Shown here: positions 1 through 64,000 of the stretch, one piece after another | How positions within the stretch are numbered: the stretch's first letter is position 1 | Layout: every line of letters starts with the position of its first letter | Virus record (IMG/VR): IMGVR_UViG_3300048008_000449 | Coordinates: 1-64,000 of that record | Length of the DNA stretch: 64,000 bases | Strand: one strand, 5' to 3' | Notes under the pieces: model-generated | Seen by the model: the letters and a program-made list of their open reading frames with translations, nothing else | What the model was told of the DNA's origin: nothing | The model's database searches: none | Position numbers and translations under genes: made by a program

Positions 1-2
1 AT

Positions 3-185
3 GTTCTAGATAACTTATCAACAGGTGATACATTCTATGTTGGTACAACATCAGGAACTTCAATGACAGTAACAGGTAATATTACTAAGACTCAAATCAG
101 TGGCGATTATTATGATTATTACTTTGATGTAAGTGTAGCACCATCAAGTACAACATACTTTTACGAATATACAGTAGTAGCATAA
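3..185 (+). CDS. 3' end of a gene running in from the left edge; Thr/Ser/Tyr/Val-rich, possibly a virion structural (tail/baseplate-like) protein
   Basis: Open frame 3-185 reads VLDNLSTGDTFYVGTTSGTSMTVTGNITKTQISGDYYDYYFDVSVAPSSTTYFYEYTVVA-stop; beta-strand-like composition; function is inferred only. Confidence 0.55.
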   Translation, partial: VLDNLSTGDTFYVGTTSGTSMTVTGNITKTQISGDYYDYYFDVSVAPSSTTYFYEYTVVA

Positions 186-193
186 TAAATAGA

Positions 194-1024
194 TTATAGA
201 TTTATAATTCTTTTAGCCATGCATAGGTCAGGCTTAACCAAGCTCTCATTTAATATATCAGCTTCAAAACATTGTAGCTTTGTACCAAACACAATTTGAT
301 GTGTTATCCATTGTGCATTAAAGAACCAAATGTCACCTGGATTAAAAGTAATATAATGTAATGGGTGGTGAAATTGATCCCATTGTTGTTCATTCCAAAC
401 ACATCTATTACGCATTTCAGTAATAAATGTATGTATATCGTTTTTGTTTAACTCACCTAAATTAAATTCATCTTTATAATCATAGTACATTTTTTCTAAG
501 TCAGGTCCAAAAGATAACACTCTAGGACGTTTCTTATCTAGTTGTACAAACATACGTATCTGTTGTTCATTGCCTGTATGTTGTTCATCTAGTTCGTCTA
601 GGTGTAGTTTATTTTCTACTAATGTATTGTATCTGTGACTGAGCATACGTTCGGTTGTTTTGTAATGTGGGAATAGCATATCAAATACTTCGTTCCAACC
701 TTGTTGTGATTGTTTATGCTTCTTATGAAACAAGTCTATTTGTTCCTCAGACCAATTACGTTCATCTCTTAATCTATTACGTTTTTTGATATGGCTGTTA
801 TACCATGGCATAATCCATTTATTATCGGGGATAGTCCAATCTGGTAAGTCGTTATAATAATCATAATCAAGTTGTGGAATAGTTAAGTTCTTAATAACCA
901 CTGGCCATCCGCTCTCAAATGCTTCGTATACCTTATAATTATCTGTTAAATCTTCTTTCTTTGCGTCAAACACATTGACAACAAAGTCGTCTCCTGCTAT
1001 AATATCTTTAGCGATTCGGGTCAT
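194..1024 (-). CDS. Kdo-hydroxylase (KdoO)-like Fe(II)/O2-dependent cupin hydroxylase
   Basis: Motifs LHLDE..QIRMFVQLD..RPRVLSFG and FNPGDIWFFNAQWITHQIVFG resemble the KdoO family LHxD..RILRVFxN..PRVW..G / F.PG..W..F.DQV.H pattern; start moved to the ATG at 1024 (GGAG RBS upstream) from the 1186 ORF-track start. Confidence 0.55.
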   Translation of the reverse strand: MTRIAKDIIAGDDFVVNVFDAKKEDLTDNYKVYEAFESGWPVVIKNLTIPQLDYDYYNDLPDWTIPDNKWIMPWYNSHIKKRNRLRDERNWSEEQIDLFHKKHKQSQQGWNEVFDMLFPHYKTTERMLSHRYNTLVENKLHLDELDEQHTGNEQQIRMFVQLDKKRPRVLSFGPDLEKMYYDYKDEFNLGELNKNDIHTFITEMRNRCVWNEQQWDQFHHPLHYITFNPGDIWFFNAQWITHQIVFGTKLQCFEADILNESLVKPDLCMAKRIINL

Positions 1025-1046
1025 ATGTACTCCATTATATATGTAG

Positions 1047-1060
1047 ATAAATATATTTAT
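1047..1060. promoter_or_regulatory. Perfect 14-bp palindrome ATAAATATATTTAT: two back-to-back T4-late-like (TATAAATA-type) motifs between divergent genes
   Basis: Read directly from the sequence; lies between the KdoO-like gene (-) and the first radical SAM gene (+). Confidence 0.5.
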
Positions 1061-1739
1061 GACAGTTGATAATGGTACATATGCTGGTTTAAATATAAAT
1101 TTTATGCGAGTTGGCAGAAGATTTAATGTTGATGCTAGTACCAGATGTAATTTATTATGCCCAGGTTGTACAAGAACACAAGACATGGCGGCTGGAAATC
1201 GTAATTGGGATATAACAGATTTAAAACTTGAATACTTACAAGCATTGTTACATCCTAGAAATAGAATTAGTTGTGTTACTTATAATGGTGCTCTTAGCGA
1301 TCCAATATACAGTGGTACAATGACAGAACAATTGGAATATATTAATACTTTAGAATTTAGACCCAGAGTAATTATTTCAACTAATGGCAGTGGACGTAAT
1401 GAAAAGTGGTGGAAACATTTTTCTAGTTTATTAAGAAAACAAGATTGGCTACAATTTAGCATTGACGGATTAGAAGATACTAATCACATATATAGAGTCA
1501 ATGCAAGATGGAATAGTATTATGGCAGGAGTAAAAACTGTCAGAGAAAATTGCAATGGAAGTCTATGGTGGAGATACGTAGTGTTTGAACACAATTATCA
1601 TCAAGTAGGTAAAGCTAAACAATTAGCTGAGGAGTTGGGATTTGATAAATTTCAACCAATGGTTGGTGATAGAAGAACTCCGGCACATATGTTATTAAAA
1701 AGTGCAACATGGCAAGAGATATTAAATGATATATCCTAG
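1059..1739 (+). CDS. Radical SAM protein, core only (SPASM domain encoded by the next gene)
   Basis: CNLLCPGC (CxxxCxxC), STNG, FSIDGLEDTNHIYR, VFEHNYHQV; paralogous to the N-terminal part of 3469-4530; true start may be slightly downstream. Confidence 0.9.
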   Translation: MTVDNGTYAGLNINFMRVGRRFNVDASTRCNLLCPGCTRTQDMAAGNRNWDITDLKLEYLQALLHPRNRISCVTYNGALSDPIYSGTMTEQLEYINTLEFRPRVIISTNGSGRNEKWWKHFSSLLRKQDWLQFSIDGLEDTNHIYRVNARWNSIMAGVKTVRENCNGSLWWRYVVFEHNYHQVGKAKQLAEELGFDKFQPMVGDRRTPAHMLLKSATWQEILNDIS

Positions 1740-2079
1740 ATGCAAAGTAGTAGGACCAAACGCTAACTCAGAAGCAATGTCAATGAGATTTGACGGCTAT
1801 GTTGTTCCATGTTGTCATATGAATAGTCAACATGCAATGGATAAGTTATCATTGTTCTTGGGTAAAGATGTAAAAAATATACACATTACAAGTGGACATA
1901 GTATAGATGAAATAAATACTAGCAAAGAATATAAACGTATTGAAGATAGTTGGAACACACCTACACCTTTTTCAATTTGTAAAAGTGCATGTGGTAGACC
2001 AGGTGAAATAGGTCCAGACATACATCGCACAGGAACACAATTCGTTCAAAAGACTTTAAACAAGGATACACATGAATAA
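1726..2079 (+). CDS. Stand-alone SPASM/Twitch Fe-S domain protein
   Basis: PRC..MSMRFDGYVVPCCHM..ICKSACG matches the C-terminal SPASM region of 3469-4530 (CPW..QIDPWGTVWPCCHV..CQRTCG). Confidence 0.8.
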   Translation: MIYPRCKVVGPNANSEAMSMRFDGYVVPCCHMNSQHAMDKLSLFLGKDVKNIHITSGHSIDEINTSKEYKRIEDSWNTPTPFSICKSACGRPGEIGPDIHRTGTQFVQKTLNKDTHE

Positions 2080-3139
2080 ATCAGTAAATGCATGGAGCGA
2101 GTTTCAACCGCTAAAAAAAGTAGTGCTTGGCGCTCCGTTTCCACCTGAAACATTTGATTGGCATAAGGACAAAGAGACTCGTGATGTTATGCGTCAGATC
2201 TTTACAGAAACAGCAGAGGACTTACAAGTGCTGGAGGGGATATTAAAGGGCAAAGGTATTGAAGTAATACGTCCAAAGAATATATTTACAATCACAGGTG
2301 AAGAACAGATTCAATTACCATGGATGCATTGTGGTTTTCCAAACCACCCATTAATGCCACGTGATACATTAATGCCATATGGTAATAGTATTTTTGAACT
2401 GTTTACAGGTAGCGATAATCGCTACTTTGAAAATCTCGCATATTACGATCATTGTAGTAAATGGTTTCGTGAAGGTGCAGATTGGGTTAGTATGCCAGGA
2501 GTACTAGTAGAGAGTGGTAAAAAATACGACCACTTTGTAAAAAACGATCGACTGCTTTATCATGCGGCTAATATGATAAAGTGTGGACGCCACGTTTTGT
2601 TTAGCCAACCTTACGAGGGAGACAATAAACGAGGCAGAGGAACGGCACTGGGCCGCGAATGGATTCAACGTGAAATAAAGTTGCGATATCCAGACACCCA
2701 ATTTTTGGACATACCAGTAGGAGGACACATCGACGGAAAAATAGCTCTACTAAAACCTGGCGTACTGATGACCTGGAATAAAAACTGGGTACCAGAAGAA
2801 ATGAAAAACTGGACTATTATTGAAGTAGATGATGACTTTGATATGCCCGAAGACTTTCAACAAACTCGTAAGCGTAGATTTCATAAAGAATATGTAAGCA
2901 AGTGGTTAGAGCATTGGGTAGGTTGTCCAGATGAAAGTGTGTTTGATGTTAATGTATTATCATTAGATGAAAGCACAGTTATTTGTACAGGAAAAAACGA
3001 ACAAGCATTTGCTGAAATGGAAGCACACGGCATTGAACCAATTTACTGGAATTTTAGACATCAGTATTTTTGGGATGGTGGCATTCACTGTTTAACAAGT
3101 GATATAGTTAGAGAAGGAGATTGTGAGAGTTATGTATAA
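2072..3139 (+). CDS. Amidinotransferase (arginine:glycine / inosamine-phosphate amidinotransferase family, pentein fold)
   Basis: NAWSEFQPLKKVVLG, PRD, GHIDG, GGIHCLTSD with the catalytic Asp/His/Cys pattern. Confidence 0.88.
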   Translation: MNKSVNAWSEFQPLKKVVLGAPFPPETFDWHKDKETRDVMRQIFTETAEDLQVLEGILKGKGIEVIRPKNIFTITGEEQIQLPWMHCGFPNHPLMPRDTLMPYGNSIFELFTGSDNRYFENLAYYDHCSKWFREGADWVSMPGVLVESGKKYDHFVKNDRLLYHAANMIKCGRHVLFSQPYEGDNKRGRGTALGREWIQREIKLRYPDTQFLDIPVGGHIDGKIALLKPGVLMTWNKNWVPEEMKNWTIIEVDDDFDMPEDFQQTRKRRFHKEYVSKWLEHWVGCPDESVFDVNVLSLDESTVICTGKNEQAFAEMEAHGIEPIYWNFRHQYFWDGGIHCLTSDIVREGDCESYV

Positions 3140-3476
3140 TCATTTAAAAAATTACATTGGAATATATCTATTAGCAATGGTATGTTTTCTAATATATGCA
3201 TCTGAACCAACAGATGAAATACCAGTTTGGATATGGTATCTTTTCATTCCAGTAGTTTTATGGAAAACGCCACCGTTTAATATTGGTGATTGGTTTTGGG
3301 GTAAAGTAGCAAGTTTTTGGATGTGGATATTGAAACCATTTACAAGATGGCAAAACACTTGGCCTACATGGGTAAAGTATGTGTTTGGTATTGTACTTAT
3401 TATATTGTTTGAAGAATATATTTTAAAGCCAGCAGGCTACACAATGTATCCTTGGAGAATAGATTTTAATGGCTGA
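3132..3476 (+). CDS. Small Trp-rich integral membrane protein, unknown function
   Basis: Several hydrophobic aromatic-rich segments; ATG at 3132 overlaps the upstream stop like neighbouring genes. Confidence 0.65.
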   Translation: MYNHLKNYIGIYLLAMVCFLIYASEPTDEIPVWIWYLFIPVVLWKTPPFNIGDWFWGKVASFWMWILKPFTRWQNTWPTWVKYVFGIVLIILFEEYILKPAGYTMYPWRIDFNG

Positions 3477-4530
3477 TATAATGGAATGGCATAAAAATGT
3501 TACTTCATTGCAGTTTGACATTAGTAGTCATTGCAATGCACGTTGCGGTGCATGTGTAAGAAACAAAGATGGCGGGGAAACTGAATCAAATTTAGAACTA
3601 GCACATTTTGATTTTGACTTATGGAAACGTATAGCATATGAAGATACTAAACGTTGGTATATACATAGACTAAATCTAAATGGAAATTGGGGCGATCCAA
3701 TGATGCATCCAAAATTAGTAGAAATGATGGAAGTATGGTTAGATGCACACCCAAGAAGTACACCATCAATTGCAACAAATGGAAGTATGAGAGGACCAAA
3801 GTTTTGGCATGACTTAGCTAGTGTAATGCATCACTTTCCAAATCATAAAGTAGACTTCTCAATTGATGGAATGGGAGACACACATAGCATATATCGTAGA
3901 CGTACAGACTTTAATAAAATTTGTGAAAATGTAAAATCGTTTTCCGAAGCAGGCGGGCATGCTACAATACAATTTACAATGTTTGAACATAACGAACATC
4001 AGCATAAAGAAGTTGAAGATTTAGCAAGGTCGTTAGGAGCAATGCAACTTGTTAAACGTAGAAGTCATTCTTCAAATATGGTTATAAAAGATAAAGATGA
4101 AGAATATAAAATAACAGCAACTGAAGGTATTCCAGAAGAAAGAATAAAATTAAAAGATGATAGAATTGAAAGTACAAATCCACACAAAGTACATATATTA
4201 GAAGCAAGTGATATGTATGATACTTATTTGAACACTTCAGAAAAACAAAAAACAAAATGTCCTTGGTACAATGCACAAGAGATTCAAATTGATCCTTGGG
4301 GTACAGTTTGGCCATGTTGTCATGTTAGTCTATTTGGAGTTCATTTAGAAAAGCATAATATTGCTAATGAAGTAGATGAAACATTTGTACAGGCTAGAAA
4401 AGATAATAATTTAAAAGATAGTTCTTTGTATGATATATTAAAGTCTGATTGGTATAACGAACATGTTAAGTTAAGCGTCAAAGGCGCAAAATGGAAAACA
4501 TGTCAACGAACATGTGGAGTTGAAGCATAA
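3469..4530 (+). CDS. Radical SAM protein with C-terminal SPASM/Twitch domain
   Basis: CNARCGAC, NGNWGDPM in place of GGEP, ATNG, FSIDG; C-terminal C..PCC..C...C. Confidence 0.92.
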   Translation: MADIMEWHKNVTSLQFDISSHCNARCGACVRNKDGGETESNLELAHFDFDLWKRIAYEDTKRWYIHRLNLNGNWGDPMMHPKLVEMMEVWLDAHPRSTPSIATNGSMRGPKFWHDLASVMHHFPNHKVDFSIDGMGDTHSIYRRRTDFNKICENVKSFSEAGGHATIQFTMFEHNEHQHKEVEDLARSLGAMQLVKRRSHSSNMVIKDKDEEYKITATEGIPEERIKLKDDRIESTNPHKVHILEASDMYDTYLNTSEKQKTKCPWYNAQEIQIDPWGTVWPCCHVSLFGVHLEKHNIANEVDETFVQARKDNNLKDSSLYDILKSDWYNEHVKLSVKGAKWKTCQRTCGVEA

Positions 4531-5780
4531 TGTATAAAAATCCTATGTTAGATGATCATAGATTCCCTACATGTTTAGCACCATGGAACGCATTAACTAT
4601 TAAGTGGGGCGGTGCAGTATTGCCTGACATTATTTACAATGGCAAGTTTGGAAACATTACAAGACAAACATTACCAGAGATATTAAACAGTGAAGAAGCA
4701 GTAGCATTGCGTAAGTCGCATGCAAGTAGAATAGTTCCAGAAGCATGTTTAGCATGTACCAAAAAAGAACAAAGCGGTAAAAGTCGTAGAATGTATTTTT
4801 GGGATAAACTTGATGTCGATGTTAAAAAAGGAAGTATTAAGAACACAGCAAACAGTAAGCCTGACATACGTTATTTAGATTTTACAATCAGTAATAAATG
4901 TAATTTAGCATGCATACATTGTAATCCTTTTGTAAGTACAGGGTGGACCAAAGATGGAAAGAAACTAAACAAAGAAAAGCCAGACTATTGGAAACAAGCA
5001 CAAATAGGATATCACGGTGTAGAAGATATGACATTCCTTGATAACTTGTTTGCTGATCCAGACTATTTTCGTAACCTACAGTGGGTAGCATTAAGAGGCG
5101 GAGAGCCATTGTATGATGAGAGTTGTAAAGCAATATTACAGTGGTTTATTGATCAAGGACTAGCAAAGAATATTATGCTAGACATTAGTACAAATGCTAC
5201 AGTTTTCGATGATGACTTTCAGGAGATATTTAAACACTTTAAGCATATTGAATTGCTTATCAGTATTGAAGCAGTAGATGAATTATACAGTGTAGTACGA
5301 GGAGGATCGTATACATTTAAAGAATTAGAAGAAAACATAGAAAAGTTTTATACATATCCTAACATTGAAGTTGTGTTTGCAGTAACAGTTATGTTAACAA
5401 ACGTATTTGGGTTAGACAAAGTATGGGACTGGTTTAAAGAAAAACACATGCATAGAGCAAGTATAAGCATGAGTAATGTTGTAGTTAATCCTACATATTT
5501 AAATATTGCATACATGCCAGATGTGTTAAAATATATTATGTATGATAAGCTATTGTCTATTCCAGATCAAAGCATTTGGCCTAAAGGCAGTTATCATGTA
5601 GACGAAATACATTACCAAACTGGAATACATGCTATCAGAGATGGATTACAAGTTGAGGTAAACGAAAAAGAACAAGAAAAGCAATGGGATTGGTTTGTCA
5701 AGTATACAAAAGACTTAGACAGATTACGTGGAACAAACACGTTTGAATTAATAAAGGAGTTAAAATTATATGAACAGTAA
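4530..5780 (+). CDS. Radical SAM protein with N-terminal SPASM/Twitch-like domain
   Basis: N-terminal CLAPWNAL..CLAC; CNLACIHC; GGEP; STNA; SIEA..YSVVRG. Confidence 0.93.
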   Translation: MYKNPMLDDHRFPTCLAPWNALTIKWGGAVLPDIIYNGKFGNITRQTLPEILNSEEAVALRKSHASRIVPEACLACTKKEQSGKSRRMYFWDKLDVDVKKGSIKNTANSKPDIRYLDFTISNKCNLACIHCNPFVSTGWTKDGKKLNKEKPDYWKQAQIGYHGVEDMTFLDNLFADPDYFRNLQWVALRGGEPLYDESCKAILQWFIDQGLAKNIMLDISTNATVFDDDFQEIFKHFKHIELLISIEAVDELYSVVRGGSYTFKELEENIEKFYTYPNIEVVFAVTVMLTNVFGLDKVWDWFKEKHMHRASISMSNVVVNPTYLNIAYMPDVLKYIMYDKLLSIPDQSIWPKGSYHVDEIHYQTGIHAIRDGLQVEVNEKEQEKQWDWFVKYTKDLDRLRGTNTFELIKELKLYEQ

Positions 5781-6708
5781 CCCAGATTTTGGTACCAGTG
5801 GCAACAGCGTCTGGAATCAACAATATTTTGATTTTTTAAATGAAACATTCTTTCCTAAAATTGATATCACTACAATTGCTGATGAATCAAATATTATGCT
5901 TGATAGATATCAAGGATGGATAGAAAGTAGTACATTAAATAAATTTAAAGGACTAGACGCATTTCCAATGCGTTATGCAAGCGTTGGTACTACGCAAGCG
6001 TTAGATTGGTGGCATTATTATTGTGCAGTTAACAACATGGATCTAAAAATGTTTAGAGGAGAGTACCCATATCATAGAGATGCATACTTACAAACTCATT
6101 TGGGTTGGGATGATTGTATTGAAGATTGTGGATTAATTGCAGGTGATGCAGTTGTAGTAAGTGTTCCATTTAGTGCAACAGGCAGACTTCCAATACAATG
6201 GGAAGACTTAATGAAAACATGTAACAGACTAAAGATTCCAGTGTTTGTTGATTGTGCATGGTTTGGAACTTGCTTTGGTATTACTGTTAACTTAGATGAA
6301 CCATGTATTAAAATGGTTGCATTTAGTACAACAAAAGGACTTAGTTGTGGTAACTGGCGTGCAGGTATTGTGTTTAGTAAAGTAAACGAAAAAGACTTTA
6401 AACGTGCTACTGATGGTAGCTTAGAAACACAAACAGATTGGAATCATGGTAATCATCTTAATACTGCTATTGCTAACAGATTAATGGCAGAGTTTTCACC
6501 AGATACTATTCCTAAAAAATATATGGCATCGCACATGGCAGTATGTAAACATTATGGATTAATTCCTACACAAACTGTACATATTGCAGAAGGTGCTCGT
6601 GGAACTGAATGGGACGTATTTCATAGAGATGAAACATACAATAGAATTAATATTTCAAAAGCATTGAAGCGACACAAGAACAAGGGAAACTTTTATGACA
6701 ACATATGA
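5770..6708 (+). CDS. PLP-dependent transferase (fold-type I, aminotransferase-like)
   Basis: VFVDCAWFG (DxA aromatic) and FSTTKGLSCGNWRAG (S.SK..G.R.G PLP-lysine motif). Confidence 0.75.
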   Translation: MNSNPDFGTSGNSVWNQQYFDFLNETFFPKIDITTIADESNIMLDRYQGWIESSTLNKFKGLDAFPMRYASVGTTQALDWWHYYCAVNNMDLKMFRGEYPYHRDAYLQTHLGWDDCIEDCGLIAGDAVVVSVPFSATGRLPIQWEDLMKTCNRLKIPVFVDCAWFGTCFGITVNLDEPCIKMVAFSTTKGLSCGNWRAGIVFSKVNEKDFKRATDGSLETQTDWNHGNHLNTAIANRLMAEFSPDTIPKKYMASHMAVCKHYGLIPTQTVHIAEGARGTEWDVFHRDETYNRINISKALKRHKNKGNFYDNI

Positions 6709-7147
6709 TGATCCTATTAACATAACAACTAAAGGACAATATCCAATTAGAGCCCATATGGTATTTAATAACATGGGTCCAGAAAACTGTGAAGATATCC
6801 TTTGGCAGAATGTAATAGATTCAACAAGTAATCTTGAAGGAAACGAAATAGGTGTAAGTGTAACACAGAGTTATCAATATACAAAGTTAAATGACGATCC
6901 AACTATTATGGTTAGATGGCAAGGTATTAAGACTACAAATGGTAATGAATTTAGAATTGGTCTAGGAAAAGGAATACCAGCAGATAAAAGAACACCACCT
7001 ATAATGTCTGGCAATATGAAAACCGGAGTGCAAGTCAATAGTACACTATCTATACAATCAGTAAAACTAGGTTGTGTAAATGGAGAGTTTGCAATTGAAA
7101 AAGATGGCAAATGGTATGCTATTCAAATAGGAGAAGCTATTGAATAA
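6695..7147 (+). CDS. Hypothetical beta-rich protein with no enzyme motif recognised
   Basis: 150-aa ORF overlapping both neighbours; no motif recognised. Confidence 0.7.
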   Translation: MTTYDDPINITTKGQYPIRAHMVFNNMGPENCEDILWQNVIDSTSNLEGNEIGVSVTQSYQYTKLNDDPTIMVRWQGIKTTNGNEFRIGLGKGIPADKRTPPIMSGNMKTGVQVNSTLSIQSVKLGCVNGEFAIEKDGKWYAIQIGEAIE

Positions 7148-8276
7148 ACTTCCTAGTAATGCTTGTGTGTATCCATTCAAAGCTGAAATGCTTATGCATG
7201 GACAACCTGCGACTCCTTGTTGTAGGTTTCATACTAGATTTTTAAAAGGAAAAGGTTTTAACGAAATACGTGAAACTATGATGCGTAATGAATGGCACCC
7301 AGGTTGTTATAAATGTAAATCAGATGAAGAAGTTAAAGGTAGCAGTATGAGAACTGAGGCTGACGAATTCTTTGATGACTTTACAGACACTGTACGTTTA
7401 GAGTACTTAGAAATAACAGTGGGTAGACTTTGCAATTTAGCATGTTTAAGTTGTGGAAGTGAATTCAGTCATACATGGGACAAAGACGAAATAGCATTGG
7501 GAATAAGTAGCGAAGACAAAATTAAAAAATTAAAAGAAGTACAAGAATATGATTTAGATAATTTAGATTTAAATAATTTAAAGCATGTTAAATTTATTAA
7601 AGTAACAGGTGGTGAACCATTTTTACACAAACAGTTTTTAAATCTTATAGTTAGGTTAGCGGACAGTGAACTAGCAGGACAAATTAGCTTAGAGATATTT
7701 ACAAATTGTACATGGTATCCAGCCAAACTTGAACTAGATGCATTAATGAAATTTAAACATATACAACTAAGTCCTAGCATAGATGGTGTAGGTAGTACAA
7801 ATGACTTACTACGTTACCCATCTAAGTGGGAAAAAATAGAAGCTACACTTGACAAGTGGATTGAACTTAGAGACGCTACAGGACGCTTAAATATAGCTAC
7901 AGCCACCACTGTAAGCGTTATTAACGCTCCACAGCTACATGAGTTTATACATTGGGCAAGAGTGCATAAAGGAATAGGAGTTATACTACAGACGGTATAT
8001 GAGCCACACTATATGAGTGTAGAGCATTGGCCAGATTGGTATAAACAAACATTAGATATGATTGTTGAACAGCAATTTTCAGGGTTCAACAAAAATGCAG
8101 GTAAATTTAAGACTGCATATAAACTTTTAAAGAAGCTATGCAAATCGCATAGTAAAAAAGACAATAGTATTATGTATAAGACAGAACTAAAACATATACT
8201 GAAACACCGAGGCCAAGACATTAGTATGGCACCAAAATTTAAGAATATATTAGAGTATCATGATAAACAAGGATAA
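7140..8276 (+). CDS. Radical SAM protein with N-terminal SPASM/Twitch-like domain
   Basis: ACVYPF..PCCRF..CYKC; CNLACLSC; TGGEPF; FTN; SIDG. Confidence 0.93.
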   Translation: MNKLPSNACVYPFKAEMLMHGQPATPCCRFHTRFLKGKGFNEIRETMMRNEWHPGCYKCKSDEEVKGSSMRTEADEFFDDFTDTVRLEYLEITVGRLCNLACLSCGSEFSHTWDKDEIALGISSEDKIKKLKEVQEYDLDNLDLNNLKHVKFIKVTGGEPFLHKQFLNLIVRLADSELAGQISLEIFTNCTWYPAKLELDALMKFKHIQLSPSIDGVGSTNDLLRYPSKWEKIEATLDKWIELRDATGRLNIATATTVSVINAPQLHEFIHWARVHKGIGVILQTVYEPHYMSVEHWPDWYKQTLDMIVEQQFSGFNKNAGKFKTAYKLLKKLCKSHSKKDNSIMYKTELKHILKHRGQDISMAPKFKNILEYHDKQG

Positions 8277-9519
8277 ACTAAAGAAAAGCAAAACATTCTG
8301 CATGCTACCGTTTATGCATATTTACGGAACAGCAGGCGGAGACATTGTGCCGTGTTGTGAGGCACAAGAAATCCCATTGAATAAACCAGGGGAGACAGCT
8401 CTTGAAAGCTGGAATAACGAAAACTATAAAGAGCTAAGACGGGCTTTGGCAGAGGACGAAAGACCAGAACGTTGTAATGTGTGCTGGCACTTAGAGGATA
8501 GCGGCATTGTAAGCAACCGTCAACAATGGGAAAAAGACAACTGGAAAGACTTCAGTGACAAAGTTAAAGTCAATGATGATTTCAGTGTTGATAATAAACC
8601 TATGTGGGTAGAACTTAAAGTAAGTAACTTTTGCAATTTAAAATGTATTATGTGCAGTACACATAGTAGTTATAAACGTGTAAAAGACTTAGATATTATT
8701 AAGAAGTATACAAAAGATGGCTACGAAACTAGACTTTTACGACCTACGGATTTATTCGCAAGTTTAAATGAATGGCCTGATCTATGGGATAATGTTCACA
8801 CACTACAATTTACAGGGGGTGAACCAATCATTAATCAAGAGCATTATGACTTACTAGAAGGAATACCCACAGAAGTTAAATCAAAAATTAAATTACGTTA
8901 TGCAACAAATATAAGTCATATTAAATTTAAAAAATACGACTTAGTTGAAATGTGGAGACAATTTAAACATGTTAACATTAAAGTAAGCATGGATGGCGTT
9001 GAAGAAGTATACAATTATATTAGACAAGATGGTGATTGGGATACAGTATATAACAATATGCTTGTTCTTAATGCAGAACCAACAATAGATCTTGCTGTTG
9101 GTATAACAGTGCAATCTCATAACATTTATCATATGCCAGAGTTTTATCAATTTTGGAAAGAAAGTCCAATTGAATTAAAGTTTATTACAGCCAACGTATT
9201 ACAAACGCCAAAGTATCTAAGACCAAACTTATGGCCTCAACCATATAGAACTAAAATAATTGATAGACTAAGAGAAGCATATGAATGGTATCCAGAAATG
9301 GAAAGGTTTATAACGTACATGGAAAATAATCCACCAGATGAATTAAACTATACCAAGATGAGAAAATATACTAGAGATCTTGAAAACAGGTATCCCAAAG
9401 ATACTACACTAAAGTCAATGATAAAAGATCATTTAGGAATAAAACTGGAAGGAATGGACGAGGTCGATCAGCGAGTGAAAGATCAAGAAGCAGCATTTTT
9501 TAAAGGATTCAAACGATGA
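8260..9519 (+). CDS. Radical SAM protein with N-terminal SPASM/Twitch-like domain
   Basis: FCMLPFMH..PCC..CNVC; CNLKCIMC; TGGEP; YATN; SMDG..YIR. Confidence 0.94.
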   Translation: MINKDKLKKSKTFCMLPFMHIYGTAGGDIVPCCEAQEIPLNKPGETALESWNNENYKELRRALAEDERPERCNVCWHLEDSGIVSNRQQWEKDNWKDFSDKVKVNDDFSVDNKPMWVELKVSNFCNLKCIMCSTHSSYKRVKDLDIIKKYTKDGYETRLLRPTDLFASLNEWPDLWDNVHTLQFTGGEPIINQEHYDLLEGIPTEVKSKIKLRYATNISHIKFKKYDLVEMWRQFKHVNIKVSMDGVEEVYNYIRQDGDWDTVYNNMLVLNAEPTIDLAVGITVQSHNIYHMPEFYQFWKESPIELKFITANVLQTPKYLRPNLWPQPYRTKIIDRLREAYEWYPEMERFITYMENNPPDELNYTKMRKYTRDLENRYPKDTTLKSMIKDHLGIKLEGMDEVDQRVKDQEAAFFKGFKR

Positions 9520-9656
9520 AAAATAAATTGCTAACAGAAATTAAAAATTTGGAACAAGTAATATATATTTCAGAACTAGAAAAAGTTTCAGATAAAACTA
9601 TGACTAACCTTAGAAATAAATTAACAAAATTACAAAAACAGGCAGAGAATGATTAA
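9516..9656 (+). CDS. 46-aa basic, coiled-coil-like small protein (absent from ORF track)
   Basis: MKNKLLTEIKNLEQVIYISELEKVSDKTMTNLRNKLTKLQKQAEND; fills the gap exactly, with an ATGA overlap upstream and an 8-nt overlap downstream. Confidence 0.6.
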   Translation: MKNKLLTEIKNLEQVIYISELEKVSDKTMTNLRNKLTKLQKQAEND

Positions 9657-10926
9657 AGGCCAAAAAGATTGGGATTATCAATTTGTAAGTGACTGTGAAA
9701 TAGTAAATGTGTTTATACCAAAAAACACACATCTCAGCGAACACGAAGAATTGAAACAAAAGCTACTGTTATTGCAACAAGTAGAATGTGATAATCACTT
9801 GACATCAAGCATAGTTAACTTGTATAATACTAGTAGTATTGACTGGATTAACCATGTTAGAAAAATGGGACACAAATATGTTGCATTTTGGTTTGATGGC
9901 TGTTGGCCTAAAACAGAAGGTATTGAGAAAAAGATACTAACCTATATAACTAGATTAGAAAAGAAAGATTGGATAACCGCAGTACATCCAAAATACTTAG
10001 ATAGTTTAATGTTACTGAATATAGACGAATTTATTGCATGGCCTGCTAAAGCACCTAACTTTGGAAACTATAAGTTTTGGGCAGAGAATTGGATAAGTGA
10101 CTGTACAGTAGAATTAAGTAAAACCATAGAAAGAAACATAGTAGTGGGTGCACCACAAACAGATCCAGAGAACTTTTTAAATGGACTAATGAATGAGAAA
10201 TATACAGATCATACTATTTCAAGAGGTGCAAGAGTAATTATAAAACGTAAAAATATACCAAGTAGTCCTGTATATTTTGTTAATACAGAGCCACTAGATG
10301 TTGACATTATTGAGCAAAATAAGGGTAAAATATACCAACAATATGTGGGTACAACTGCAGGTTTTAAACTGCTATATAACGCATATAACTACGGTTTTGA
10401 TTTACACAGTACAAAGTTCGTCTGGTACGATTTCGACGCACACAGCCTCAAATTTAAGCGTCTAATGGTGGAAAATTGGGACGGAATTGACTATCCAGCG
10501 TTTGTTGAACAGTTTTGTAGCAAGTATCCAGAAGCAAACTCATTATTGCTAAAAGATGCTAAAAAGCAATGGGCAAGTATTCTTGAACACTTTGGCGGAG
10601 AAAACAATTGGCTAGATTTTTGGTGTCAAGTTGGATGTATGGAACACGAATTTATTGAAGTAGATTTAATCAGCGGACACAAGCAAATAACAGACAAATT
10701 AGATAACGTTAGTACATTCTTTTGGACAAGCAACATATACAGTTATGTATTGCTAAAAGTAATGAGCGAACCATTTAAGTTAGAACGTAGTTTTGCTGAC
10801 TTAGTAACAAGATTACAAGAGATTGATAACTGTTGGTTCTTTGGAACAGATCCAAATGATAATAACTTAAATTGCAATGTAAAATCTATATTAGGTTATA
10901 GTACAAACGAAAGTATAGGAACGTAA
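9649..10926 (+). CDS. Uncharacterised two-domain enzyme-like protein, paralog of 10926-12326
   Basis: Shared blocks with the next ORF: YFVNTE/YILNTE, VWYDFD..KF...ENWDG.DY / IWADYS..KW...NEWNG.DF, FWTSNIY/LQCSNIF. Confidence 0.7.
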   Translation: MIKGQKDWDYQFVSDCEIVNVFIPKNTHLSEHEELKQKLLLLQQVECDNHLTSSIVNLYNTSSIDWINHVRKMGHKYVAFWFDGCWPKTEGIEKKILTYITRLEKKDWITAVHPKYLDSLMLLNIDEFIAWPAKAPNFGNYKFWAENWISDCTVELSKTIERNIVVGAPQTDPENFLNGLMNEKYTDHTISRGARVIIKRKNIPSSPVYFVNTEPLDVDIIEQNKGKIYQQYVGTTAGFKLLYNAYNYGFDLHSTKFVWYDFDAHSLKFKRLMVENWDGIDYPAFVEQFCSKYPEANSLLLKDAKKQWASILEHFGGENNWLDFWCQVGCMEHEFIEVDLISGHKQITDKLDNVSTFFWTSNIYSYVLLKVMSEPFKLERSFADLVTRLQEIDNCWFFGTDPNDNNLNCNVKSILGYSTNESIGT

Positions 10927-12326
10927 TGAAAATATTTATAAGAAGAAAAGAAATATGTCATATATCAGTCAGTGGTGTATTATGTAAAGAGTTAGAAGAA
11001 AAAGCATCTGACGATTATATTTCTATCTTAAAAACAGCAACTAATATAAATCTAAACCTTAGTACTGAATCGTCTTATATACATGATATTGAAGTGGACG
11101 CAGTATGGGATGCGTTTGAAAATTTAAGAGATCTTGGATTTAAAGTAGCAGTGTTATGGGCTGAAGGTAGTTGGCCTTGTGATCCTGATATAGATGATCA
11201 AATATTAGAATCAGTTGAGGAATGGGACAAAGAAGAATGGGGTTGTGCAGGACATATTTTAGATAGACCTGGAAAACGCAAGCCTACATTCCATCATCAG
11301 TGTGTTATTGTTAATTTACAAAAACAAACAGAAAGTATTCAATGTAGGATTCGTGAGTATGAAGCAAGTACAGAACACTTTCACGATGACTACACACCTA
11401 AATGGATTAAACCAACAGGAGCTTCTAACTTATATGAATATGTTCCTTCTAGTAGTTGGAGTTACGAAGAAGCAAAGAAACCATATAACTTGTTTAATTG
11501 TATATTGAGAACATCTCTAAAAAAAGGTTTAAAAGTTTTTAATATAGGATATAATATACGTAATTGTAAAGTATGTACATACCCTGAAGATGATATTAAA
11601 TGGACAGAAGAACAATTATTTAAAGAATACAGTGATCCAAAGATTATATATGATATAAAAGAAAACTATCCAGACAAGTTTTGTTTACTTGAAGCTAAGG
11701 TAATGTCTGAAACTTCTTTATATATTCTCAACACAGAATCAGTACCACATGTAATACAAGATGATATACAAGTAATGGTATGTCCGTGTAGTGGGTTACA
11801 TCAATTTAAATTTATAGAAAATAGTTTAGAGGTAATGGAAAAAGTTATTTGGGCAGACTATAGTTCTTATGCAGTTAAGTGGATGGAAATACTAATCAAC
11901 GAATGGAATGGGAAAGACTTTCATGACTTCTTTGAAACTAACAAACATAGACTTGATTATGATGGAATGTATGTATATGGACATGGTACATGGGAAAAGT
12001 TTTTAGATAGTTTTGATAGCAAAGAACAGTGGTTAAGTGTGTGGAATAAGATAAGAAATTTAGAGCATGATTTTAATGTAATAAATATTGTTAATGAAAG
12101 TAATAAAATAATAGAACTAATCCCACATGATAAGAATGTGTTATTACAATGTAGTAATATCTTCATGTATGAATCAAATTATTTTAACAAAGGATTAGAT
12201 ACAACATTTAATTCTATATCATATGTAAGAAGTGTACAAAACATTTCAAACAAAGTTTACTTGAATGGTGATTTTAATGGAAATTTTTATGATATGGTAA
12301 ACATAGGTAGGAGAAAATTTATATGA
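10926..12326 (+). CDS. Uncharacterised two-domain enzyme-like protein, paralog of 9649-10926
   Basis: See shared motif blocks; N-terminal GHILDR..FHHQCVIVNL is glycosyltransferase-like by eye (weak). Confidence 0.7.
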   Translation: MKIFIRRKEICHISVSGVLCKELEEKASDDYISILKTATNINLNLSTESSYIHDIEVDAVWDAFENLRDLGFKVAVLWAEGSWPCDPDIDDQILESVEEWDKEEWGCAGHILDRPGKRKPTFHHQCVIVNLQKQTESIQCRIREYEASTEHFHDDYTPKWIKPTGASNLYEYVPSSSWSYEEAKKPYNLFNCILRTSLKKGLKVFNIGYNIRNCKVCTYPEDDIKWTEEQLFKEYSDPKIIYDIKENYPDKFCLLEAKVMSETSLYILNTESVPHVIQDDIQVMVCPCSGLHQFKFIENSLEVMEKVIWADYSSYAVKWMEILINEWNGKDFHDFFETNKHRLDYDGMYVYGHGTWEKFLDSFDSKEQWLSVWNKIRNLEHDFNVINIVNESNKIIELIPHDKNVLLQCSNIFMYESNYFNKGLDTTFNSISYVRSVQNISNKVYLNGDFNGNFYDMVNIGRRKFI

Positions 12327-13096
12327 CAATGGTAGATATACGAGAGTATAGAAAATTACATATGTTTAAGCCAGTTGATGAAAGAACACAAGAACATTTC
12401 TCAGCATGGGAAGATGTTAAAAAGAATCCAGCATTGGCTGACGAAATACAATTACAACCAAAAGAAGACGATGCAGATTTTATTAGAGATAATACTAAAG
12501 TGCCTTGGGTTGAAATTAAATCAAAAGTATTTTTTCCAGCACCTAGTATAAAAGCTGAAGCACAACAACTATTACGTACAGAATGTTTTACATCTCATAG
12601 AGCAGATAATTCAGGAGGCTGGATGAGCTTGTGTGTTTATGGAATGAGTAGTGTACATACAAATAGTACACACGATTATCAACTGCCAGAGTTTGCAGAA
12701 AGAGATCTAAGTGACTGGACAGACATTGCAAAGTTTTGCCCTATTACAAAAGACTGGCTAGAAAATAATGGACTGTATGATAGATATACACGTGTTCGTT
12801 TTGTAGTAGTATTGCCCGGCGGCTGGATAAGTCCACATGCAGATGTAGATAGTAAAGTAGGACTTGGTGCTACTAATGTATCATTAAACAATCCAGACGG
12901 ATGTGGATTAGTAATGGAAGAATACGGAAAAATGCCATTTGAAGATGGTAACATATTTAAGATTAATACTGGATACGAACATGCAGTATACAATAACTCA
13001 GGGATGCCTAGATTTCATATGATATTAGATGGCGATGTGAGTGATTATCAAAGAAATGAAATAGACAAGAATTATGCCAAAATGTTTGATGTTTAA
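12323..13096 (+). CDS. Aspartyl/asparaginyl beta-hydroxylase-like 2OG-Fe(II) oxygenase
   Basis: RVRFVVVLPGGWISPHAD (HxD) and INTGYEHAVYN..RFHMI. Confidence 0.85.
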   Translation: MTMVDIREYRKLHMFKPVDERTQEHFSAWEDVKKNPALADEIQLQPKEDDADFIRDNTKVPWVEIKSKVFFPAPSIKAEAQQLLRTECFTSHRADNSGGWMSLCVYGMSSVHTNSTHDYQLPEFAERDLSDWTDIAKFCPITKDWLENNGLYDRYTRVRFVVVLPGGWISPHADVDSKVGLGATNVSLNNPDGCGLVMEEYGKMPFEDGNIFKINTGYEHAVYNNSGMPRFHMILDGDVSDYQRNEIDKNYAKMFDV

Positions 13097-14126
13097 ACAC
13101 GGAGTAACAATAGGTCCTGTCGGAAACGTCAGACCTTGTTGTATGTACATGAATCAAGATTTAGACAAGCGTTATAATGACGAAGGCTGGCGAGAAGAGT
13201 TTGACCAACTATATGAAGAAAGTCTTACTAAATGGTTGCCCAATTGTTACGAGTGTAAAGCAGAAGAAGACAGAGGCGAAAATAGTTTACGTATGGATGC
13301 TAACAGATGGTTTGAAGGCACAGAAGGAATTCAGTATTGGGATTTAAAATTGCATAACACATGCAATTTAACTTGTGTTATGTGCAATCCTGTTAGCAGT
13401 AGTAAGTGGCAAACACTAGTAAACAATAACCCTGAAGAAGAATGGCTTGGTGTTGTTAAAAAAGAAGCACAAATGAAAACTGGTTGGCATAAAGATATAT
13501 TGCCACTAATGATGGAACAACTTTATGATACAAAATATTTAAAATTTACAGGTGGCGAACCATTAATGATTCCACATGTAAGAAAGATTATTAAAAAATT
13601 ATATGACGAGGAAGTATCACCAGCGGTGCGTCTAAGTATTATTACTAATGGAACAATTCCATTAGATGCTGAAATGCTTAAAATGCTATTAACATTTAAG
13701 CGTGTACTGTTTATTGTAAGTGTTGACGGACTAGGCGAGAGATTTGAATATATCAGACAAGGATCAAATTGGCAAGAAGTTGAAAAGAATCTTCAACAGT
13801 TTAAAAAAATTGAAACAATGCACAACAACTTTGGATTGAAAATTAACTTCCTTCCAATGGCAGTTAATGCTGCTCAGCATGATGAGGCAGAACAATGGGC
13901 TAAGAAGAATAAATATGAATTTAGTCATAGTGTTGAAATATATAGACCAAAGTATTTGACATATGCTAGTTTAAATGCTAAACTAAGAGATAGATATAAT
14001 ATAACTTCGCATTACGAATATGACGAAGAACAATACCAACAGCTATTAAAACATATGGCTATAAAAGATAAGTTATCAGGCACTAACTTTAAGAGTGCTT
14101 GTCCGGAGTTTTTTGAAGATGAGTAA
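13074..14126 (+). CDS. Radical SAM protein with N-terminal SPASM/Twitch-like domain
   Basis: PKC..GNVRPCC..CYEC; CNLTCVMC; TGGEP; ITNG; SVDG..YIR. Confidence 0.93.
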   Translation: MPKCLMFKHGVTIGPVGNVRPCCMYMNQDLDKRYNDEGWREEFDQLYEESLTKWLPNCYECKAEEDRGENSLRMDANRWFEGTEGIQYWDLKLHNTCNLTCVMCNPVSSSKWQTLVNNNPEEEWLGVVKKEAQMKTGWHKDILPLMMEQLYDTKYLKFTGGEPLMIPHVRKIIKKLYDEEVSPAVRLSIITNGTIPLDAEMLKMLLTFKRVLFIVSVDGLGERFEYIRQGSNWQEVEKNLQQFKKIETMHNNFGLKINFLPMAVNAAQHDEAEQWAKKNKYEFSHSVEIYRPKYLTYASLNAKLRDRYNITSHYEYDEEQYQQLLKHMAIKDKLSGTNFKSACPEFFEDE

Positions 14127-15336
14127 AAAATTACCAAGTGATACATTTTGTGTATTACCATTCATGCATGCCGCGGTTAATCCTGGCGGCGGGTTTCGTG
14201 TTTGTTGTAACAGTAATCCTGCTAACAATAAAGTACTAAAGGATGATGGAAGTGGCAAAGCGTATAGAATATTTAAAGATGATATCAACGATGCATGGAA
14301 TAGTAAATGGTATAAAAATATTCGTAAGCAGTTTATTAACGGAGAACGTCCTGAAACATGTCAAAGATGTTTCCGTGAAGAAGATGCAGGCATAAGAAGT
14401 CCACGTACAGGATATAATGAAAAATGGTATAAAGATGATGTTAATGTAGCTGAAGAAATACCATTGGATATACGTTATGTAGATTTGCGTTTAGGTAATT
14501 TATGTAATTTAAAATGTAGAATGTGTAATCCATGGAGTAGTAGTATGTGGGTTAAAGACTGGAACAAAGTAACAGGACTTGCAGAACTTACACCAAACGA
14601 TCCATTAAGTGATGAAGAACTAGATTATATGGAAGTTATGAAAGTATGGCCTGATCGTAAACAAACAGGATTAAACTTTGTAGAGATTGCAGGAACTATT
14701 GAAGAAATTTATTTAACAGGCGGTGAACCTACGTTAGCAACAAGTCAATATGCATTATTTGATTATTGTATTGAAAACGATTTAGCAAGTGGTATTAAAT
14801 TAAAGTATAACACAAACTTAACAAATATACCACAAAAGATGATTGACTATTGGAGTCACTTCAAAGGTGTACAACTTAATACAAGTATTGACGCAACAGG
14901 TGACAGAGATAGATATGTTAGATATCCAAGTAGTTGGCCAAAAATAGAACAAACATTTGACAAGCTGTTAGCATTACCAAATGTAGCAATTCAGGTACAT
15001 TGTACAGTACAAGTATTAAATATGTGTGCTATGAGTGAATTGTTTGATTGGACTAGAAGTAAAGGCATACCTGACAAAGACATATATTTAAATATTCTTA
15101 ATCATCCAGAAATGTACAACATTCGTACATTACCTAAAGAATTAAAACAACTAGCAGAACAGCGTTTACAACCATATTTAGACATACCAAAAGTAGCAGA
15201 TACAATTAAGTATATGTGGGCTGAGGATTGGCACGAAAAACGTTGGAAGGAATTTGTTGATTTTAATATGAAAACAGATGAATTACAAAAAGGTGACTTA
15301 CTAACAGTAGCCCCAGAATTTAAGAATTTTGTTTAG
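14119..15336 (+). CDS. Radical SAM protein with N-terminal SPASM/Twitch-like domain
   Basis: FCVLPFMH..RVCC..CQRC; CNLKCRMC; TGGEP; YNTN; SID..YVRYPS.W; start set at ATG 14119. Confidence 0.94.
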   Translation: MSKKLPSDTFCVLPFMHAAVNPGGGFRVCCNSNPANNKVLKDDGSGKAYRIFKDDINDAWNSKWYKNIRKQFINGERPETCQRCFREEDAGIRSPRTGYNEKWYKDDVNVAEEIPLDIRYVDLRLGNLCNLKCRMCNPWSSSMWVKDWNKVTGLAELTPNDPLSDEELDYMEVMKVWPDRKQTGLNFVEIAGTIEEIYLTGGEPTLATSQYALFDYCIENDLASGIKLKYNTNLTNIPQKMIDYWSHFKGVQLNTSIDATGDRDRYVRYPSSWPKIEQTFDKLLALPNVAIQVHCTVQVLNMCAMSELFDWTRSKGIPDKDIYLNILNHPEMYNIRTLPKELKQLAEQRLQPYLDIPKVADTIKYMWAEDWHEKRWKEFVDFNMKTDELQKGDLLTVAPEFKNFV

Positions 15337-15338
15337 CC

Positions 15339-15345
15339 ATAAATA
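15339..15345 (+). promoter_or_regulatory. ATAAATA late-type promoter motif in the only clear intergenic gap of the cluster
   Basis: CATAAATAG followed by an AAGGAG RBS and the ATG at 15370. Confidence 0.5.
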
Positions 15346-15369
15346 GTGCTATAACAAGGAGACAATACA

Positions 15370-16035
15370 ATGGATAAATGGAGTGATATAATTTCTGCGA
15401 GAAGTACAACCTTTAGTTGGACTGATGAATTAATACCAAAAGAAGTAATACAAGAAGTATGTGAGGAAGTACATTTATTTTGCCCTAGTAAAAATAGAAA
15501 GATACCTTACATTGTAAACGTAATTAGAAATACAGATTACGATCAGCGTAAAGCCCTACACACAGGCTGTCATAGAAATACTGATCGTACTATAGAAGAA
15601 GACGGTGGTAACCCACAAGTGCTTGCTCCAACATTATTGGTGTTTAGTAAGCGTGACGTAACTGAAGCTGAAACAAAGTTTCAAACTATAGAAAAAAGAG
15701 TTGAAGATGGCATTGCTAATACAGATAACATTGAAATTGGTATGGCAGCATTATCATTCTTATACGGCTTAACATCAAGAGGATGGGATACAGGTTTGTG
15801 TCAGTGTGTTAGAAGTCGTAGTGGAACAGCAAGATTACTTGGAACCAACGGCTCTACTGATTTAATTATTGGTGTAGGTAAACGTAACACAGTAGATTCA
15901 GAAACAGGTGAAACAACAACTTGGCCTAAGTATATGGATCCACGTAACGATAAGCATCGTAAAATTCCATACCCATATGGAATTAGTCCTTATCCTAAAC
16001 CAAACTTTGACGATATATATAAAATAGAATTTTAA
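15370..16035 (+). CDS. Nitroreductase-family flavoprotein
   Basis: IISARSTTFSW, CPSKNRKIPY, DNIEIGMAA..LTSRGWDTGLCQC fit the nitroreductase R.S / PS..N.QP / D.GI..G..TC pattern. Confidence 0.75.
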   Translation: MDKWSDIISARSTTFSWTDELIPKEVIQEVCEEVHLFCPSKNRKIPYIVNVIRNTDYDQRKALHTGCHRNTDRTIEEDGGNPQVLAPTLLVFSKRDVTEAETKFQTIEKRVEDGIANTDNIEIGMAALSFLYGLTSRGWDTGLCQCVRSRSGTARLLGTNGSTDLIIGVGKRNTVDSETGETTTWPKYMDPRNDKHRKIPYPYGISPYPKPNFDDIYKIEF

Positions 16036-16048
16036 GTAAGTGAGATAA

Positions 16049-16612
16049 ATGAAAATAATCGCAACCGGTAATCCAGAATTTGGTGTTGCAAAAGCAATTG
16101 CTGAACGGTTTCCTGAAACAACCTTTGTCAATAGAACTGACTGGGGATATGATTTATGTCAAGATTCATATAAAAAGAAACTAGCAGAAAAGGCTCTTAA
16201 TTATGACGTCTTTATTAACTGTTCCGCACTATGGCAGTATCATCAAACTATGCTACTAGATGTAGTCTACAAAAATGCTTTAAAGAACCTTAAACGACTA
16301 CATATCGTGTCTTTGGGTAGTACAACTGACAGAGCCACCAAAGGTAGCGACTGGCATTATCAACAAGAAAAGAAGGCATTGCGTAGTACAAGCAATGCAT
16401 TGGGCTTAAAAAGCATATGGGCTGGTGGACCAAAAGTAAGTTATGTTACATTTGGAACACTGGAAAATAATGCACATAAGCATCCAGGAAGAACAGTAAT
16501 GAAACTAAACGAAGCCGTAGATATGATAGAATATGTAATTAATATGCCTTATCATTTAAACGTTAACGAACTAAGCATTGACCCAATGCAAACGGATTGG
16601 CCAAATGAATAA
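16049..16612 (+). CDS. Short-chain dehydrogenase/reductase (SDR)
   Basis: KIIATGNPEFGVAKAI Rossmann motif, INCS, SLGS, YQQEK (YxxxK). Confidence 0.8.
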   Translation: MKIIATGNPEFGVAKAIAERFPETTFVNRTDWGYDLCQDSYKKKLAEKALNYDVFINCSALWQYHQTMLLDVVYKNALKNLKRLHIVSLGSTTDRATKGSDWHYQQEKKALRSTSNALGLKSIWAGGPKVSYVTFGTLENNAHKHPGRTVMKLNEAVDMIEYVINMPYHLNVNELSIDPMQTDWPNE

Positions 16613-17780
16613 ATTTTGCTACATGCCTTGGCATGCAATCACGTTGAGTGCAAATGGTGATATTAAGCCATGCTGTCAATTTAGTAATAAAGGTCGTTTA
16701 CCTAATACACAACATGAAACTATTATGGAAAACTTTAATAGTGAACGTATGCAAGAACTACGTAAAGACTTTCTAAAAGGTGTACAACCTAGTGCTTGCA
16801 ATAGTTGTTGGGAGAGAGAAGATTTAGTAGGACAAAGTAGACGCCTGTGGTTTAATAAAAAGTTTATGAAGTTTGATGCTGATTTTATAAATGGCAATAC
16901 ACCTGATACATATGATGTACCAAATCCAAAGTTCTATCAAGCAGATATTAACTTATCAAATGTGTGTAATTTAAAATGCCGTATGTGTGGAAGTTGGGCA
17001 AGTAACAGTTGGTTCGAAGAAGAAATAGCGTTAGCTAAAATAGACAAGCGTTATGAAAAGAATGAAAGAGCAGTTCCATTACAACAATATGGATTAGAAG
17101 ACTTACGCAATATGCTACCTCATTTAAAAGATGTAAAGCGTATAGACTTTAAAGGCGGAGAGCCTATGATGGCTAAACATCATAATCAATTCTTACAATG
17201 GTTGATTGATGAAGATATGACTAACATTGAATTATTTTACACAACAAACGGAACAGTACAAAATCCTAAAATACTGAACTTGTTAAAACAGTTTAAACGT
17301 GTTAGTATATGTTTTAGTATAGAAGGTACTGGAGAACTATATAGATATATTAGAGGTGGCAAATACGAACTAGAAGATTTTGAATTCACACTATCAGAAT
17401 ATGATAAGTTACCAAATGTACAAATTATGTTTAATGTAACATTACAAAATTATAATGTATTTAACTTACCAGACTTGCATTTTTTCTTGCATGAAATGGA
17501 AGATAAATACGAGAGAGTAAGTGCTAACAGTAGTTTCACTACTATCTGTAACAAACCAGCATATTTAAGTCCAATGAACTTGCCAGATGATTTACGAGAT
17601 AAAGCAATTAAAAACTTATCCTTGTTTGAAGATTTTGACAAGTTAGTTGAGAGTATGAAAGCTAGAACATTTAATCCTGAACTATGGGATACATTTATTA
17701 ACTTTACAAACGACTTAGATAAAATGCGAGGAGATAGTGTAGTTAAAGCTGTACCTCAACTAAAGGAATATTTTAAATGA
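16605..17780 (+). CDS. Radical SAM protein with N-terminal SPASM/Twitch-like domain
   Basis: FCYMPWH..KPCC..CNSC; CNLKCRMC; GGEP; TTNG; SIEG..YIRG; start set at ATG 16605. Confidence 0.94.
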   Translation: MNKFCYMPWHAITLSANGDIKPCCQFSNKGRLPNTQHETIMENFNSERMQELRKDFLKGVQPSACNSCWEREDLVGQSRRLWFNKKFMKFDADFINGNTPDTYDVPNPKFYQADINLSNVCNLKCRMCGSWASNSWFEEEIALAKIDKRYEKNERAVPLQQYGLEDLRNMLPHLKDVKRIDFKGGEPMMAKHHNQFLQWLIDEDMTNIELFYTTNGTVQNPKILNLLKQFKRVSICFSIEGTGELYRYIRGGKYELEDFEFTLSEYDKLPNVQIMFNVTLQNYNVFNLPDLHFFLHEMEDKYERVSANSSFTTICNKPAYLSPMNLPDDLRDKAIKNLSLFEDFDKLVESMKARTFNPELWDTFINFTNDLDKMRGDSVVKAVPQLKEYFK

Positions 17781-18499
17781 GAAAACTTGTAGGTATTGAA
17801 GATAATCATGCACCTAAGGATGAGTTACTACGAGTAGAATGGAATTTAGGAAAACGTTGTAATTACAATTGTAGTTACTGTGGTAACGAACTACATAATA
17901 AAACAAGCGAGCATATGCCTTGGGAAGTTTATACTAATACAATAGATAAAATTGTAGAAGCAGCAATGGGCAAAAAGATTAAAATTAGTTTTACAGGCGG
18001 TGAGCCATTTGTACATCCAAAGTTTATTGATATGTTAAAGTATGCTAAAGAAAATGGTGTATATAGATGTAGTGTTACAACAAACGGAAGTCCACCACCT
18101 AAGATATATAAGAAAGCATTGCCATATTTACATTATGTTGTAATCAGTTATCATTTTGAATTTGCATATCATGAGAAAGTTATTAATAACATTACAGGTA
18201 TGTGGAAAGAGATACAAGAATATAGAGCTAAAGATGATTACAAAGGCATGCATGTTCATATTATGGCTTTACCAGGACACTTGCCACAATGGAAAGAAAT
18301 CATAGACGAATTAAAAGAATGTGGAGTTGAGTATACTATAAGAAAAATTAGACCACGTGTTAACATGGATCGTACAGGTTGGAATAAACCATATGCTGAC
18401 GGTATGTTAGGGCAACATCCTAAACACGAAGAAACAGAAAAGTTTGCAGGACAATATTATAGTAATGAAGAAGAGGAGTGGTTAAAAGTAAATGCCTGA
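17777..18499 (+). CDS. Radical SAM protein, core only (paralog of the N-terminal part of 23454-24629)
   Basis: VEWNLGKRCNYNCSYC, SFTGGEPF.HP, TTNG, SYHFE. Confidence 0.92.
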   Translation: MRKLVGIEDNHAPKDELLRVEWNLGKRCNYNCSYCGNELHNKTSEHMPWEVYTNTIDKIVEAAMGKKIKISFTGGEPFVHPKFIDMLKYAKENGVYRCSVTTNGSPPPKIYKKALPYLHYVVISYHFEFAYHEKVINNITGMWKEIQEYRAKDDYKGMHVHIMALPGHLPQWKEIIDELKECGVEYTIRKIRPRVNMDRTGWNKPYADGMLGQHPKHEETEKFAGQYYSNEEEEWLKVNA

Positions 18500-19799
18500 T
18501 ACTAATTATCATAGAGACATATACACCAGAAAACGAAAAGTTAAAGAATGGATGGCTGAACCTGGAAATAATTTTTGTGCATTGCCGTTTATTCATATGG
18601 CAATTGAAGCAGATGGGCAGGTAAGACCTTGTTGTATGGGAGATCCTTTTGACAATATTAATGTTTCAGGCGGTACAATAGAGAGTGCATATAATCACCC
18701 TGAAAGACAAGAATTTGTACAAGCATTTAAAGACAACAAACAACATCCAAAGTGTAATGTATGTTGGAATGCATCATATAGTATACGTAGTAGATATTCA
18801 TCAAATGACATGTCTATAAAATTTACTGAATCAGTAATGGAAGGCAATACCCCAGAAGCATCATTAAAATGGTTAGAAATTAAACCCGGAAACAGATGTA
18901 ATTTAAAATGTAGAATATGTGGGATACACAATAGCAGTACATGGACAAAAGATCATCATATTCTAAAAGAACACAAGAGCGTAAAATTTAAAGATTCATT
19001 TGCATTTAAATATACACAAAAATGTAATTGGGTCGATGATCCTAACTTCTGGAATGATATAAATCAGTTAGATGAAATACAAGATTTACACTTTATGGGT
19101 GGTGAACCTTTTATGGTATTAGAGCATTTTCAGTTACTTGAGAAATTAGTAGCTAGTCGAGATTGTAGTGATATCACTATTAGATATAATACAAATGGTA
19201 CTTATTATCCAACAGCAGAACAATGGAAATTGTATGAGAATTTTAGACAAGTAAAATTTCAAGTAAGTATTGATGATGTTGGTCCAAGATTTGAGTACGC
19301 TCGTAAAGAAGCAAAGTGGGATCTAGTAAAAGAAAATCTAAGAAAGTTTAGAGAAGCAAAACTATTATGCGAAGTTAAAGCAAAAAATGATCCCATCAAT
19401 TATCCAGTAACAAAAGTTAGAGCAAATTTAGACCCAACAGTAAGTATGTTTAATATATTTTACTTAGATGTTATTGAAGAAGAATTTAATAACATGGGTT
19501 GGCCTTTGGGAAGTCATGCAGATCATTATGTCTATAATGGACCAAATAATATAAGAAACTTGCCAGATGAATATAAACATATAATAACTGAAAAATATAA
19601 AGACACTAAAAGTACTTGGATACCAATGGCAGTAGATTATATGTGGACAGCCAAAAGTGATTATGAACAGTGGATGATGTTTGTAAAACAGACTAAAGAA
19701 ACAGACACAGTAAGAAATGAAAGTTTTAGTGATGTATATCCTGAATTTTATAATCTTATAAAAAGTGAATATGATAGGTATGAACCAATAGATGAATAA
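18492..19799 (+). CDS. Radical SAM protein with N-terminal SPASM/Twitch-like domain
   Basis: FCALPFIH..VRPCC..CNVC; CNLKCRIC; GGEPF; YNTNG; SIDD..FEYAR. Confidence 0.94.
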   Translation: MPDTNYHRDIYTRKRKVKEWMAEPGNNFCALPFIHMAIEADGQVRPCCMGDPFDNINVSGGTIESAYNHPERQEFVQAFKDNKQHPKCNVCWNASYSIRSRYSSNDMSIKFTESVMEGNTPEASLKWLEIKPGNRCNLKCRICGIHNSSTWTKDHHILKEHKSVKFKDSFAFKYTQKCNWVDDPNFWNDINQLDEIQDLHFMGGEPFMVLEHFQLLEKLVASRDCSDITIRYNTNGTYYPTAEQWKLYENFRQVKFQVSIDDVGPRFEYARKEAKWDLVKENLRKFREAKLLCEVKAKNDPINYPVTKVRANLDPTVSMFNIFYLDVIEEEFNNMGWPLGSHADHYVYNGPNNIRNLPDEYKHIITEKYKDTKSTWIPMAVDYMWTAKSDYEQWMMFVKQTKETDTVRNESFSDVYPEFYNLIKSEYDRYEPIDE

Positions 19800-20157
19800 T
19801 TTTAAAAATATAATAACACATTACAGTGATGGTACAAGTGAAGAAGATAATGTAAATAATGTAATGGCACGAGATGAAAATGATTTCCGTGGTTGGGAAT
19901 GTTGGGCTGGTGTACAAAATATTACAATAAGCAATACAGGTGATGTGTATAGAGCAATATGCAAAGTAGGAGGCAAACTAGGAAACATATATGATGGATT
20001 TGAAATGCCACTTGAAACAATTATTTGTAACAAGCCTAGATGTATATGTGCCGCTGATGTACAACTATCAAAAGCACAACCAGAGCATGTTACAAAATTA
20101 AGAGTAGGAAAAGATTGGATGGACGATGTTTATAGTTCGGGTATAAAAGATGAGTAA
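19792..20157 (+). CDS. Stand-alone SPASM-like domain protein
   Basis: FRGWECWAG..G.VYR..C..LGNI..GF..C...C.C.AD.Q.SK matches the C-terminus of 23454-24629 (FEGWECSSG..C..LGNI.TGF..C...C.SSADSKIPK). Confidence 0.82.
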   Translation: MNNFKNIITHYSDGTSEEDNVNNVMARDENDFRGWECWAGVQNITISNTGDVYRAICKVGGKLGNIYDGFEMPLETIICNKPRCICAADVQLSKAQPEHVTKLRVGKDWMDDVYSSGIKDE

Positions 20158-21457
20158 ACAAAGCAATTATGAAAAGTTCTACGAGAACGCTATAGGAAAA
20201 ATTGGCAAACTGCCAGTGGATAAAGAATCATTTTGTCCATTGCCATTTGTACATGTAAGCACTATGCCGCATGGAGAAGTTAAACTATGTTGTAGAGCAC
20301 AACCACCAAAGAATGGAAAAAATCCAAATGTTAAAGATGAAGATTTTAATCTAAAAGATTATTGGCACAGTGAGTATATGAATGAGATACGAGATTCCTT
20401 AATCACAGGTGAGAAACATCATCAGTGTAAAAATTGTTGGAAGATGGAAGATAATAACATTGTTAGTTTACGTATGAATAGATTAACAGATTTAATGGAA
20501 ACTCCATCAACCAGAAATGCAGTTGAAAAATATTTAGTAGATAGAGAAGTAGATTTTAAAATTCCACTGATAGAACTTAAACTAAGCAACGTATGTAATT
20601 TTAAATGTCGTATGTGTTGGCCAAAAGACAGTTCAAAGTGGATGCAAGATTGGGATAAAGTAAAACAATTCTATAATAAAAATGACAGAGAATATGTAGA
20701 TGAAATTGTAGACAGTAATGATTTACGTAAATCTAGAGTAATGAACTTGTATGAAAAAGATGAACATTTTGTTCCACAATTATTAGAAGTAATGGAAACT
20801 GTAGAAGAGATTGAATTTGCAGGCGGTGAGCCACTTATGGATCCTATTCATTATCGTGTATTAGACAGTATTCCACATCCAGAAAACGTTACATTAAAAT
20901 ACAGTACAAACCTAAGTATTATGAAAATGGGTAAACATAGTGTTATTGACTTATGGAAAAAATTTAAAAGCATTAAACTAACAATCAGTATTGATGGACA
21001 CAAAGAGCTTAATGCTAAAATAAGAAGAGGGTCTGATTGGGAACTATTAAAAAGTAACATTAACTTAGTTAAGAAAGAATTAACTAATATTGATGTTATC
21101 AAAGGAACTACATGTATTAGCGGAATGAATGCAAAAGAACTAGGCGAAACAGCTGAAGCTATTGTATTCGAATTAGGTATACACTGGCATACAAGCCGTG
21201 TACAATGGCCTGATTTCTTACATGCTAACGTATTACGCCCAACGGAGCTTCAAGGTGGAATAGACGGCTTAAAACGGGTATTTGATAGCTTAAACCTACC
21301 AGAAAGACGTATGGTAGGTAGACGCTTTATGTTTGAAACACATTTAAATGGTGCTATGCATTGGCTACAATCTTGTATTGACAATAACAAGCACGAAGAA
21401 AAATACGAAGCATTTTGTAAGTTTAATCAGACAATTACGGACATTGATGATGACTAA
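20150..21457 (+). CDS. Radical SAM protein with N-terminal SPASM/Twitch-like domain
   Basis: FCPLPFVH..KLCC..CKNC; CNFKCRMC; AGGEP; YSTN; SIDG. Confidence 0.94.
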   Translation: MSKQSNYEKFYENAIGKIGKLPVDKESFCPLPFVHVSTMPHGEVKLCCRAQPPKNGKNPNVKDEDFNLKDYWHSEYMNEIRDSLITGEKHHQCKNCWKMEDNNIVSLRMNRLTDLMETPSTRNAVEKYLVDREVDFKIPLIELKLSNVCNFKCRMCWPKDSSKWMQDWDKVKQFYNKNDREYVDEIVDSNDLRKSRVMNLYEKDEHFVPQLLEVMETVEEIEFAGGEPLMDPIHYRVLDSIPHPENVTLKYSTNLSIMKMGKHSVIDLWKKFKSIKLTISIDGHKELNAKIRRGSDWELLKSNINLVKKELTNIDVIKGTTCISGMNAKELGETAEAIVFELGIHWHTSRVQWPDFLHANVLRPTELQGGIDGLKRVFDSLNLPERRMVGRRFMFETHLNGAMHWLQSCIDNNKHEEKYEAFCKFNQTITDIDDD

Positions 21458-22496
21458 GAAGTTAGCAATATTTGGTAATAGCTTTGGAACGCAACTCGCA
21501 GACCCTGCAAAAAGAGTATGGGAGTTAATGCCAAGCAAAGAGAGAAAAATAGAATTTAGAAAAGCATGGTATAATGAAATGCCTAGCTGGATTAGAATGC
21601 TTAAAAATGAATATGATGTAGTGCATACATTTGCTGTTGGCAATACAGGTATAGATTATAGTTACTTACAATTTTTAAGATATCACAATGAGTATGATAC
21701 TGTAATATTCATAACAACACGAGCATGGACTCATTCACATATACAATATGGTAATCAAGTAGAGGAATGGCGAGGCGAAGCTTCTATACATGATATTGAT
21801 TTTATAAGACCCGAATGGATGTTAGATGAAAGACCAATTAATTGTTACAAAAAGTTCGCTGAAAAAATACTTAAATCAAATAATAAACCAACTGGTCCTG
21901 AAATGCCTATATATGATGAAGATGCAATAAACTTAATGAAAGTATATGTTGACTACGGTACACATGTTGTTCCCAAATTTCCATTTAGAGATCTGTTACA
22001 ATGGGCATCAATGATTGATAATATAATTAGAACTAGACCAGATGTTAAAATGATAAACACTAGTCCAGAAGAGTTTAATGATCTTGGAATTAAAATACCA
22101 ATTGGAAAAATACAAACTTTACATAGAATGGAAAATGATATTTTACTAGGCAAACATGCAGAGTATGAATTTAGAAAAGCTCAGGGTTTACCGTTAGATG
22201 AAGATGGGAAACTTGTTGCTGGATTAGATGATGCATTGCAACAGATGCCTGTTTTAAAATTGTACAGTGATGCTAGAGTAGGACACTTATCAACAGAAGC
22301 ACATAGGTTAATATATGCTGAAGTAAAAGATTTATTAGCATCCAACAATACTTGGTTAGATTTTGATTTAGATGCTATGGTTAAAAAACTTATGGAAATG
22401 AATTTAGATAAAAAGAGATATTTTGTTGCAGAACACAAAGACATTAAATCATGGGCTAAATATAATAACTTATGGATTGATGAGGAAGTAAAATGA
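21450..22496 (+). CDS. SGNH/GDSL-hydrolase-like protein
   Basis: IFGNSFG (block I), FAVGNTG (block II), DARVGHL (D..H); start set at ATG 21450 (21447 also possible). Confidence 0.55.
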   Translation: MTKKLAIFGNSFGTQLADPAKRVWELMPSKERKIEFRKAWYNEMPSWIRMLKNEYDVVHTFAVGNTGIDYSYLQFLRYHNEYDTVIFITTRAWTHSHIQYGNQVEEWRGEASIHDIDFIRPEWMLDERPINCYKKFAEKILKSNNKPTGPEMPIYDEDAINLMKVYVDYGTHVVPKFPFRDLLQWASMIDNIIRTRPDVKMINTSPEEFNDLGIKIPIGKIQTLHRMENDILLGKHAEYEFRKAQGLPLDEDGKLVAGLDDALQQMPVLKLYSDARVGHLSTEAHRLIYAEVKDLLASNNTWLDFDLDAMVKKLMEMNLDKKRYFVAEHKDIKSWAKYNNLWIDEEVK

Positions 22497-23464
22497 GTAT
22501 AGGAATTTTTGGCGATAGTTTTGCAAGGTGTAAAGTTCCATTAATGCATCCTTTAGACCCAAGTAATATTAAAACAGTAATACATACAAATGATGAATAT
22601 ATTAACTTCCAACAAAAAGTAGAAGCACTGATGCCAACTTGGGCTAAGTTATTACCAGATACTACAAATTTTGCAGCAGGCGGTACAGATTTATCTTGGA
22701 GTTTTTTAAAGTTTTTAGAACACCATGAAAAGTATGATAACATTATTTTTGTAGTTACATCGCCAAAAAGAATAACACTAAATGCTCCTCATATGTATGT
22801 GCCAAGTGACAGAGGAAGTAAATTTGGAGTAAATTTGATAACATCAGTAAGTGCTAATCAATCACTTCTTAAAAAAGAAAAGTTTTGTAATTCTGTAAAT
22901 GAAGAACATCTATATGTACGTGATGCTTACGATGCAATTAACAAATGGCAGACTCATATTCAACCAGAGTTTCCTGAAAGAGATTTCTTACATTACGGAA
23001 TATTAATTAATGAGTTGCAACGTATAAGACCAGATATTAAATTAATAAAAGCATTTTGTCACCCTACAGCAGATGATGAATGGAAGATGAAAGATTTTGG
23101 CAAAAAAAATTACTATCCATACAAGCATTTTGATAATATTCCACTTGACAATAAAGCTGAATACCTGCATAATATAGTAAAAGTTGAAGATTCTAATTAT
23201 TTTGAAGAACAAATAGCACAACCTAATAAATGGCATGATTGCAGATCAGGACATATAAGTATTACTTCGCATGTAATATTATATAAAATAATAACAAAGT
23301 GGTTAAAAACTAATGATACATGGCTTAACTTTGATATAGAAGAATTTAAAAATAATAAAGTAGATGCAAATGATAGCTTTATGGATAAAAGTAAATCGTT
23401 ACCAGAATGGCAAGATGCATTCCTACAAAGACGTATTAATGATGGAAAAATAAATGGAAGATAA
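22493..23464 (+). CDS. SGNH/GDSL-hydrolase-like protein, paralog of 21450-22496
   Basis: IFGDSFA, NFAAGGTD..WSF, DCRSGHI; shared FP.RD.L..RPD.K.I and WL.FD blocks. Confidence 0.6.
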   Translation: MSIGIFGDSFARCKVPLMHPLDPSNIKTVIHTNDEYINFQQKVEALMPTWAKLLPDTTNFAAGGTDLSWSFLKFLEHHEKYDNIIFVVTSPKRITLNAPHMYVPSDRGSKFGVNLITSVSANQSLLKKEKFCNSVNEEHLYVRDAYDAINKWQTHIQPEFPERDFLHYGILINELQRIRPDIKLIKAFCHPTADDEWKMKDFGKKNYYPYKHFDNIPLDNKAEYLHNIVKVEDSNYFEEQIAQPNKWHDCRSGHISITSHVILYKIITKWLKTNDTWLNFDIEEFKNNKVDANDSFMDKSKSLPEWQDAFLQRRINDGKINGR

Positions 23465-24629
23465 AGATTTAAAATGGAGTGAATATGATTTCACTAAAAC
23501 ACCGTACGATAAACTAGTACGTGTTGGACAACGAAATATGTTGTATAGAGACATGTTTACTGTTAGCTGGTTAATAGGAAGATTTTGTAATTACAATTGT
23601 AGTTATTGTTGGCCTTATGCTAGAAGTAGTAGAAAAGATCATAGACCAACTGAACTTAATTTAAAAACAATTGATGAGATTAAGCGTCAAGCACGTGAAA
23701 GAGGATTCAATAGTTTTCACTTTAGTTTAAGTGGGGGTGAGCCTACATTCCATCCTGGCTATTTAGATATGTTAAAACATTTAAGTGATGATGCACATAA
23801 TACAAATTATACAAGTGTGCATATGACTTCAAACTGTAGTCGTAATATGAAATGGTTTCAAACATATTGTGATTATGCTAGTAAGTTTCACAGAGCAAGT
23901 ATAACAGCAAGTTTACATGTTGAACACGTAAACACACCTGAAAAAATGCAAGACCTTGCAGACAAATTAATACTATGTCAAGAGCATGATGTACAAGTAA
24001 CAATTAATATGGTTATGGTACCTGCATTATTTGATGAATATTATGACAACGCATTATTCTTCCATAATCAAGGAATCAATGTTACACTAAAACCTCAATC
24101 AGATCCAACAGCAAGTAGAATTGTTGATGGTTATACAGATGAAATGAAAAGAAAATTACACAATGGTATGCCACAACGTAGTTACACTGAAGCTAAAGCA
24201 CAACAAAAGCAATTAGTAACTAGACCTAAGCCTACATTTAAAATTGACCCTGATGATCATTTCCGTAAACAGACAGCATCAGTTCCGTGGAACATGCAGG
24301 TGGAATTTAGAGATGATAAAGGTGATCCGTGGTATATGGATCAAGCTGAAAGATTTAATGCATTTAATTTTAATCAATTTGAAGGTTGGGAATGTAGTAG
24401 TGGATATCGTAGTATAATTATACGTGAACCAGATGGATCAGTTAAAAGGTCTTACTCATGTCATGATCAACCTTTAGGTAATATTGAAACTGGATTTAAA
24501 TTGTTTGATGGTCCAAAAGTATGTACTACAAAATCTTGTGTATCAAGTGCTGATAGTAAAATACCAAAACGAGCACCAGGAACAGCTATGCCCCTTTGGC
24601 CCGGTGATGATACTTTCTTTGAAGATTAA
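23454..24629 (+). CDS. Radical SAM protein with C-terminal SPASM-like domain
   Basis: SWLIGRFCNYNCSYC, SGGEPT.HP, TSN; C-terminal WEC..C..C...C. Confidence 0.93.
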   Translation: MEDKDLKWSEYDFTKTPYDKLVRVGQRNMLYRDMFTVSWLIGRFCNYNCSYCWPYARSSRKDHRPTELNLKTIDEIKRQARERGFNSFHFSLSGGEPTFHPGYLDMLKHLSDDAHNTNYTSVHMTSNCSRNMKWFQTYCDYASKFHRASITASLHVEHVNTPEKMQDLADKLILCQEHDVQVTINMVMVPALFDEYYDNALFFHNQGINVTLKPQSDPTASRIVDGYTDEMKRKLHNGMPQRSYTEAKAQQKQLVTRPKPTFKIDPDDHFRKQTASVPWNMQVEFRDDKGDPWYMDQAERFNAFNFNQFEGWECSSGYRSIIIREPDGSVKRSYSCHDQPLGNIETGFKLFDGPKVCTTKSCVSSADSKIPKRAPGTAMPLWPGDDTFFED

Positions 24630-25082
24630 TTATTTGATATTAGCCCAATGCTTTTTAGCATTTCCTGTATGATGAGCCCAACGTATAAACAGTCCTACTT
24701 CGCGACCGTTAGCCTCAATTTCCCAAGGTAGATCCCAATAGTCTGTTGTTTCTGGAACAAGTGTATCTTTCCATTTATAAAACTTTTTTTGTATTGCCGT
24801 ATCACTCATTTCGTTACGAGCATATTGCTTAACATGTACCATTTCGTGTGCAACAGTTTCAAGCATTCTACGCAACCCAACAGTATGATCAATTTCTAAT
24901 TCATACTCGCGAGCAGATTCACGTAGACAATAACCGTCGGCATCTGATCCTAATTTTTTGAGTTTAACTACTATGTCAAGAGTTTGCATTCGCGGCATTA
25001 ATTTCTTTATGCAGAATTCAACCATAGAACGTGCATATTCTTGTTTGGCTTTCGTGCCGCCTGTAATTTCAATGTCGTTCAT
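24630..25082 (-). CDS. Putative zinc metallopeptidase (HExxH), phage type
   Basis: TVAHEMVHVKQY and DLPWEIEA. Confidence 0.75.
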   Translation of the reverse strand: MNDIEITGGTKAKQEYARSMVEFCIKKLMPRMQTLDIVVKLKKLGSDADGYCLRESAREYELEIDHTVGLRRMLETVAHEMVHVKQYARNEMSDTAIQKKFYKWKDTLVPETTDYWDLPWEIEANGREVGLFIRWAHHTGNAKKHWANIK

Positions 25083-25093
25083 GTTACTAACCT

Positions 25094-25387
25094 TTACTGG
25101 CCCAAATAATCTTTTTTCAGTACTTCTAACTGTTCTTCTGCATTTGGGTATTTTTGTAACAAATCAAGTTCTAACTGTTCTTTACTTTCAACTGCATTTT
25201 CAGATTCAATCTTATCAGCAATATCATTAAACGCTTCGTAAAAATCGTTGTTGCTACGATATAAATTGTGAACATCCATATATGCATCAGCATCAACAAA
25301 ATTCCAGTTTATTGAACCGTCTTCGTTTTTGTTCTCATCTAACTCAATTGCTGATCTCATTGTTGACTCTAATATTGCATTAATCAT
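25094..25387 (-). CDS. Hypothetical acidic protein, first gene after a consensus sigma70 promoter
   Basis: 97-aa ORF with AAGG-containing leader; no motif recognised. Confidence 0.65.
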   Translation of the reverse strand: MINAILESTMRSAIELDENKNEDGSINWNFVDADAYMDVHNLYRSNNDFYEAFNDIADKIESENAVESKEQLELDLLQKYPNAEEQLEVLKKDYLGQ

Positions 25388-25418
25388 AGTGTATACCTTT
25401 TTGTTAACTTATACATAC

Positions 25419-25447
25419 ATTATAGCAAGAACTCTTGGTAATGTCAA
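25419..25447 (-). promoter_or_regulatory. Consensus sigma70 promoter TTGACA-17-TATAAT with palindromic spacer CAAGA-NN-TCTTG
   Basis: Counted from the sequence: -35 at 25442-25447, -10 at 25419-25424, inverted repeat at 25426-25437. Confidence 0.85.
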
Positions 25448-25461
25448 CCTTTTTGTTCAAC

Positions 25462-25487
25462 AAAAAACCCTTGTATTACAAGGGTTT
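25462..25487 (-). terminator. Intrinsic terminator-like hairpin
   Basis: AAACCCTTGTA-T-TACAAGGGTTT 11-bp inverted repeat followed by a T-run on the minus strand. Confidence 0.7.
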
Positions 25488-25520
25488 ATAAATTAAATGC
25501 ATATTTATTTAGCTGATTAT

Positions 25521-25619
25521 TTAAATTAAGTCGTTTTTAAGACAGTATATCCATGCCCTAGCTTGTTGTTTTGTGTATCCTTCTTTACGCATTAGTCTGT
25601 AAATACTTGGATAACACAT
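25521..25619 (-). CDS. Possible 32-aa small protein
   Basis: MCYPSIYRLMRKEGYTKQQARAWIYCLKNDLI fills the gap after 25623; not in ORF track. Confidence 0.35.
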   Translation of the reverse strand: MCYPSIYRLMRKEGYTKQQARAWIYCLKNDLI

Positions 25620-25622
25620 TTT

Positions 25623-26147
25623 CTACTGAGGATTGTCTGGATCTGAGTGTATTTCGTTAATAATACGTTGATCAACCCCTTGCAATTTAAGTGCTTTTCG
25701 TTTGGGAGGTAAGCTATCTCGTCTAATATTATCAAATGTAAATTCTTGTATATTAGTTAATAACCCATTTTTTTGCTCTGTTTCTTTAAATACTCCAGTG
25801 GCTGGTTTTCCATTTTCTGCTTGTTCACCCATAGTTTGCATCTTACGTGCATTGCTCTTTGAATAAGGCATTGTATAGTACTGTGGTTGAGGCTCACCAA
25901 CATGTCTAACTAGATAGTAAATGTGAGGCTTTTGAACTTCTGCCCATAGTACTTCTACTTCTCCTTTTGGTAAACTATTAACTGGAGTTCCTTGTAATGC
26001 ATATATTGAATAACCTGTATATAAGCTACTTACTAGTACCAAAGGAATTAATAAAAATACAAGAATTCTGTTTTTGTTAGTTTGTATAATAGCATACGTT
26101 GTTAGTACTGCTAAACAAAAAAGTAAAATTGTGGCTATATAAATCAT
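25623..26147 (-). CDS. Membrane-anchored protein (two N-terminal TM helices), third gene of the TolQ/MotA-like cassette
   Basis: Hydrophobic residues 1-50, soluble C-terminus; 1-nt overlap with the upstream gene. Confidence 0.7.
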   Translation of the reverse strand: MIYIATILLFCLAVLTTYAIIQTNKNRILVFLLIPLVLVSSLYTGYSIYALQGTPVNSLPKGEVEVLWAEVQKPHIYYLVRHVGEPQPQYYTMPYSKSNARKMQTMGEQAENGKPATGVFKETEQKNGLLTNIQEFTFDNIRRDSLPPKRKALKLQGVDQRIINEIHSDPDNPQ

Positions 26148-26746
26148 TATTGAACTGCTCCATTTGATGGCACTATATCTCTGAAGTGCTGAAATATTTC
26201 TGTAACTTTACCATCTTTATCTACATTGAAAGCTGGCAATCTTTGTACTTCTCTGAAACGAAGTAAGTTTCCAGTTATACTATAAACTTGTCTAAATGGG
26301 TTTACTTTCATTACAGTAACAGTATAATCAATTACATCTTCTTTCTTTGAATAAGCATGCACCGATACATAATAATCGCCCGGAACAATACCTCTTATTG
26401 TAGTCATTTCTCTGTTTGATTTTAAAGTACGTGTTACACCATCAATAAGAACTACATCATTTGTTGTACCTAAATCATCTCTGTCTAAGTGTAATGGCGT
26501 TAATTCTCTGTTTGCAAAACCTACAGGTTTGTTGCTATCGTGTTGTACCCATAAATCAACATCATCTACTGATTCTTGTTCCCATTCGAGTATAATAATA
26601 AACTCTGCTTTAACAGGTATATCTGCTTTTTTAGTAATAGGATTAATCAATAGAAAAGCAATAACGAATAGCATTACAAATCCAATAAGGACATTGAAAA
26701 GCAAGTCGTTGAATGCTAGGTTGGAAGTGGTTCTTCTGTTAGGCAT
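26147..26746 (-). CDS. ExbD/TolR/MotB-like single-TM protein with a beta-rich soluble domain
   Basis: AFNDLLFNVLIGFVMLFVIAFLLINP (TM helix with the Asp typical of MotB/ExbD), followed by a DVDLWV-containing domain. Confidence 0.6.
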   Translation of the reverse strand: MPNRRTTSNLAFNDLLFNVLIGFVMLFVIAFLLINPITKKADIPVKAEFIIILEWEQESVDDVDLWVQHDSNKPVGFANRELTPLHLDRDDLGTTNDVVLIDGVTRTLKSNREMTTIRGIVPGDYYVSVHAYSKKEDVIDYTVTVMKVNPFRQVYSITGNLLRFREVQRLPAFNVDKDGKVTEIFQHFRDIVPSNGAVQ

Positions 26747-27182
26747 TAGACTTTTGTTCTTGTACCATTACTTGAACTTTTACAAATAAACTTGCAACCA
26801 ATCCACATAATGTTGTTAGTAGAGCGGTGCTCATGCCCGCCGCCATGTCAATAATGACTTGCCTCATACTTTCAATATCGCCTGGATCAATTTGTGAGAA
26901 GCTACTGCCTAGCATAAGCATGAAACCTATGACGGTTCCAACCATACCAACAGTCATGCACGACTCACCAATAAACCATGCCATATCGTTATCGTCTATT
27001 TGTTTGTAACTTCTATAACCAACTAAACCTGAGGCAATTGTAAACATACCTAGGATAGCAAAGCTAAGTTTTGTAGAATCATTTTCTATAAGAAATTGGA
27101 TCGCTCCGAAGTAAAAAGCAATGCCGAGTGCGATAGTTTGCATCACTGCAACTAGCCACCAAATTAAGAATTTTTTATTCAT
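26739..27182 (-). CDS. MotA/TolQ/ExbB proton-channel family protein
   Basis: VGMVGTVIGFM and GMSTALLTTLCGLVAS match the LG.LGTV.G / G..TAL.TT..GL signatures. Confidence 0.82.
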   Translation of the reverse strand: MNKKFLIWWLVAVMQTIALGIAFYFGAIQFLIENDSTKLSFAILGMFTIASGLVGYRSYKQIDDNDMAWFIGESCMTVGMVGTVIGFMLMLGSSFSQIDPGDIESMRQVIIDMAAGMSTALLTTLCGLVASLFVKVQVMVQEQKSNA

Positions 27183-27202
27183 GGAATACTTCCCTTTATA
27201 TT

Positions 27203-27448
27203 TTAGTATTTATCTATATTAGAAGATAAACGTAGAAGCATTGCCTGTTTTGGTTCAAACAGTAAATATACCTCAACGAACGTAGAATCACATTCTTCTA
27301 ATTTAGTTGCTTTGCTATTGTTAACAAAGATAGTTCTTTTTGGTTGATATTTCATTACTATTTGCTTTACGTCTTCAAGGGTTCCTGAGACTTTGAAAGA
27401 TATTAATTCACCTATATACTCTAGGCCATGTTTAAATTTTGATTTCAT
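27203..27448 (-). CDS. Hypothetical protein
   Basis: 81-aa ORF overlapping the upstream gene. Confidence 0.55.
   Translation of the reverse strand: MKSKFKHGLEYIGELISFKVSGTLEDVKQIVMKYQPKRTIFVNNSKATKLEECDSTFVEVYLLFEPKQAMLLRLSSNIDKY
27207..27213 (-). promoter_or_regulatory. AGATAAATA late-type promoter motif upstream of the TolQ/MotA-like cassette
   Basis: TATTTAT on + strand 25 nt upstream of the ATG at 27182. Confidence 0.45.
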
Positions 27449-28358
27449 TACATAATATCTCTGTTAAAAAGTCGCTTTTAGTAAGTGTCTTTAGTCTTAC
27501 GTAATCGTCTTTGATTAACAAGTTATTATATAATTGCTCGTATAGTACATCATTACTTGTAATGTGTAACGAATTACACATGTATTTATAGTAATCAGTA
27601 CTGGTCGTTTTATTAGTAGAAAATAAAGTTTTTAAATCAAACACAATATTTTCAATTGGTAATAATTCATCTTCTTGTAGATCTACAACATTAAGAAATT
27701 GTTCTGTAAACTTGTGTGTTCCTTCTTCTATTGCATATTCTAGCCCTTGTTCTCTTGCCATAGTTATTAGTGCCGCTGGTTTATCTTTCATCCATTCTAT
27801 TACTGTAGATACATTTTTTGGATCAATTTCTTCTGCAAGTATATTAGTTAAATGTTCTATAGAACTAGCTTCTGGTAAGTTGAACCAATTTTTAAATCTC
27901 CCAATTTTCTTACCATCCATAACAGCAATGTTTCCATGTTGATATCGATGATTAGTATCAAATATTCTATATGCTTTTGGTTGATTAACAAAGTATATTT
28001 TTTGTTCAGTGTCTAATAAATTACCTATTGATATACTAGAAGGTAAACACCATTTAAAATCAGATTCTAATATTGGTTCGTTTTCAATATCTCTAAAATC
28101 TTGTAATGAGTTTTTTATATGATCTAAGTAGTTTGGAGATTTATGAAAGTTTCTAAAATCATCACTTATCTCAGGTAATCCACCAACTTCTCTTGTATAG
28201 TCAGCACCCTGTCTAATATAATAATTATTATAAGTTAGTTCATCAATTGGTTTAGGAAATATACCAGTGTCTGGTGAGTATGTTAGTATATGTTGAAATA
28301 TACTTGACTGTCCAACATGGTCTTCAAAGTTGACGTTAAGTAATAAATTATTTAGCAT
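27432..28358 (-). CDS. Hypothetical protein
   Basis: Long ORF; start set at ATG 28358 overlapping the clamp-loader stop; no motif recognised. Confidence 0.7.
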   Translation of the reverse strand: MLNNLLLNVNFEDHVGQSSIFQHILTYSPDTGIFPKPIDELTYNNYYIRQGADYTREVGGLPEISDDFRNFHKSPNYLDHIKNSLQDFRDIENEPILESDFKWCLPSSISIGNLLDTEQKIYFVNQPKAYRIFDTNHRYQHGNIAVMDGKKIGRFKNWFNLPEASSIEHLTNILAEEIDPKNVSTVIEWMKDKPAALITMAREQGLEYAIEEGTHKFTEQFLNVVDLQEDELLPIENIVFDLKTLFSTNKTTSTDYYKYMCNSLHITSNDVLYEQLYNNLLIKDDYVRLKTLTKSDFLTEILCNEIKI

Positions 28359-29277
28359 TAAGTGTTCTTGCAATTTCTATCATTGTAGCACTTAGATTAA
28401 TTTCTGGATCTGCTACCTGAGTATGTTTAATCATACCCTCTCTTATTGCTAGTACACAACTATCGTATGTAAAATCGTCGTTTGTATATAAATCTAAATT
28501 CTTGTATAACCAAGTAAAAATTTCATTGTATTCATCAGCTCTTGCACTCTTAACAATTAGTTTACGTGCATCTTGAATCTTGCCAGCCTTAAACAGTTCT
28601 ACCATATTAATACGCCATTCGCTTGTACTACCGCCATCTTCTGGTAGTAACAATTTGTTATCTACAATAGTCATTTGTACTGTATTAATAGTCTTACGTA
28701 AATCAGGATAATTAGCACGAACCATTGCATCTAATGTATCAATGTCAAACTCTACTGCATTGTCTGCAAGTATTTCGCCTACTCTTACTGTAAAATCTGT
28801 TTGATCTAATTGTTCAATATGAAAACCTTGACATCTACTATGCAATGCAGGAATAATCATGTTAGGATAATTGCAAGTTAAAATAAATCTTACACTTGCA
28901 TGATACTGTTCCATTACTCCACGTAATGCCGCTTGTCCTTCAGGACTAATATGATCTGCCTCATCAAGTAGAATAACTTTAAATTCACCCCAAGGCATAG
29001 TTTCACTAAACGCACTAATACGTTTGCGAATCATTTCAACGCCATTATCTCTTGATGCGTTAATGTATAAAACATCAGCATTCTCAACATTAAGTTCTTT
29101 GATTAATACTTTTGCTAGTGTAGTTTTACCTGTGCCAGGACTACCGCTGAATAACAAATGTGGAATACCACCATCGTCAATCCAGTTCTGCACTTGTTTA
29201 CGTTGTGCATCATCTCTAAACACATAAGTACCAACCGTTTCAGGACGATACTTTTCTACCCATAATTCTTTAGCCAT
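28348..29277 (-). CDS. Sliding-clamp loader AAA+ subunit (RFC small subunit / T4 gp44-like)
   Basis: LWVEKYRP, PHLLFSGSPGTGKTT, ILLDEAD, SRC. Confidence 0.93.
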   Translation of the reverse strand: MAKELWVEKYRPETVGTYVFRDDAQRKQVQNWIDDGGIPHLLFSGSPGTGKTTLAKVLIKELNVENADVLYINASRDNGVEMIRKRISAFSETMPWGEFKVILLDEADHISPEGQAALRGVMEQYHASVRFILTCNYPNMIIPALHSRCQGFHIEQLDQTDFTVRVGEILADNAVEFDIDTLDAMVRANYPDLRKTINTVQMTIVDNKLLLPEDGGSTSEWRINMVELFKAGKIQDARKLIVKSARADEYNEIFTWLYKNLDLYTNDDFTYDSCVLAIREGMIKHTQVADPEINLSATMIEIARTLNAK

Positions 29278-29299
29278 TAGTCTTCCTTATTAAAGTTAT

Positions 29300-29328
29300 A
29301 TTATACTTGGTTTTCATTAAAAAGTCAA
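29300..29328 (-). promoter_or_regulatory. sigma70 promoter TTGACT-17-TATAAT upstream of the clamp loader
   Basis: -35 at 29323-29328, -10 at 29300-29305, counted from the sequence. Confidence 0.8.
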
Positions 29329-29332
29329 CTTG

Positions 29333-29566
29333 TTACTTGATAATGCCATTTTCCCAATTCTCTGCACAATCTTCTGCATAACGTTTACTGTGTCCAACAA
29401 TTGGTCTCTCTTCAACCAATGTGTTGTCTTGATACATCTTAACAACGTAATGTGTCTCTTCAACAATCTCTGCATGTCTATTATTTGTTGTTTTTGAAAA
29501 ACCTATTGTACTATCAGCCACTGCTTGTAGCTTACTAGCTCTTTTTCCTTTTCTTCCGGTTGCCAC
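29333..29566 (-). CDS. Hypothetical protein
   Basis: 77-aa ORF; C-terminal HSKRYAEDCAENW resembles a recurrent phage small-protein ending (by eye). Confidence 0.65.
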   Translation of the reverse strand: MATGRKGKRASKLQAVADSTIGFSKTTNNRHAEIVEETHYVVKMYQDNTLVEERPIVGHSKRYAEDCAENWENGIIK

Positions 29567-29819
29567 TTTGTTCTCCTTTTATTTCTTTTGGATTTAATAG
29601 ATTAACTGCGTTTGGGAATATTTTATCCGTGAGGTCTAAAACTAATATTAGCATTAATACTCCCCAACCTAACGGACCTGCGAAAAACAGCCAGCATATA
29701 ATATGCCAATCTTTAGCTTCCTTGCCAACTGTATATTTTGCTAATGCCATAACTGCTATAAACCATAGTAGCATTACTACTATAGAAACTGCGACATCAA
29801 TAAAAAACATGTAATTCAT
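29535..29819 (-). CDS. Small membrane protein
   Basis: Two hydrophobic segments and a basic tail. Confidence 0.55.
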   Translation of the reverse strand: MNYMFFIDVAVSIVVMLLWFIAVMALAKYTVGKEAKDWHIICWLFFAGPLGWGVLMLILVLDLTDKIFPNAVNLLNPKEIKGEQSGNRKKRKKS

Positions 29820-29822
29820 ATT

Positions 29823-30035
29823 TTACCACCATCCTAATGTTCTGCCATTTCCTGCAATAATTAGACAACATGTTAATACATGCAATACTATCCAGAACGT
29901 TCTGAAAGCTAGTGCCTTCACTACATCTGATTGTGTAATTGGCAAAAATTCAGGCTTATCATCATCATTGAGACCAATTGGCATTCCAACTGTTCTCGCC
30001 CAAACTTTTAAAAATCTTCTTTGTCCACTCATCAA
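29823..30035 (-). CDS. Small membrane protein
   Basis: 70-aa ORF, ATGA overlap with prs, C-terminal hydrophobic helix. Confidence 0.6.
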
Positions 30036-30979
30036 ATTTTATGTGTAAACAAACTGCTTACACTTTCTTCATTACTGACACGTCTAATAGCTTCACCAAA
30101 CATAGTTGATACACTTACTACTCGTGTCTTTTTACAATCATCTGGACAAGAAAATTTAATGCTATCTGTAATAACAAGTTCTTCCAATACACTATTCTCA
30201 ACTTTATGACATGCTTCGCCAGTTAGTACTCCATGTGTAATATATGCTCGTACACTTAATGCACCAGCGTCCATGATTGCTTTTGCGGCGTTACATAGTG
30301 TTCCACCACTGTCAATAATATCGTCAACTAGAATTGCATGACAACCTTTAACATCACCAATAAGTCCCATTACTTCACTTTCGCCTGCTTTGGGTCTACG
30401 TTTGTCCACAATAGCAATATCGCCTCCAAACATATCAGCAAATTTTCTAGCACGTACTGTACCACCTGCGTCTGGTGAAACAAATACTGTACCTTTTTCT
30501 ATTTCTACATTATACTTAATATCTTTTGCAAACGCAATACGACTTGTTAAGTCATCAACAGGAATATCAAAAAAGCCTTGTATCTGTCCTGCATGTAAAT
30601 CCATTGTAAGGATTCTATCTGCACCTGCTTGTGTAATAAGATTTGCAACTAGTTTTGCAGTAATTGGTGTACGGCTAGCACTCTTACGATCTTGTCGTGC
30701 ATAACCAAAGTATGGAATAACTGCCGTAATACGACTGGCACTGCTACGCTTAGCCGCATCAATCATAATCATTAATTCCATTAAATTGTCGTTCACAGGT
30801 GTGCTTGTGCTTTGTATAATAAAAACATCTTCGCCACGTATATTTTCTAAAAATTCTACACTACATTCGCCATCAGCAAAAGTTTTAATTTCAGCAGGTA
30901 CAATTGTAGCAAAACAATGAGAAGCAATTTTCTCTGCCATTTCAGTATTACTATTTCCTGCAATAATCTTCATCTTCAT
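30032..30979 (-). CDS. prs: Ribose-phosphate pyrophosphokinase (PRPP synthetase)
   Basis: [45 protein letters not shown]. Confidence 0.96.
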
Positions 30980-31016
30980 CTAGTCTCCAACTCTTGATTA
31001 ATAATTATATATACTT

Positions 31017-31045
31017 AATATATATTAGAATTCATAAAAAGTCAA
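31017..31045 (-). promoter_or_regulatory. sigma70-like promoter TTGACT-17-TATATT upstream of prs
   Basis: -35 at 31040-31045, -10 at 31017-31022. Confidence 0.6.
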
Positions 31046-31047
31046 CA

Positions 31048-31431
31048 TTAAATTTTAAGCATTAATGCCATTATGTCAATAACATCGCTTGGTCTCGCAT
31101 AGTACTCTTTTTCTATCCATCCTTGTTTAACACTTATTTCAGGACAGTCAAATGAGTGATCACCATTTCCGTTATTAAAAGTACAGTAATTCCATACTCT
31201 GCATACAACTGGTAAGTGTGTCATTCCCATTCGAGGTAAGAGATATATTCTATGATTGCCCGTGTCTAGTCTAACTTTACGACTGTAAACTCCTACGCCT
31301 AATATTATGGGTTCTAAAATTCCATTTTTCGAAATGTCTTCCATTAAAGCAAGATCATCATTTGGGCTAGGCGTAGGGTTTTTCCATTGTGTTAAGAGTT
31401 GTACAGGCATTTGCTGTATGAACTCTTTCAT
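31048..31431 (-). CDS. ParB/Sulfiredoxin-like domain protein
   Basis: ISKNGILEPIIL..RLDTGNHRI..GM..LPV. Confidence 0.65.
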   Translation of the reverse strand: MKEFIQQMPVQLLTQWKNPTPSPNDDLALMEDISKNGILEPIILGVGVYSRKVRLDTGNHRIYLLPRMGMTHLPVVCRVWNYCTFNNGNGDHSFDCPEISVKQGWIEKEYYARPSDVIDIMALMLKI

Positions 31432-31432
31432 C

Positions 31433-32071
31433 TTAATATGTGTCTACGATTTGATCTGCAATGCCGTGCTTCACTGCTTCTTCGGCTGTTAACCAAACAT
31501 CTTGTGCTGGTAACAATATTTCACGGATTTTCTTTTCTGTTAAACCAGTACATCTTTTATAATGTTCTAGCATACGTTCACTTGAAAGTTCAAACTCTTT
31601 AATACGAGCAAATAGTTCGTGTTCTTTACCACCTGATCCCCAACTGTATTGATGTGATAAGATACTTGTGTTTCTAGTTAGTACACGTTTACCTTTTTCA
31701 CCTGCCATAAATGCAAGTACACCACATGAAGCAATCATACCAAGTCCTACTGTTCTAACTGGAATAGCAGAACCTTTCATAGTATCAATTAAACCAAATG
31801 CGGCATGTACACTTCCACCTGGACTGTTGATAATAAGTGTAAGTTCCTTTGGTCTTTCACTGTCTGGTAATAAATTCTTTTCAATAATCCAGTTGACAAT
31901 TGGTTTTGTTGTTTCGTATGTAAAAGCTTCAGCAAAGTAATGTACACCTGCATCCCACATCATTTGTCCTGGTTGTTTTGGTGGGCCCATTGGTGGTCCC
32001 TTTGGTGATGCATTTTCTTCTAATGCGGCACCCATTTCTCCTATCGCCTTTTGTAATTTATCGATATTCAT
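31433..32071 (-). CDS. clpP: ClpP-like serine protease (peptidase S14)
   Basis: LIINSPGGSV, GMIASCG (catalytic Ser), ILSHQ (His), WLTAEEAVKHGIAD. Confidence 0.9.
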   Translation of the reverse strand: MNIDKLQKAIGEMGAALEENASPKGPPMGPPKQPGQMMWDAGVHYFAEAFTYETTKPIVNWIIEKNLLPDSERPKELTLIINSPGGSVHAAFGLIDTMKGSAIPVRTVGLGMIASCGVLAFMAGEKGKRVLTRNTSILSHQYSWGSGGKEHELFARIKEFELSSERMLEHYKRCTGLTEKKIREILLPAQDVWLTAEEAVKHGIADQIVDTY

Positions 32072-32096
32072 TTTAATTTATTTCCTTAATATTTAA

Positions 32097-32474
32097 TTAT
32101 AGTTTGTGTCTAGTCGTGTCATTGGATGGACGTTTTGGAATTGATTTAGCATATACTTCAAGACTTTTATCGTCTCTTGGATCAGTATCTGATAATGCTA
32201 AACAATCTTTATTGTCAAGTAGGTAAATTTTTTCTTCATTGCCTACATCCATACCATTGCTCCATCGTCCGTGATCAACAAGGACGAAATTGTCTTTTTG
32301 TATCCAATCGATTCCTTCACCAACACTGTACACTTTAAACCAACGTGGTCTAACTGCGGCTTCTGTTGCATCTTTTTCAGTAATAATAATTCCACCTGCT
32401 GTAGTTTTTTCAGTGCCAGGCTTATCAATCATTTCTGCCAGAATCTTATTTTTCATTGCTCTAATAGTTCTCAT
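32097..32474 (-). CDS. groES: GroES-like co-chaperonin (phage gp31-type role)
   Basis: EKTTAGGIII mobile loop, VYSVGEG; no groEL nearby. Confidence 0.8.
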   Translation of the reverse strand: MRTIRAMKNKILAEMIDKPGTEKTTAGGIIITEKDATEAAVRPRWFKVYSVGEGIDWIQKDNFVLVDHGRWSNGMDVGNEEKIYLLDNKDCLALSDTDPRDDKSLEVYAKSIPKRPSNDTTRHKL

Positions 32475-32482
32475 TATATTTC

Positions 32483-32875
32483 CTATTTTGCTTCGATGTC
32501 TTCCATACTTCCGTCACTATACTCAACTTCAAAATATTGAGTGCCGTCTTCTCTAGTACGAGCTTTACGACCAACTTCAGTTACTTTAGGCTTCTTGGGT
32601 TTTTCCTGTTTGTCAACAGGCTCTTTAGTTTCAATGTTGACATGTTGTTTCTCATCTTCTTTGATACTAATATTTTTGCTGTCTGCACCTGGTACATTAT
32701 CTTTGTAGAATTCTTTTGCAATTTTTTCTCGAGGAATTGTTACTTGGTTTCTATTGTCAATAATATCACCACGAGCATTCAAGTTCATATTACTTACTGC
32801 TCTTGTTTTTTCGTGTTTTGCCGCAAGTGCCGCCATATCTAATGTACGCCCTTTGGCTGTTTTTACTGTTTTCAT
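32483..32875 (-). CDS. Hypothetical phage protein
   Basis: KTAKGRTLDM..N.NARGD.I N-terminus; charged C-terminus. Confidence 0.7.
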   Translation of the reverse strand: MKTVKTAKGRTLDMAALAAKHEKTRAVSNMNLNARGDIIDNRNQVTIPREKIAKEFYKDNVPGADSKNISIKEDEKQHVNIETKEPVDKQEKPKKPKVTEVGRKARTREDGTQYFEVEYSDGSMEDIEAK

Positions 32876-33378
32876 TTTAAAAACTCCTTGATATCAAGTT
32901 CATATTTAATGCTATCTATACGATGTATACCTAGCAAGTATAGACAGTAGCTAGCTACACTACTACCTCTTCCTACTCCTAGTACAATGTTATGTTGTTC
33001 ACATATGTTTGCTAAGTAAAGCAAGAATTTCAGCACTATTATCATACCTCGCTTATCGTATTCAATAAGCTCTTTATATACCCTGTCACGTTGTTGTGCT
33101 GAACTACAACGTTCCATTAACCATTCATGGATATTTATGTCGTAATATTCTGACGGCATATTCCATTTATTTAGGCAATCTTCTACATATGTATCACTGT
33201 TACTTTCGTAACTAGCTTTGATTATTCTATCTAAATCGAATGTTTGACACCATTCGTTATATGTATTTATGGGCTCTATATCGTCCATTATTACATTATC
33301 AAATTGTTTGCCAGTTAATACCCCATGCACTAAGTCTTCTTCAGTCATAACGTATTGTTTATTTTTATTCATATGCAT
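32872..33378 (-). CDS. dnaE: DNA polymerase III alpha-subunit fragment (GRGS region only)
   Basis: VLGVGRGSSVASYCLYLLGIHRIDSIKYELDIKEFLK corresponds to DnaE GPGRGSAAGSLVAY.LGIT..DP..Y.L.FERFL; ends before the PDIDxD catalytic motif; start may be 33372. Confidence 0.8.
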   Translation of the reverse strand: MHMNKNKQYVMTEEDLVHGVLTGKQFDNVIMDDIEPINTYNEWCQTFDLDRIIKASYESNSDTYVEDCLNKWNMPSEYYDINIHEWLMERCSSAQQRDRVYKELIEYDKRGMIIVLKFLLYLANICEQHNIVLGVGRGSSVASYCLYLLGIHRIDSIKYELDIKEFLK

Positions 33379-33384
33379 CCTACT

Positions 33385-33413
33385 ATTATATTACTTTTTC
33401 TTGTAAAAGTCAA
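33385..33413 (-). promoter_or_regulatory. sigma70 promoter TTGACT-17-TATAAT whose -35 lies inside the 3' end of the upstream CDS
   Basis: -35 at 33408-33413, -10 at 33385-33390. Confidence 0.7.
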
Positions 33414-33699
33414 GCATTTCATCTATTGATTCCGTCGGAGGTGGTAAGTCTAAATCACCTATTTCTAATGATGTTCCATCTTCCTCCATTTTACCATCTT
33501 TTGATTTTAGTAATGCTGTCTGTGATAACTGCATTTTATGATCTCTAATCAAATCAATAAACAAATTAATCTGATCAAGTATTCCACCACTCATTTGAGC
33601 TTTACTAGCCGCTAGTACTTTTTTAAGCATTTGTTTTTCAAACTCAATAGTTTCTTCTAACGTAAGCTGTTCTAATGGTTTACCTTGATAGTCAATCAT
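33391..33699 (-). CDS. Hypothetical protein
   Basis: 102-aa ORF, ATGA overlap with rpiB. Confidence 0.65.
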   Translation of the reverse strand: MIDYQGKPLEQLTLEETIEFEKQMLKKVLAASKAQMSGGILDQINLFIDLIRDHKMQLSQTALLKSKDGKMEEDGTSLEIGDLDLPPPTESIDEMLDFYKKK

Positions 33700-34145
33700 C
33701 TCAACATATCCACACGTTCTTGATGTCTACCACCTTCAAATTTAGTGGTAAAAAATTTAGTAATAATTTTTTTAGCTTTAGGCAAACTAGTGAAGTCTGC
33801 ACCTAAACAAAGTATATTTGCATCGTTGTGTAGTCTAGACATTTCAGCTTCTTTTTCTGTTCTACATACAACAGCTCTACAACGTGGTACTCGGTTGGCT
33901 GCGATTGATACACCATAACCTGATCCACAAATTATTATTCCAGTATTCATCAATTTACTAGAAATATCTCTGGCTACAATTGATGCTATTTTTGGATAGT
34001 CAACTTTTTTATTTTCATATGGACCGCTATCAGCAAATACTGATATATCAAATCTTGGGTCCTTGTCAATTGGTGTTAACCATTTAGATATTTCATTTTT
34101 TAATTCATATCCTCTATGGTCTGATCCAATTACTAGATCGATCAT
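33696..34145 (-). CDS. rpiB: Ribose-5-phosphate isomerase B
   Basis: IGSDHRG, VDYP, GIIICGSG.GVSIAANR, HNDANILCLG, FEGGRHQERV. Confidence 0.95.
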   Translation of the reverse strand: MIDLVIGSDHRGYELKNEISKWLTPIDKDPRFDISVFADSGPYENKKVDYPKIASIVARDISSKLMNTGIIICGSGYGVSIAANRVPRCRAVVCRTEKEAEMSRLHNDANILCLGADFTSLPKAKKIITKFFTTKFEGGRHQERVDMLR

Positions 34146-34564
34146 ATATCACCGTCTTTTCTATTCTCACTATAATGAGCATCAAATGATCCACCTGGGT
34201 AACGTTTTTCAAGTTTTTTAACATTTTCTGCAATAACTTCATTAGGGTCAATTCCTAATGCACTACAACTGTTCATCCAATACCACATAATATCGCCAAG
34301 CTCTCGCATAGCGTGATACTGTGTGTCTTCATCCATAGGCTTACCTTGGAATACACACTTCTTTACAATTTCCATAAACTCGCCACCTTCAGCACTGATG
34401 CCAATAGCACCTGTCATAAGTTGTGCCATGTTTACTTTCATTTTGCTTTCAGTTGTTTCAATCTCAACAATACGATTATACATCTGCATACTTGAGAGTG
34501 ATTCATTGCTTGTTACTTCTCGTACAAAATCTTTGTACTTGTTTAGATCAATCTGCTTGGTCAT
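34142..34564 (-). CDS. mazG: MazG-like nucleoside triphosphate pyrophosphohydrolase
   Basis: GISAEGGEFMEIVKK, ELGDIMWY, N..KL..RYP. Confidence 0.88.
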   Translation of the reverse strand: MTKQIDLNKYKDFVREVTSNESLSSMQMYNRIVEIETTESKMKVNMAQLMTGAIGISAEGGEFMEIVKKCVFQGKPMDEDTQYHAMRELGDIMWYWMNSCSALGIDPNEVIAENVKKLEKRYPGGSFDAHYSENRKDGDI

Positions 34565-34573
34565 TTTACTTCC

Positions 34574-34972
34574 TTAATTTTTTGTTGCGTCAGTTACTTC
34601 TGGTAATTTAAATGCGTTTGCATTTTCTTCTACTTTTTCCATGTCAAAGTTAATGCTTTCTCCACAACCACAACTACTTGCCGCTGATGGATTAACAATT
34701 TCTAACATAGTACCCATAAGGTCTTGTTTAAGTTCAAGTGTTGTGCCTACTAAAAACATAATACTTGAGCTGTCAACTGCCATCTTTTTTCCGTTATCCA
34801 TAATTATAACATGATCTGCTTTCGTGTCAAGTTCTGATTCTTCTTTTAGTTTCCATTCGTAACTAAAACCTGCACACCCACCTCCACGTAAACCTAATAC
34901 TGGAATCTTATTATCATTTGATTCACTTATACCTGTTAAGTGATTCATAGCTTTTTCTGTAATTTTAATCAT
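34574..34972 (-). CDS. iscA: HesB/IscA/SufA A-type Fe-S carrier protein
   Basis: GGGCAGFSY and NPSA..SCGCGES (three conserved Cys). Confidence 0.9.
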   Translation of the reverse strand: MIKITEKAMNHLTGISESNDNKIPVLGLRGGGCAGFSYEWKLKEESELDTKADHVIIMDNGKKMAVDSSSIMFLVGTTLELKQDLMGTMLEIVNPSAASSCGCGESINFDMEKVEENANAFKLPEVTDATKN

Positions 34973-35496
34973 TCTTTTGCTCCGTACAATTGGACCACGG
35001 GTAAATTATCGAGGCCCTTGTTGAGATATTCCAAGTTAACAAGTGTTACTGCCCCAATAACTTGGGCACCTGTTTGCTCAACCAATCTCTTAGTAGCTAA
35101 CATGCTACCTCCGGTTGCTATTAGGTCATCTGCAATTAATACTCTGCTAGTATGACCAAGTATACCTTCTTGTAATGTTAGTGTATCACTTCCATATTCA
35201 AGTTCGTATGTTTCTTCTAATAGTACTCCTGGGTATTTAGCACCTTTTTTACGAACCATTGTAAAAGGTAATAACATTTCTTGAGCAAGTGCTGAACCTA
35301 TTACAAATCCTCTACTCTCAATACCCACAATATGAGTAATGTACGACCCATCAAAATCTTCTTCGCATTGTGTTGCTAGAGATCTTACACAATCTCCCCA
35401 TACGTTACTACTAAACAAACTATTTAAGTCGTAAAAGTTTATACCTTCGACAGGATAATCTGGTACTGTTCTTATAAAATTTTTAATCTGTTTCAT
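34969..35496 (-). CDS. apt: Adenine phosphoribosyltransferase
   Basis: PDYP..GI.F.D, GIESRGF, VRKKG, YELEYG, DDLIATGGS. Confidence 0.94.
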   Translation of the reverse strand: MKQIKNFIRTVPDYPVEGINFYDLNSLFSSNVWGDCVRSLATQCEEDFDGSYITHIVGIESRGFVIGSALAQEMLLPFTMVRKKGAKYPGVLLEETYELEYGSDTLTLQEGILGHTSRVLIADDLIATGGSMLATKRLVEQTGAQVIGAVTLVNLEYLNKGLDNLPVVQLYGAKE

Positions 35497-35767
35497 CTAT
35501 TGTATCCACATGTATTCCTTTTACCCAATGATACCACTCACGCCATTTACGTTTTGCACTTACATGGGTTGGGTCTTTTGCCCAGTCTGCGACATCTTCT
35601 CTACTCTTCCAAGTCGTAATTGTAATTTCAATGTCGCCAATTTCTTCACTTGTTAAACTAATAAAACCAGGATGCTTTTCACCCAAGTCTCTAACTCTAG
35701 TTACGTAGTCTTTATATTCGTCATTAAAGTTTTTAATTTTTGCTATAAAGAATACTTTTACTGCCAT
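35483..35767 (-). CDS. Antibiotic biosynthesis monooxygenase (ABM) domain protein, heme-degrading HmoA/IsdG-like group
   Basis: PGFIS..ITITTWKS.E.V..W..DP.H..AK....EWY. Confidence 0.7.
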   Translation of the reverse strand: MAVKVFFIAKIKNFNDEYKDYVTRVRDLGEKHPGFISLTSEEIGDIEITITTWKSREDVADWAKDPTHVSAKRKWREWYHWVKGIHVDTIDETD

Positions 35768-35952
35768 TACATTACATGCTTTTTAAGTTTATCCATAATA
35801 GCACTGAACTCAGAAATCTCTTCGTTTAGTTCAGCAATTTCTTCATTAAGATCAGCAATACGAATTTCGCTGTCTTCAATTTTACGCTGTCTATCACGTA
35901 CCTTACGTTCTCTATCACGAATCTTTTTCTTATATGTATTTAACTCTGCCAT
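35767..35952 (-). CDS. Small coiled-coil protein
   Basis: Heptad-like charged repeats (RDRERKVRDRQRK, LNEEIAELNEEISE). Confidence 0.65.
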   Translation of the reverse strand: MAELNTYKKKIRDRERKVRDRQRKIEDSEIRIADLNEEIAELNEEISEFSAIMDKLKKHVM

Positions 35953-35954
35953 AA

Positions 35955-36299
35955 TTACTCCTGTTCCGGTGGATGAAAATCGTCTTCATTTGGAAAATCA
36001 TAATACCCACTAGGGTCTGAAGTGTAGTATGGATCGTTATACATAGGATCGTCTTCACTTGTAACACCTTTAATTTCAGGAATGAAATGCATTAGTGTTG
36101 ACTCAACACCTTGTTTAAGTGTTTCAGTACTACTAGCACAACCACTACAACTTCCACTCATCTGAGTGTGAAGAATTCCTGTTTCTTCATTAAAGTTAAT
36201 TATATTAATTTGCCCACCATGTTGTGCTACATTTGGATTAATATATTCTTCCATAACTTTATCAATTTGTTCAAGCAACTCTTCTTTAGACTTACTCAT
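35955..36299 (-). CDS. NifU C-terminal domain protein (NfuA-like Fe-S carrier)
   Basis: I.P.V..HGG.I, MSGSCSGCASS..TLKQGVE (CxxC). Confidence 0.92.
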   Translation of the reverse strand: MSKSKEELLEQIDKVMEEYINPNVAQHGGQINIINFNEETGILHTQMSGSCSGCASSTETLKQGVESTLMHFIPEIKGVTSEDDPMYNDPYYTSDPSGYYDFPNEDDFHPPEQE

Positions 36300-36444
36300 A
36301 TTTGTACCTCGTTTTTCTAATATCCATCATATGGATACTACGTTCAATTTTATCTTCTTTACGTCTAGCAAATTTGTAACCAGCAAAAAAAGATAGTGCC
36401 ATTACTGCTCCAATAGCTAGCAAGTGCCATACTAAAAATGTCAT
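36292..36444 (-). CDS. 50-aa single-TM protein (absent from ORF track)
   Basis: MTFLVWHLLAIGAVMALSFFAGYKFARRKEDK..; GGAG RBS; overlaps both neighbours. Confidence 0.6.
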   Translation of the reverse strand: MTFLVWHLLAIGAVMALSFFAGYKFARRKEDKIERSIHMMDIRKTRYKYE

Positions 36445-36608
36445 ACTGTTTCTCCTTTGGTTATCACCTCTTCAATTCGGTGATGTGGATATGCCTTCGG
36501 GCGTATCTCTTTAATCTTTTCTAAATATTTCTGTGCTTCTGTTTCTGAATGAAATCGTGCAACAGAAATTTCGTCGTGTATTCTAGGTGTATAAATTATA
36601 TCGTACAT
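36441..36608 (-). CDS. Small hypothetical protein
   Basis: Start set at MYDII (36608) after an AAGG RBS. Confidence 0.55.
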   Translation of the reverse strand: MYDIIYTPRIHDEISVARFHSETEAQKYLEKIKEIRPKAYPHHRIEEVITKGETV

Positions 36609-36618
36609 ATTATTTCCT

Positions 36619-37182
36619 TTATAAAACGTGTTCATGTTCAATGATATGCCAATACATTAATGCTTCATAGCCAAACCATAATCCAAATACTAAAAATGCA
36701 AAACGTGTAACTTTAAATAACACATGAGCTGATACTTTATTTTTAATTAATGGAAACATTCCAACGACTATTGCAATTGCAACTGATGCAGACATCCAAC
36801 TGTATAGTGTATTGTTACTTGCCATAAACATAAACATAAATATCTCAGAACTTTCTCTAGCAAAAATAACAAAGATTGTAACTAATGCGGCGATACTAGT
36901 ACCTGATCCCATTTTTTGAATACTATCAACAATTTGCTGTCCCATTGTGTGTGAAGTAAAATATAAGTAAATCATCATTGCTGATAAAAACCCATACATT
37001 AACCATTCATAAGGTTCTAGCAAGTTTCCTAGTTGCCAACCTAATACAAATCCTACAATAATTCCAGCAATAGCAGATGCATACATGCTCCAATTTAATT
37101 TGATGAATGTTGTAATCATCAATGTTATAAACATTATCTCTAATGCTTCTCTTCCTACTAATATAAACGGTGCAATAAGCAT
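36619..37182 (-). CDS. FTR1/EfeU-family iron permease (short)
   Basis: Two RExxE motifs (GREALE, ARESSE) in a highly hydrophobic protein; start set at ATG 37182 after AGGAG. Confidence 0.8.
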   Translation of the reverse strand: MLIAPFILVGREALEIMFITLMITTFIKLNWSMYASAIAGIIVGFVLGWQLGNLLEPYEWLMYGFLSAMMIYLYFTSHTMGQQIVDSIQKMGSGTSIAALVTIFVIFARESSEIFMFMFMASNNTLYSWMSASVAIAIVVGMFPLIKNKVSAHVLFKVTRFAFLVFGLWFGYEALMYWHIIEHEHVL

Positions 37183-37183
37183 G

Positions 37184-37528
37184 TTAATCTCCTTCTCCTG
37201 GTTTTTCAGATAGTAATTCACGTTTGTTTGGTTTATCTTTCCATTCTGCAGCATCTGCAGGTGGATCTTTCATTGTAGTTATGTTTGGCCATTTTTCAGA
37301 CATATCGGTATTGACTTTCATCCAATAGGCTAGTTCTGTGCCTTCGATAGCACCATCAGCAACAATTGCATCTACTGGACATTCGGGTTCACATACACCA
37401 CAGTCAATACATTCATCTGGATTTATTACTAGAAAGTTTTCACCTTCATAGAAACAATCAACAGGACAAACTTCAACGCAGTCAGTATGTTTACATTTAA
37501 TACAATTTTCTGTTACTAAATATGTCAT
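37184..37528 (-). CDS. fdxA: 7Fe (3Fe-4S/4Fe-4S) ferredoxin, FdxA type
   Basis: [38 protein letters not shown]. Confidence 0.95.
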
Positions 37529-37825
37529 TTATACTCCTAAAATTAATCTTGTATCTTCGCTCATTTTATCTGGTCCAAAAGGCGGATCAAATGTTATTTT
37601 AACATCGCATGTTTCGACGTTATCTACTTTTGTTACTGCTTCGTGGACTTCCGCTATGATCTCGTCTGCGGCAGGACAGAACGCACTAGTTAATGTCATA
37701 ACAATATCAACGTGTGCTTTATTAATATTTATTTCATAAATTAAACCCAAATCATATACGTTTATACTGATCTCTGGGTCATATACTACTTTTAAATTTT
37801 CAATAATCTTTTCTTTATCTATCAT
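37529..37825 (-). CDS. DUF59 / SufT-like Fe-S cluster assembly protein
   Basis: VYDPEISINVYDLGLIY, MTLTSAFCP, TFDPP..P; start set at ATG 37825. Confidence 0.9.
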   Translation of the reverse strand: MIDKEKIIENLKVVYDPEISINVYDLGLIYEININKAHVDIVMTLTSAFCPAADEIIAEVHEAVTKVDNVETCDVKITFDPPFGPDKMSEDTRLILGV

Positions 37826-38802
37826 ATATTTTCTATTAGTGGTTTTATTCTTTTCTTTAATTGTTTCGCCCATAACACATGGCCTTTTTCATTAAGGTGA
37901 TTACATTTACATTGATGCGACATAGATATTGGTCCATCAACTTGTAGCCATCCTCCTTCATCGGATGTTCCATCAAGACAATTAAGTCGTTCTCTTATTG
38001 ATTGATCAAAGTTAATAAGGTGATCAAATAATGTACTAGTATCACCTAGCATCATTTTTCCAATCTTGTACCAAATACTTCTAGCATCAAGTGATTCCCA
38101 TAAAAATTCTACACCAGAACTGACAGCTATGTTTTTAATAGCTTCTATCTTTATCAGATCATCTAAACAAGCCGCTGGCCCCATTCCATCAAGTATGTGT
38201 ACTTGTTTATAAGTGTCTAATATTTTTTTAGCATATGCTATCTCACTAGGAGTTAATGGATGCTCTAAAGGTTGCCAAAACTTCTTTGTTACACCTCTTC
38301 TCCAATCCTGCATACTAGCAGATTGATATAATGCATTGCATATATCATTATCACCCCAATGATCAACTAGACCTCTGCCCCAACGTTCATTTAGTTGTAA
38401 ATAAGATTCCAATGAAGCTCTACCAAATTGATTATTACTACCTGTTTTTGGGTCAGTAAATACATAAGGTCTATTAGCAACAGAATTATAAGGTACTGCA
38501 CTTTGTCCATTAAGAAGTCTAGCTTCTAATACCATTAATTTACAGTTTGGATCTTTAAGTACACCTCTAGTAACCAACTCGTTTGTTGCTTGTAATAGTT
38601 CTGAGTTATTACACCCAGGTAAACCTATCTTAATACATTCTAATCCTAGTTGTTGAGCTACCTGTTCGTGAGCAGTTTTTCCACTTATTACGCCGTCCTC
38701 ATAATCGTCACAACATCCAAAAGTGTGACTAGTACCTAATGCTACCATAAACGGCTTATTAGGTACTACCAAAGGTGGTTTATTGTCTAGCTTTCTACTC
38801 AT
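37822..38802 (-). CDS. SGNH-hydrolase-like protein
   Basis: ALGTSHTFG, GLPGCNN, CNHLNEKGH. Confidence 0.6.
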   Translation of the reverse strand: MSRKLDNKPPLVVPNKPFMVALGTSHTFGCCDDYEDGVISGKTAHEQVAQQLGLECIKIGLPGCNNSELLQATNELVTRGVLKDPNCKLMVLEARLLNGQSAVPYNSVANRPYVFTDPKTGSNNQFGRASLESYLQLNERWGRGLVDHWGDNDICNALYQSASMQDWRRGVTKKFWQPLEHPLTPSEIAYAKKILDTYKQVHILDGMGPAACLDDLIKIEAIKNIAVSSGVEFLWESLDARSIWYKIGKMMLGDTSTLFDHLINFDQSIRERLNCLDGTSDEGGWLQVDGPISMSHQCKCNHLNEKGHVLWAKQLKKRIKPLIENI

Positions 38803-39257
38803 TATTGAGAACTTGGTGAGTAGATAGCACTGTTTGCACCATGCTCACTACACTCTGCTGATTCACACCAGCAACGATCATCACTCATTTCTCGTATAAG
38901 TTTATCTGCAAATGCCCATGCATGTTCTGCAAACTTTTCTGCACCAACTCCGTCAAACAATCTAATTTCTGCTAAGTTCATAGCATCAAGTTCTTTGAAC
39001 TTCTCAAGATGGGGATCGTTTTTGTCTAAGCATAATTTATGATCAAAATGATCTTCAAGCCATGCTTTCAAAGGTTTTAATCCTCCAAAGTCAACTGCCC
39101 AGTTTTTATTATCTAATTCACTGCATCCAAATGTAAATTTAAATGCTAATGAATAGCCATGAATCAAACTACAATGTGAATGATCAGCATGTGGTTGACG
39201 AAATACTGCACTTAGTCCAATATTATGTCCGTATGTTTTTGTGCTTAAATAAGCCAT
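38802..39257 (-). CDS. queD: 6-carboxy-5,6,7,8-tetrahydropterin synthase / 6-pyruvoyl-tetrahydropterin synthase (QueD-like)
   Basis: HSHCSLIHGY, VDFGGLK.LK.WL...FDH, E..ANSA. Confidence 0.85.
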   Translation of the reverse strand: MAYLSTKTYGHNIGLSAVFRQPHADHSHCSLIHGYSLAFKFTFGCSELDNKNWAVDFGGLKPLKAWLEDHFDHKLCLDKNDPHLEKFKELDAMNLAEIRLFDGVGAEKFAEHAWAFADKLIREMSDDRCWCESAECSEHGANSAIYSPSSQ

Positions 39258-39280
39258 ATCTTATCTCCTATATAATATCA

Positions 39281-39320
39281 GCGGCAGAATGTTTTGAGAG
39301 GGTTGACGCCTAAGACCTCA
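39281..39320 (-). ncRNA. Candidate preQ1-I-like riboswitch aptamer in the queD leader
   Basis: UGAGG-UCUUAGGCGUCAAC-CCUC-U-CAAAACAUUCUGCCGC: short P1 stem, loop starting UC and ending AAC, A-rich 3' tail, possible GGCG/UGCC pseudoknot; recognised by eye only. Confidence 0.45.
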
Positions 39321-39326
39321 TTTATG

Positions 39327-39533
39327 TTATGCGTTTTTTAAGTTAATAGCTGATAAACCTTTAGGTGTTTCAGCAACTTCAAAAACAAGTTCATCACCTT
39401 CATTAAGACTGTTAAGTCCTGATGCTGTTATAGCTGATGAATGCACGAATACGTCTTTTTCGCTATCGTGTCTAGTAATGAATCCGTAGCCTTTAGTAGC
39501 ATTGAACCATTTTACTTTTCCTGTTATAGTCAT
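39327..39533 (-). CDS. cspA: Cold-shock protein
   Basis: [24 protein letters not shown] (RNP1/RNP2). Confidence 0.95.
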
Positions 39534-39563
39534 ATTATCCTTTATTTGTTATTTAAGTACATG

Positions 39564-40313
39564 TTACACTAGTTCTGTAGTTTTGTCAAGAGCATATCTA
39601 ATGTGTTGCCTAACTACTTTTGCTGGTGTTGCATCTCGTTTATGCAATACTTTGTGATTATTATATACCAACAGTTGTTTTGGAGCCCAATTATGAGAAT
39701 ACATGTGTTGTTCTTTGTATATCTCTTTTTGTAATTGCGGTTCTAACTCTGTTTCCGTATATGCTTCGCTGTAAAAGTAATATGGGCCATAATCATCTTC
39801 CCATACTAAATCATGTGTCGCTCTATTAAACCTTCTCCAGGCTCTTTCTTGTAACTTACTTTTAAAATTATAAGGATACTCTTCCTGACTCATGTACTTC
39901 GTAATACTGTTGACGCATTTTACGCCTTTTGCTTGTTCTTTTAAACTGTCACTGCTATCTTTATATACGCCTTGCATATCTAAGTAGTGTGTTTGACTAG
40001 ATCCCTTGTCAGCACGTATACAATACAATCCAACAAATGGATGTATTGAATCGCTGTAAGCTCTATCTTGGTGCCAAAGCATATCTGTTGCATGATTTAG
40101 CTTTTCACCTTTTTCATCTTCAATACCAATTGTAACTTTTTTACGACCATACATATCTTGATCTAAAAGTTTACCAAACTTGTCAATGGTTTGTTCATCA
40201 GCACCTTCAATACATATGATACCATATGCACCATTTTGAAAATCATTAACTAAAGTAGGAGTTATATCATCTACTTTTATGTTATGTAAGAATTTATATT
40301 TTTCTATAGTCAT
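39564..40313 (-). CDS. TauD/TfdA-family 2OG-dependent dioxygenase
   Basis: LWHQDRAY (HxD), H.W..K.L..YNN.KVLHKR. Confidence 0.82.
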   Translation of the reverse strand: MTIEKYKFLHNIKVDDITPTLVNDFQNGAYGIICIEGADEQTIDKFGKLLDQDMYGRKKVTIGIEDEKGEKLNHATDMLWHQDRAYSDSIHPFVGLYCIRADKGSSQTHYLDMQGVYKDSSDSLKEQAKGVKCVNSITKYMSQEEYPYNFKSKLQERAWRRFNRATHDLVWEDDYGPYYFYSEAYTETELEPQLQKEIYKEQHMYSHNWAPKQLLVYNNHKVLHKRDATPAKVVRQHIRYALDKTTELV

Positions 40314-40857
40314 TTGTTAACGGATTCTCTCCTCTCCATATTATATGTTGCCAGCATTCGTCACCATCACATGGTGCAGTTTGCCATTCATAATCTTCTA
40401 GTACCCAATCTTTGTACTTACAATTATAATTTAATCCTTTATGTAGATTACGCATCACTTTAAAATTTCCATGTTCTCTACTTATAAAGTGTTTGGTTAA
40501 GCCTTGAGATATTGCATAATCTACTTGTTGATCTGCATGTTCTGCGGTAAATGTACTTAGCCCTTTTACATGGTACTTATGAATACGTAGTCCTTTTTGT
40601 GCTACATTAAGTTTTTTACTTGTATAATATCTACTTAATACTCTAACACCGTTATTATAAAAATCTCTCGTTCTTGCTACACTACCTGCAATTGGATCGC
40701 CCTCATCATCCCATGTTACACTGTAACATAAATTTTCTTCACTGCTTAAACTTTCTATCTCATAATTATGAGGCATTCTATTCAATGAATCTTTTAATGA
40801 TTCTTCAAATAATGTAATAAGTTCTAGAGGGATCCAATCAGTAGTTTCTGTATGCAT
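40294..40857 (-). CDS. GNAT-like acyltransferase-fold protein
   Basis: PIAGSV..NGVRVLSRYY pattern; weak. Confidence 0.4.
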   Translation of the reverse strand: MHTETTDWIPLELITLFEESLKDSLNRMPHNYEIESLSSEENLCYSVTWDDEGDPIAGSVARTRDFYNNGVRVLSRYYTSKKLNVAQKGLRIHKYHVKGLSTFTAEHADQQVDYAISQGLTKHFISREHGNFKVMRNLHKGLNYNCKYKDWVLEDYEWQTAPCDGDECWQHIIWRGENPLTNDYRKI

Positions 40858-41798
40858 TATTCTTCTTTAAGAAATTTATAATTAAACGCAATACGATAAA
40901 GTAATCTATCACCTTTGACTGCATTACGTGCATGGTAACTCATAAACTGATCGTTAATAATTAAGTCACCTTCTTTCCAATGATGATGGTACATATACTG
41001 TGGTTGAAATAGATGTTTATGCAATGCATCCAATAATGGTTTTGCTTCTTGCAATGTAATTTCTTCACCAGTTTCTTTATTACGTAATTTACGCATTACA
41101 CCAAAGTGTCCTGTATAAATTGCTTTAGGACTATTGTCCTGATCCCACCAGCCTGGTATTGTTCTAAATGGATGTTGTACAATTAATGGTTTCCAACTAC
41201 CACGTACAGGATTAAGTTCGTTTTTACCTTTACGTCCTGTGCTTTTTAAATTACCTTCAAATATAGCAAGTAATTCATCCATGCCTTTGTTTAAACTGTC
41301 GTCATCAAATTGGTATATGCTATTGTCTTTATCAAACTGTGCCCAATATTCAAAATTATCAGCAGTATCTTTTAGCTCTTGTGGTAAGTCTTCGTATGCT
41401 TGCTTGCTGTTTAGATAACTTGTAACAACTTGTTCACCTGGACGAACACAATAGAAAGCAATACAACTTTCAATAACATGTTTCCAATGACGCCAGTTGC
41501 CGTTGTTGTGCCAACCTAATTCGCTTTCAGGAAATAATCCAACAAACTTTCCATCTTTGTCTTTTTCATTTGTAACACGGCTAATACCTGGATAATCTTT
41601 GTGTTCAAAGTAAACATCAAATCCTGCTTTCTTTGGACTATATAGTTTTCCAATGCTAGTAGCACCATCTAATAATTCTTGTTCGTGTAAATTAGCACCT
41701 GGTATATACGCAATAACATCTTTTGGTTGATTACGGCATACTTCATGCCAGTTATTTGGATCTCTCATATCCAAATTGTATTCTACGGGTTTAAACAT
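40857..41798 (-). CDS. TauD/TfdA-family 2OG-dependent dioxygenase
   Basis: ELGWHNNG, HHWKEGDLIINDQFMSYHARN..GDRLLYRI. Confidence 0.85.
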   Translation of the reverse strand: MFKPVEYNLDMRDPNNWHEVCRNQPKDVIAYIPGANLHEQELLDGATSIGKLYSPKKAGFDVYFEHKDYPGISRVTNEKDKDGKFVGLFPESELGWHNNGNWRHWKHVIESCIAFYCVRPGEQVVTSYLNSKQAYEDLPQELKDTADNFEYWAQFDKDNSIYQFDDDSLNKGMDELLAIFEGNLKSTGRKGKNELNPVRGSWKPLIVQHPFRTIPGWWDQDNSPKAIYTGHFGVMRKLRNKETGEEITLQEAKPLLDALHKHLFQPQYMYHHHWKEGDLIINDQFMSYHARNAVKGDRLLYRIAFNYKFLKEE

Positions 41799-41800
41799 TT

Positions 41801-42523
41801 TTACCTCTTTATTAATTTAATAAACCAAGCACCTGGGTCCCATTGCCACAGTGTCTTGCCGATACGCCAGTTTCTAGAATCTTCGTGATGGTTTTTATGC
41901 CATCCTTCTCCAGCGGTTAATATATTTGCAACCCAACTATTTTTAGGGTTACCATTTTCTGTGTGTGGGATTAAATTTACAAGTCCATATCCATGGAATG
42001 CAAATACTACTGGCATACAAAATCCAAATAAAAATAACATAGGATTTATGAACAACAATAATATTGCTATTAGTGTTATTAGTAAAAAATAGTTATCATG
42101 GAAGAATTTTGTATCCGGAGTAATTAATCCTTTAATCATTTTTCTTTCTATAGTAACATCGTTGCCCCATTGACTAGTATATACCTTAAAGAAACCTTTA
42201 AGTGTTGGACTATGTGGGTCTTTGTTAGTGTCAGTATAAGCATGGTGCATTCTATGTGTGCTAGCCCATGTTAATACAGGACCAGGATTTGCGAACATTC
42301 CTAGTACCTGTACATAATATCTATACCAATTTGGTGCTTCAAACGATCCATGACTAAAGTATCTATGATACCCTGCACTGATTGCTGAAGCGGCAATAAA
42401 TTGCCACCAAATGAAACTTAAGATTAGCATCCAAAGTTCACCATATATAAATGCTGGTATGAGCATTAAGTGGCAGATTGCATGTATTGAAAGAAGTTTA
42501 TGTGTTGTTGATATCTTCTTCAT
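41801..42523 (-). CDS. Membrane fatty acid desaturase (delta-9 acyl-CoA/acyl-lipid type)
   Basis: His boxes HRYFSH, HRMHH and GEGWHKNHH; DPHSP; WDP. Confidence 0.93.
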   Translation of the reverse strand: MKKISTTHKLLSIHAICHLMLIPAFIYGELWMLILSFIWWQFIAASAISAGYHRYFSHGSFEAPNWYRYYVQVLGMFANPGPVLTWASTHRMHHAYTDTNKDPHSPTLKGFFKVYTSQWGNDVTIERKMIKGLITPDTKFFHDNYFLLITLIAILLLFINPMLFLFGFCMPVVFAFHGYGLVNLIPHTENGNPKNSWVANILTAGEGWHKNHHEDSRNWRIGKTLWQWDPGAWFIKLIKR

Positions 42524-42546
42524 GCTTTACCTTTATAAATTAGTTG

Positions 42547-42819
42547 TTAGATAGTTTCTTCTGAAATAACAGTTGAAGTATAGTTTCTATCTTCTATTTC
42601 TGATGCAAACGCTTCTCTGTGAGCAGTAGCGTTAGCTTCGTCAATATAAGTTAAAACAATACGTACACCGTTACCAGCTTCATTCACGTCCATAGTTCCA
42701 GCAGTAATATACTGATCATTATACAATCCGCATCTACCATGTTCTGCAATCCATTCTTCAATGTTTGCATAAGTATTTGAATTGTTAGTGACTAGATCTG
42801 CAGTTTTTCTAAAAGCCAT
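42547..42819 (-). CDS. 90-aa acidic protein at the head of the desaturase/TauD operon
   Basis: Start MAFRKT at 42819 after a strong GAGGAG RBS; no enzyme motif. Confidence 0.7.
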   Translation of the reverse strand: MAFRKTADLVTNNSNTYANIEEWIAEHGRCGLYNDQYITAGTMDVNEAGNGVRIVLTYIDEANATAHREAFASEIEDRNYTSTVISEETI

Positions 42820-42852
42820 TTGTTTTCTCCTCACATCTTCTGATGTATTTCT

Positions 42853-42919
42853 ATTATATTACATTATTTATGACATTATGTCAATCAGATCTTGACAGAT
42901 AAATAAGTATGTATATAAT
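42853..42919. promoter_or_regulatory. Divergent promoter region with inverted TTGACA boxes, each followed by an ATAAATA motif
   Basis: (+) TTGACA 42892-42897, 16 nt, TATAAT 42914-42919, with ATAAATA inside the spacer; (-) TTGACA 42879-42884 with ATAAATA at 42865-42871. Confidence 0.65.
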
Positions 42920-42925
42920 AGTAAC

Positions 42926-43438
42926 ATGCTAGTAAAACAAGATCCAGGTAAAAGAGACATAGAATTCTTCGGTTATATATGCGAAGATATGGGCTATATG
43001 AACAATGCTAATTTAGATGCAATGAAATATGATTGGTGTAAGAAGCACAACGGCGAATGGTGGGCGGCTTATCACAATGATGTAATTGTATCAATGGCGG
43101 GTTGTCATAAGTTTCATGATGGTCATAGAATGTTGTTCAGGGGAGTACAAACAATGCCTGCACAGACTGGATTAAGTAAAAATCATATGACTAGTATTCC
43201 ATGGAAATGGATATTACCTGAGCAAATAAAATGGGCTCAAAGTTCAGAAGAACAGCCTGCATATATTACAACAAATGTTGAGAATGATGCAAGTGGAAAA
43301 ATGAATAGAACAGATAGATTATTTCATCTGTTAGCTAAACAAGGAATAGTAAGTTTTTATACTGAAGAAGAAATATACGGAACAAAACAATCAGTATGGA
43401 AATTAAACTTAGAAAAATATTATGAAACATTGGTTTGA
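42926..43438 (+). CDS. GNAT-like acyltransferase-fold protein
   Basis: WWAAYHNDVIVSMAGCH..RMLFRG pattern; weak. Confidence 0.4.
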   Translation: MLVKQDPGKRDIEFFGYICEDMGYMNNANLDAMKYDWCKKHNGEWWAAYHNDVIVSMAGCHKFHDGHRMLFRGVQTMPAQTGLSKNHMTSIPWKWILPEQIKWAQSSEEQPAYITTNVENDASGKMNRTDRLFHLLAKQGIVSFYTEEEIYGTKQSVWKLNLEKYYETLV

Positions 43439-43712
43439 TTGGAAACATTTAAGAGTAGCAGAATATCTAAATGGAACAAAACGTGATAATGCTATTGTGC
43501 TTTACTTTAAGCACATGTACATAGGTTTTAGAGAAGCAGGTAAACAGTTGTTTATGTGTATTGCTAGTATCATACATGCAATATTTCCTCCATTATTTAA
43601 TTTTAAATTATTAGAAATGGTAATTAATCAAGCAATAGGATTACACAAGTTTTTGCCTCAACATCCAGACTGGAAGAAATTAAAAGATGAACTTAATAAA
43701 AATAATAAATGA
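43422..43712 (+). CDS. Small protein resembling DUF6356
   Basis: YF.HM..F..A..L....AS.IHA.FP.LF pattern recalled for that family. Confidence 0.5.
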   Translation: MKHWFDWKHLRVAEYLNGTKRDNAIVLYFKHMYIGFREAGKQLFMCIASIIHAIFPPLFNFKLLEMVINQAIGLHKFLPQHPDWKKLKDELNKNNK

Positions 43713-44364
43713 TGGCACAACAATTAATACTAGCGGAACTACTGGTCCAAGTAAACCAATTTGGCAAAGTGCTGAAAAGATATACTTTGCAAATAGAGCC
43801 GCAGTAAAATGTCAGAAGTTAAATAAGTTTAGTAAAGTATATACAGTATGTACATTAGATCACGCAGGTGGATTATTTGCACAAACAATACCAGCTATAG
43901 CAGTTGATGCAGACGTATATATAGAACCATTTAATGCATTTACTTGGGTTAAAAAAATTATGGACTATACACATTCGCACCTAACACCTAATATGGCTAG
44001 AGCTGTTATGGCTACTAAAACATTTAGTAAACTTGATTTAACTGGCATAACAATTATGTGTGGAAGTGATAGAGTGCATAGTAGTATTATTAAAGCATTT
44101 ATAGCACAAGGTGCTACGTTTATTGCCAATTGGGGCATGAGTGAAGTAGGACCAGTTGCTATTAACAAAACATTTAACAAAGGTGATGTTGTAGATCATA
44201 CAGAAAGTATTATGGGAGATACAACCTATTGTGAAACTAAAATTGTAGATGGAGAGTTATATGTCAAAGGATATATTTGTGTATATGATGATTGGTTTGC
44301 AACAGGCGACTTAGTAGAATACAAGGATGATATTTACTGGTACCTAGGGAGAAAAAATGCGTAA
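43687..44364 (+). CDS. Truncated AMP-binding (ANL superfamily) adenylating enzyme
   Basis: TSGTTG.SK P-loop, NWGMSEVGP, FATGDL, GR; only 225 aa, with no C-terminal subdomain. Confidence 0.78.
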   Translation: MNLIKIINDGTTINTSGTTGPSKPIWQSAEKIYFANRAAVKCQKLNKFSKVYTVCTLDHAGGLFAQTIPAIAVDADVYIEPFNAFTWVKKIMDYTHSHLTPNMARAVMATKTFSKLDLTGITIMCGSDRVHSSIIKAFIAQGATFIANWGMSEVGPVAINKTFNKGDVVDHTESIMGDTTYCETKIVDGELYVKGYICVYDDWFATGDLVEYKDDIYWYLGRKNA

Positions 44365-45112
44365 GCTAGAAAACAAACATGTATTTGTTAGCTTTGAACC
44401 AGGAGCAAGTGGACATAGACTAGCAAGAGTATTAGCTACCATGCCATGTATGCATTGGTATAGCTGTGAAGAAAATGGAATTAATCCATGGAATGTTGGC
44501 AAAGTAAATGATTATAGTGGACAACGTAAAACAAGTAGATACCATTTTGATCGTATAACACCAAAAGGTAAATTGCCGCCAACACATGATTATGTAGAAA
44601 AGTATCTTCCTAATGAGAAACAATATTATAAATTGTTTGATCAATTATTTAAAGAGAATGGTGGAGAAGATATTATCAATGATGGTAAGCGTGTGTTATA
44701 TTGTACACATAGTATGCCTAATAAGATATTAGAATACTTTCCTAACAGTATTGTTTTTAATATTATACATGATCCAAAAACTATAACAGATCGTTACATG
44801 CAGACTACTGCAAAGTTTCCTGGATATGTAAAGCATTATGGTGTAGTGCCAGAAGATAATGAATATTTACAATTTTTAAAAATATTACATTCAAGAAAGA
44901 ATGATTTAACTGTAGCAGACATATGGGCATTTGAACGTAAGAAAAAATTCTATTCAGAAGCATTAGAAGAAAAACTTAAAAAAGAAATATATGCTAAGAT
45001 GTTTTCAAATAGTATTTTTAGGAAAGCAATAGACGATCCTAGAGTGTTTAACACTACAACAAAGTTTAATTATAAAGAAATAAAAAGGTATTTAGATGAT
45101 AGACTTCAGTAA
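44357..45112 (+). CDS. Hypothetical protein, sulfotransferase/P-loop-like N-terminus
   Basis: VFVSFEPGASGHRLARVL resembles a 5'-PSB loop; weak. Confidence 0.4.
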   Translation: MRKLENKHVFVSFEPGASGHRLARVLATMPCMHWYSCEENGINPWNVGKVNDYSGQRKTSRYHFDRITPKGKLPPTHDYVEKYLPNEKQYYKLFDQLFKENGGEDIINDGKRVLYCTHSMPNKILEYFPNSIVFNIIHDPKTITDRYMQTTAKFPGYVKHYGVVPEDNEYLQFLKILHSRKNDLTVADIWAFERKKKFYSEALEEKLKKEIYAKMFSNSIFRKAIDDPRVFNTTTKFNYKEIKRYLDDRLQ

Positions 45113-45800
45113 CGTAATTTTTATAACTGGTGCACCTGGTAGTAAATGGAGTGCGGTTAGTTGGGTGTTAAGTGAATCACCATTTCTTAATGTAAGTATT
45201 ACAGATAGAACAGAAGAAAGATTAATGGTACACGATGCCATCTATGGTGGAGTAAGACACACGGGTGTTTACTTTGGACCAGGAAATGAACTTGGAAAGC
45301 AATTTCATAAAATTAATACACTTACAAGACAAGAAGTTTTTGATGAAATTAAACAAGCATGGGCAGAATGGGATGAAGAAAAAACTTACATTGTACGTTG
45401 TCATCAATTCATTTATAATTGGGATTGGATGATTGAAAACTTTCCAGAAGCAAAGTTTGTTACTGTATCCAGGCCTCCTGAAATGTGTGTACAAGGTTGG
45501 ACTAGTGTAGGTGGAATTGATACTCCATATCCACATTATAAAGAGTTTTACAAAACACAAGAAAATGCAATAGAACAAATTAAACTAGAATCAAGATTAG
45601 CACATAAAGCATTTCATGATCATCACATGGATGTTCATGTTGCAAGTCCTGGTCATTTCTTTAAAGAATTTTTATTAGATCCAGAACCAGAAACTGGACT
45701 AGATAGATATATTAAACATTTAGAAGGATATAATTGGGGTGCTAAAGATCCGCTTATGCAGTTAAAACATGACGTGTTGATCGGCTACCTAAATTTCTAA
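45096..45800 (+). CDS. Hypothetical protein, sulfotransferase/P-loop-like N-terminus
   Basis: IFITGAPGSKWSAV; later AKFVTVSRPP; weak. Confidence 0.45.
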   Translation: MIDFSNVIFITGAPGSKWSAVSWVLSESPFLNVSITDRTEERLMVHDAIYGGVRHTGVYFGPGNELGKQFHKINTLTRQEVFDEIKQAWAEWDEEKTYIVRCHQFIYNWDWMIENFPEAKFVTVSRPPEMCVQGWTSVGGIDTPYPHYKEFYKTQENAIEQIKLESRLAHKAFHDHHMDVHVASPGHFFKEFLLDPEPETGLDRYIKHLEGYNWGAKDPLMQLKHDVLIGYLNF

Positions 45801-46602
45801 TAACATCAACAACTTTATCTTTTTCAAAGTTAAATTGACACGATCCAATTTGGATATGATCATTTCTTAAATCTTCCCAAGCATCAATAACATAACTTCT
45901 CCAAGAAGACTTGTGGTCTAAAAATTCATCACCTTCACTGAATCTCATAAATTTCCAATCAGTATCTGTATTGATATGTTTCCATTGCCATTCGTGATCG
46001 TAATGATGTGTTCTTATACAATCATTTTCAGTTTTTGGAAACGCTGAATATGTTTCTATTCCTAGTTTAATTGGAACACCTGTACTCCACATTTGAAACT
46101 CTTTATATGCTTCGTACTTGGTTGTTATTTTAAAACATTCACCTGGTGGAATAAATGCAGGTTCATCGAAATGAGTATATATACATTTAATACTTTCAAA
46201 TCCACATAACCATAATGCAATAAGTCTTCCACTACCTGGATGTACTCTATATCTATTAAACCAAGGTTCGTGTATAATTTGTGGATAGAATCTTAATTCT
46301 TCGTATTGTATACATTCAGTAAGATAAAATATTTTACTAACATCTTCCATAACATCTCTATCTTGCATATCATTATTTGTTACTTCGGATTCGTGGAATT
46401 CTAAGATTTGTTCAAATGGTAAACTTCTAAAATATTCTAACATCCTAACAATTTCGTACATAGGGTTATGTAGTATATCCCAATTGACGTAACTAGACGC
46501 AAGATAACCGCCCTTACGCTCGTGATCGTTTATCCAATGTTGTAACATATAGTCTTGTGCAAGATCTTTTAAACCTGGGTAATATCGTGGGTCTACTGGC
46601 AT
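45754..46602 (-). CDS. Hypothetical protein
   Basis: Long ORF with a VHPGSGR motif; start set at ATG 46602. Confidence 0.65.
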   Translation of the reverse strand: MPVDPRYYPGLKDLAQDYMLQHWINDHERKGGYLASSYVNWDILHNPMYEIVRMLEYFRSLPFEQILEFHESEVTNNDMQDRDVMEDVSKIFYLTECIQYEELRFYPQIIHEPWFNRYRVHPGSGRLIALWLCGFESIKCIYTHFDEPAFIPPGECFKITTKYEAYKEFQMWSTGVPIKLGIETYSAFPKTENDCIRTHHYDHEWQWKHINTDTDWKFMRFSEGDEFLDHKSSWRSYVIDAWEDLRNDHIQIGSCQFNFEKDKVVDVIRNLGSRSTRHVLTA

Positions 46603-47300
46603 AGTATACCAGCCATATTGGTATGCCATTCTTCACCAGGATGATCATCATCTCTAGCTTTAGAGAATTCTTCTTTTGATAATGTGTTTATTGTACATTG
46701 ATGTAATTCTATATTATTAGCTTTACAAAAATATTCTACTAACTGTTTGTTCTTTTGATAATTATATTCGTCTGCTTTATCATTCATTAATGTTGCATAC
46801 GAACTTATCCACGTTGGTGATTTTAATTCTTGTCTAATTGCTTGTTTTGATAAATTTTTAAACTTATGAAGACCGCCGTCATCTTCTATATGTTCTCGTC
46901 TTTCTTTAAAAGTCCACATCACATATATATGTTTTGGATTAAATGTTTTACAATAAGAAATAGCTAGCCTTGCTATTTTATCATTACTAGCACCATTCTG
47001 TCCAAGATTTGTTACGTCTATTAACTGAGGCCAGCAAGTGTTTACTCCATAACCAAATGTATAACTACAACCAAATGCCGCATCAACGTTTTCATCAGGA
47101 ACTATTTCACCTCTATAACGCCAATCATTAATATAATATTCAACACTATCTTCAGTATAGCCATTGGCTATTCCTTGTTCTTTTTCTCCGTCATCTAACC
47201 AATTTCTTTTACCAGGATTATCATGGCCTAGTGTAAAAACACTAAACCATTTGTCTGTAAGATATCGAGATTCTTGAAACTGTTCTGGAAGTCTTTTCAA
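46593..47300 (-). CDS. SGNH-hydrolase-like protein
   Basis: AFGCSYTFG, NLGQNGASND.I, DDDHPG..WH. Confidence 0.7.
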   Translation of the reverse strand: MKRLPEQFQESRYLTDKWFSVFTLGHDNPGKRNWLDDGEKEQGIANGYTEDSVEYYINDWRYRGEIVPDENVDAAFGCSYTFGYGVNTCWPQLIDVTNLGQNGASNDKIARLAISYCKTFNPKHIYVMWTFKERREHIEDDGGLHKFKNLSKQAIRQELKSPTWISSYATLMNDKADEYNYQKNKQLVEYFCKANNIELHQCTINTLSKEEFSKARDDDHPGEEWHTNMAGILCQ

Positions 47301-47963
47301 TTATTGTCCCCAACGATAGAATATATGAGTACCTACTTGTGTAATCCTTGCCATACCTCTATCATTAATCCAATTTGGTTTTACATAATCTGCATGATAA
47401 TGTGTTGCACCTTCAGTAATGTCTACTGTAAATGTTTGGTCACCATATACACCAGTACTTATGTCAAGTACTAACTTAGCAATATCTGTAGCAAGATAAA
47501 CTGCTTCTTCGTTGTACATTATATCAGCTTTACCATCACAGTACCAACTGAATTGACATTTGTTTTTGATAGGAAAATATACTGCATCATTTTCATCTGG
47601 AGTCTGCTTAGTTTTCCAACTTTCTTTAACAGGTCCTTGATGTACTACACCACAAACTGTATCTGGATAACGTGGATCTGAAACACGATTCATAACAACC
47701 ATTGTAGTTGCATACATTCCTGCATAACCATCGTTACGTGCTTCAAAATACATATTTTCAACTAGACATTGTAAATCGTATTTGTCATATGGACCTTCAA
47801 GGAAAGTATCCATTAAGTATGCATCCGAGTCAAGTACTTCGTATTCTGGAAGTACACCTGTTGTATCAGCTTTAGCTGGCCATATACCAGTTGCAAAAAA
47901 GCCTATTGACATAACAACTGCTACGTTCATAAAAGTTCCGATAATGTTAGCTAGTACTCTCAT
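47301..47963 (-). CDS. Cell wall hydrolase (SleB / Hydrolase_2 family) with N-terminal anchor
   Basis: CL..N.YFEAR, VVMNRV...YP.TVCGVV.Q, CQFSWYCDG, GATHYHA.YV.P.W, G.HIFYR. Confidence 0.92.
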   Translation of the reverse strand: MRVLANIIGTFMNVAVVMSIGFFATGIWPAKADTTGVLPEYEVLDSDAYLMDTFLEGPYDKYDLQCLVENMYFEARNDGYAGMYATTMVVMNRVSDPRYPDTVCGVVHQGPVKESWKTKQTPDENDAVYFPIKNKCQFSWYCDGKADIMYNEEAVYLATDIAKLVLDISTGVYGDQTFTVDITEGATHYHADYVKPNWINDRGMARITQVGTHIFYRWGQ

Positions 47964-47997
47964 ATTTCTGCCTCTTTCTTTGTTAATTTATACACAT

Positions 47998-48026
47998 ATT
48001 ATAGCAAGATATCTTGGTGTTGTCAA
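47998..48026 (-). promoter_or_regulatory. Consensus sigma70 promoter TTGACA-17-TATAAT with a perfect CAAGATATCTTG palindrome in the spacer
   Basis: -35 at 48021-48026, -10 at 47998-48003, palindrome at 48005-48016. Confidence 0.85.
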
Positions 48027-48029
48027 CCT

Positions 48030-48203
48030 TTATTCTTCTATTTCTGGTTTTTCTAGGCATACAAATACGTTGGAAGTATTGGACTTTTCACTAGAGACAA
48101 CTAAACTTGCAACTTGACATGATTTTTCATCAGCAAATTGACCTATTTCGATTACTTTATAACTGCCTTGGGCTGTAAGCATTACCAACACCAGAAACCA
48201 CAT
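48030..48203 (-). CDS. 57-aa putative secreted/membrane small protein (absent from ORF track)
   Basis: MWFLVLVMLTAQG..F...SC........VC; overlaps the upstream stop. Confidence 0.6.
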   Translation of the reverse strand: MWFLVLVMLTAQGSYKVIEIGQFADEKSCQVASLVVSSEKSNTSNVFVCLEKPEIEE

Positions 48204-48679
48204 TAGATGTATTCCTTTTTGTTATCTGTAACTTTCATTACACATTTACCTTTAGTAAGATTATCAATATTACCAACAAACTTACCAACTAGGTGTTCAT
48301 ATTTAGTTCCTTTTTGAAACCCACCAACAATGTAGCCTCGTTTCATATACCAGTCTCCTGATTTACCTTTACGAATAACATTATCTAAATACAATGTATC
48401 TTGTCCTTCAGGATCATATCTTTTTTGATCCTTAACATACTCTGATTCATAATCATCTTCAACTGCGGTAACATCAAATATTGTTTCTTCAAACATTTCA
48501 TTTGTAACAGTAATAAGATCAGCAACTTCGTATGCAACATCAATATGCTCACCGGGTGCTTCTACAATATATCTTGAACCACTTTTGTTTTTCCAATATG
48601 GGCTATCTACACCATGCTTATAATCATCATCGTGTGCGGCATAGTTTTCTCTAACTTGAGTTTCAATTAAGTATTTCAT
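48203..48679 (-). CDS. Hypothetical phage protein
   Basis: Start MKYLIETQVRENY at 48679 after AAGGAG. Confidence 0.7.
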   Translation of the reverse strand: MKYLIETQVRENYAAHDDDYKHGVDSPYWKNKSGSRYIVEAPGEHIDVAYEVADLITVTNEMFEETIFDVTAVEDDYESEYVKDQKRYDPEGQDTLYLDNVIRKGKSGDWYMKRGYIVGGFQKGTKYEHLVGKFVGNIDNLTKGKCVMKVTDNKKEYI

Positions 48680-49026
48680 TATACAGTCTCCTTTACTGTT
48701 AAAGTTATGTTTTGTTCTGCACATGCATCATAAATCTTCTGTTCCATAATAGGAGCAATTACACGTTCAATTTGATCAAAATCACCTGGGTGGTGATAAT
48801 CACCTTGACTAAAAGGTAACATTAAATCATGTTTTTGTAAACCCATGCATTTTAAACTTTTACCTTTGTTTCCTAAACCATTATTAAAGATATCATGTAC
48901 AACGTTTTGTGCTTTACGAAACTGATCTAGTTTACGATTCTTAACAGGATTAACACAAGGACCATCTAATGGAATTAACTCATTAAGTGCATCTACTGCT
49001 GGTTCTAAATTTTTACATACCCACAT
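48679..49026 (-). CDS. Hypothetical phage protein
   Basis: Start MWVC at 49026 after AGGAG. Confidence 0.7.
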   Translation of the reverse strand: MWVCKNLEPAVDALNELIPLDGPCVNPVKNRKLDQFRKAQNVVHDIFNNGLGNKGKSLKCMGLQKHDLMLPFSQGDYHHPGDFDQIERVIAPIMEQKIYDACAEQNITLTVKETV

Positions 49027-49059
49027 ATTATATCTCCTAATTTCTAACTTTATATATAC

Positions 49060-49088
49060 AGTATACAGTAAGATATCTTGCTTGTCAA
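49060..49088 (-). promoter_or_regulatory. sigma70 promoter TTGACA-17-TATACT with AAGATATCTT palindrome in the spacer
   Basis: -35 at 49083-49088, -10 at 49060-49065, palindrome at 49070-49079. Confidence 0.8.
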
Positions 49089-49111
49089 CCAGATAAAACA
49101 AAAAAAGTCAT

Positions 49112-49140
49112 AAAAAAACCCTTATAAAACAAGGGTTTTT
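49112..49140 (-). terminator. Terminator-like hairpin, near copy of the 25462-25487 hairpin
   Basis: AAAAACCCTT..AAGGGTTTTT inverted repeat with a T-run on the minus strand. Confidence 0.65.
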
Positions 49141-49157
49141 AAATTAATTTAATTTTT

Positions 49158-50117
49158 TTATAGTCCGTTTGGAACAATAATGTAATGAATTGATAAAACT
49201 ACACCCACAGATGCACCTAGTCCAATCATCATTTTAAAGAAGTCTTTTGTTACCAATGGGAATACACTTTTAAACTTTTCCTTGCCTGTTATAGTTGCCA
49301 TAGCAAGTTCACGTCCACATAGTAGTCCTACAAATACCCATGTTGTTGACATTGGAATATCATTTAGTTCTTTAAAGAAGAACAAGATTAACCAATATAC
49401 ACCATCAATAATTGTGGCACTTCTTACATAACGAGTGTTATGTTTTTCAATTACTATATTTTGTATTTTACCTCCACCTTCACGGAACATAAATGCAAGT
49501 CCTACAACAAAGACAATGCTCACTAGAATCATTAGATCCCATGGAACTTGTCTTGGAAGGAATACTGCAATGTTAGCCATGTCATGACTTAGCCAAGTAA
49601 ACCACAGGAAGCCTGTTGTTACCCATTGTGCTATTCGCCATGCTTTTTTATGTTCTTCTTTAACAGGCTTTGCTTCGTCTAGTAGTTTAGTAACTCCTAT
49701 CCAAATAACGTATGCCGCAACTGCCGCAACTGCATAACCCATCATGCTTTTCATAAGCATCTTCTCTAGTACAAAGGTACTTGCAAAAGCACTTAATACT
49801 AGAAAACTAGTACTAACTGGTACTCCTATACGTGTAAGTATTAATAGTAATCCTGGCGCCATAGCATGGTACCATTGTATCTCTTGAAATGGAATTTTGT
49901 TTAATCGTCCGTAACTAATATCTCCGCCATTAGTGTACCAACCATACCATAATGTATAAAGGAGAACTGCTGACGCCGCTCCCCACATTACTTTCCAATT
50001 GAATTTTTCGTTGTTTGATGCAATCCAAGTACCAAGAGTTTGTACTGAATCATTTGCAATTACTGAATAGCCGGCAAATAGAAATCCTATTGCCATCCAT
50101 AGTGTGAGTGCGTCCAT
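49158..50117 (-). CDS. Multi-pass membrane transporter, PiT/phosphate-sulfate permease-like
   Basis: Internal repeat signatures ANDSVQTLGTWIASN and SHDMANIAVFLP; PVSTS/PMSTT motifs; many TM helices. Confidence 0.6.
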   Translation of the reverse strand: MDALTLWMAIGFLFAGYSVIANDSVQTLGTWIASNNEKFNWKVMWGAASAVLLYTLWYGWYTNGGDISYGRLNKIPFQEIQWYHAMAPGLLLILTRIGVPVSTSFLVLSAFASTFVLEKMLMKSMMGYAVAAVAAYVIWIGVTKLLDEAKPVKEEHKKAWRIAQWVTTGFLWFTWLSHDMANIAVFLPRQVPWDLMILVSIVFVVGLAFMFREGGGKIQNIVIEKHNTRYVRSATIIDGVYWLILFFFKELNDIPMSTTWVFVGLLCGRELAMATITGKEKFKSVFPLVTKDFFKMMIGLGASVGVVLSIHYIIVPNGL

Positions 50118-50133
50118 AATTTTCTCCTTTATT

Positions 50134-50193
50134 GCTTGACAGCTTTACCCTGTCGCTCACAATGTTAGTTTAATTACTAACAAAATTATTTAT
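50134..50193 (-). promoter_or_regulatory. Structured leader of the permease gene: ATAAATA motif plus two hairpins before the RBS
   Basis: TGTTAGT/ACTAACA stem (50163-50182) and GACAG-7nt-CTGTC stem (50138-50154), directly upstream of AAAGGAG. Confidence 0.45.
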
Positions 50194-50489
50194 TAACCCC
50201 AGTCTTTGAAGTTACCATCGTCCTCGTTATCGTCGTAACCTTGTAAATATTCATAAATTTCTTGTGCTGTCATATTAGCTTCTTCAACTTTATCTGAGTT
50301 ATGAGTATCCTCAGTATAATAATGAGGACGTTTCCCACGCCGATAATAACTGTCAGCACTTCCTCTGTCGTATGGCCCACCATGCCGTTGACATGGTGTA
50401 ACTATTTTCTCAACTAATACGTCTATATCATGTCCTAGTTGTTGCATTGTATATCCCATGAATCTAAATTTGATGATTCCATTAAACAC
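50193..50489 (-). CDS. Hypothetical phage protein
   Basis: RHGGPYDRGSADSYY motif; start uncertain. Confidence 0.65.
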   Translation of the reverse strand: MFNGIIKFRFMGYTMQQLGHDIDVLVEKIVTPCQRHGGPYDRGSADSYYRRGKRPHYYTEDTHNSDKVEEANMTAQEIYEYLQGYDDNEDDGNFKDWG

Positions 50490-51004
50490 ATCTCTTCAAA
50501 ACTATCACATTCAAATTCCCACCATTTAAGAGTTTTGTTTGGAATACCTGTAAAATTAGGTTCGCCAATATGACAAGTTTTTTGTTCAATAACAATTGAA
50601 ATTGCTGAACGTAAATGATTGAATGCCCAATTTGGTATATAAAAGTAATGAAACTTTTTAAGTAATTTATTATATGCAATTACTCTAAGGTCTCCAGTTT
50701 TTGTATTAACATTTCGAACTTCAAAACTGTTCATCCATTGACCTTTTGCTTTGTTATTATTTCGAGCACTACTGGTTACAGTTTTAGCATCAGACCCATC
50801 GCAAAAGTCACGCCCATGAGTACTATCTCCTTTAAAGTTTCCTATTGTTGCCATAGCTATTTCTGCAATAGTTTCACGTTGCATAATACCCATTTTTGTA
50901 AATTCAATCAGATGTTTCTCTTGTGCTTTTTTTAAATTCATATATGGAAGCAATTCTTTTACAAACAGAATGTCGTATTGAATTGCATTGTCGGTAGTAG
51001 CCAT
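50435..51004 (-). CDS. Hypothetical protein, possible PD-(D/E)xK nuclease
   Basis: GRDFCDGSDAK could be a nuclease motif; weak. Confidence 0.35.
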   Translation of the reverse strand: MATTDNAIQYDILFVKELLPYMNLKKAQEKHLIEFTKMGIMQRETIAEIAMATIGNFKGDSTHGRDFCDGSDAKTVTSSARNNNKAKGQWMNSFEVRNVNTKTGDLRVIAYNKLLKKFHYFYIPNWAFNHLRSAISIVIEQKTCHIGEPNFTGIPNKTLKWWEFECDSFEEMCLMESSNLDSWDIQCNN

Positions 51005-51039
51005 TTAATATCTCCTCTAATTATTTAGCCTACCCTTTT

Positions 51040-51069
51040 AGTGTAACACTAAGAAGTCTTACCTGTCAA
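51040..51069 (-). promoter_or_regulatory. sigma70-like promoter TTGACA-18-TACACT with TAAGA-NN-TCTTA palindrome in the spacer
   Basis: -35 at 51064-51069, palindrome at 51050-51061. Confidence 0.65.
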
Positions 51070-51077
51070 CCTTTTAA

Positions 51078-51647
51078 TTATAGATTTTTGTAAAATGATT
51101 TTTTATATAAACATGCTATTATATCTTGTAATAGTCTAACGTATTTAGGTCCTTGCTCGCTCCAAGATGCTAAGTATGGTACAAGATTAATTGGATCTGA
51201 TTGTTTTGATATTGTATTTTGAAATTCTAATTCATCTCTGAATTCTTGATATGCTGGGTGATTTTCTAATATAAAGAAATAATGTTCTATACTTTCACAC
51301 CAGTTATTATAACTTCTAACACCCCACGGTGCATCTGGTGCACCTTTTGCTTTTAGTTGAGGTTCGTTTGGATTCCAAGTTCTAACGCCAAACAATGCAT
51401 TGCCTTCTAAAGCAAATCTACTTTTACCCCACGCACTTTCATGTGCGGCTTGTGCTATTATTAGTTCTAGTGGAATTTGTTTTGATTTTGGATATGTTGA
51501 TTTATTGGCATATATTGATTCAACACAATGTTTAATCTTATACGCAAAGTCTTTATTAGTTATTTCTGCCGCATTTACTGTTTGTGTAAACAATAATGCT
51601 ATTGCTAATAATACTTTAATCACTAAGTATTTAACTTTTATGAACAT
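51078..51647 (-). CDS. Glucosaminidase-domain (Bax/FlgJ-like) peptidoglycan hydrolase with signal/anchor
   Basis: IIAQAAHESAWGKSRFA..GNALFG. Confidence 0.85.
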   Translation of the reverse strand: MFIKVKYLVIKVLLAIALLFTQTVNAAEITNKDFAYKIKHCVESIYANKSTYPKSKQIPLELIIAQAAHESAWGKSRFALEGNALFGVRTWNPNEPQLKAKGAPDAPWGVRSYNNWCESIEHYFFILENHPAYQEFRDELEFQNTISKQSDPINLVPYLASWSEQGPKYVRLLQDIIACLYKKSFYKNL

Positions 51648-51655
51648 ATAGTTAT

Positions 51656-51684
51656 ATTATACTATAAAATAGACAAGATGTCTA
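51656..51684 (-). promoter_or_regulatory. sigma70-like promoter TAGACA-17-TATAAT with a TAGACA-AGA-TGTCTA inverted repeat
   Basis: -35 at 51679-51684, -10 at 51656-51661. Confidence 0.65.
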
Positions 51685-51690
51685 TGGTCT

Positions 51691-51716
51691 AAAAACCCAG
51701 TAAATACTAGGCTTTT
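51691..51716 (-). terminator. Possible terminator after the DNA polymerase gene
   Basis: AAAAGCCTAGTA-TT-TACTGGGTTTTT imperfect hairpin with T-run at the polymerase stop. Confidence 0.45.
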
Positions 51717-54408
51717 ACCATTCAAACAAGTTAGTAAACGTAGTTTTAGCCGCGGCTTTGTCTAAACCCCAATCTAACACACCAAGTAAGTTTTCTAGCT
51801 TCTTAGTAACTACTACTTCTTCCATGTGATCATCATCAAACGGAAGATCTTTAAACCATTCAGGAAGCCTTGTTTCATCTGTAGGATATCCTACACTTGT
51901 AAAGCCCATTGGATTATCTTTTAATCTACAAACAATAGTTTTCATGCCATCTGTAATTTCTACTGCATAATTGTCACTGTTAATTTGTCTTAGCTTATTC
52001 CAATTCAATGCGGCTGTTACATGTCCAGGCATTGCTGGCTTTTTAACATCTTTAACACTTTTACCATTGTCATGTGCTCTTTTACGATCTTTATCATACT
52101 TTGCCATTTTACCACGATATGCTGTTAAATTATTAACACGTTTAGGACTACCTTTTTGCCAACTTGGCTTTTCACGATACTCTTTACGAAACTCAATAAT
52201 CTTCTCAAGTATATCTTGTTCTTCAGCATCTGTTAGTACTTCAAGCAATACATCTTTTAAAAAGTCTTGCATCCATGCTGGTGTATCACTACGTTTTAAG
52301 TCTAGTCCCATAGCTTTAATGTAACCAGCTTTACCGTCAACATCTTCACGTTTACCTTCATTATCAAACACTAGCATTGCATAACGTTTCTTTGTAATAA
52401 ACAATCCACTGCTTCCAACCATTTCTCTACCTGCGGCAATAATACTACCTAAATCTAATGTAGTATGAAATGTTCTGCTCATAAAACCAGGAAATGTTTT
52501 GTTTACTTCTTCGCAAATTGCATCATAGTAATCAATGATGTTATCCTTATCCCAATTAATTTCATTATTTTTAATCTGGTCTTTTAGTATGGGATATGAA
52601 CTAAAGTAAGTAGAATCTGTATCACCGTAAACAATTGCTTTGCCTTGATGATCATATTCGCCTGCAATAATTTTATTAAGTTCTGCGGCCATATGTTTTG
52701 CAATACAACGACCTGTTAGTGTTGTACTTTGTCCTAGCCTACTATCAAAAAATCTACTACCAGGATTAAGTAACGCACCATATAAACTGTTCAAGTTAAT
52801 CTTTTTAACCAACTGTCGCTTATCCCAATATGCAAACTTGTCGCCACCTTCTTCACGTGCATCACGTGCTTTGGCTTGTAGCTCTTTACGTTCAGCATAC
52901 CAACGTTCTAGCAAGCCAGGAATAATACCTTTTTTCTCGTATGTGAAGATTGTGCCATTTGCACTAATAATCCAAGGTTGTCCACTGTTAAACACAATTT
53001 CATATATCTCTGCGCCAGTGGCTTCAAAACTAGTTCCATCTTCAAAATCTAAATGTAATATTTCTTCAATGTCTTTGTTAATAACAAGTTCATATTCATG
53101 TGTTGCAAAACGACCTTCCCATGCTTCAGCAACTGTCTTTGCATTCTCAATCATTTCTTTTGTATATGTGTGTCGCACTTGCCCAATAATGGTTTCTGTA
53201 CTCATATTACAACTGCGAATAATACTAGGGTATAGACTGTTTAAGTCAATACTGCCGACCCACTTATGCAAACCTTTTTTAGGTGTAGCAACATAAGCAC
53301 CTGCCGCCTGTGTAGTGTCTTTGTCATAACGTTTATCAGGAACAATAAGTCCTTGTGAATGTGCTTCATTAATAATAGCTTGGTCTGTTTGTGCAACCGC
53401 ACCCATTGTTGTTTGTAGTAGTACAGTATTAGAATGTGCTAGTACGTTTGCTAAGTCAATAAACTGTAGCTTCTTATCTAGCTTTACAAGCAAGTCAACG
53501 TCTTGCCTAGAATATGCAATAAACTTTTCAAAGTCATTGTTATACAATTGATCCAATGTACCTTCATAATCTACTTTACGGTCACCTAGTTCATATTCAC
53601 CAATAGCATCCAAACTATAACTGTGCATCTCATGATATGTATACTTACGATACAACTGCATGTAATCCATGTGTACACGCCCAATAGTATCATATGTTTC
53701 CTGTGTTGCACCAAAACGTTCAAACTCACGTTGTTTAGGAAGTTTATCCCATAGACAAAAACGCCTTGTATGGCTTTTACTTAATACACGTGCTACACGA
53801 TTAACTAGATAAGGAATATCAAATCCCTCACTGTTCCATCCACTTAAAATATCTGCATCGTCAATAAGATCTAAAAATGCTTCAAGCATTTCACGTTCAG
53901 TTTTAAATAGCATAGTATTTTCAAACTTGTTAGTAACTTCTTCTGCTTGATCAAACGTCATAGTTTTAGGACCAATAGCAAGACAAATTGTTGCATTCAT
54001 CCAAGTATTGTGTAAACTAATTGCTGTTACTGCATTAAACGGATCTTCTGGTGGTGCAAATCCTGCTTCTTTGTTAAAGTCTGTCTCAATATCAAAGAAA
54101 CAAATATTTAGATCTGGCGTTGCACTAGGATCATAATTTTCAGCGAATGTTTTAAATATAACATTAACATCACTTTCATATAGACCTTTATGTCCGTTAA
54201 TCTTTTTTTCTGTGTTAAATTTTTTACTTGTGTTGCAAACAACACGTTCTAGTTTTTCACCAAAGATACTTGTGTATTTCCCACGTTGATCTTTATAATA
54301 GAATGTATACTTGGCGGGAATTTCTTTATATTCTCGCTTTCCGTTTATACGTTCTACAACGTGTACAATGTCTCTATCTCTGTCGTGAAATGCGTCTACG
54401 TAACTCAT
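51715..54408 (-). CDS. Family B DNA polymerase (phage replicative)
   Basis: FDIETD (ExoI), DLNSLYPS (A), KINLNSLYG (B), YGDTDS (C), KKRYA; no intein seen. Confidence 0.97.
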   Translation of the reverse strand: MSYVDAFHDRDRDIVHVVERINGKREYKEIPAKYTFYYKDQRGKYTSIFGEKLERVVCNTSKKFNTEKKINGHKGLYESDVNVIFKTFAENYDPSATPDLNICFFDIETDFNKEAGFAPPEDPFNAVTAISLHNTWMNATICLAIGPKTMTFDQAEEVTNKFENTMLFKTEREMLEAFLDLIDDADILSGWNSEGFDIPYLVNRVARVLSKSHTRRFCLWDKLPKQREFERFGATQETYDTIGRVHMDYMQLYRKYTYHEMHSYSLDAIGEYELGDRKVDYEGTLDQLYNNDFEKFIAYSRQDVDLLVKLDKKLQFIDLANVLAHSNTVLLQTTMGAVAQTDQAIINEAHSQGLIVPDKRYDKDTTQAAGAYVATPKKGLHKWVGSIDLNSLYPSIIRSCNMSTETIIGQVRHTYTKEMIENAKTVAEAWEGRFATHEYELVINKDIEEILHLDFEDGTSFEATGAEIYEIVFNSGQPWIISANGTIFTYEKKGIIPGLLERWYAERKELQAKARDAREEGGDKFAYWDKRQLVKKINLNSLYGALLNPGSRFFDSRLGQSTTLTGRCIAKHMAAELNKIIAGEYDHQGKAIVYGDTDSTYFSSYPILKDQIKNNEINWDKDNIIDYYDAICEEVNKTFPGFMSRTFHTTLDLGSIIAAGREMVGSSGLFITKKRYAMLVFDNEGKREDVDGKAGYIKAMGLDLKRSDTPAWMQDFLKDVLLEVLTDAEEQDILEKIIEFRKEYREKPSWQKGSPKRVNNLTAYRGKMAKYDKDRKRAHDNGKSVKDVKKPAMPGHVTAALNWNKLRQINSDNYAVEITDGMKTIVCRLKDNPMGFTSVGYPTDETRLPEWFKDLPFDDDHMEEVVVTKKLENLLGVLDWGLDKAAAKTTFTNLFEW

Positions 54409-55709
54409 TCAGGGCTAATCCAATATTTTTCTAATTGTGGTATGTATTTAAGTATACTTGTTTTTCTGTGTTTGTCAAGTAATTCTGTTGTCTTACAGAA
54501 GAATTTCCAATTGTCTTTATCTTCTTCTGTGTAAGGTTTTTTAAGTAAATGTACTACTCCTCTCAGAACATGGTCTTTTGCATCATCCCATCTAGTGAAA
54601 CATTGTTCTTCAATCCAACTTGCTAGCCATAATCTATATTCTATATCTGGGTGTACTTGTAAACAAAGATAAATTGGAGCAACAAGAGCGGCATTAAAAC
54701 CAGTAAGATCATTTAACTTACTTTTCCCATGATGTTCGTGTTCCCATAACCATTCAATATAAGGTTTGATATTATACATATTAAGTAACTGTGGAGTGTA
54801 AGAAAGACCCATATGGAATATTTTACTACAGTCAAGTATTCTTTGTTGAATCATTTCACCTTTGTATTTTCCAATAGTTCCAACTGCTGGTCTTATATAT
54901 TCATATACATCACCAATAGCATCTAAACTTACTACAAGTCTAGTATTAAGTTTTTTTAATTTTTCAGTTTTTTCTTCATCAAGCAAAGTTAAGTTTGTTA
55001 CAATTTTTAAATCACCTTCGTAACCATGTTCAACTAACTTATCTACCATATGCCAAAACTCTGGTTGAAAAAACGGTTCACCACCACTACATTCAATTAG
55101 TTTACATTCAAGAAATGTTTCTAGATTCTCGTCAACAACACGAGCTGGAACTACGTATTGTTTTTGTTCCATTCTTGTTCCTGCTACTGCTCTATCAACT
55201 TCTTGTATACTATCCATATTTTTTAACAAATAGTTAACATCTTTGTACCAACCTGTGCTACGTTTTGGACTACACATAGTACATCTAAGATTACATGCAT
55301 TACTAAAATCTATTGAAAATTTATTAATACCTTCGTAATGTCTTGGCTTTCTAGGGTCATTCCATTCATGCTGTGAGCCAAATCTATGACTCCATCCTGA
55401 TTTGTTTTCTGATTTTTGACAACGTCCACATCCGTCAGGCCATACGTTTTCTTTTGTATTAGCCCTTACTTCTGCTGACTGTGAATTAAAAAAGAAATCT
55501 CTTGCGTTAATATCTTTTATATTTCCAAATAAACCTTTTCTATATTGACAACAGAATCCGTAATCACCAAAGTTATCAACATGTACTTCGTTATGAGGAG
55601 CAACACAATAAGTATTATTAAGGTCAGCTTTCCAATGAACCAAAGAATCATCTGGTACATTCTCATAAGGCATTATCATTCTATTTCTTGGCTTATTATC
55701 TTTTTTCAA
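54405..55709 (-). CDS. Radical SAM protein with N-terminal SPASM/Twitch-like domain, outside the main cluster
   Basis: YCVAPHNE..FCC..CGRC; CNLRCTMC; SGGEPF; VTN; SLD..YEYIR. Confidence 0.92.
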   Translation of the reverse strand: MKKDNKPRNRMIMPYENVPDDSLVHWKADLNNTYCVAPHNEVHVDNFGDYGFCCQYRKGLFGNIKDINARDFFFNSQSAEVRANTKENVWPDGCGRCQKSENKSGWSHRFGSQHEWNDPRKPRHYEGINKFSIDFSNACNLRCTMCSPKRSTGWYKDVNYLLKNMDSIQEVDRAVAGTRMEQKQYVVPARVVDENLETFLECKLIECSGGEPFFQPEFWHMVDKLVEHGYEGDLKIVTNLTLLDEEKTEKLKKLNTRLVVSLDAIGDVYEYIRPAVGTIGKYKGEMIQQRILDCSKIFHMGLSYTPQLLNMYNIKPYIEWLWEHEHHGKSKLNDLTGFNAALVAPIYLCLQVHPDIEYRLWLASWIEEQCFTRWDDAKDHVLRGVVHLLKKPYTEEDKDNWKFFCKTTELLDKHRKTSILKYIPQLEKYWISPE

Positions 55710-56808
55710 AAACGTATACTCCTTCGAATTTTTCCCTACCAGCTAGTTTATCGTTACCTACACCTGGTCTAGTATTCAACATCATTTTAATTGTGCCCGT
55801 ATGCTTGAACCCAACTTTTTCAGCTGTTTCAATCCATCTTTCCACAATATGGTATTCCTTGTTTCCGTACGATTTGTAGTCTGCGATGTTCGATGCAAAC
55901 GTACCATCTGATCGTAATCCTCTTCTGATATTCTGCATAGTAGGTTCCACATACCCTTCAAACCATTCATCAAGTGTTGTGTACTTAACCATGCATTGTG
56001 TTTCTTCGTCACTGTACTTCTCCAAGTTAAAGTACGGTGGGCTACTAAACGCTAAATCAATATCTTCACACTGATAATCTTCAGAACCAGAACATATAAA
56101 TTCTCCGTCAGCACCTAATAGTTCATTTAAATAATTTAAATACTTGATTGTTTCAGTATTAGGATCCGTACCTATGTATTTATAGTTTAAATTACTACTA
56201 CTAATACCCAAGAGACGACCGCCATAACCACAAGAGTAATCATAAATGCGGCCCCACAAAACCGGACATAAGCGTTCTGCCAACGCTCGGGCGTGTTGAG
56301 GTTTAAAGTTCTGCACGTTTTCTCCCGTAACAAGTTCCAATGAACGGCGTAATGCAGTAGGATATACAAGGCGATTCCCATCCCTAAACTCAAAGCATAT
56401 TCTGATAGCCCTGCGTAATTTAGCATCATCGTAAAATCTATCCTTTAATGAATTTGATCCTCTACCTTTTGGTTCGGCTGTTTGCATATTGGTAAAGATG
56501 AATCTGTTAATAGTTTGGCCTGCGTTGTTTCCGAGTCCAATTCGTTCAGCCTGCACACCGTTATATGACTTGGAACGAAACCCTCTGATTTCTTCTCTGA
56601 GACCTTTTTCGGTGTAATATATAATAGGGACGATACCACGATTACGGTAGAGATTAAAAACAGTATCGATAGTTCTTTCAGGATTTGCTTCATATGTCTC
56701 TTTCGTATGTTTATCAAATTCTGGGTACAGGTCTTCATATCCTGTAAACACATCAGCGAAGATGTGCTCTGGTTTAATACCCCAGAATTGATAAATTGTT
56801 TCTAACAC
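55696..56808 (-). CDS. DNA methyltransferase (N6-adenine / N4-cytosine type)
   Basis: YDYSCGYGGRLLG (motif I) and FSSPPYF (motif IV). Confidence 0.85.
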   Translation of the reverse strand: MLETIYQFWGIKPEHIFADVFTGYEDLYPEFDKHTKETYEANPERTIDTVFNLYRNRGIVPIIYYTEKGLREEIRGFRSKSYNGVQAERIGLGNNAGQTINRFIFTNMQTAEPKGRGSNSLKDRFYDDAKLRRAIRICFEFRDGNRLVYPTALRRSLELVTGENVQNFKPQHARALAERLCPVLWGRIYDYSCGYGGRLLGISSSNLNYKYIGTDPNTETIKYLNYLNELLGADGEFICSGSEDYQCEDIDLAFSSPPYFNLEKYSDEETQCMVKYTTLDEWFEGYVEPTMQNIRRGLRSDGTFASNIADYKSYGNKEYHIVERWIETAEKVGFKHTGTIKMMLNTRPGVGNDKLAGREKFEGVYVFEKR

Positions 56809-57065
56809 TAATCAGCTCTGCCAACGCTCTCAAGTATTGTTTCGAGAGTATCAAAATCATCTCTATGTTTATGAAACTCTGCCTTGTGTGCAATTTTAAT
56901 TGCCTTGTTTAGTACTGCTGGCTTAATGCCCATTTCTTCTGCAATATGCTTAACCGTATCTTTTAGACCTTCGTTAAGTGTTTCTACTTCAGTCATAACT
57001 TGTACGCCTTCTTGCATAAGGTTTTTTAGTTTAGCAACGTCTTCCGTTCCAAATGTAATGCTCAT
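56808..57065 (-). CDS. Small dsDNA-binding protein, phage DsbA / GapR (DUF2312)-like
   Basis: Helical ..E...L.E..K......AE..GI....LNK.I..A.K pattern. Confidence 0.6.
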   Translation of the reverse strand: MSITFGTEDVAKLKNLMQEGVQVMTEVETLNEGLKDTVKHIAEEMGIKPAVLNKAIKIAHKAEFHKHRDDFDTLETILESVGRAD

Positions 57066-57095
57066 AGATTATCTCCTATTTTTGTAATTGTATAT

Positions 57096-57124
57096 ATAAT
57101 ACACTCTTATGTTGGAGTTGTCAA
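57096..57124 (-). promoter_or_regulatory. sigma70 promoter TTGACA-17-TATTAT upstream of dsbA-like/MTase/rSAM/polymerase
   Basis: -35 at 57119-57124, -10 at 57096-57101. Confidence 0.7.
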
Positions 57125-57961
57125 TTGATATCTGAGTGTATTTGAGGCTCGTTCAACTATCACATCTATATTAGAAGCATGATGTCTTACTGCATCTAAT
57201 CCTGCTAGTGCTAGTAACTTTTTGCTTTGTAATGTAGGCATTTGATGTTGATTGTATTGAAATAAGTAACTTATTGCTTTTAGTTTATTGTTAACATCGT
57301 TTACTTTAATATTCCACTCTTTATAACTATTACGTTGCAAGTATTCTTTTACCCATTGTTTTAAATTTTTATTATGAAATATTTTTAAAGCATTAAATGT
57401 ATCTGCTGGATCACCTAGCCAATCATGCATCTCTAATACTACATCAGCATGTTCTGCCCACATTTCATCTTGGTTGATATATTGATTATAAAGATATTTC
57501 CAAGTACTGTCAATACTAGTAAATGCATTCATTTCATCACTGTATTCACGTTTTAAAAATAAGTCTAAATACAAGTAACTATTAGTACCCATTGTTGTTG
57601 TTATTACAGTTATAGGAAGATTATGTTTATTTTTATATTCTATAATCTCTTTTGTATTTTTAGCATGTGTAAATAGTGCTACACTTTTTCCTGTTCCTAA
57701 AGACTCCCATACTCTACATAATGTACTTAATGAACTTACATCCATTTGTTCATTATTTCTAATGTCAGGAGTATATGTTTCTACATATGTATCGGGAATG
57801 TTCCACCAGTCATTTATTGTTAATGCATCATTAAAATTTGTACCTTTTTCAGTATGGTACACATTATTATGAACTACATTATAACATGCTGGGCTTTGAT
57901 TAATTATGTAAGTTAAGGCACTCGCACAAATTGCACTACGAGTACAGACAAGGTATATCAT
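57107..57961 (-). CDS. Hypothetical protein, possibly sulfotransferase-like fold
   Basis: IYLVCTRSAICASAL N-terminus and ..DWL.DP..T pattern; weak. Confidence 0.4.
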   Translation of the reverse strand: MIYLVCTRSAICASALTYIINQSPACYNVVHNNVYHTEKGTNFNDALTINDWWNIPDTYVETYTPDIRNNEQMDVSSLSTLCRVWESLGTGKSVALFTHAKNTKEIIEYKNKHNLPITVITTTMGTNSYLYLDLFLKREYSDEMNAFTSIDSTWKYLYNQYINQDEMWAEHADVVLEMHDWLGDPADTFNALKIFHNKNLKQWVKEYLQRNSYKEWNIKVNDVNNKLKAISYLFQYNQHQMPTLQSKKLLALAGLDAVRHHASNIDVIVERASNTLRYQLTTPT

Positions 57962-57976
57962 ATTGTTTATCTTCTT

Positions 57977-58258
57977 TTAACGTTTGCCTTCAAGGAACTT
58001 AATACGTTTTTCTAAATCTTCAATCTTTTTTGTAAGTTTTGGATTGGCTGCTTTCCATGCATCTGGATTATGTTTGAACCATGTCCAACCCCATCGGTTG
58101 ATTAGGAAGTCTAATGTTGCTTCCCATTTGTTAATTGCCCAAAAAGCTATGTATGTATCTTTAATCCAGTATACAAATAATGCACCAAATATGCTACCAA
58201 CTATAGCTGTGTAAATCCACAACCTGTCTGTAACCATTTGTACAATTATATCCCACAT
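57977..58258 (-). CDS. Small membrane protein with C-terminal coiled coil
   Basis: N-terminal TM helix; KKIEDLEKRI tail. Confidence 0.65.
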   Translation of the reverse strand: MWDIIVQMVTDRLWIYTAIVGSIFGALFVYWIKDTYIAFWAINKWEATLDFLINRWGWTWFKHNPDAWKAANPKLTKKIEDLEKRIKFLEGKR

Positions 58259-59328
58259 TATGCGTTAGCCTTATTAAGTGTTAACTGTGCCCATTGTTCT
58301 CTACCTGCACCAGCTTGTGTTGGAATAACACTGATACTAGTTGATGCTGCGTGTCCGCCTCTTCTAAATGCAATTAAATCATTTTCGTTTTTAATCATTG
58401 CAAATTTTTGATTTGGAAAACTACATAATAGTAATGCATCAAAATCGTCTCTATTTTTGTACCATAAGAAGTTTGCTTTTAAATAAGCATCTTCAATTTC
58501 AATTGGATTATCTGTTTTAGCAAATGCTTGTATAATTGGATCTGCAAAACCTTCTAAGTCCATCTTTAGTAGTTCTGTCATAATTGCTGTTCTAAGTTTT
58601 ACACTGTCTGGTTGATTTAATGGTAAGTCTTGTGCTAGAGCTGGAATAAATTTACCTAATCCTAAACTACCACCTTTACCACCAATTGATGCTATAACTG
58701 TTGGAATTCTATCTGCGTATTTGTCAATTACTGTACGTTTAGCTTTTTGTGATCCGCCACCGTAACCAATACGTCCACCAGTGCTAGATACTGCTGATTT
58801 TAATTCAACTTTACCAATACCTTCTATTTCTAAATCACCTTCACCTGACGCTAATCTAATTTTGTTACTTAGACATGCAAGTGCATATTCACCTGGTCCT
58901 TTTTGCTTCTTACCTGTTCCATAATTTTTAAGTTCATGAAAAACTTTAATAGCGGCTGGGTGTGTGAATATTGCTGAGAACGAAACTAATGGTGAATTAA
59001 GTTTTGATACATCAACTACTCCACCTTTTTCTAATTGAGAAATCATCTCATTCATTGATTTAAAATCACTATCAGCTGATGCAATAATTTTAGTTAAGTC
59101 TTGCATAACTAAAGTTTTTTCTTTATCACTTAATGGTTCATCTGCTAATGGTGCTGCAAAACCTGCTTGAATATTATCTCCAATTTGACCACTATTTAAT
59201 AGTTTATAAATTCTATCTAATAATTTAGCGTCCTCGTCATTATCTGCTCTAAGGCCGGATATTCTAGATACAATAATTTCTTTTTCTTTATCTAAATCAT
59301 CATATTCAAATAAGTTTCTAAGTCTCAT
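58258..59328 (-). CDS. Late protein with head-protein-like leader and putative PD-(D/E)xK nuclease domain
   Basis: MRLRNLFE N-terminus; GPGEYAL..GDLEIEGIGKVELKS (E..GD..ELK). Confidence 0.5.
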   Translation of the reverse strand: MRLRNLFEYDDLDKEKEIIVSRISGLRADNDEDAKLLDRIYKLLNSGQIGDNIQAGFAAPLADEPLSDKEKTLVMQDLTKIIASADSDFKSMNEMISQLEKGGVVDVSKLNSPLVSFSAIFTHPAAIKVFHELKNYGTGKKQKGPGEYALACLSNKIRLASGEGDLEIEGIGKVELKSAVSSTGGRIGYGGGSQKAKRTVIDKYADRIPTVIASIGGKGGSLGLGKFIPALAQDLPLNQPDSVKLRTAIMTELLKMDLEGFADPIIQAFAKTDNPIEIEDAYLKANFLWYKNRDDFDALLLCSFPNQKFAMIKNENDLIAFRRGGHAASTSISVIPTQAGAGREQWAQLTLNKANA

Positions 59329-59352
59329 AATAAATTCCTCTTTTATATACTA

Positions 59353-59997
59353 CTATTTATAATAAAACCCAATTTGTCCGCTATCTAAATTTCCGTTAGC
59401 GTCATCTTCGCATTTCTTAAAAATGTAGCCCATATGCTCATATTCCATGAACATTTGTTGATCTTCGTGTGCCCATATAGGTATTACTTCTACTGCCCAT
59501 TTAGGATAACCTATATTATGCCTTAAATGAACTTCTATAATTTTACCACCTTTAAAATCAATGTTAATGTGTTTAGCTGAACTTAGTCCATCAACCCAAC
59601 TTGGTAAATCATAGTCAGGAAAGGGTTCTACCTTTTCCCATTTGTTAAACGCTGAAAGACTTCTCGAATGATGTATGCCTCTCATTGCTTGCTGTGGATA
59701 TATTTCTCCTTTACGGAATGTATAGTCCACACTAACTAAATCGCCTTCAAAATATTCACACCAAAAATGTCCTGGTGTATTAATAGTCTGACCTTTTTCA
59801 AGTTCTACTATTTTTGCTGAAACTCCCATATTACTTAAATTCATAATAGGTCTTTCAACATACATTCCTGTACTTGGTACAGGAACAGTGTCAGGCCCAC
59901 AACTATAACCTAGCTTTTGACTTAATTCTAGTTTATTGTAGACCCACCTTAAGGCAGGATATGCCTGCCAACTATCTGCGTTTTTTGGTTCGCTCAT
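59353..59997 (-). CDS. ATP-grasp-like protein
   Basis: VYNKL.LS..LGY.CGP, RP..NL..MG, CEYFEG...SVDY, INI.F.GGKIIEVHLR.N. Confidence 0.55.
   Translation of the reverse strand: MSEPKNADSWQAYPALRWVYNKLELSQKLGYSCGPDTVPVPSTGMYVERPIMNLSNMGVSAKIVELEKGQTINTPGHFWCEYFEGDLVSVDYTFRKGEIYPQQAMRGIHHSRSLSAFNKWEKVEPFPDYDLPSWVDGLSSAKHINIDFKGGKIIEVHLRHNIGYPKWAVEVIPIWAHEDQQMFMEYEHMGYIFKKCEDDANGNLDSGQIGFYYK
59354..59361 (-). promoter_or_regulatory. Full T4 late consensus TATAAATA
   Basis: TATTTATA on +, upstream of GAGG RBS and ATG 59328. Confidence 0.6.
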
Positions 59998-60178
59998 TTT
60001 TTATTCCAGTGCAATTACTACACCTGCAACTATCACATACTTTTATCATACGTAATTCGCCGCCATCACAAGCATAGTCTTTAACCTGTTCCCAACGTGA
60101 AGTTCCACAATGTGTTGGATGACCGCAGTTTTGGCAAGAGCCGTTTGTATGTTCTGCTATCTTCCTTGTGAATTCCAT
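59972..60178 (-). CDS. Small Cys-rich zinc-binding protein
   Basis: CQNCGHPTHCG and CDSCRCSNC. Confidence 0.65.
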   Translation of the reverse strand: MEFTRKIAEHTNGSCQNCGHPTHCGTSRWEQVKDYACDGGELRMIKVCDSCRCSNCTGIKNERTKKRR

Positions 60179-60271
60179 TGGTTTACAGTTTCGCCATCTT
60201 CAACTGATGTTGTGTGTTTGCTTCTAGAAATGTTTCGATAAGTTTTTTAGTCATTCACTAATTTCTTTCGT

Positions 60272-60520
60272 CTATTTAATAGATTTCCAAAGTTGATTAA
60301 CTAGTTTATCTTTAGTTAATCTTCTGTCAAGCTCAATACCATATACTCTGCCAACTTCTTCAAGTTTAGCTTTAGTCATGCTTGATAGTTCTTTTTTGTT
60401 TTTAAAAGACGGTTTTACTACTAGTGGTTTTGTTTCTGTTTTCTTTTTAACTTCTTTAACTTCATCAGTTAGTACTAATGGCTTTTCAGAAGAAAAAATA
60501 TTCTTTATCCATTTAAACAT
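60272..60520 (-). CDS. Small basic protein with Rho-N/HeH-like C-terminal motif
   Basis: MTKAKLEEVGRVYGIELDRRLTKDKLV; start set at 60520. Confidence 0.6.
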   Translation of the reverse strand: MFKWIKNIFSSEKPLVLTDEVKEVKKKTETKPLVVKPSFKNKKELSSMTKAKLEEVGRVYGIELDRRLTKDKLVNQLWKSIK

Positions 60521-60534
60521 AGTATTTCCTTTTA

Positions 60535-62154
60535 TTATTTGCGTTTTTGAATCCAATCAGTTATACGTAATCGTCTTTCTGACTTAGCGGATTCGTCTTG
60601 TTGTTGAGTCATGAATTTAATAACGGCAGCTTTAGCTCCATCTGGTACATTGTTATGGTAATCTTCAGAATCCATATCATATACACTAATGTCTTTATCA
60701 CTAAATGGGCTTCCGCCTTGGTGTTCATGTCCTACATGTATCTCATTAGATTTCTTAGATTTAATTCCGCTTCCATCTGTGTCAGCATAATCTAATCTAC
60801 TATCTAAACCTAATACATCAACTTCTTTTGGATCTGCTTTTACTACATTTTTAAAAGATGTTAAATCAGCTCTTTTATGCCCACCACCGGTAACAGTACC
60901 AGTATTACGATAATCTACTTTAAAGTATTCACCGTTTGGGGCTCTAATGTAGTCTGTGTTTGGTGCATACAGATCTAATTCATTAATTTGTTTTTCATTT
61001 TCTGTCGCAGCTCTAAAAATCTTTTCTTTTAATTTTCCTGCATGCTTAGATGCATATATTGCTTTTGGTGTTTTTTTTGATTTTGGTCTGCTTGGTGGTG
61101 TTGATGTTGGTGGATCCATCATTGGTTTTGGTGATGTTGTAGGTGGTGGTGCTGGGTCTGGTTCACTCGGTTGTGATGGTGATTTTGGTGATGGTGTTGG
61201 ATCCATAAATTTAGGCATCTTACGTTTTAGATGACGACTTGGTTCGCTAGGTTGATTTGGTTTGTTATTTTCAACAAATACTTGTACCATATCATCGCCA
61301 TTACGTAGTCCGCCTTTTTTAACTTTTACGTTTTCTTTGCCGTATTTCTTTTCAGCTTCTTCTGGAGACATACTAGTTTGTTTCCAACGCTTTTCTGCTT
61401 CTCTAACTGCACTACGCAAACCTGATTCGTATTGTACACTTTCGTATTCACCTGGCATAGCCATGTCTTTTGATCCTGCCCATTTTGCTAAACGTGCCGC
61501 TAACTGTGCTGCTTCTTCTCTAGAAAGTTGAACATAACCTTCAGAGCCAGTAAGTTGTATTGCTATTCCGTCTTTACTTGCGAATTGCTTTACACTAACG
61601 TCTCCGATGTTACCCATTTCAGTACCTTCATCTAATTCTGCACCTTCATCTAATTCTGCACGTTTTAAAAAGTCTTGAATTACATCTGCATGTAAACTTG
61701 TTAATAGTTCATGCATTACTTTTTCATAACCATGCTTTTCAATCATATCATATACAGGTTGTGTATAATACCCACCTGCTTCGTTGGTTTGACGTTTTTC
61801 AGATGCACAATCATCACATGTAGTAATGTCGCCATCTGTTTCGGATGCAATCCATTCACAGTCCGCACATCCTTCTGTACCTTCATTTGCTTTTTCTGCT
61901 TTTGATGCATGTACTGCTTTACGCTGTGCATCTGATTTATATTTGCCTTCTAACATTGGGTAATACTTTTTAACAATAGCATTACGTGCTTCTATTTCAT
62001 CTGGGTTAATATGTCCACGTTCATAATGGTCTTTTTGAATTTGTGCCATTAATTTTTGTTCTTCGGGTGTACCGAATTCGTTTGCTAATGCAATACCGTT
62101 TTCTGTGTGGTAATTGTTATCTTCATTATCTAAGTATTGCTCTTTGCTAAACAT
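60535..62154 (-). CDS. Large modular acidic protein with Pro-rich insert; putative internal head protein
   Basis: Segments bounded by (L/N)EG/EA/ES, KSDAQRKAVHASK module, Pro-rich block; function inferred. Confidence 0.6.
   Translation of the reverse strand: MFSKEQYLDNEDNNYHTENGIALANEFGTPEEQKLMAQIQKDHYERGHINPDEIEARNAIVKKYYPMLEGKYKSDAQRKAVHASKAEKANEGTEGCADCEWIASETDGDITTCDDCASEKRQTNEAGGYYTQPVYDMIEKHGYEKVMHELLTSLHADVIQDFLKRAELDEGAELDEGTEMGNIGDVSVKQFASKDGIAIQLTGSEGYVQLSREEAAQLAARLAKWAGSKDMAMPGEYESVQYESGLRSAVREAEKRWKQTSMSPEEAEKKYGKENVKVKKGGLRNGDDMVQVFVENNKPNQPSEPSRHLKRKMPKFMDPTPSPKSPSQPSEPDPAPPPTTSPKPMMDPPTSTPPSRPKSKKTPKAIYASKHAGKLKEKIFRAATENEKQINELDLYAPNTDYIRAPNGEYFKVDYRNTGTVTGGGHKRADLTSFKNVVKADPKEVDVLGLDSRLDYADTDGSGIKSKKSNEIHVGHEHQGGSPFSDKDISVYDMDSEDYHNNVPDGAKAAVIKFMTQQQDESAKSERRLRITDWIQKRK
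61624..61659. repeat. Perfect 18-bp tandem duplication (AELDEG x2)
   Basis: ACCTTCATCTAATTCTGC repeated twice. Confidence 0.9.
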
Positions 62155-62155
62155 A

Positions 62156-63283
62156 TTATTTCACCTTCTTCTTTGCTTTGCTCAATGCATTTTTGAAAAG
62201 ATCTTTTGCTACAACTTGTAACTCATCTGTTCTCTTTTCATCAAATTCCATACCTTCGGTAATATCTGAATCTGCATGAGATTTATATTTGTATCTTGGA
62301 TCGCCTGCTTTATATCTTTGCCAAGCTGGAGTATTTAACTCTTTATCAGCCGGAGTAACTACTAACGCATCATGTTCTTCTTTTCTTTTGCTTGATGCTT
62401 TAGCAACACTTGAATCTTCTTCAACTCCATTTACGTTATCCCAAAAATCAGCTGCCGCTTCGCCGCCGCCTAATTGGTCTGCGTATTCTCTAACAAAATC
62501 TTCTTTATCCATATCTTCTGCATTATCGTGTAACATATTCTTCATTTGTCCTTCATTAACATCTTTGTCTAATGCTCTGAAGTCATCATATGTTAAAAAC
62601 ATATCACGGTCTGAATCGTAATAGCTACCTTCTTTTGGATCATAATAAACTACTTTTCCTGATTTTGTAGGAAATGGTCCTTCTAATCCATCACGCTCTT
62701 GATATTTGTCTGTATCCATTGGAGGTAAGATTGAATACCCTTCTTCCATATGTGGAGGAACTTCTGCATGTGAATGCATATGTGGTTGTATTCCTTCTGG
62801 TTCAACTTCAGCTTTCATGGCATTGTATTCAGTGTAACGACTCACTGCATCAATATCTTTACTTGCTTGTGCTATTTTACTTTGTACCCATGGTTCTAAA
62901 TCGTCTCTATCGTCAATTATTCCATGTAACTTAATAGCATCACGTGCTAAGAAATATAGTTGTGAACGAGCCATAAACCCGTCATCGTCATCTGCGTCAA
63001 GCACGCCTTCTGCTACCATACCTACTGGTGTTTTTGGTGTAATTTTTTTCTTCTTACTTAATGATTCTTCTACATCTAAATGTGCAACTGCACCGTAGAT
63101 TCCTTCTTCTAATGATTCGTATACATTACTTAGATTGGCTCTAATATCATCAAGCCAAGCTATGTCTCCACCTATTTCTGCAATAGCTTGTTCTAGTCTG
63201 CTGTCTTTTTTAAAAACTTTTTCTAGTTTATTAATCTGATCCATCGCAAGACTGAAAGTATTTTCAATTTTTTGATTATTCAT
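62156..63283 (-). CDS. Modular acidic protein; putative internal head protein
   Basis: MARSQL..LH..I.D.DDLEPWVQSKI..A and GLEGPF....GKVVYYDPKEG.YYD modules recurrent in large-phage head-region proteins (recalled). Confidence 0.6.
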   Translation of the reverse strand: MNNQKIENTFSLAMDQINKLEKVFKKDSRLEQAIAEIGGDIAWLDDIRANLSNVYESLEEGIYGAVAHLDVEESLSKKKKITPKTPVGMVAEGVLDADDDDGFMARSQLYFLARDAIKLHGIIDDRDDLEPWVQSKIAQASKDIDAVSRYTEYNAMKAEVEPEGIQPHMHSHAEVPPHMEEGYSILPPMDTDKYQERDGLEGPFPTKSGKVVYYDPKEGSYYDSDRDMFLTYDDFRALDKDVNEGQMKNMLHDNAEDMDKEDFVREYADQLGGGEAAADFWDNVNGVEEDSSVAKASSKRKEEHDALVVTPADKELNTPAWQRYKAGDPRYKYKSHADSDITEGMEFDEKRTDELQVVAKDLFKNALSKAKKKVK

Positions 63284-63288
63284 AGTCG

Positions 63289-63591
63289 TTACCTTTTTTC
63301 AATGCCACGACTGTTCTTACCGCCGCGTTTTCTGATTGTTTCTAATTCTTTATATGTATTAGTGATTGCTGTAATAAATCCTTGTACTAAACCTTTATTA
63401 AGATTATATTCTACATTATCCCAATTTCCCATTTTAGCCATCTCTGCCATTTCAGTGAACATACGTTCTACTTTTTGCTCTAAAGACTTTAAATTCATTC
63501 TACCATATCCTTGTACCAATACTTCTGGGTTATTTGGATCTTCTGGATTTTTAGAATAAATCTCTTCTTTTGCTAGCTGAGATTCTCTCAT
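63289..63591 (-). CDS. Hypothetical late protein
   Basis: 100-aa ORF; PNNPEVLVQGYGR. Confidence 0.65.
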   Translation of the reverse strand: MRESQLAKEEIYSKNPEDPNNPEVLVQGYGRMNLKSLEQKVERMFTEMAEMAKMGNWDNVEYNLNKGLVQGFITAITNTYKELETIRKRGGKNSRGIEKR

Positions 63592-63794
63592 CTTTTTATT
63601 ACCTTCACTGTTTCAGTGTAACCGACACTTTGCTTTTTATGTTTACCGTCACCTAAGTATCCTTTTGGATCAACTGCTTTTCTAGCATCTTTTTTCTTAG
63701 TTCCGGGTGTCATAGGAAACGATATGCTGGCAAAATTACCAGACATTGTATCGCCGCCATCGGCATCTTCGGTTATTATATCATATATTTTCAT
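63588..63794 (-). CDS. Small late protein with MKIYDIITE head-protein-like leader
   Basis: 68-aa ORF right after an ATAAATA motif. Confidence 0.6.
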   Translation of the reverse strand: MKIYDIITEDADGGDTMSGNFASISFPMTPGTKKKDARKAVDPKGYLGDGKHKKQSVGYTETVKVIKR

Positions 63795-63799
63795 ACAAG

Positions 63800-63806
63800 T
63801 ATTTAT
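63800..63806 (-). promoter_or_regulatory. AGATAAATA late-type promoter motif
   Basis: TATTTAT on +, just upstream of ATG 63794. Confidence 0.5.
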
Positions 63807-63825
63807 CTAATTAATATCAAAAGTC

Positions 63826-64000
63826 TTAGTAATTGAGTGTCGCACTCATTAACTTAACAACATTCTCCCATGTTTTAGGAATATTCATCACTAAATGCAT
63901 GCTGTTGTCCTTCCAACTATGTGTTCTGTGTGTTTTACGTGTGTCTATGTAGTATACACCACCAGCTTTAATAGGCCATATATGCCCATCTGTATGCCAT
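63826..64000 (-). CDS. 3' end of a cupin oxygenase-like gene (AspH-like), running in from the right edge
   Basis: ..WPIKAGGVYYIDTRKTHRTHSW..SMHLVMNI..-stop. Confidence 0.55.
   Translation of the reverse strand, partial: WHTDGHIWPIKAGGVYYIDTRKTHRTHSWKDNSMHLVMNIPKTWENVVKLMSATLNY

What the first reader, a model, noticed from the sequence alone, without database searches (positions are those of the whole stretch)
4530..21457. Expansion of a reversed-architecture (Twitch-first) rSAM family: nine diverged copies in 64 kb
Seen: eight copies here (4530, 7140, 8260, 13074, 14119, 16605, 18492, 20150) plus 54405 share an N-terminal C..P(F/W).H..(P/V/L)CC..CxxC block (the first copy has lost the CC pair) ahead of the CNL.C..C core, then SS.W and GGEP motifs. 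This is the reverse of the canonical core-then-SPASM order. The copies are strongly diverged, so this is not a recent amplification. Inference: each copy acts on a different position of a shared substrate, like an assembly line.
Basis: partly seen in the sequence, partly recalled or inferred. Interest (0 to 1): 0.62.

Follow-up and report, generated by a model that had tools for sequence, protein, structure and literature searches.

The report
Radical-SAM tailoring island in a marine jumbo phage
A large uncultured marine phage carries a conserved operon packed with old, distinct versions of an already catalogued "iron-sulfur domain first" radical enzyme, set among sugar- and amine-modifying genes, and the same toolkit occurs in predatory Bdellovibrionota bacteria; what it makes is still unknown.

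Summary
All nine flagged ORFs are full-length members of NCBIfam NF033640 (N_Twi_rSAM), scoring 196-381 bits against a cut-off of 170. The 205-kb phage record holds 13 such genes plus 6 other radical SAM genes. So the "reversed" order is already a curated family, but I found no paper on its function.

This is not an expansion within this phage:
- The copies are 18-33% identical to each other.
- In a tree of 422 sequences, each falls in its own old subfamily, together with copies from other uncultured phages and from Bdellovibrionota.
- All eight clustered copies are under purifying selection (dN/dS 0.03-0.29 against a syntenic relative).

Arrays are normal for the family: up to 7 copies per 21 kb in IMG/VR loci, and 7-13 per genome in some Bdellovibrionota.

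The copies sit in a 23.6-kb overlapping-gene operon with an amidinotransferase (HsvA/SxtG/StrB1 family), a PLP enzyme, an SDR, a cupin dioxygenase, two GT-A-plus-methyltransferase-like proteins and a highly conserved 391-aa radical SAM "anchor".

Best reading (moderate confidence): a modular tailoring pathway for a carbohydrate- or amine-type substrate, with each subfamily doing its own step. "One shared substrate" remains untested.

The parts
1059..1739 (+). Radical SAM core only (226 aa): first half of a split canonical rSAM-SPASM enzyme
   Evidence: CxxxCxxC at residue 30. Pfam Radical_SAM 27 bits. Clusters with the 3469-4530 family.
1726..2079 (+). Stand-alone SPASM-like Cys-rich protein (117 aa): second half of the split enzyme
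   Evidence: Pfam SPASM 25.1 bits, E 2e-5. Overlaps the stop of the preceding core gene.
2072..3139 (+). Amidinotransferase
   Evidence: Sequence hits to solved structures: HsvA 4.9e-25, SxtG 7e-20, StrB1 inosamine-phosphate amidinotransferase 1.6e-16, and AGAT. Orthologs at about 350-378 bits in 6 viral and 4 Bdellovibrionota loci.
3123..3476 (+). Small hydrophobic protein (117 aa), function unknown
   Evidence: ORF listed. No Pfam hit. No relatives in the fetched loci.
3469..4530 (+). Canonical-order radical SAM + C-terminal SPASM enzyme (353 aa)
   Evidence: Pfam Radical_SAM at residues 19-184 and SPASM at 264-349. This family is present in 65 of 80 viral and 33 of 76 bacterial N_Twi loci. 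Its C-terminal domain aligns with the N-terminal domain of the N_Twi family (hhalign probability 93.7%, E 1.8e-7).
4530..5780 (+). N_Twi radical SAM copy 1; Asp replaces the second cluster Cys
   Evidence: NF033640 254 bits. Cys pattern C-D-I-C-C. dN/dS 0.032 against L160. This subfamily is enriched next to amidinotransferase genes.
5770..6708 (+). PLP fold-type-I aminotransferase-like enzyme (312 aa)
   Evidence: Pfam Aminotran_1_2 25 bits. Family alignment has invariant Asp, Ser, Lys and Arg. Weak profile hits to aminotransferases, E 0.005.
6695..7147 (+). Unknown 150-aa protein
   Evidence: No family hit. Conserved only in close syntenic relatives: 86% identity, dN/dS 0.17.
7140..8276 (+). 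N_Twi radical SAM copy 2
   Evidence: NF033640 219 bits. dN/dS 0.081.
8260..9519 (+). N_Twi radical SAM copy 3
   Evidence: NF033640 319 bits. dN/dS 0.154.
9516..9656 (+). Conserved 46-aa charged, Cys-free small ORF
   Evidence: Present and similar in L160 and called as a gene in L159-L161. No Pfam hit.
9649..10926 (+). Two-domain protein: GT-A glycosyltransferase-like N-terminus and class I methyltransferase-like C-terminus
   Evidence: AF2 model pLDDT 82.8. VIA-align Z 8-9.7 to many GT-A enzymes over residues 14-200. Z 12.5 to Leptospira 6ulo and about 8 to CheR/PNMT/EgtD over residues 205-413. Fold-level evidence only.
10926..12326 (+). Paralog of the preceding GT-A/methyltransferase-like protein
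   Evidence: Same cluster in the all-versus-all comparison. The phage record holds five paralogs.
12323..13096 (+). Cupin Fe(II)/2-oxoglutarate dioxygenase (Asp/Arg beta-hydroxylase family)
   Evidence: Pfam PF05118 44.7 bits. Partner in 20 viral and 5 bacterial loci.
13074..14126 (+). N_Twi radical SAM copy 4
   Evidence: NF033640 200 bits. dN/dS 0.071.
14119..15336 (+). N_Twi radical SAM copy 5 (best match to the family model)
   Evidence: NF033640 381 bits. AF2 pLDDT 95, pTM 0.91. Core Z 13.2 to anSME, 12.9 to SkfB, 12.2 to BlsE. Orthologs at 50-92% identity in marine metagenomes. dN/dS 0.112.
15370..16035 (+). Nitroreductase-like protein (weak)
   Evidence: Pfam Nitroreductase 21.3 bits, below the 23.5 cut-off. 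Relatives in 9 viral loci in the all-versus-all clustering; the single-sequence phmmer search gave 7 viral and 1 bacterial locus.
16049..16612 (+). Short SDR-type dehydrogenase/reductase (187 aa)
   Evidence: Family profile hits SDRs in the PDB, best 3.9e-12. Gly-rich N-terminal motif and invariant Ser/Tyr/Lys. Partner in 23 viral and 5 bacterial loci.
16605..17780 (+). N_Twi radical SAM copy 6
   Evidence: NF033640 317 bits. dN/dS 0.039.
17777..18499 (+). N-terminal half (radical SAM core) of a split 391-aa-type enzyme
   Evidence: Aligns to residues 20-114 of 23454-24629, E 2e-17. Pfam Radical_SAM 64 bits. 97.9% identical in L160.
18492..19799 (+). N_Twi radical SAM copy 7, nested between the two halves of the split gene
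   Evidence: NF033640 266 bits. dN/dS 0.285. Same nesting in L159-L161.
19792..20157 (+). C-terminal Cys-rich half of the split 391-aa-type enzyme
   Evidence: Aligns to residues 296-386 of 23454-24629, E 3e-11. The two halves are adjacent in L010/L061.
20150..21457 (+). N_Twi radical SAM copy 8
   Evidence: NF033640 302 bits. dN/dS 0.058. This subfamily lies next to the 391-aa type in 16 of 20 cases.
21348..23464 (+). Two paralogous proteins of unknown function (382 and 323 aa)
   Evidence: They cluster together. The 382-aa protein has no Pfam, NCBIfam or PHROG hit; the 323-aa protein was scanned against Pfam only, with no hit.
23454..24629 (+). Highly conserved 391-aa radical SAM enzyme with a Cys-rich C-terminus ('anchor' of the island)
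   Evidence: Pfam Radical_SAM 52.6 bits. Orthologs at 66-81% identity in at least 25 viral loci and 60-64% in at least 17 Bdellovibrionota loci. Weak similarity to the STM4011 family.
34574..34972 (-). A-type Fe-S cluster carrier (IscA/ATC-like); likely supports the many Fe-S enzymes
   Evidence: PF01521 42.7 bits. The same pairing of ATC with many radical SAM genes was noted in marine T4-like genomes (PMC5332604).
54405..55709 (-). N_Twi radical SAM copy 9, outside the operon; its stop overlaps the start of the family-B DNA polymerase gene
   Evidence: NF033640 204 bits. Pfam Radical_SAM 54 bits. Neighbours are PolB at 51715-54408 and a DNA-methyltransferase-like gene at 55696-56808.

Best explanation
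The window is the first 64 kb of a 205-kb fragment of an uncultured marine jumbo phage with a T4-type DNA polymerase.

Positions 1059-24629 form one plus-strand operon of 26 overlapping or closely abutting genes. It is a modular radical-SAM tailoring island.

Eight of its genes, plus a ninth at 54405 and four more downstream of the window, belong to NF033640 (N_Twi_rSAM). This family is a circularly permuted relative of canonical radical SAM-SPASM/Twitch enzymes. A BtrN-type Twitch domain comes first (Cys, Gly-x4-Cys, then CxxC, holding one auxiliary [4Fe-4S] cluster). The CxxxCxxC/GGE SAM-cleaving core follows.

Each copy represents a different old subfamily that is kept by selection. The copies are predicted to make a 5'-deoxyadenosyl radical, abstract a hydrogen atom from the substrate, and pass an electron to the auxiliary cluster.

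Together with the partner enzymes listed in the parts (amidinotransferase, PLP enzyme, SDR, cupin dioxygenase, two GT-A/methyltransferase-like proteins, canonical rSAM-SPASM enzymes and the conserved 391-aa radical SAM anchor), they most likely carry out distinct redox, epimerisation or deoxygenation-type steps. The substrate is most likely a carbohydrate- or amine-type small molecule or glycan made during infection.

What is shown: family membership, architecture, age of the paralogs, purifying selection, the conserved gene partners, and the shared toolkit with Bdellovibrionota.

What is inferred: the chemistry, the substrate class, and whether the steps act on one substrate.
For: Membership and architecture:
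- NF033640 at 196-381 bits for all nine copies.
- Pfam SPASM lies N-terminal to Radical_SAM.
- The family profile's N-terminus matches the BtrN Twitch domain, residues 165-237, at E 3e-3.
- The N-terminal domain aligns to the C-terminal domain of the co-resident canonical family (hhalign 93.7%, E 1.8e-7). The cores align at 99.2%.
- Four cluster Cys are conserved; 368 of 422 sequences have all five.
- The AF2 model is confident (pLDDT 95). Its core is nearest to anSME, SkfB and BlsE at Z 12-13.

Old, selected paralogs:
- 18-33% pairwise identity.
- Separate subfamily clades with support 0.80-0.99 for most copies, though only 0.37 for copy 7140.
- dN/dS 0.03-0.29.
- Identical gene order in L159-L161.

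Small-molecule or glycan context:
- Amidinotransferase of the HsvA/SxtG/StrB1 family.
- SDR, PLP enzyme and cupin dioxygenase.
- GT-A plus methyltransferase folds.
- Related loci add carbamoyltransferase, B12-radical SAM, GT2 and GT1/28 genes.
- Subfamily-specific partners.

Literature:
- Radical SAM cassettes vary within the glycosyltransferase-rich host-recognition cluster of pelagimyophages (PMC7029224).
- A T4-like marine genome with 12 radical SAM genes and an ATC gene has been described (PMC5332604). An ATC gene is present here.
Against: - No substrate, product or characterised family member was found. No paper on the N-terminal-Twitch family turned up.
- The GT-A and methyltransferase assignments rest on moderate fold scores (Z 8-12.5) with no sequence-family hit.
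- The closest solved cores include peptide-modifying enzymes (anSME, SkfB, CteB) as well as sugar enzymes (BlsE), so fold does not pick the substrate class.
- No nucleotide-sugar activation genes were identified in the operon.
- One copy (54405) sits in the replication module beside a DNA-methyltransferase-like gene, which does not fit a single-pathway picture.
- The Fisher tests for partner enrichment ignore shared ancestry.
- dS of 0.5-1.07 is near saturation.
Confidence: 0.45

Rival explanations
1. Peptide or protein maturases. The N_Twi enzymes, like most SPASM/Twitch enzymes, would install thioether, C-C, epimerisation or oxidation marks on a ribosomal peptide or a phage or host protein. 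The cupin Asp/Asn-hydroxylase-type enzyme and (in relatives) the B12-radical SAM enzymes would add further marks, as in proteusin-type RiPP clusters.
For: - The nearest solved cores are anSME, SkfB, CteB, SuiB and ChlB.
- PF05118 enzymes often hydroxylate proteins (function from general knowledge of the family).
- B12-radical SAM genes co-occur in relatives.
- A conserved 46-aa ORF (9516-9656) and a 150-aa orphan (6695-7147) lie inside the operon.
- One hit lies in an Entotheonella MAG (L144).
Against: - No PqqD/RRE-type recognition domain appears in any Pfam or NCBIfam scan.
- The small ORF is charged, Cys-free and helical-looking, unlike typical cores.
- There is no protease/exporter pair.
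- The amidinotransferase (polyamine, cyclitol or toxin-precursor family), SDR and GT-A-like genes point to non-peptide substrates.
Confidence: 0.2
2. Nucleic-acid hypermodification. The island would decorate phage DNA (or tRNA) bases with amino, guanidino or sugar groups to evade host nucleases. It would be comparable to thymidine or 7-deazaguanine hypermodification pathways, which use PLP, radical SAM and amidotransferase-type enzymes.
For: - Copy 9 is co-oriented and overlapping with the DNA polymerase gene, next to a DNA-methyltransferase-like gene.
- QueC-like PP-loop proteins are frequent partners in relatives: 28 viral loci, weak Pfam QueC hit.
- PLP and amidino-transfer enzymes are present.
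Against: - No hydroxymethylase, DNA glycosylase/DpdA-type transferase or base kinase was seen in the operon.
- The same toolkit sits in Bdellovibrionota chromosomes beside glycosyltransferase and methyltransferase genes.
- Thirteen radical enzymes far exceeds any known DNA-modification pathway (general knowledge).
Confidence: 0.1
3. Redundant or decaying paralogs. The array would be a by-product of cassette shuffling in a hypervariable region, with several copies no longer needed.
For: - Copy number varies from 1 to 7 per locus among relatives.
- Split genes are present.
- Copy 1 lacks the CC pair.
Against: - All frames are intact with complete catalytic motifs.
- dN/dS is 0.03-0.29 for all eight.
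- The Asp variant is conserved across its subfamily.
- The split halves are 90-98% identical between relatives.
Confidence: 0.03

Closest known systems
NCBIfam NF033640, N_Twi_rSAM (twitch domain-containing radical SAM protein)
   Same: All nine window copies, and 13 in the record, match end to end above the curated cut-off. The domain order and Cys motifs are the same.
   Different: Nothing structural. The family has no assigned reaction. What is added here is its subfamily structure, its array habit, its partner genes, and its distribution in uncultured phages and Bdellovibrionota.
BtrN (butirosin 2-deoxy-scyllo-inosamine dehydrogenase), the founding Twitch enzyme
   Same: One auxiliary [4Fe-4S] site of the type Cys...Gly-x4-Cys...CxxC. 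The family profile's N-terminus aligns with BtrN residues 165-237. The gene context is aminoglycoside-like (amidinotransferase, PLP enzyme, SDR).
   Different: The Twitch domain is C-terminal in BtrN and N-terminal here. Similarity is weak (E 3e-3). These proteins also carry an extra C-terminal helical region of about 70 residues. Dehydrogenase activity is not shown.
anSME / SkfB / CteB / BlsE (SPASM and Twitch radical SAM enzymes with solved structures)
   Same: The radical SAM core superposes at Z 12-13 over about 210-220 residues. Profile E-values are 6e-11 to 2e-6.
   Different: The order is permuted. There is only one auxiliary-cluster motif: the CxxCx5Cx3C block of SPASM is absent. Foldseek TM scores are only 0.3-0.5.
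Radical SAM gene cassettes of marine T4-like phages (Nishimura 2017, PMC5332604; Zaragoza-Solas 2020, PMC7029224)
   Same: Many radical SAM genes in one T4-like marine phage genome, together with an A-type Fe-S carrier. The cassettes come and go in a hypervariable, glycosyltransferase-rich region.
   Different: Those papers did not resolve the family, the permuted architecture, the subfamilies or the Bdellovibrionota link. This phage is a larger, Atu_ph07/Rak2-like lineage by its polymerase.

Membership tests
NF033640 N_Twi_rSAM | Full-length HMM score above the curated cut-off of 170 bits | tested here: met
   By hmmscan, the eight copies in the flagged region score 200-381 bits. By six-frame genome search, all nine window copies score 196-380 bits, and 13 copies in the record are above the cut-off.
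NF033640 N_Twi_rSAM | Twitch/SPASM-type Cys-rich domain N-terminal to the radical SAM core | tested here: met
   Pfam SPASM at about residues 14-98 and Radical_SAM at about 93-340. BtrN Twitch match on profile positions 4-81. hhalign to the C-terminal domain of the canonical neighbours.
Radical SAM superfamily | CxxxCxxC cluster motif plus a GGE-type SAM-binding motif | tested here: met
   Invariant C137/C141/C144 and G209-G210-E211-P212 in all 13 copies. Actual SAM cleavage cannot be tested with these tools.
Twitch subclass (one auxiliary cluster) | Cys...Gly-x4-Cys...CxxC and no second-cluster motif | tested here: met
   C19, G32, C37, C89 and C92 are conserved. 368 of 422 sequences have all five Cys. 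No CxxCx5Cx3C block is present. Cluster occupancy is inferred, not measured.
SPASM subclass (two auxiliary clusters) | Seven-Cys motif including CxxCx5Cx3C and a final Cys | tested here: not met
   Only CxxC is present after the gap in the alignments. Pfam SPASM matches because Twitch is the truncated form of that domain.
RiPP radical SAM maturases | RRE/PqqD-like leader-binding domain and an adjacent precursor peptide | tested here: inconclusive
   No PqqD/RRE hit appears in the Pfam or NCBIfam scans. The only small ORF (9516-9656) is Cys-free and charged. Leader-independent maturases cannot be excluded.
Aminoglycoside-type radical SAM dehydrogenases (BtrN-like) | Oxidation of a secondary alcohol of an amino-cyclitol or sugar, with electron exit through the Twitch cluster | not testable with these tools
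   Only context supports this: amidinotransferase, SDR and PLP enzyme.

The most novel reading that the evidence does not exclude
The N_Twi arrays, the 391-aa anchor and their partner genes could form a mobile, combinatorial radical-SAM island exchanged between marine phages and predatory Bdellovibrionota. Each subfamily would perform a different, so far undescribed radical transformation on a sugar- or amine-based scaffold. The island would thus generate hypervariable surface glycans, or a guanidino-glycoside-like metabolite, used when attacking Gram-negative prey.
Probability: 0.25. Interest if true: 0.8.

Novelty: new member of a known kind. Interest (0 to 1): 0.5.

Why it matters
- Nineteen radical SAM genes in 205 kb is an unusually heavy investment in oxygen-sensitive Fe-S chemistry for a phage of the oxic ocean.
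- The family has a curated model but no known reaction.
- The copies are old, selected subfamilies with fixed partner genes, and the same toolkit occurs in Bdellovibrionota. That turns a vague "many radical SAM AMGs" note into a defined, testable system.
- The system offers about a dozen subfamilies, a conserved anchor enzyme, and culturable entry points: Vibrio phages K566/K567, Ralstonia phage RsoM2USA and Bdellovibrionota.
- If the products are surface glycans, this bears on how marine phages and their hosts vary their recognition structures.
- If the product is a metabolite, it would be a rare phage-borne biosynthetic pathway.
- The split and nested genes in the operon also suggest how a domain-order permutation could arise.

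Tried and rejected
- **Near-DNA search of 4000-22000 against cultured phages:** no match.
- **tblastn of copy 5 against cultured phages:** only 7 records, at 21-25% identity, with 1-2 copies each. Isolates give no functional lead.
- **PHROGs:** only generic 'radical SAM domain-containing protein' families, and nothing for the partner genes.
- **Fold search of the N_Twi model:** no solved structure has the permuted order. Only core matches appear, at TM 0.3-0.5 and Z up to 13.
- **My guess that 21348-23464 encodes SGNH hydrolases:** no hit in the libraries scanned (Pfam, NCBIfam and PHROGs for the first gene; Pfam only for the second), so the guess is dropped.
- **Frequent partner family c3 (about 241 aa):** no Pfam hit and no PDB sequence hit with a profile.
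- **Frequent partner family c4 (about 271 aa):** no Pfam hit.
- **T4 Gp23 family search of the record:** rang nowhere, including the controls, so it is uninformative.
- **First genome-contig scan with the 13-way alignment:** It was rerun with four sequences. The pattern used (CNLKC[RVI]MC) may bias the result towards some subfamilies and taxa.
- **The genome search centred on a locus:** Handles were used instead.
- **Literature searches for the family itself:** nothing found.
- **Model coordinates:** not available in the Python box. Cluster-to-cluster distances and pocket comparisons could not be made.
- **Not used:** the reads tools and complex prediction.

Full report
**1. What the window is**

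The window is the first 64 kb of an IMG/VR virus record of 204,772 bp. CheckV estimates it as 56% complete, and no end repeats were found. GC content is about 33%.

It encodes a family-B DNA polymerase at 51715-54408 (minus strand). The best cultured relatives of this polymerase are 44-48% identical. They come from jumbo myoviruses: Sinorhizobium phage Phosso, Agrobacterium phage Atu_ph07, and Rak2-like phages such as GAP32 and fHe-Yen9. An endolysin-like gene lies at 51078-51647.

No cultured phage shares near-identical DNA with the flagged region. The source is therefore an uncultured marine jumbo phage.

**2. Checking the observation**

Positions 1059-24629 carry one plus-strand train of 26 genes (counting the 46-aa ORF at 9516-9656). 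Their starts and stops mostly overlap. The eight flagged ORFs and the ninth at 54405-55709 (minus strand) are intact.

- Each matches NCBIfam NF033640, 'twitch domain-containing radical SAM protein' (N_Twi_rSAM), end to end. Scores are 196-381 bits against a curated cut-off of 170.
- Pfam places SPASM at about residues 14-98 and Radical_SAM behind it.
Invariant positions are the first Cys, CxxC, S.R, CN(L/F).C..C, a Ser, GGEP, TN, a Ser and an Arg.

The count is an underestimate. The record holds 13 copies above the cut-off plus six other CxxxCxxC enzymes, so 19 radical SAM genes in 205 kb.

**3. The architecture is real but already catalogued**

A profile of 61 family members hits SkfB, anSME, BlsE, CteB, viperin and MoaA with its core. 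Its N-terminal positions 4-81 hit the C-terminal Twitch domain of BtrN, residues 165-237, at E 3e-3.

Profile-profile comparison supports a permutation:
- The N-terminal domain of the family aligns with the C-terminal Cys-rich domain of the canonical-order radical SAM-SPASM family that sits in the same islands (93.7% probability, E 1.8e-7, 67 columns).
- The two cores align at 99.2%.

The Cys pattern is the Twitch pattern: Cys...Gly-x4-Cys...CxxC, with no second-cluster block.
- Of 422 sequences, 368 have all five N-terminal Cys.
- The second Cys of the 'CC' pair is freely replaced.
- The 4530 subfamily carries Asp instead of the first Cys of the pair. The 'lost CC' in copy 1 is therefore a conserved subfamily trait.

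An AlphaFold model of copy 5 is very confident (pLDDT 95, pTM 0.91).
- Its core (residues about 115-370) superposes on anSME (Z 13.2), SkfB (12.9) and BlsE (12.2).
- No solved structure shows the permuted order; Foldseek TM scores are 0.3-0.5.

I found no paper on the family's function.

**4. Not an expansion in this phage**

Pairwise identity among the 13 copies is 18-33%. The exception is 45% for the tandem pair 95429/96714, outside the window.

In a maximum-likelihood tree of 422 family members (13 own, 240 viral, 169 bacterial), the copies are not monophyletic.
- Apart from that tandem pair, and copy 13074 (whose nearest own-genome relative is copy 68222, in a clade of seven), each lies in its own subfamily clade with sequences from other viral contigs and often from bacteria.
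- Support for these clades is 0.80-0.99 for most copies, but only 0.37 for copy 7140.

Copy 5 alone has more than a thousand relatives in marine metagenomes. Orthologs run from 50 to 92% identity, on contigs up to 174 kb. The nearest ESM Atlas clusters are 90-100% viral.

Three contigs (L159-L161, about 83% protein identity for copy 5) carry the same cluster in the same order. Nei-Gojobori dN/dS of the eight copies against L160 is 0.032, 0.081, 0.154, 0.071, 0.112, 0.039, 0.285 and 0.058, at dS 0.5-1.07. None is relaxed, although dS is near saturation.

The cluster is a mosaic.
- Relative L003 runs directly from the SDR gene to the 391-aa radical SAM gene. It lacks the whole block 16605-23464.
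- L010 and L061 carry orthologs of that block's genes in another order.

**5. Arrays are the family's normal habit**

At least 590 IMG/VR stretches encode relatives. In the 80 fetched loci, the number of copies per roughly 21 kb was:

| Copies per locus | Number of loci |
|---|---|
| 7 | 2 |
| 6 | 10 |
| 5 | 6 |
| 4 | 13 |
| 3 | 15 |
| 2 | 25 |
| 1 | 11 |

(the count includes the two own-record loci L001 and L002, which hold the four copies beyond the window, so 82 loci are tallied)

Among bacterial genomes, a pattern-seeded scan returned 164 relatives. They are overwhelmingly from Bdellovibrionota MAGs, some on megabase contigs or whole chromosomes.
- Three such genomes hold 12, 13 and 7 copies, again clustered.
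- One array lies beside EF-G, a methyltransferase and a GT1/28-type glycosyltransferase, so it is chromosomal.
- In a sample of 151 Bdellovibrionota species genomes, 31 had at least one copy and several had 9-11 or more.
- The seeding pattern may bias the taxonomic picture.

**6. The company the copies keep**

All-against-all clustering of ORFs from the 156 loci gives a recurrent toolkit:

| Partner family | Viral loci | Bacterial loci |
|---|---|---|
| Canonical radical SAM-SPASM | 65 | 33 |
| Second radical SAM type (window 23454-24629 and its split version) | 63 | 34 |
| Unknown family, about 271 aa | 52 | 17 |
| Unknown family, about 241 aa | 43 | 14 |
| PP-loop/QueC-like | 28 | 2 |
| SDR | 23 | 5 |
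| Cupin Asp/Arg-hydroxylase-type dioxygenase | 20 | 5 |
| 425/466-aa family | 18 | 7 |
| PLP aminotransferase-like | 12 | 10 |
| B12-radical SAM | 8 | 10 |
| Carbamoyltransferase | 6 | 5 |
| Amidinotransferase | 5 | 4 |

Details on individual partners:
- The amidinotransferase at 2072-3139 matches HsvA (4.9e-25), SxtG, StrB1 and AGAT.
- The 187-aa partner is an SDR: profile E 3.9e-12, with an invariant Ser/Tyr/Lys triad.
- The 425-aa protein was modelled at pLDDT 82.8. It has a GT-A-like N-terminal half (Z 8-9.7 to many glycosyltransferases, including viral ones). Its C-terminal half is class-I-methyltransferase-like (Z 12.5 to a Leptospira protein, about 8 to CheR, PNMT and EgtD). This is fold-level evidence only.
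- The 391-aa radical SAM enzyme is far more conserved than the N_Twi genes. It is 66-81% identical in at least 25 viral loci and 60-64% in at least 17 Bdellovibrionota loci. I call it the anchor of the island.

Subfamilies have preferred neighbours (not corrected for shared ancestry):
- The Asp-variant 4530 type sits next to an amidinotransferase in 6 of 14 cases against 11 of 408 elsewhere (Fisher 4e-6).
- The 20150 type sits next to the 391-aa type in 16 of 20 cases against 162 of 402 (7e-4).

The window also encodes an A-type Fe-S carrier at 34574-34972. This echoes the ATC-plus-12-radical-SAM T4-like genome noted by Nishimura et al. (PMC5332604).

**7. How it most likely works**

Shown:
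- The copies are intact.
- They carry the full SAM-cluster and GGE motifs and a four-ligand Twitch site.
- They are under selection.
- They are co-transcribed, judging from the overlapping gene ends, with amine-, redox- and probably glycosyl/methyl-transfer enzymes.

Inferred:
- Each enzyme cleaves SAM to a 5'-deoxyadenosyl radical, abstracts a hydrogen from its substrate, and uses the Twitch cluster as electron sink or substrate anchor. Twitch enzymes on sugars and nucleotides are thought to work this way (BtrN, BlsE, MoaA; general knowledge of those families).
- The context (amidinotransferase, PLP enzyme, SDR, dioxygenase, GT-A/methyltransferase folds, and carbamoyltransferase and glycosyltransferases in relatives) points to a carbohydrate- or amine-type small molecule or glycan.
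- Such radical SAM cassettes also sit in the glycosyltransferase-rich hypervariable region of marine T4-like phages, which fits the same substrate class.

I put this at about 0.45. However, the variable copy sets fit a tailoring toolbox at least as well, and no substrate is known.

**8. Rivals**

- **Peptide or protein maturation (0.2).** It is favoured by the nearest solved cores and the protein-hydroxylase-type cupin. It is weakened by the absence of an RRE, of a plausible precursor and of a protease/exporter pair.
- **Nucleic-acid hypermodification (0.1).** It is suggested by copy 9 overlapping the polymerase gene beside a DNA-methyltransferase-like gene, and by QueC-like partners. No base-activating or transfer enzymes were seen.
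- **Decay or redundancy (0.03).** It is contradicted by the dN/dS values and the intact motifs.

**9. Side observation on the origin of the permutation**

The operon holds a canonical radical SAM-SPASM gene (3469-4530). It also holds a split one: core at 1059-1739, SPASM-like protein at 1726-2079.

A third case is a split 391-aa-type gene. Its halves, 17777-18499 and 19792-20157, align to residues 20-114 and 296-386 of 23454-24629. An N_Twi gene is nested between the halves, and another follows directly.

A Cys-rich C-terminal piece lying just upstream of the next radical SAM core is the arrangement from which a fusion would give a Twitch-first protein. This is conjecture.

**10. Verdict**

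- The architecture is a known curated family.
- 'Expansion' should be replaced by 'assemblage of old subfamilies in a mobile tailoring island'.
- The assembly-line idea is plausible but unproven.
- Novelty: a new member of a known kind, with an unknown reaction and a phage-Bdellovibrionota link on which my searches found no paper.
- Interest: 0.5.

Noticed in passing
window 17777-20157: A radical SAM gene of the 391-aa type is split into a core half (17777-18499) and a Cys-rich C-terminal half (19792-20157). An N_Twi gene (18492-19799) is nested between them. The nesting is conserved in L159-L161, but the halves are adjacent in L010/L061.
   Followed up: yes
window 1059-2079: A canonical radical SAM-SPASM enzyme is split into two overlapping genes: a core of 226 aa and a SPASM-like protein of 117 aa.
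   Followed up: partly
window 23454-24629: The 391-aa radical SAM enzyme is unusually conserved: 66-81% identity across many viral loci and 60-64% to Bdellovibrionota. That is much higher than for the N_Twi genes beside it. Its function is unknown, with only weak similarity to the STM4011 family.
   Followed up: partly
window 9516-9656 (+): A conserved 46-aa charged, Cys-free ORF lies in the only sizeable intergenic gap of the operon. It is also called as a gene in the syntenic contigs.
   Followed up: partly
window 34574-34972 (-): An A-type Fe-S cluster carrier (IscA/ATC-like, PF01521) is present, as reported for other radical-SAM-rich marine T4-like genomes.
   Followed up: partly
window 39564-42523 (-): Two TauD/TfdA-type dioxygenases (39564-40313 and 40857-41798) and a fatty-acid-desaturase-like membrane protein (41801-42523) form a further oxidative gene group outside the operon.
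   Followed up: no
window 54405-56808 (-): N_Twi copy 9 overlaps the start of the DNA polymerase gene by 4 bases. A gene with weak DNA-methyltransferase similarity precedes it. This copy may serve a different process from the operon copies.
   Followed up: partly
G000:C1 67027-69400 and 95429-97949 (beyond the window): Four more N_Twi genes lie here in two tandem pairs. The second pair is 45% identical, the only sign of a comparatively recent duplication. Locus L065 is nearly identical to the first pair.
   Followed up: partly
L010:3007-5556 and L061:3001-5553: An open frame of about 850 aa scores 570-580 bits against the N_Twi model. It appears to be two N_Twi units fused in one protein.
   Followed up: no
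L083 (Crocinitomicaceae MAG) and L084 (Gammaproteobacteria MED685 MAG): These 'bacterial' contigs carry N_Twi copy-5 orthologs at 47-49% identity and 391-aa anchor orthologs at about 75%. That is as close as the phage contigs, and their GC is 35%. They are probably phage contigs binned into MAGs.
   Followed up: no
window 9649-12326; G000:C1 102094-103452 and 172503-175413: The GT-A/methyltransferase-like family has five paralogs in the record. It is a second expanded family that travels with the radical SAM arrays.
   Followed up: partly

What the first reader, a model, noticed from the sequence alone, without database searches (positions are those of the whole stretch)
25623..27213. Phage-encoded MotA/TolQ/ExbB + MotB/ExbD-like + third membrane protein cassette under a late-type motif
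Seen: a compact 147-aa TolQ/MotA-like channel, a single-TM partner with the conserved-type TM Asp (AFNDLL) and no OmpA-like domain that I can recognise, and a third anchored protein, all coupled and preceded by AGATAAATA. Known: this 5:2 ion-motor family powers flagellar stators, Ton/Tol and Zorya (ZorAB) defence. Inference: the phage builds a PMF-driven motor in the infected cell, possibly for superinfection exclusion, interference with host Ton/Tol/Zorya, lysis timing, or export linked to the modification system.
Basis: partly seen in the sequence, partly recalled or inferred. Interest (0 to 1): 0.62.

Follow-up and report, generated by a model that had tools for sequence, protein, structure and literature searches.

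The report
Unstudied MotA/ExbB-type three-gene membrane module
A marine T4-like phage carries three coupled membrane genes that look like a stripped-down proton-driven Tol/Ton/stator-type motor, and the same unnamed trio turns out to be common in uncultured phages, in cultured Rhizobium phages and in some bacterial chromosomes, where nobody has studied it.

Summary
On the minus strand, three overlapping genes follow AGATAAATA and end before a terminator-like hairpin.

- A (27182-26739, 147 aa) is a MotA/TolQ/ExbB-family protein: Pfam scores above its cut-off, and the profile match to TolQ/ExbB has 95% probability. It has four predicted membrane helices and almost no cytoplasmic part.
- B (26746-26147, 199 aa) has one N-terminal membrane helix. 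Its Asp14 is invariant in 136 diverse relatives and aligns with the key Asp of MotB. Its periplasmic part is a beta-sandwich closest to TerD, not an OmpA or ExbD domain.
- C (26147-25623, 174 aa) is a helical hairpin plus a small, possibly OB-like barrel.

The trio keeps the order A-B-C in 70 of 80 viral contigs examined. The same order holds in cultured Rhizobium phages and in bacterial chromosomes among housekeeping genes. It is therefore not phage-specific. Public records call almost all of these genes 'hypothetical'.

My best reading is a minimal proton-driven motor of the 5:2 kind that acts towards the periplasm. The 5:2 assembly, ion flow and the role in infection are untested. I rate it a new variant of a known kind, of moderately high interest.

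The parts
27207..27215 (-). AGATAAATA, a T4-late-promoter-like motif 24 nt upstream of A's start codon. It overlaps the last codons of the upstream 81-aa gene.
   Evidence: 5 copies against 2.07 expected, and 4 of the 5 lie directly before an ATG. ATAAATA is also upstream of A in L002 (-29) and in L005/L006 (-79). Promoter activity has not been shown.
26739..27182 (-). Gene A, 147 aa. A minimal MotA/TolQ/ExbB-family subunit with four predicted membrane helices (about 5-29, 38-56, 70-92, 115-140) and no cytoplasmic domain.
   Evidence: Pfam PF01618, E 3.8e-7, above its cut-off. PADLOC ZorA core, E 1e-6. hhalign against TolQ/ExbB: probability 94.8%, E 4.9e-8, over TolQ TM2-TM3. Invariant G79, G82, T83, G86, T123, T124 and G127.
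26147..26746 (-). Gene B, 199 aa. An N-terminal membrane helix with invariant Asp14, a conserved juxtamembrane linker (INPITKK.DIP.KAE), and a periplasmic beta-sandwich (47-185) carrying an invariant acidic cluster.
   Evidence: AF2 model, pLDDT 80. TerD is the top fold match: Foldseek E 5.5e-4, VIA Z 9.8 and 8.6. D14, W55, D62, D64, D90, G93 and E113 are invariant in 136 representatives. The Asp is in register with MotB's Asp in hhalign.
25623..26147 (-). Gene C, 174 aa. A membrane helical hairpin (2-22, 27-52) followed by a small periplasmic beta-beta-beta-alpha-beta-beta domain (63-140) and a poorly predicted tail.
   Evidence: AF2 model, pLDDT 75. Homologues always lie directly downstream of B. 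The structure matches the Rhizobium phage counterparts, E 7.6e-7 to 3.9e-6. No significant PDB match.
25521..25619 (-). A 32-aa ORF directly after C. It is possibly a real small gene of the same transcription unit, seen only in close relatives.
   Evidence: tblastn finds it at the same position in L144 (66% identity) and L145 (78%). It was not found in more distant relatives.
25465..25487 (-). Terminator-like hairpin (10-bp stem, T-rich tail), the likely end of the transcription unit.
   Evidence: It was the only such site in 25300-27600, and shuffles give a mean of 0.9, so on its own it is weak evidence.

Best explanation
The three genes encode one membrane complex of an uncharacterised branch of the MotA/TolQ/ExbB ion-motor family.

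**What each part is**
- A is the channel or 'wheel' subunit reduced to its membrane core. It has four helices and the two channel-lining Thr positions of TolQ/ExbB, but no cytoplasmic domain.
- B plays the part of MotB/ExbD/TolR. Its N-terminus faces the cytoplasm. Its single helix carries the protonatable Asp14 near the cytoplasmic end, followed by a strongly conserved juxtamembrane linker.
- B's periplasmic domain is a beta-sandwich of the TerD/PPC/DUF2135 kind with an invariant acidic cluster, probably a Ca2+ site. It stands where other B subunits have an OmpA-like or ExbD-type domain.
- C is a hairpin-anchored periplasmic protein that always accompanies A and B.

**How it probably works (inferred)**
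- A and B assemble like the known 5:2 motors and use the proton (or Na+) gradient of the infected cell's inner membrane.
- A has nothing in the cytoplasm to push on, so the work must be delivered within the membrane or into the periplasm. C is then a partner or output. In logic this resembles TolQ-TolR-TolA or ExbB-ExbD-TonB rather than a flagellar stator or Zorya.

**Where else it occurs**
- The same trio is chromosomal in some marine Alpha- and Gammaproteobacteria, Geminicoccaceae and Desulfobacterales.
- It is common in uncultured T4-like marine phages and present in cultured Rhizobium phages.
- The marine phage copies form their own clade.

**Likely role (a guess)**
The phage probably supplies its own copy of a host-type envelope function, possibly late in infection. 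What that function is remains unknown.
For: **A belongs to the family**
- Pfam PF01618 scores above its cut-off.
- hhalign against TolQ/ExbB gives 94.8% probability, E 4.9e-8, with GTV and ALxxT in register. Against MotA it gives 53%. The TolQ-versus-MotA control gives 92%.

**B resembles the B subunits**
- Asp14 is invariant in 28 and in 136 family members. It lies inside the predicted helix 9-34.
- hhalign of B against MotB aligns the Asp in register, with score 23.8 and P 0.01. This equals the ExbD-versus-MotB control (22.3, P 0.0096). The negative controls A and C give P 0.14-0.18.
- The basic N-terminus (MPNRR) fits the N-in topology.

**The genes are coupled**
- The genes overlap by 8 nt and 1 nt in the window.
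- They overlap by 4 nt in RHph_I1_18 and at A/B in P10VF.

**The trio is a conserved module**
- All three are found in 75 of 80 IMG/VR loci, and the 5 exceptions lack flank at a contig end. They are adjacent in the order A-B-C in 70.
- The same order holds in about 40 other loci, in P10VF_191-193 and in RHph_I1_18 EVB91_122-124.

**It is also cellular**
- The Geminicoccaceae and Desulfobacterales trios lie beside a GT20 trehalose-phosphate-synthase-family gene, acyl-CoA dehydrogenase and volactin genes.
- A Pelagibacteraceae MAG carries it beside sufB/D. A marine gammaproteobacterial genome carries it between fumarase, an adenylosuccinate-lyase-type gene and aconitase.
- 13 of 401 sampled Pseudomonadota genomes have B.

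**Abundance and placement**
- B has 1979 cluster representatives and relatives on 402 IMG/VR contigs.
- The marine phage copies form a clade with 96% support.

**B's periplasmic domain**
- TerD is the top fold match, with Z 9.8 and 8.6 against 6.5 for the next entry.
- Seven of 136 members hit DUF2135 weakly and seven hit PPC weakly.

**Possible transcription**
- Exact-match contigs in two metatranscriptome libraries cover A and the A/B junction. This is consistent with transcription but does not prove it.
Against: - No assembly, stoichiometry, ion flow or phenotype is shown.
- B has no significant sequence match to ExbD (hhalign P 0.15, Asp out of register).
- B has no Pfam MotB_plug or ExbD hit. 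Only 1 of 136 members hits MotB_plug, weakly.
- The B-MotB similarity covers 20 residues of a hydrophobic helix and is weak in absolute terms (hhalign probability 4%).
- The TerD resemblance is structural only. The profile comparison gives P 0.44.
- C has no recognisable relation to TonB or TolA, and its periplasmic part is too short to span the periplasm as they do.
- The RNA-library contigs did not cover C.
Confidence: 0.6

Rival explanations
1. Lysis clock or PMF drain. The phage uses A-B late in infection as a regulated proton leak. The leak collapses the membrane potential and so triggers holins or sets lysis time, with C as the regulator.
For: A late-type motif lies upstream. From general knowledge of the family, unplugged MotAB-type channels leak protons and arrest growth. 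The juxtamembrane linker of B is strongly conserved and could act as a plug.
Against: The same trio is chromosomal, among housekeeping genes, in bacteria with no phage context. It lies beside replication or tail genes, and no lysis gene was identified among the neighbours examined. No expression timing is known.
Confidence: 0.1
2. Conflict function. The trio excludes superinfecting phages, or counters a host defence or uptake route that depends on Tol, Ton or Zorya-type motors. It could do this by mixing with or blocking the host complexes.
For: A's core matches PADLOC ZorA models weakly, E 1e-6 to 1e-3. From general knowledge, other phages and colicins exploit Tol and Ton. The trio is patchy in bacteria, 13 of 401 genomes, as accessory systems often are.
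Against: A is 147 aa, far shorter than the PADLOC ZorA models (420-699 positions), and it lacks their long tail. B and C have no PADLOC hit. The cellular copies lie between core metabolic genes rather than in defence islands. The marine phage and Rhizobium phage copies each form an old clade of their own, with no sign of rapid turnover.
Confidence: 0.12
3. Not a motor. A is a small membrane protein that keeps only the MotA/ExbB core motif. B is a Ca2+-binding periplasmic protein held by an ordinary anchor whose Asp has another role. The three act as a static envelope or sensing complex, without ion-driven movement.
For: B has no significant match to ExbD or MotB domain models. A lacks every cytoplasmic feature of the studied motors. 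No assembly could be modelled here.
Against: A charged Asp invariant inside a membrane helix across 136 members at 29-50% identity is hard to explain otherwise. It sits in MotB's register. Its gene always directly follows a MotA/ExbB-family gene. The two channel-lining Thr positions of A are invariant.
Confidence: 0.12
4. Export or uptake linked to the neighbouring radical SAM modification cluster.
For: Radical SAM genes lie close by in the window (23454-24629), in L002-L004, and next to the Desulfobacterales trio.
Against: Where neighbours were examined, most trios had none nearby: L005, the Rhizobium phages, and the Pelagibacteraceae, gammaproteobacterial and Geminicoccaceae loci. In the window the radical SAM array is on the other strand and converges on the cassette.
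Confidence: 0.03

Closest known systems
TolQ-TolR-TolA and ExbB-ExbD-TonB (Tol and Ton energisers)
   Same: - The gene order is channel subunit, then a single-helix Asp subunit, then a third anchored periplasmic protein.
- A's core aligns best with TolQ/ExbB (hhalign 94.8%), including both channel Thr positions.
- The output is expected on the periplasmic side.
   Different: - A has four helices with N-in topology and lacks the cytoplasmic domain of TolQ/ExbB.
- B's periplasmic domain is a TerD/PPC-like beta-sandwich, not the ExbD/TolR fold, and it has no ExbD Pfam hit.
- C has a helical hairpin rather than one helix.
- C has no conserved His or Ser position in its membrane helices, unlike the SHLS motif that I recall (not tested here) for TonB and TolA.
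- C has no TonB_C or TolA domain and only a short periplasmic part.
MotA-MotB / PomA-PomB flagellar stators
   Same: - A has four helices and N-in topology, as MotA does.
- B's AFNDLLF helix aligns in register with MotB's (S/T)(F/Y)ADxM helix.
- The genes are translationally coupled.
   Different: - A has no torque-generating cytoplasmic domain.
- B has no OmpA-like peptidoglycan-binding domain.
- No MotB_plug hit reaches E 1.
- From general knowledge, SAR11-type bacteria such as the Pelagibacteraceae that carry the trio are non-motile.
ZorA-ZorB of Zorya anti-phage systems
   Same: The MotA/ExbB core gives weak PADLOC ZorA hits. It is paired with a subunit that has an Asp in its membrane helix.
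   Different: A is 147 aa against PADLOC ZorA models of 420-699 positions, and it has no long tail. B and C have no PADLOC hit (ZorB included). The module is phage-borne or sits in housekeeping surroundings.
TerD family (tellurite-resistance, Ca2+-binding beta-sandwich) and PPC/DUF2135 domains
   Same: B residues 46-194 superpose on TerD structures 2qz7 and 2kxt (Z 9.8 and 8.6). B's conserved DxDLW and LDRDDLG stretches fall opposite TerD's DLD and GDN acidic motifs.
   Different: Sequence profiles do not match significantly (P 0.44). From general knowledge, TerD proteins are soluble and cytoplasmic, whereas B's domain is membrane-anchored and periplasmic.

Membership tests
MotA/TolQ/ExbB proton channel family (PF01618): protein A | Match to the family model above the curated cut-off | tested here: met
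   30.3 bits against a 22.9-bit cut-off, E 3.8e-7. In the phage record as a whole it is the only match.
MotA/TolQ/ExbB proton channel family (PF01618): protein A | Conserved last two membrane helices with the GxxGTxxG and ALxxTxxG motifs (channel-lining Thr) | tested here: met
   hhalign against 37 TolQ/ExbB sequences gives 94.8% probability with the motifs in register. T83 and T124 are invariant.
MotA/TolQ/ExbB proton channel family (PF01618): protein A | Pentamer around two B-subunit helices (5:2) | not testable with these tools
No usable result was obtained.
MotB/ExbD/TolR-type B subunit: protein B | Single N-terminal membrane helix, N-in, with a conserved Asp near its cytoplasmic end | tested here: met
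   Helix 9-34 in the model, pLDDT about 90. D14 is invariant in 136 members. The N-terminus is basic.
MotB/ExbD/TolR-type B subunit: protein B | Encoded directly downstream of, and coupled to, the A-subunit gene | tested here: met
   8-nt overlap in the window. Adjacent in 70 of 80 viral loci and in the cellular loci.
MotB/ExbD/TolR-type B subunit: protein B | Sequence similarity of the membrane helix to known B subunits | tested here: inconclusive
   Against MotB: score 23.8, P 0.01, Asp in register. This equals the ExbD-versus-MotB control, but the probability is only 4%. Against ExbD: P 0.15, Asp out of register. MotB_plug hit in 1 of 136 members at E 0.005.
MotB/ExbD/TolR-type B subunit: protein B | OmpA-like (MotB) or ExbD/TolR-type periplasmic domain | tested here: not met
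   No Pfam OmpA or ExbD hit at E <= 1. The modelled domain is a beta-sandwich nearest TerD.
Zorya (ZorAB plus partners) | Long ZorA with an extended C-terminal tail, and a recognisable ZorB | tested here: not met
   A is 147 aa. PADLOC hits cover only the core of ZorA models that are 420-699 positions long. B and C have no PADLOC hit. Neighbouring genes were not scanned against PADLOC.
Ton/Tol third component (TonB, TolA): protein C | Single N-terminal helix, long periplasmic spacer, TonB_C or TolA C-terminal domain | tested here: not met
   C has a two-helix hairpin, about 120 periplasmic residues, and no Pfam hit of those families at E <= 1. No column in its membrane helices is invariant.
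TerD family: periplasmic domain of B | TerD fold | tested here: met
   2qz7_B: Z 9.8, 130 residues aligned. 2kxt: Z 8.6. The next entry scores 6.5. Foldseek probability 1.0, E 5.5e-4 to 5e-3. This rests on a predicted model.
TerD family: periplasmic domain of B | Sequence membership (PF02342) | tested here: not met
   No Pfam hit. hhalign against 44 TerD sequences gives P 0.44.
T4-type late promoter | TATAAATA-like -10 element shortly upstream of the gene, used by a gp55-type sigma factor | tested here: inconclusive
   GATAAATA lies 24 nt before A's ATG, the motif is modestly enriched, and ATAAATA is upstream of A in two other lineages. Exact TATAAATA is under-represented, with 4 copies against 13.7 expected. 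The sigma factor and the transcription start were not examined.

The most novel reading that the evidence does not exclude
The trio is a separate, minimal class of ion-driven 5:2 motors. It has a wheel with no cytoplasmic domain, an axle with a Ca2+-binding beta-sandwich, and a hairpin-anchored partner. Marine and rhizobial T4-like phages would have carried it for a long time as their own envelope machine, with a role in infection that differs from Tol, Ton, flagellar and Zorya motors.
Probability: 0.35. Interest if true: 0.8.

Novelty: new variant of a known kind. Interest (0 to 1): 0.62.

Why it matters
The MotA/ExbB 5:2 motors power flagella, gliding, nutrient import, envelope integrity and Zorya defence. 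Each newly understood branch has revealed a new use of the same engine. This branch is small enough to be a minimal model of the engine. It is very abundant in ocean viral sequence, and it occurs in streamlined marine bacteria such as Pelagibacteraceae. Almost every copy looked at carries no functional name.

I found no paper on it in the library searched. It also has cultured entry points in Rhizobium phages P10VF, RHph_I1_18 and 16-3. The question of what a phage does with its own ion motor can therefore be tested directly.

Tried and rejected
- **Complex prediction.** A in 4 copies plus B residues 1-50 in 2 copies gave 'no answer' (score 0.11 against a mark of 0.32). This counts neither for nor against binding.
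- **Similarity to catalogued phages.** blastn of the cassette and tblastn of A found nothing. tblastn of B then found 29 Rhizobium and Sinorhizobium phage records.
- **PDB sequence searches.** Profiles of A and B gave nothing useful.
- **Family scans.** PHROGs, NCBIfam and PADLOC gave nothing for B and C, apart from a weak phrog_1735 hit for B at E 0.0045.
- **B against ExbD/TolR.** hhalign was not significant and the Asp was out of register.
- **B against TerD.** hhalign was not significant.
- **Fold searches with C.** The PDB-wide search was dominated by the helical hairpin. Foldseek gave only weak OB-like rows at E >= 0.08. The OB-like label is therefore tentative.
- **Literature.** Five searches found no paper on this trio. 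The library is incomplete, so this is not proof that none exists.
- **Zorya membership.** Considered and rejected, because A is too short and has no tail.
- **Link to the radical SAM cluster.** Considered and rejected as a general rule, because the neighbourhood is not conserved.
- **Recent capture from a host.** Considered and rejected. The marine phage copies form their own clade, although the deep branches are unresolved and long.
Full report
**What is there**

The window belongs to a 204,772-base IMG/VR virus record. It carries T4-type replication genes: a family B DNA polymerase and a clamp loader. Three overlapping genes lie on the minus strand between 27215 and 25465.

- A is 27182-26739 (147 aa), B is 26746-26147 (199 aa) and C is 26147-25623 (174 aa).
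- A and B overlap by 8 nt. B and C share one base.
- AGATAAATA lies 24 nt before A's start codon.
- A 32-aa ORF follows C, and a terminator-like hairpin lies at 25487-25465.
- The motif occurs 5 times in the window against 2.07 expected, and 4 of 100 shuffles reach 5. Four of the five copies lie 5-24 nt before an ATG.
- ATAAATA also precedes A in two diverged relatives.

The promoter reading is plausible but unproven.

**Protein A**

- Pfam MotA_ExbB scores above its cut-off (30.3 bits against 22.9, E 3.8e-7).
- A profile of 26 relatives aligns to 37 TolQ/ExbB sequences with 94.8% probability (E 4.9e-8) over TolQ's last two helices. The GTV and ALxxT motifs are in register.
- The match to MotA is weaker (53%). 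The TolQ-versus-MotA control gives 92%.
- T83, T123/T124 and the flanking glycines are invariant.
- Hydropathy gives clear helices at about 5-29, 70-92 and 115-140. I read a weaker fourth at 38-56 from the sequence. Only about 13 residues separate helices 2 and 3.
- A therefore has MotA's four-helix, N-in layout but no cytoplasmic domain. This is an inference from the alignment and the charge distribution.

**Protein B**

- No curated library names it.
- The AF2 model (pLDDT 80) has a membrane helix at 9-34 and a beta-sandwich at 47-185.
- Asp14 lies within the helix near its cytoplasmic end. It is invariant in 28 close relatives and in 136 diverse representatives at 29-50% identity.
- In profile comparison, B's AFNDLLFNVLIGF aligns with MotB's helix with the Asp in register (score 23.8, P 0.01).
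- That is the same strength as the accepted ExbD-MotB relationship measured the same way (22.3, P 0.0096). A and C as negative controls give P 0.14-0.18.
- Against ExbD/TolR the comparison fails.
- The sandwich is nearest to TerD structures: Foldseek E 5.5e-4, and VIA Z 9.8 and 8.6 against 6.5 for the next entry.
- Its invariant acidic residues (D62, D64, D90, and nearly invariant D91 and D97) fall opposite TerD's Ca2+-binding motifs. The profile match itself is not significant (P 0.44).
- A few members hit DUF2135 or PPC weakly, and the Atlas names a nearest cluster 'YfaP (DUF2135)'.
- B therefore works like a MotB/ExbD-type subunit by architecture. It is not a member of either Pfam family, and it carries a different periplasmic domain.

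**Protein C**

- The model (pLDDT 75) shows a helical hairpin followed by a beta-beta-beta-alpha-beta-beta domain.
- PDB searches give only weak OB-like rows.
- In the viral structure library it matches the Rhizobium phage counterparts at E 7.6e-7 to 3.9e-6. This confirms independently that the third gene is the same protein across phages.
- It shows no TonB or TolA features.

**The trio is a conserved module and not phage-specific**

- Iterative searches over all fetched loci find A, B and C homologues in the same order almost everywhere.
- In 80 IMG/VR loci all three are present in 75, and the other five lack flank at a contig end. In 70 they are adjacent in the order A-B-C.
- The surroundings differ between loci. 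The trio lies next to the clamp loader in the window and in L002-L004, and next to a T4 gp15-type tail gene in L005.
- Cultured Rhizobium phages carry it as 'hypothetical proteins' (P10VF_191-193 and RHph_I1_18 EVB91_122-124). The temperate phage 16-3 has a diverged version, p038/p040/p042.
- The same trio lies in bacterial chromosomes among ordinary genes. In Geminicoccaceae and Desulfobacterales it sits beside a GT20 trehalose-phosphate-synthase-family gene, acyl-CoA dehydrogenase and volactin genes.
- In a Pelagibacteraceae MAG it sits beside sufB/D. In a marine gammaproteobacterial genome it sits between fumarase, an adenylosuccinate-lyase-type gene and aconitase.
- NCBI calls every cellular copy that carries a name 'hypothetical'.
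- 13 of 401 sampled Pseudomonadota genomes have B at E <= 1e-8.
- B's family has 1979 representatives at the 50% clustering level.
- In a quick maximum-likelihood tree of B the marine phage copies form one clade (96% support) and the Rhizobium T4-like phages another. Neither is nested inside a bacterial clade. Deep branches are unresolved and several are long.

**Presence and expression**

- Near-identical DNA is held by at least 14 seawater or viral metagenome runs from 13 studies.
- In two metatranscriptome libraries, exact-match contigs cover parts of A and the A/B junction (26545-26824, 26855-27084, 26550-26700 and 26735-26885). None of the listed pieces covers C.
- These are contigs and may include carried-over DNA. 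They are consistent with transcription but do not prove it.

**Interpretation**

Shown:
- A belongs to the MotA/TolQ/ExbB family.
- B has an invariant Asp inside a membrane helix and a TerD-like fold (on a predicted model).
- The three genes form a strict, widely conserved unit in phages and in bacteria.

Inferred:
- A and B form a 5:2-type ion-driven complex.
- With no cytoplasmic domain on A, the output is periplasmic or within the membrane, and C is the partner. This is Tol/Ton-like in logic.
- B's sandwich binds Ca2+ and some envelope component.

The biological role in infection is open. I favour a host-type envelope function that the phage brings along. The alternatives are a lysis clock, exclusion or counter-defence, and a static complex.

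**Limits**

No paper on this trio was found in the searchable library.

**Verdict**

The feature is real and ordinary in its building blocks. As a module it is an unstudied, minimal and very widespread variant of the ion-motor family, with cultured systems available to test it.

Noticed in passing
window 1-24629 (+ strand), and 54405-55709 (-): A long array of radical SAM paralogues. Several have a SPASM domain N-terminal of the radical SAM core: 4530-5780, 14095-15336, 16578-17780 and 18492-19799. Further radical SAM genes lie at 13074-14126, 20150-21457 and 23454-24629. The relatives L002-L004 also have radical SAM/SPASM genes just downstream of their trio.
   Followed up: partly
window 24630-25082 (-): A 150-aa protein with an HEMVH (HExxH) metalloprotease-like motif. 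It is a member of phrog_10499 (unknown function, E 3e-22) and lies two genes downstream of the cassette.
   Followed up: no
window 25521-25619 (-): A 32-aa ORF directly after C is conserved at the same position in two relatives, at 66% and 78% identity. It is probably a real small gene.
   Followed up: partly
window 27203-27448 (-): An 81-aa gene directly upstream of A is conserved in that position in five related viral contigs, at 35-56% identity. It is absent from more distant trios and has no family hit.
   Followed up: partly
window 1045 (+), 42897 (+), 63808 (-): The other intergenic copies of AGATAAATA also lie 5-20 nt before ATG codons. At 1045 and 42897 the ATG starts a listed ORF (1059-1739 and 42926-43438). 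This suggests a shared promoter-type element of this phage, while exact TATAAATA is under-represented.
   Followed up: partly
window 30032-30979 (-), and L002-L004 position 1: A ribose-phosphate pyrophosphokinase (PRPP synthetase) gene lies near the clamp loader, both in the window and in the distant relatives L002-L004.
   Followed up: no
L046 (Rhizobium phage 16-3) 3271-5132: The temperate phage 16-3 carries a strongly diverged A/B/C (p038, p040, p042), with extra small ORFs p039 and p041 between them. Its B lies on a very long branch.
   Followed up: partly
G002 (Geminicoccaceae genome) and G279: Two bacterial genomes hold two separate B-family matches each, so the module can be duplicated within a cell.
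   Followed up: no

What the first reader, a model, noticed from the sequence alone, without database searches (positions are those of the whole stretch)
34574..37825. Phage-borne iron uptake and Fe-S maturation module apparently supporting the rSAM arsenal
Seen: IscA/HesB, NifU-C, FTR1 permease (two RExxE), FdxA 7Fe ferredoxin, DUF59/SufT and an ABM (heme-oxygenase-like group) within 3.3 kb. Known: A-type carriers, Nfu and SufT deliver [4Fe-4S] to apo-proteins including rSAM enzymes, and ferredoxins can reduce them. Inference: the phage brings its own iron import, cluster delivery and electron donor for 13 multi-cluster enzymes, forming a genome-level system with the 1-24.6 kb cluster. No cysteine desulfurase or scaffold (IscS/SufBCD) is seen here, so de novo assembly is probably the host's.
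Basis: partly seen in the sequence, partly recalled or inferred. Interest (0 to 1): 0.75.

Follow-up and report, generated by a model that had tools for sequence, protein, structure and literature searches.

The report
Phage iron-sulfur cluster support module
A marine jumbo phage carries a tightly packed, conserved block of genes for iron-sulfur cluster carriers, a ferredoxin and a phage-only iron-permease-like protein, close to about 20 radical-SAM enzymes; the idea was already published for other marine phages, so this is a richer example, not a new kind.

Summary

The contig is a real jumbo myovirus, 205 kb and about 56% complete.

- An IscU scaffold and an Fpr-like reductase are encoded elsewhere in the genome. 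No cysteine desulfurase is present.
- The block is syntenic in relatives whose permease is only 42-66% identical.
- Every 100+ kb viral contig carrying this permease has 9-25 radical-SAM genes, against 0-4 in four complete jumbo or huge phages without the permease.
- In two relatives DUF59 sits directly upstream of radical-SAM runs.

Weak points:
- All carriers seem to belong to one clade, so co-occurrence is not independent evidence.
- Equally rSAM-rich relatives lack Nfu, DUF59 or IscU.
- Iron import is inferred only from motifs and predicted fold.
- "Heme-oxygenase-like" is unsupported.

Nishimura et al. 2017 already proposed this logic for marine phages with an A-type carrier, DUF59 and 12 rSAMs. 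I rate it a new variant of a known kind, of moderate interest.

The parts
37529..37873 (-). DUF59 / SufT-like Fe-S maturation factor, 114 aa, Cys66 and Cys89
   Evidence: Pfam PF01883, E 6e-17, 62 bits against a cut-off of 23.5. NCBIfam SUF_assoc gives 112.6 bits, below the equivalog cut-off of 143.4. Homologs lie directly upstream of rSAM runs in G050 and G038.
37184..37528 (-). FdxA-type 7Fe ferredoxin ([3Fe-4S][4Fe-4S]) with DUF3470 tail, 114 aa
   Evidence: NCBIfam FdxA_Protbact equivalog, 160.7 bits against a cut-off of 135. Pfam Fer4 + DUF3470. Nine Cys in the FdI pattern. The nearest cellular homologs are Alphaproteobacteria at 60-69% identity. It abuts DUF59 with no gap.
36619..37182 (-). 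Minimal six-helix FTR1/EfeU-like permease, 187 aa, two RExxE motifs (residues 11-15 and 109-113), His-rich C-terminus. The longer ORF reaches 37254.
   Evidence: Pfam FTR1 match is partial, 32.9 bits. RBS and start site. The two halves align as an internal repeat. Glu12, Glu15, Arg109, Glu110 and Glu113 are invariant in 9 family members. AF2 model has pLDDT 75, and the best Foldseek hits are EfeU with TM 0.58-0.65 over residues 5-176. Only 19 representative clusters match among 1.8 billion proteins. None was found in 185k cellular genomes.
36441..36641 (-). 66-aa ORF of unknown function
   Evidence: ORF list. Conserved at 81% in L002 only. No significant Pfam hit.
36292..36444 (-). 50-aa ORF with one hydrophobic N-terminal helix
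   Evidence: ORF list. 98% conserved in L002. No Pfam hit.
35955..36299 (-). Nfu-type Fe-S carrier (NifU C-terminal domain alone), 114 aa, CxxC at 51/54
   Evidence: Pfam PF01106, E 1e-21. It matches only the C-terminal half of NfuA. Conserved in G041, G051, G043, G017 and L092-L094.
35767..35952 (-). 61-aa coiled-coil ORF
   Evidence: Only sub-threshold coiled-coil Pfam hits. Conserved in L002 at 74%.
35483..35767 (-). ABM-fold (YqjZ/DUF3291-like) protein, 94 aa, function unknown
   Evidence: Pfam DUF3291, E 2e-5. PDB 2GO8 YqjZ at E 3.6e-5, IsdG at E 0.3. Atlas finds viral ABM clusters. It is absent from L002 and lies directly after the permease in L101/L102.
34969..35496 (-). Adenine phosphoribosyltransferase (Apt), 175 aa
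   Evidence: NCBIfam NF002636 equivalog, 161.2 bits against a cut-off of 125. It stays inside the block in L002, L092-L094, L101, L102, G041, G051 and G043, and lies next to the permease in L116, L122, L126-L128 and L132.
34574..34972 (-). A-type Fe-S carrier (IscA/SufA/ErpA family), 132 aa, Cys33/101/103
   Evidence: Pfam PF01521, E 7e-11. TIGR00049, 71.3 bits against a cut-off of 58.8. Homologs occur in 9 of 16 larger (40 kb or more) permease-bearing contigs by Pfam.
1059..24629 (+). Presumed clients: radical-SAM gene cluster with 12 Pfam rSAM matches, 7 of them with a SPASM domain
   Evidence: The cluster continues 15.7 kb beyond the window start in the identical contig G001, with 3 more rSAM genes.

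Best explanation
The block is a phage-encoded Fe-S cofactor supply line, working in an infected, probably alphaproteobacterial, marine cell.

Shown: the genes encode members of the A-type carrier, Nfu, DUF59 and FdxA families with intact ligand residues. They are packed as one translationally coupled string, and the string is kept in diverged relatives.

Inferred mechanism:
1. The host's cysteine desulfurase provides sulfur.
2. The phage IscU, encoded elsewhere in the genome, assembles clusters.
3. The phage A-type carrier, Nfu and the SufT-like DUF59 protein pass [4Fe-4S] clusters to the flood of phage apo-proteins. Foremost among these are the 20 or more radical-SAM/SPASM enzymes. The phage also encodes mononuclear and di-iron enzymes (TauD-like, desaturase).
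4. FdxA, recharged from NADPH by the phage Fpr-like reductase, supplies the low-potential electron for SAM cleavage.
5. The six-helix FTR1-like permease raises iron influx across the inner membrane.
6. Apt, which always travels with the block, may recycle adenine released from the rSAM by-product 5'-deoxyadenosine.
For: - Family membership and ligand residues.
- Gene packing: gaps or overlaps of -23 to +9 nt between all ten genes, from the coordinates. An RBS-backed start lies 1 nt after the fdxA stop.
- Clustering is beyond chance, P about 5e-5.
- Synteny is kept at 66%, 53-56%, 44% and 42% permease identity: L002, L101/L102, L092-L094 and G041. The Fdx-Nfu-Apt-IscA-MazG core is kept in G051/G043 even though the permease has moved.
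- The rest of the chain is in the same genome: IscU and Fpr-like.
- rSAM load: 19 in G000, plus 3 more in G001. All eight distinct 100+ kb permease-bearing contigs have 9-25. PA5oct, Vibrio phage 2.275.O, Phosso and LR756504 have 0, 0, 4 and 0.
- DUF59 is the first gene of same-strand rSAM runs in G050 and G038.
- Contigs from four marine metatranscriptome runs match the block at 99% or more.
- Established biochemistry, from memory and not tested here: NfuA and A-type carriers deliver [4Fe-4S] to rSAM enzymes such as LipA and MiaB. SufT is needed when Fe-S demand is high. The Azotobacter FdI-FPR pair is a specific redox couple.
- The same reasoning is published for other marine phages (PMC5332604).
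Against: - No functional test exists.
- The two near-complete relatives each lack part of the set: G058 (342 kb, 20 rSAM) has no Nfu, DUF59 or IscU; G050 (323 kb, 19 rSAM) has DUF59 but no Nfu, no IscU and no Pfam-level A-type carrier.
- A huge phage with an A-type carrier has no rSAM at all.
- Nfu also occurs in cyanophage P-SSM2/P-SSM5.
- All permease carriers with a terminase belong to one clade, TerL 58-61% identical, so the co-occurrence may be one evolutionary event.
- The comparison phages are distant, and most contigs are fragments.
- Nucleotide-metabolism genes (Apt, MazG, RpiB, PRPP synthetase) are interleaved. The block may simply be part of an 18-kb array of auxiliary genes.
- The permease fails the EfeU equivalog test (22.7 against 255 bits) and has no visible oxidase or periplasmic partner.
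- RNA-library coverage cannot exclude carried-over DNA.
Confidence: 0.55

Rival explanations
1. These are general-purpose auxiliary genes. They are independent host-derived Fe-S and iron homeostasis genes that keep host and phage metabolism running under iron scarcity or oxidative stress in surface seawater. They sit together only because this phage lineage stores its auxiliary genes in one co-directional array. There is no specific tie to the radical-SAM enzymes.
For: - Fe-S assembly genes (sufA/iscA, iscU, nifU, sufE) are common in marine viromes and phages of many types (PMC8940887; PMC5332604). P-SSM2/P-SSM5 carry NifU-like genes.
- An A-type carrier occurs in a 636-kb phage with no rSAM.
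- The block is interleaved with Apt and flanked by MazG, RpiB, ClpP, PRPP synthetase, TauD-like oxygenases and a desaturase.
- Its composition varies among equally rSAM-rich relatives.
Against: - The same gene order is kept down to 42% permease identity.
- The permease family is seen only in rSAM-rich phages.
- DUF59 directly heads rSAM runs in two lineages.
- An enzyme set that needs one to three [4Fe-4S] clusters each is the largest obvious Fe-S sink in these genomes.
Confidence: 0.3
2. FdxA and the permease work as a pair. The ferredoxin is the cytoplasmic redox partner of the FTR1-like channel, as the polyferredoxin FtrD is proposed to be for FtrC in FtrABCD systems. It would handle the electron of the Fe2+/Fe3+ step during transport, rather than, or besides, feeding rSAM enzymes.
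For: - fdxA is immediately upstream of the permease, 1 nt apart, in G000, and stands directly before it in L002, L101, L102, G041 and L092-L094.
- FdxA is retained in 7 of 8 large permease-bearing contigs.
- FTR1-family transport is normally coupled to a redox partner (established knowledge, from memory).
Against: - The two genes are 4 to over 100 kb apart in G050, G058, G036, G051 and G043.
- FdxA is soluble, whereas FtrD is membrane-bound.
- The complex prediction gave no answer, score 0.00, which the tool says is evidence neither way.
Confidence: 0.15
3. The FTR1-like protein is not an iron importer. It is a six-helix LysE-superfamily protein that could export a metal as MntP does, carry another cation (the family also moves lead), or serve a membrane role unrelated to metal supply.
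For: - EfeU equivalog score is 22.7 against a 255-bit cut-off.
- It has six predicted helices, whereas canonical members are described as having seven (the figure seven is from memory).
- After EfeU, the next Foldseek hits are MntP efflux pumps and RhtB at similar TM scores.
- No EfeO/EfeB/P19/multicopper-oxidase gene lies next to it.
- No solved structure is available for comparison.
Against: - Both RExxE motifs, the signature of FTR1-type iron permeases, are invariant across the family, apart from one Arg.
- The top nine structural hits are EfeU, and yeast Ftr1 and Aspergillus FtrA also match.
- Its neighbours are iron-using or iron-handling genes in three different contexts: Fe-S carriers; desaturases + TauD + rSAM; Fdx + QueD.
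Confidence: 0.25

Closest known systems
Marine 'T4-like' environmental viral genomes with Fe-S assembly genes and many radical-SAM genes (Nishimura et al. 2017, mSphere, PMC5332604)
   Same: Uncultured marine myovirus genomes carry an A-type carrier and/or IscU, DUF59 ('PaaD'), ClpP and up to 12 radical-SAM/SPASM genes. The authors draw the same conclusion: the viral assembly proteins serve virally encoded Fe-S proteins.
   Different: Their lists show no hit to 'ferredoxin' or 'permease' in the supplementary tables, and the text read does not describe Fe-S genes forming one conserved block. Here the set also has Nfu, FdxA, an Fpr-like reductase and an FTR1-like permease, arranged as a syntenic block, with 19-25 rSAM genes. 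The example genome named in the paper's text is listed at 183,387 bp beside the value 54.4, which I read as %GC; if so it is a different lineage from this 34% GC phage.
Bacterial late-acting Fe-S trafficking factors: A-type carriers (IscA/SufA/ErpA), NfuA and SufT
   Same: Same families with the same ligand residues. These act after the scaffold and deliver [4Fe-4S] clusters to apo-proteins, including rSAM enzymes (established knowledge, from memory).
   Different: They are encoded by a virus. Nfu is the C-terminal domain alone, without the degenerate A-type N-domain of NfuA. The A-type carrier and DUF59 fall below every equivalog cut-off (ErpA, SufA, IscA, SUF_assoc), so the subtype is undefined. 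They are not in an isc or suf operon, and no desulfurase is present.
FTR1/EfeU iron permeases (iron/lead transporter family; EfeUOB, Ftr1-Fet3, FtrABCD, cFtr1-P19)
   Same: Two RExxE motifs at the start of helix 1 and helix 4. The predicted fold superposes on the first six helices of EfeU, TM 0.58-0.65.
   Different: It has 187 aa and six helices rather than roughly 280 aa and seven. The profile match is far below family-specific cut-offs. No oxidase, EfeO, EfeB or P19 partner gene is adjacent. The family is tiny, and every genomic context examined was a viral or phage-like contig.
Azotobacter-type ferredoxin I (FdxA) with NADPH:ferredoxin reductase (Fpr)
   Same: FdxA passes the proteobacterial equivalog model and keeps all nine cysteines. 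An Fpr-like gene is in the same genome and in 4 of 8 large relatives.
   Different: The Fpr-like protein scores 114.8 against a 390-bit equivalog cut-off. The cellular pair is linked to oxidative-stress regulation rather than to rSAM reduction (from memory). Here the two genes are about 90 kb apart.
NifU-like genes of cyanophages P-SSM2 and P-SSM5
   Same: A single-domain Nfu-type gene in a cultured marine myovirus, 40% identical over the domain.
   Different: In the cyanophages, the Nfu search shows only the NifU-like gene itself, and searches with the A-type carrier, FdxA, DUF59 and the permease found no match in those records.

Membership tests
A-type Fe-S carrier (IscA/SufA/ErpA, PF01521/TIGR00049) | Profile score over the curated cut-off | tested here: met
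   PF01521 42.7 against 26.3 bits. TIGR00049 71.3 against 58.8 bits. The ErpA, SufA and IscA equivalog cut-offs are not reached, so the subtype is open.
A-type Fe-S carrier (IscA/SufA/ErpA, PF01521/TIGR00049) | Three cluster-ligand cysteines (C-x(n)-C-x-C) | tested here: met
   Cys33, Cys101 and Cys103 are the only cysteines.
Nfu-type carrier (NifU C-terminal domain, PF01106) | Domain over the cut-off, with the CxxC motif | tested here: met
   76.9 against 27 bits. CxxC at 51/54.
NfuA (TIGR03341) | Two-domain build: degenerate A-type N-domain plus Nfu C-domain | tested here: not met
   Only model positions 104-181 of 190 match, 67 against 269 bits. The N-domain is absent.
DUF59 / SufT (PF01883; TIGR02945 SUF_assoc) | DUF59 domain over the Pfam cut-off | tested here: met
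   62.1 against 23.5 bits. A cysteine is present in the domain, at position 66.
DUF59 / SufT (PF01883; TIGR02945 SUF_assoc) | Equivalog-level score or suf-operon context | tested here: not met
   112.6 against 143.4 bits. No SufBD or SufS anywhere in the contig.
Proteobacterial FdxA 7Fe ferredoxin (NF045490) | Equivalog score, 3Fe+4Fe cysteine pattern and DUF3470 tail | tested here: met
   160.7 against 135 bits. DUF3470 E 6e-17. Nine Cys at 9, 12, 17, 21, 25, 40, 43, 46, 50.
FTR1/EfeU iron permease (PF03239; NF041756) | Two RExxE motifs in transmembrane helices | tested here: met
   Motifs at 11-15 and 109-113. The glutamates are invariant in 9 homologs.
FTR1/EfeU iron permease (PF03239; NF041756) | Full-length profile match | tested here: not met
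   The Pfam match covers only profile positions 118-174 of 284, although the score (32.9) exceeds the cut-off of 25.3. EfeU equivalog 22.7 against 255 bits.
FTR1/EfeU iron permease (PF03239; NF041756) | Fold of the permease core | tested here: inconclusive
   The AF2 model (pLDDT 75) is closest to predicted EfeU models, TM 0.58-0.65, E about 1e-3. MntP and RhtB follow closely. No solved structure exists. Six helices are predicted, whereas the canonical count, from memory, is seven.
FTR1/EfeU iron permease (PF03239; NF041756) | Partner ferroxidase, peroxidase or periplasmic iron-binding protein (Fet3, EfeO/EfeB, P19, FtrA/B) | not tested
   None is among the neighbouring genes. The whole genome was not scanned for these families.
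FTR1/EfeU iron permease (PF03239; NF041756) | Iron transport activity | not testable with these tools
   Needs uptake or complementation assays.
IsdG/HmoA-type heme-degrading monooxygenase | Significant similarity to IsdG-family enzymes, with the catalytic Asn-Trp-His | tested here: not met
   IsdG matches only at E 0.3. The best solved relative is YqjZ, of unknown function, at E 3.6e-5. By eye the Trp and His positions have counterparts, but the N-terminal Asn does not. The ABM fold itself is supported.
Complete Isc or Suf assembly system | Cysteine desulfurase plus scaffold | tested here: not met
   IscU is present and passes TIGR01999, 210 against 192 bits. There is no Aminotran_5 and no SufBD in the 205 kb held. 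The contig is about 56% of the genome, so absence is not proven.

The most novel reading that the evidence does not exclude
The six-helix RExxE protein would be a virus-specific, minimal iron importer, possibly redox-coupled to the co-translated 7Fe ferredoxin. A clade of marine jumbo phages would install it in the host membrane to pull in the iron needed for 20 or more multi-cluster radical-SAM enzymes. This would be the first phage-encoded metal uptake system. It would also be a complete viral 'iron in, cluster built, cluster delivered, cluster reduced' chain that lacks only the desulfurase.
Probability: 0.25. Interest if true: 0.75.

Novelty: new variant of a known kind. Interest (0 to 1): 0.5.

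Why it matters
Iron limits much of the surface ocean, and radical-SAM/SPASM enzymes are among the most iron-costly proteins. If a widespread clade of marine jumbo phages carries its own cluster scaffold, carriers, reductant chain and perhaps an iron permease, infected cells become a distinct iron sink. The phage's large and still unexplained radical-SAM chemistry would then be buffered from the host's Fe-S economy.

The block also gives a compact, testable set of partner proteins for reconstituting phage rSAM enzymes in vitro. It singles out a tiny permease family, so far seen only in viral or phage-like contigs, whose transport function is easy to test. The general idea is already published, so the gain lies in completeness and testability rather than in concept.

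Tried and rejected
I used the representative library, the Atlas and pattern scans instead.
- TerL-anchored relatives were meant as a clade-internal control. They proved uninformative. In G000 the terminase lies 125 kb from the block, and those fragments do not reach that region. Their lack of permease and IscA says nothing.
- The alignment of all nine permease homologs was too diverged for a locus scan. A six-member subset worked.
- A scan of 185k cellular genomes for the permease found nothing. This argues against a recent host origin but depends on two peptide patterns.
- The FdxA-permease complex prediction gave no answer.
- A sequence search of the PDB with the permease profile gave only chance MFS hits. 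Foldseek against the PDB gave no hit with E at or below 0.001.
- I looked for a phage 5'-deoxyadenosine nucleosidase (PF01048) and a SAM synthetase (PF02773) to extend the 'rSAM support' idea. Neither is in the contig.
- Promoter and terminator scans do not delimit the block. Promoter-like sites are no more frequent than in shuffles.
- No Rfam element lies in 24-44 kb.
- The reading that this is a bacterial contig rather than a phage is rejected.

Full report
**What is there.** Between 34574 and 37873, ten ORFs lie on the - strand. Gaps or overlaps between them run from -23 to +9 nt. In order of transcription they are:
1. DUF59/FeS_assembly_P, 37529-37873.
2. A ferredoxin with Fer4 and DUF3470, 37184-37528.
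3. An FTR1-like membrane protein.
4. Two small ORFs of 66 and 50 aa.
5. A NifU C-terminal domain protein, 35955-36299.
6. A 61-aa coiled coil.
7. A 94-aa ABM-fold protein, 35483-35767.
8. A phosphoribosyltransferase, 34969-35496.
9. An IscA/HesB protein, 34574-34972.

Assignments come, and NCBIfam sharpens them:
- The ferredoxin passes the proteobacterial FdxA equivalog model (160.7 against 135 bits).
- The carrier passes TIGR00049.
- The transferase passes an adenine phosphoribosyltransferase equivalog.
- DUF59 resembles SUF-associated/SufT proteins but stays below the equivalog cut-off.
- The Nfu protein matches only the C-terminal half of NfuA.

Ligand residues are intact: three Cys in the carrier, CxxC in Nfu, and all nine Cys of the FdI pattern in FdxA.

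The permease most likely starts at the ATG at 37182, which has an AGGAG 6 nt upstream and lies 1 nt after the fdxA stop. That gives 187 aa and, by my reading of the sequence and the model's helices, six hydrophobic helices. RExxE sits at the start of helices 1 and 4, and the two halves align as an internal repeat.

**The genome.** The window is the first 64 kb of a 204,772-bp IMG/VR virus record, judged 56% complete.
- It encodes a family-B DNA polymerase, a large terminase and a tail sheath.
- The nearest cultured terminase is that of Pseudomonas jumbo phage PA5oct, at 55.6% identity.
- It carries nine tRNAs and a permuted alpha-proteobacterial tmRNA (Rfam RF01849, 123 bits).
- The closest cellular FdxA homologs are almost all Alphaproteobacteria, at 60-69% identity.

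An alphaproteobacterial host is therefore likely, though not shown.

**Radical-SAM load.** Pfam finds 19 rSAM matches in the contig:
- 12 in 1-24.6 kb;
- one at 54.9 kb;
- six between 65 and 97 kb.

An identical 79.7-kb contig, G001, runs 15.7 kb past the window start and adds three more. A SPASM domain is detected in seven cluster members, in six of them N-terminal to the rSAM core.

- The genome encodes a canonical IscU scaffold at G000:129439-129858. It scores NifU_N E 2e-50 and passes TIGR01999.
- It also encodes an Fpr-like ferredoxin-NADP reductase at 126281-127060.
- No Aminotran_5 desulfurase and no SufBD are present in the 205 kb.

Only the sulfur-mobilising step is left to the host, as far as the held 56% shows.

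**Is it a unit?**
- Five of the contig's seven Fe-S/iron-handling genes fall within ten consecutive genes out of 286, P about 5e-5.
- The order DUF59-Fdx-permease-Nfu-(x)-Apt-(x)-IscA-MazG recurs in L002 (permease 66% identical, no ABM gene), in L092-L094 (44%) and in G041 (42%, no DUF59).
- L101/L102 (53-56%) have DUF59-Fdx-permease-ABM ... Apt-IscA without Nfu.
- In G051 and G043, Fdx-Nfu-Apt-IscA-MazG stays together while the permease lies elsewhere.

So a conserved core exists, with the permease, DUF59, ABM and Nfu as variable members. Promoter and terminator scans do not set the block apart from the 18-kb co-directional array it sits in. That array also holds two TauD-like oxygenases, a fatty-acid desaturase, QueD, MazG, RpiB, ClpP, PRPP synthetase and an ExbB-like gene.

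**The permease family.**
- An exhaustive HMMER search of 1.8 billion representatives found only 19 clusters.
- The glutamates of both motifs, and the second Arg, are invariant.
- tblastn finds it in none of 50,697 GenBank phage records.
- A pattern scan finds it in none of 185,579 cellular species genomes.
- It is found in 36 IMG/VR loci.
- The AlphaFold model (pLDDT 75) is nearest to predicted EfeU structures, TM 0.58-0.65 over residues 5-176. Next come yeast and fungal Ftr1, then MntP and RhtB.
- No solved structure matches.

It is therefore FTR1-like in motif and fold, but it fails full-length and equivalog tests. Its direction and substrate remain inferred. A 33%-identical member sits between two desaturases, a TauD and an rSAM gene, which again are iron enzymes.

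Every permease-bearing viral contig of 100 kb or more is rSAM-rich:

| Contig | rSAM matches |
|---|---|
| G036 | 9 |
| G041 | 25 |
| G043 | 13 |
| G050 | 19 |
| G051 | 16 |
| G058 | 20 |
| G060 | 10 |
| G062 | 19 |

- G062 is a near copy of G058.
- With G000 included, this comes to 8.1 rSAM per 100 kb. The four comparison phages give 0.23 per 100 kb: three complete jumbo phages related by terminase, and one huge phage that has an A-type carrier.
- In G050 and G038, DUF59 is the first gene of a same-strand run of rSAM genes.

These results favour a link, with three limits:
1. G050, G058 and G062 share a 58-61% identical terminase with G000. The carriers look like one clade, and the association may be one event.
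2. The comparison phages are distant. The closer TerL-anchored fragments do not reach the relevant region, so they are uninformative.
3. The two near-complete relatives show that parts of the set are dispensable: G058 lacks Nfu, DUF59 and IscU, and G050 lacks Nfu, IscU and a Pfam-level A-type carrier.

Among eight large contigs, tblastn finds the following:

| Gene | Contigs with a match (of 8) |
|---|---|
| IscA-like | 8 (one weak) |
| FdxA | 7 |
| Apt | 6 |
| Nfu | 4 |
| Fpr-like | 4 |
| IscU | 3 |
| DUF59 | 2 |
| ABM | 2 |

**Mechanism.** The most likely reading is a viral Fe-S supply line:
1. Host desulfurase supplies sulfur.
2. Phage IscU assembles clusters.
3. The phage A-type carrier, Nfu and DUF59 deliver them to phage apo-enzymes.
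4. NADPH, the Fpr-like reductase and FdxA provide the reducing electron.
5. The permease possibly adds iron.

Only family membership, residue conservation, packing, synteny and co-occurrence are shown. Every transfer step is inferred from the known roles of the families (from memory: NfuA and A-type carriers load LipA and MiaB; SufT matters at high Fe-S demand; Azotobacter FdI pairs with FPR).

Apt's constant presence may reflect salvage of adenine from 5'-deoxyadenosine, the rSAM by-product. The phage has no nucleosidase or SAM synthetase of its own, and plain nucleotide salvage explains Apt equally well.

An alternative reading pairs FdxA with the permease, as in FtrC/FtrD. The complex prediction gave no answer on this.

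**Expression.** Contigs from four marine metatranscriptome runs, from at least three studies, match parts of 34.1-38.9 kb at 99% identity or more. Coverage is strongly uneven, up to 24x over DUF59 and its upstream gene. This is compatible with transcription in the sea, but carried-over DNA was not excluded.

**Prior knowledge.**
- Fe-S assembly genes are established viral auxiliary genes (PMC8940887).
- Nishimura et al. 2017 (PMC5332604) described marine T4-like genomes with an A-type carrier, IscU, DUF59/PaaD, glutaredoxin, ClpP and up to 12 rSAM genes. They concluded that the viral assembly proteins serve viral Fe-S proteins.
- P-SSM2 and P-SSM5 carry NifU-like genes.
- Limited literature searches found no report of an FTR1-like permease or an FdxA/Fpr pair in phages.

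**Verdict.** This is a new variant of a known kind. The genuinely new element is the permease family, so far seen only in viral or phage-like contigs, and the near-complete chain.

Noticed in passing
window 4530-5780, 8260-9519, 14095-15336, 16578-17780, 18492-19799, 20150-21457: Six radical-SAM proteins have the SPASM auxiliary-cluster domain at the N-terminus, before the rSAM core. This is the reverse of the usual order; only 3469-4530 has it at the C-terminus.
   Followed up: no
G000:104633-104979 (outside the window; L005:633-979, - strand): The phage encodes a permuted alpha-proteobacterial tmRNA (Rfam alpha_tmRNA, 123 bits; tag ANDNYSPEMALAA) and nine tRNAs at 100.9-103.9 kb and 128.8-131.3 kb. 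Together with the alphaproteobacterial FdxA affinity, this hints at the host class.
   Followed up: partly
G000:129439-129858 and 126281-127060 (outside the window; L006): A canonical IscU scaffold with the LPPVK motif and an Fpr-like ferredoxin-NADP reductase are encoded about 90 kb from the block, among tRNA genes.
   Followed up: yes
window 26739-27182 and 26147-26746 (- strand): A MotA/TolQ/ExbB-family protein (E 3.8e-7) and a following 199-aa protein are conserved as a pair in all eight large related contigs. The pair lies next to IscA in G058, and within 1.4 kb of it in G060. By eye, the G058 and G060 homologs of the second protein begin with a hydrophobic stretch. Whether the pair has any role in TonB-type uptake is unknown.
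   Followed up: partly
G058:74925-75464 and G060:46513-47049: A 178-179-aa protein sits directly upstream of IscA in two distant relatives. I suspected an HscB-like co-chaperone from its N-terminus. This was not tested with a profile, and no homolog was found in G000.
   Followed up: no
window 32872-33378 (- strand): A free-standing 168-aa ORF whose homolog in relatives carries a DNA_pol3_alpha Pfam hit. It appears to be an isolated fragment of a Pol III alpha-like protein, conserved in L002, L092-L094, G041 and others.
   Followed up: no
window 34830-34803 (- strand), inside the IscA gene: A perfect 12/12 sigma-70 consensus (TTGACA, 16 nt, TATAAT with an upstream TG) points towards mazG. A second perfect site at 42892-42919 (+) lies in the divergent intergenic region that heads both gene arrays. 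Overall, promoter-like sites are not enriched.
   Followed up: no
window 39564-40313, 40857-41798, 41801-42523, 12323-13096: Two TauD-family Fe(II)/2-oxoglutarate oxygenases, a fatty-acid desaturase and an Asp/Asn beta-hydroxylase-like protein. These are non-Fe-S iron enzymes that add to the phage's iron demand.
   Followed up: no
G001 (IMGVR_UViG_3300046750_000365) 63969-79713; L091: An identical contig from another sample extends 15.7 kb upstream of the window start and holds three further rSAM genes. The rSAM cluster is therefore cut by the contig end.
   Followed up: partly
L090 (G017) 12160-13949: A relative with 74% terminase identity carries six tandem paralogs of about 95-110 aa, each ending in a conserved 'KMMLRLQYG'-like tail. 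They lie a few kb upstream of four paralogous ~295-aa genes and a lone Nfu gene at the contig end.
   Followed up: no
window 37822-38802 (- strand): A 326-aa protein directly upstream of DUF59 overlaps it by 52 nt. It has no Pfam or NCBIfam match, is conserved in L002 (68%), and has the highest coverage in the RNA-library contigs.
   Followed up: no
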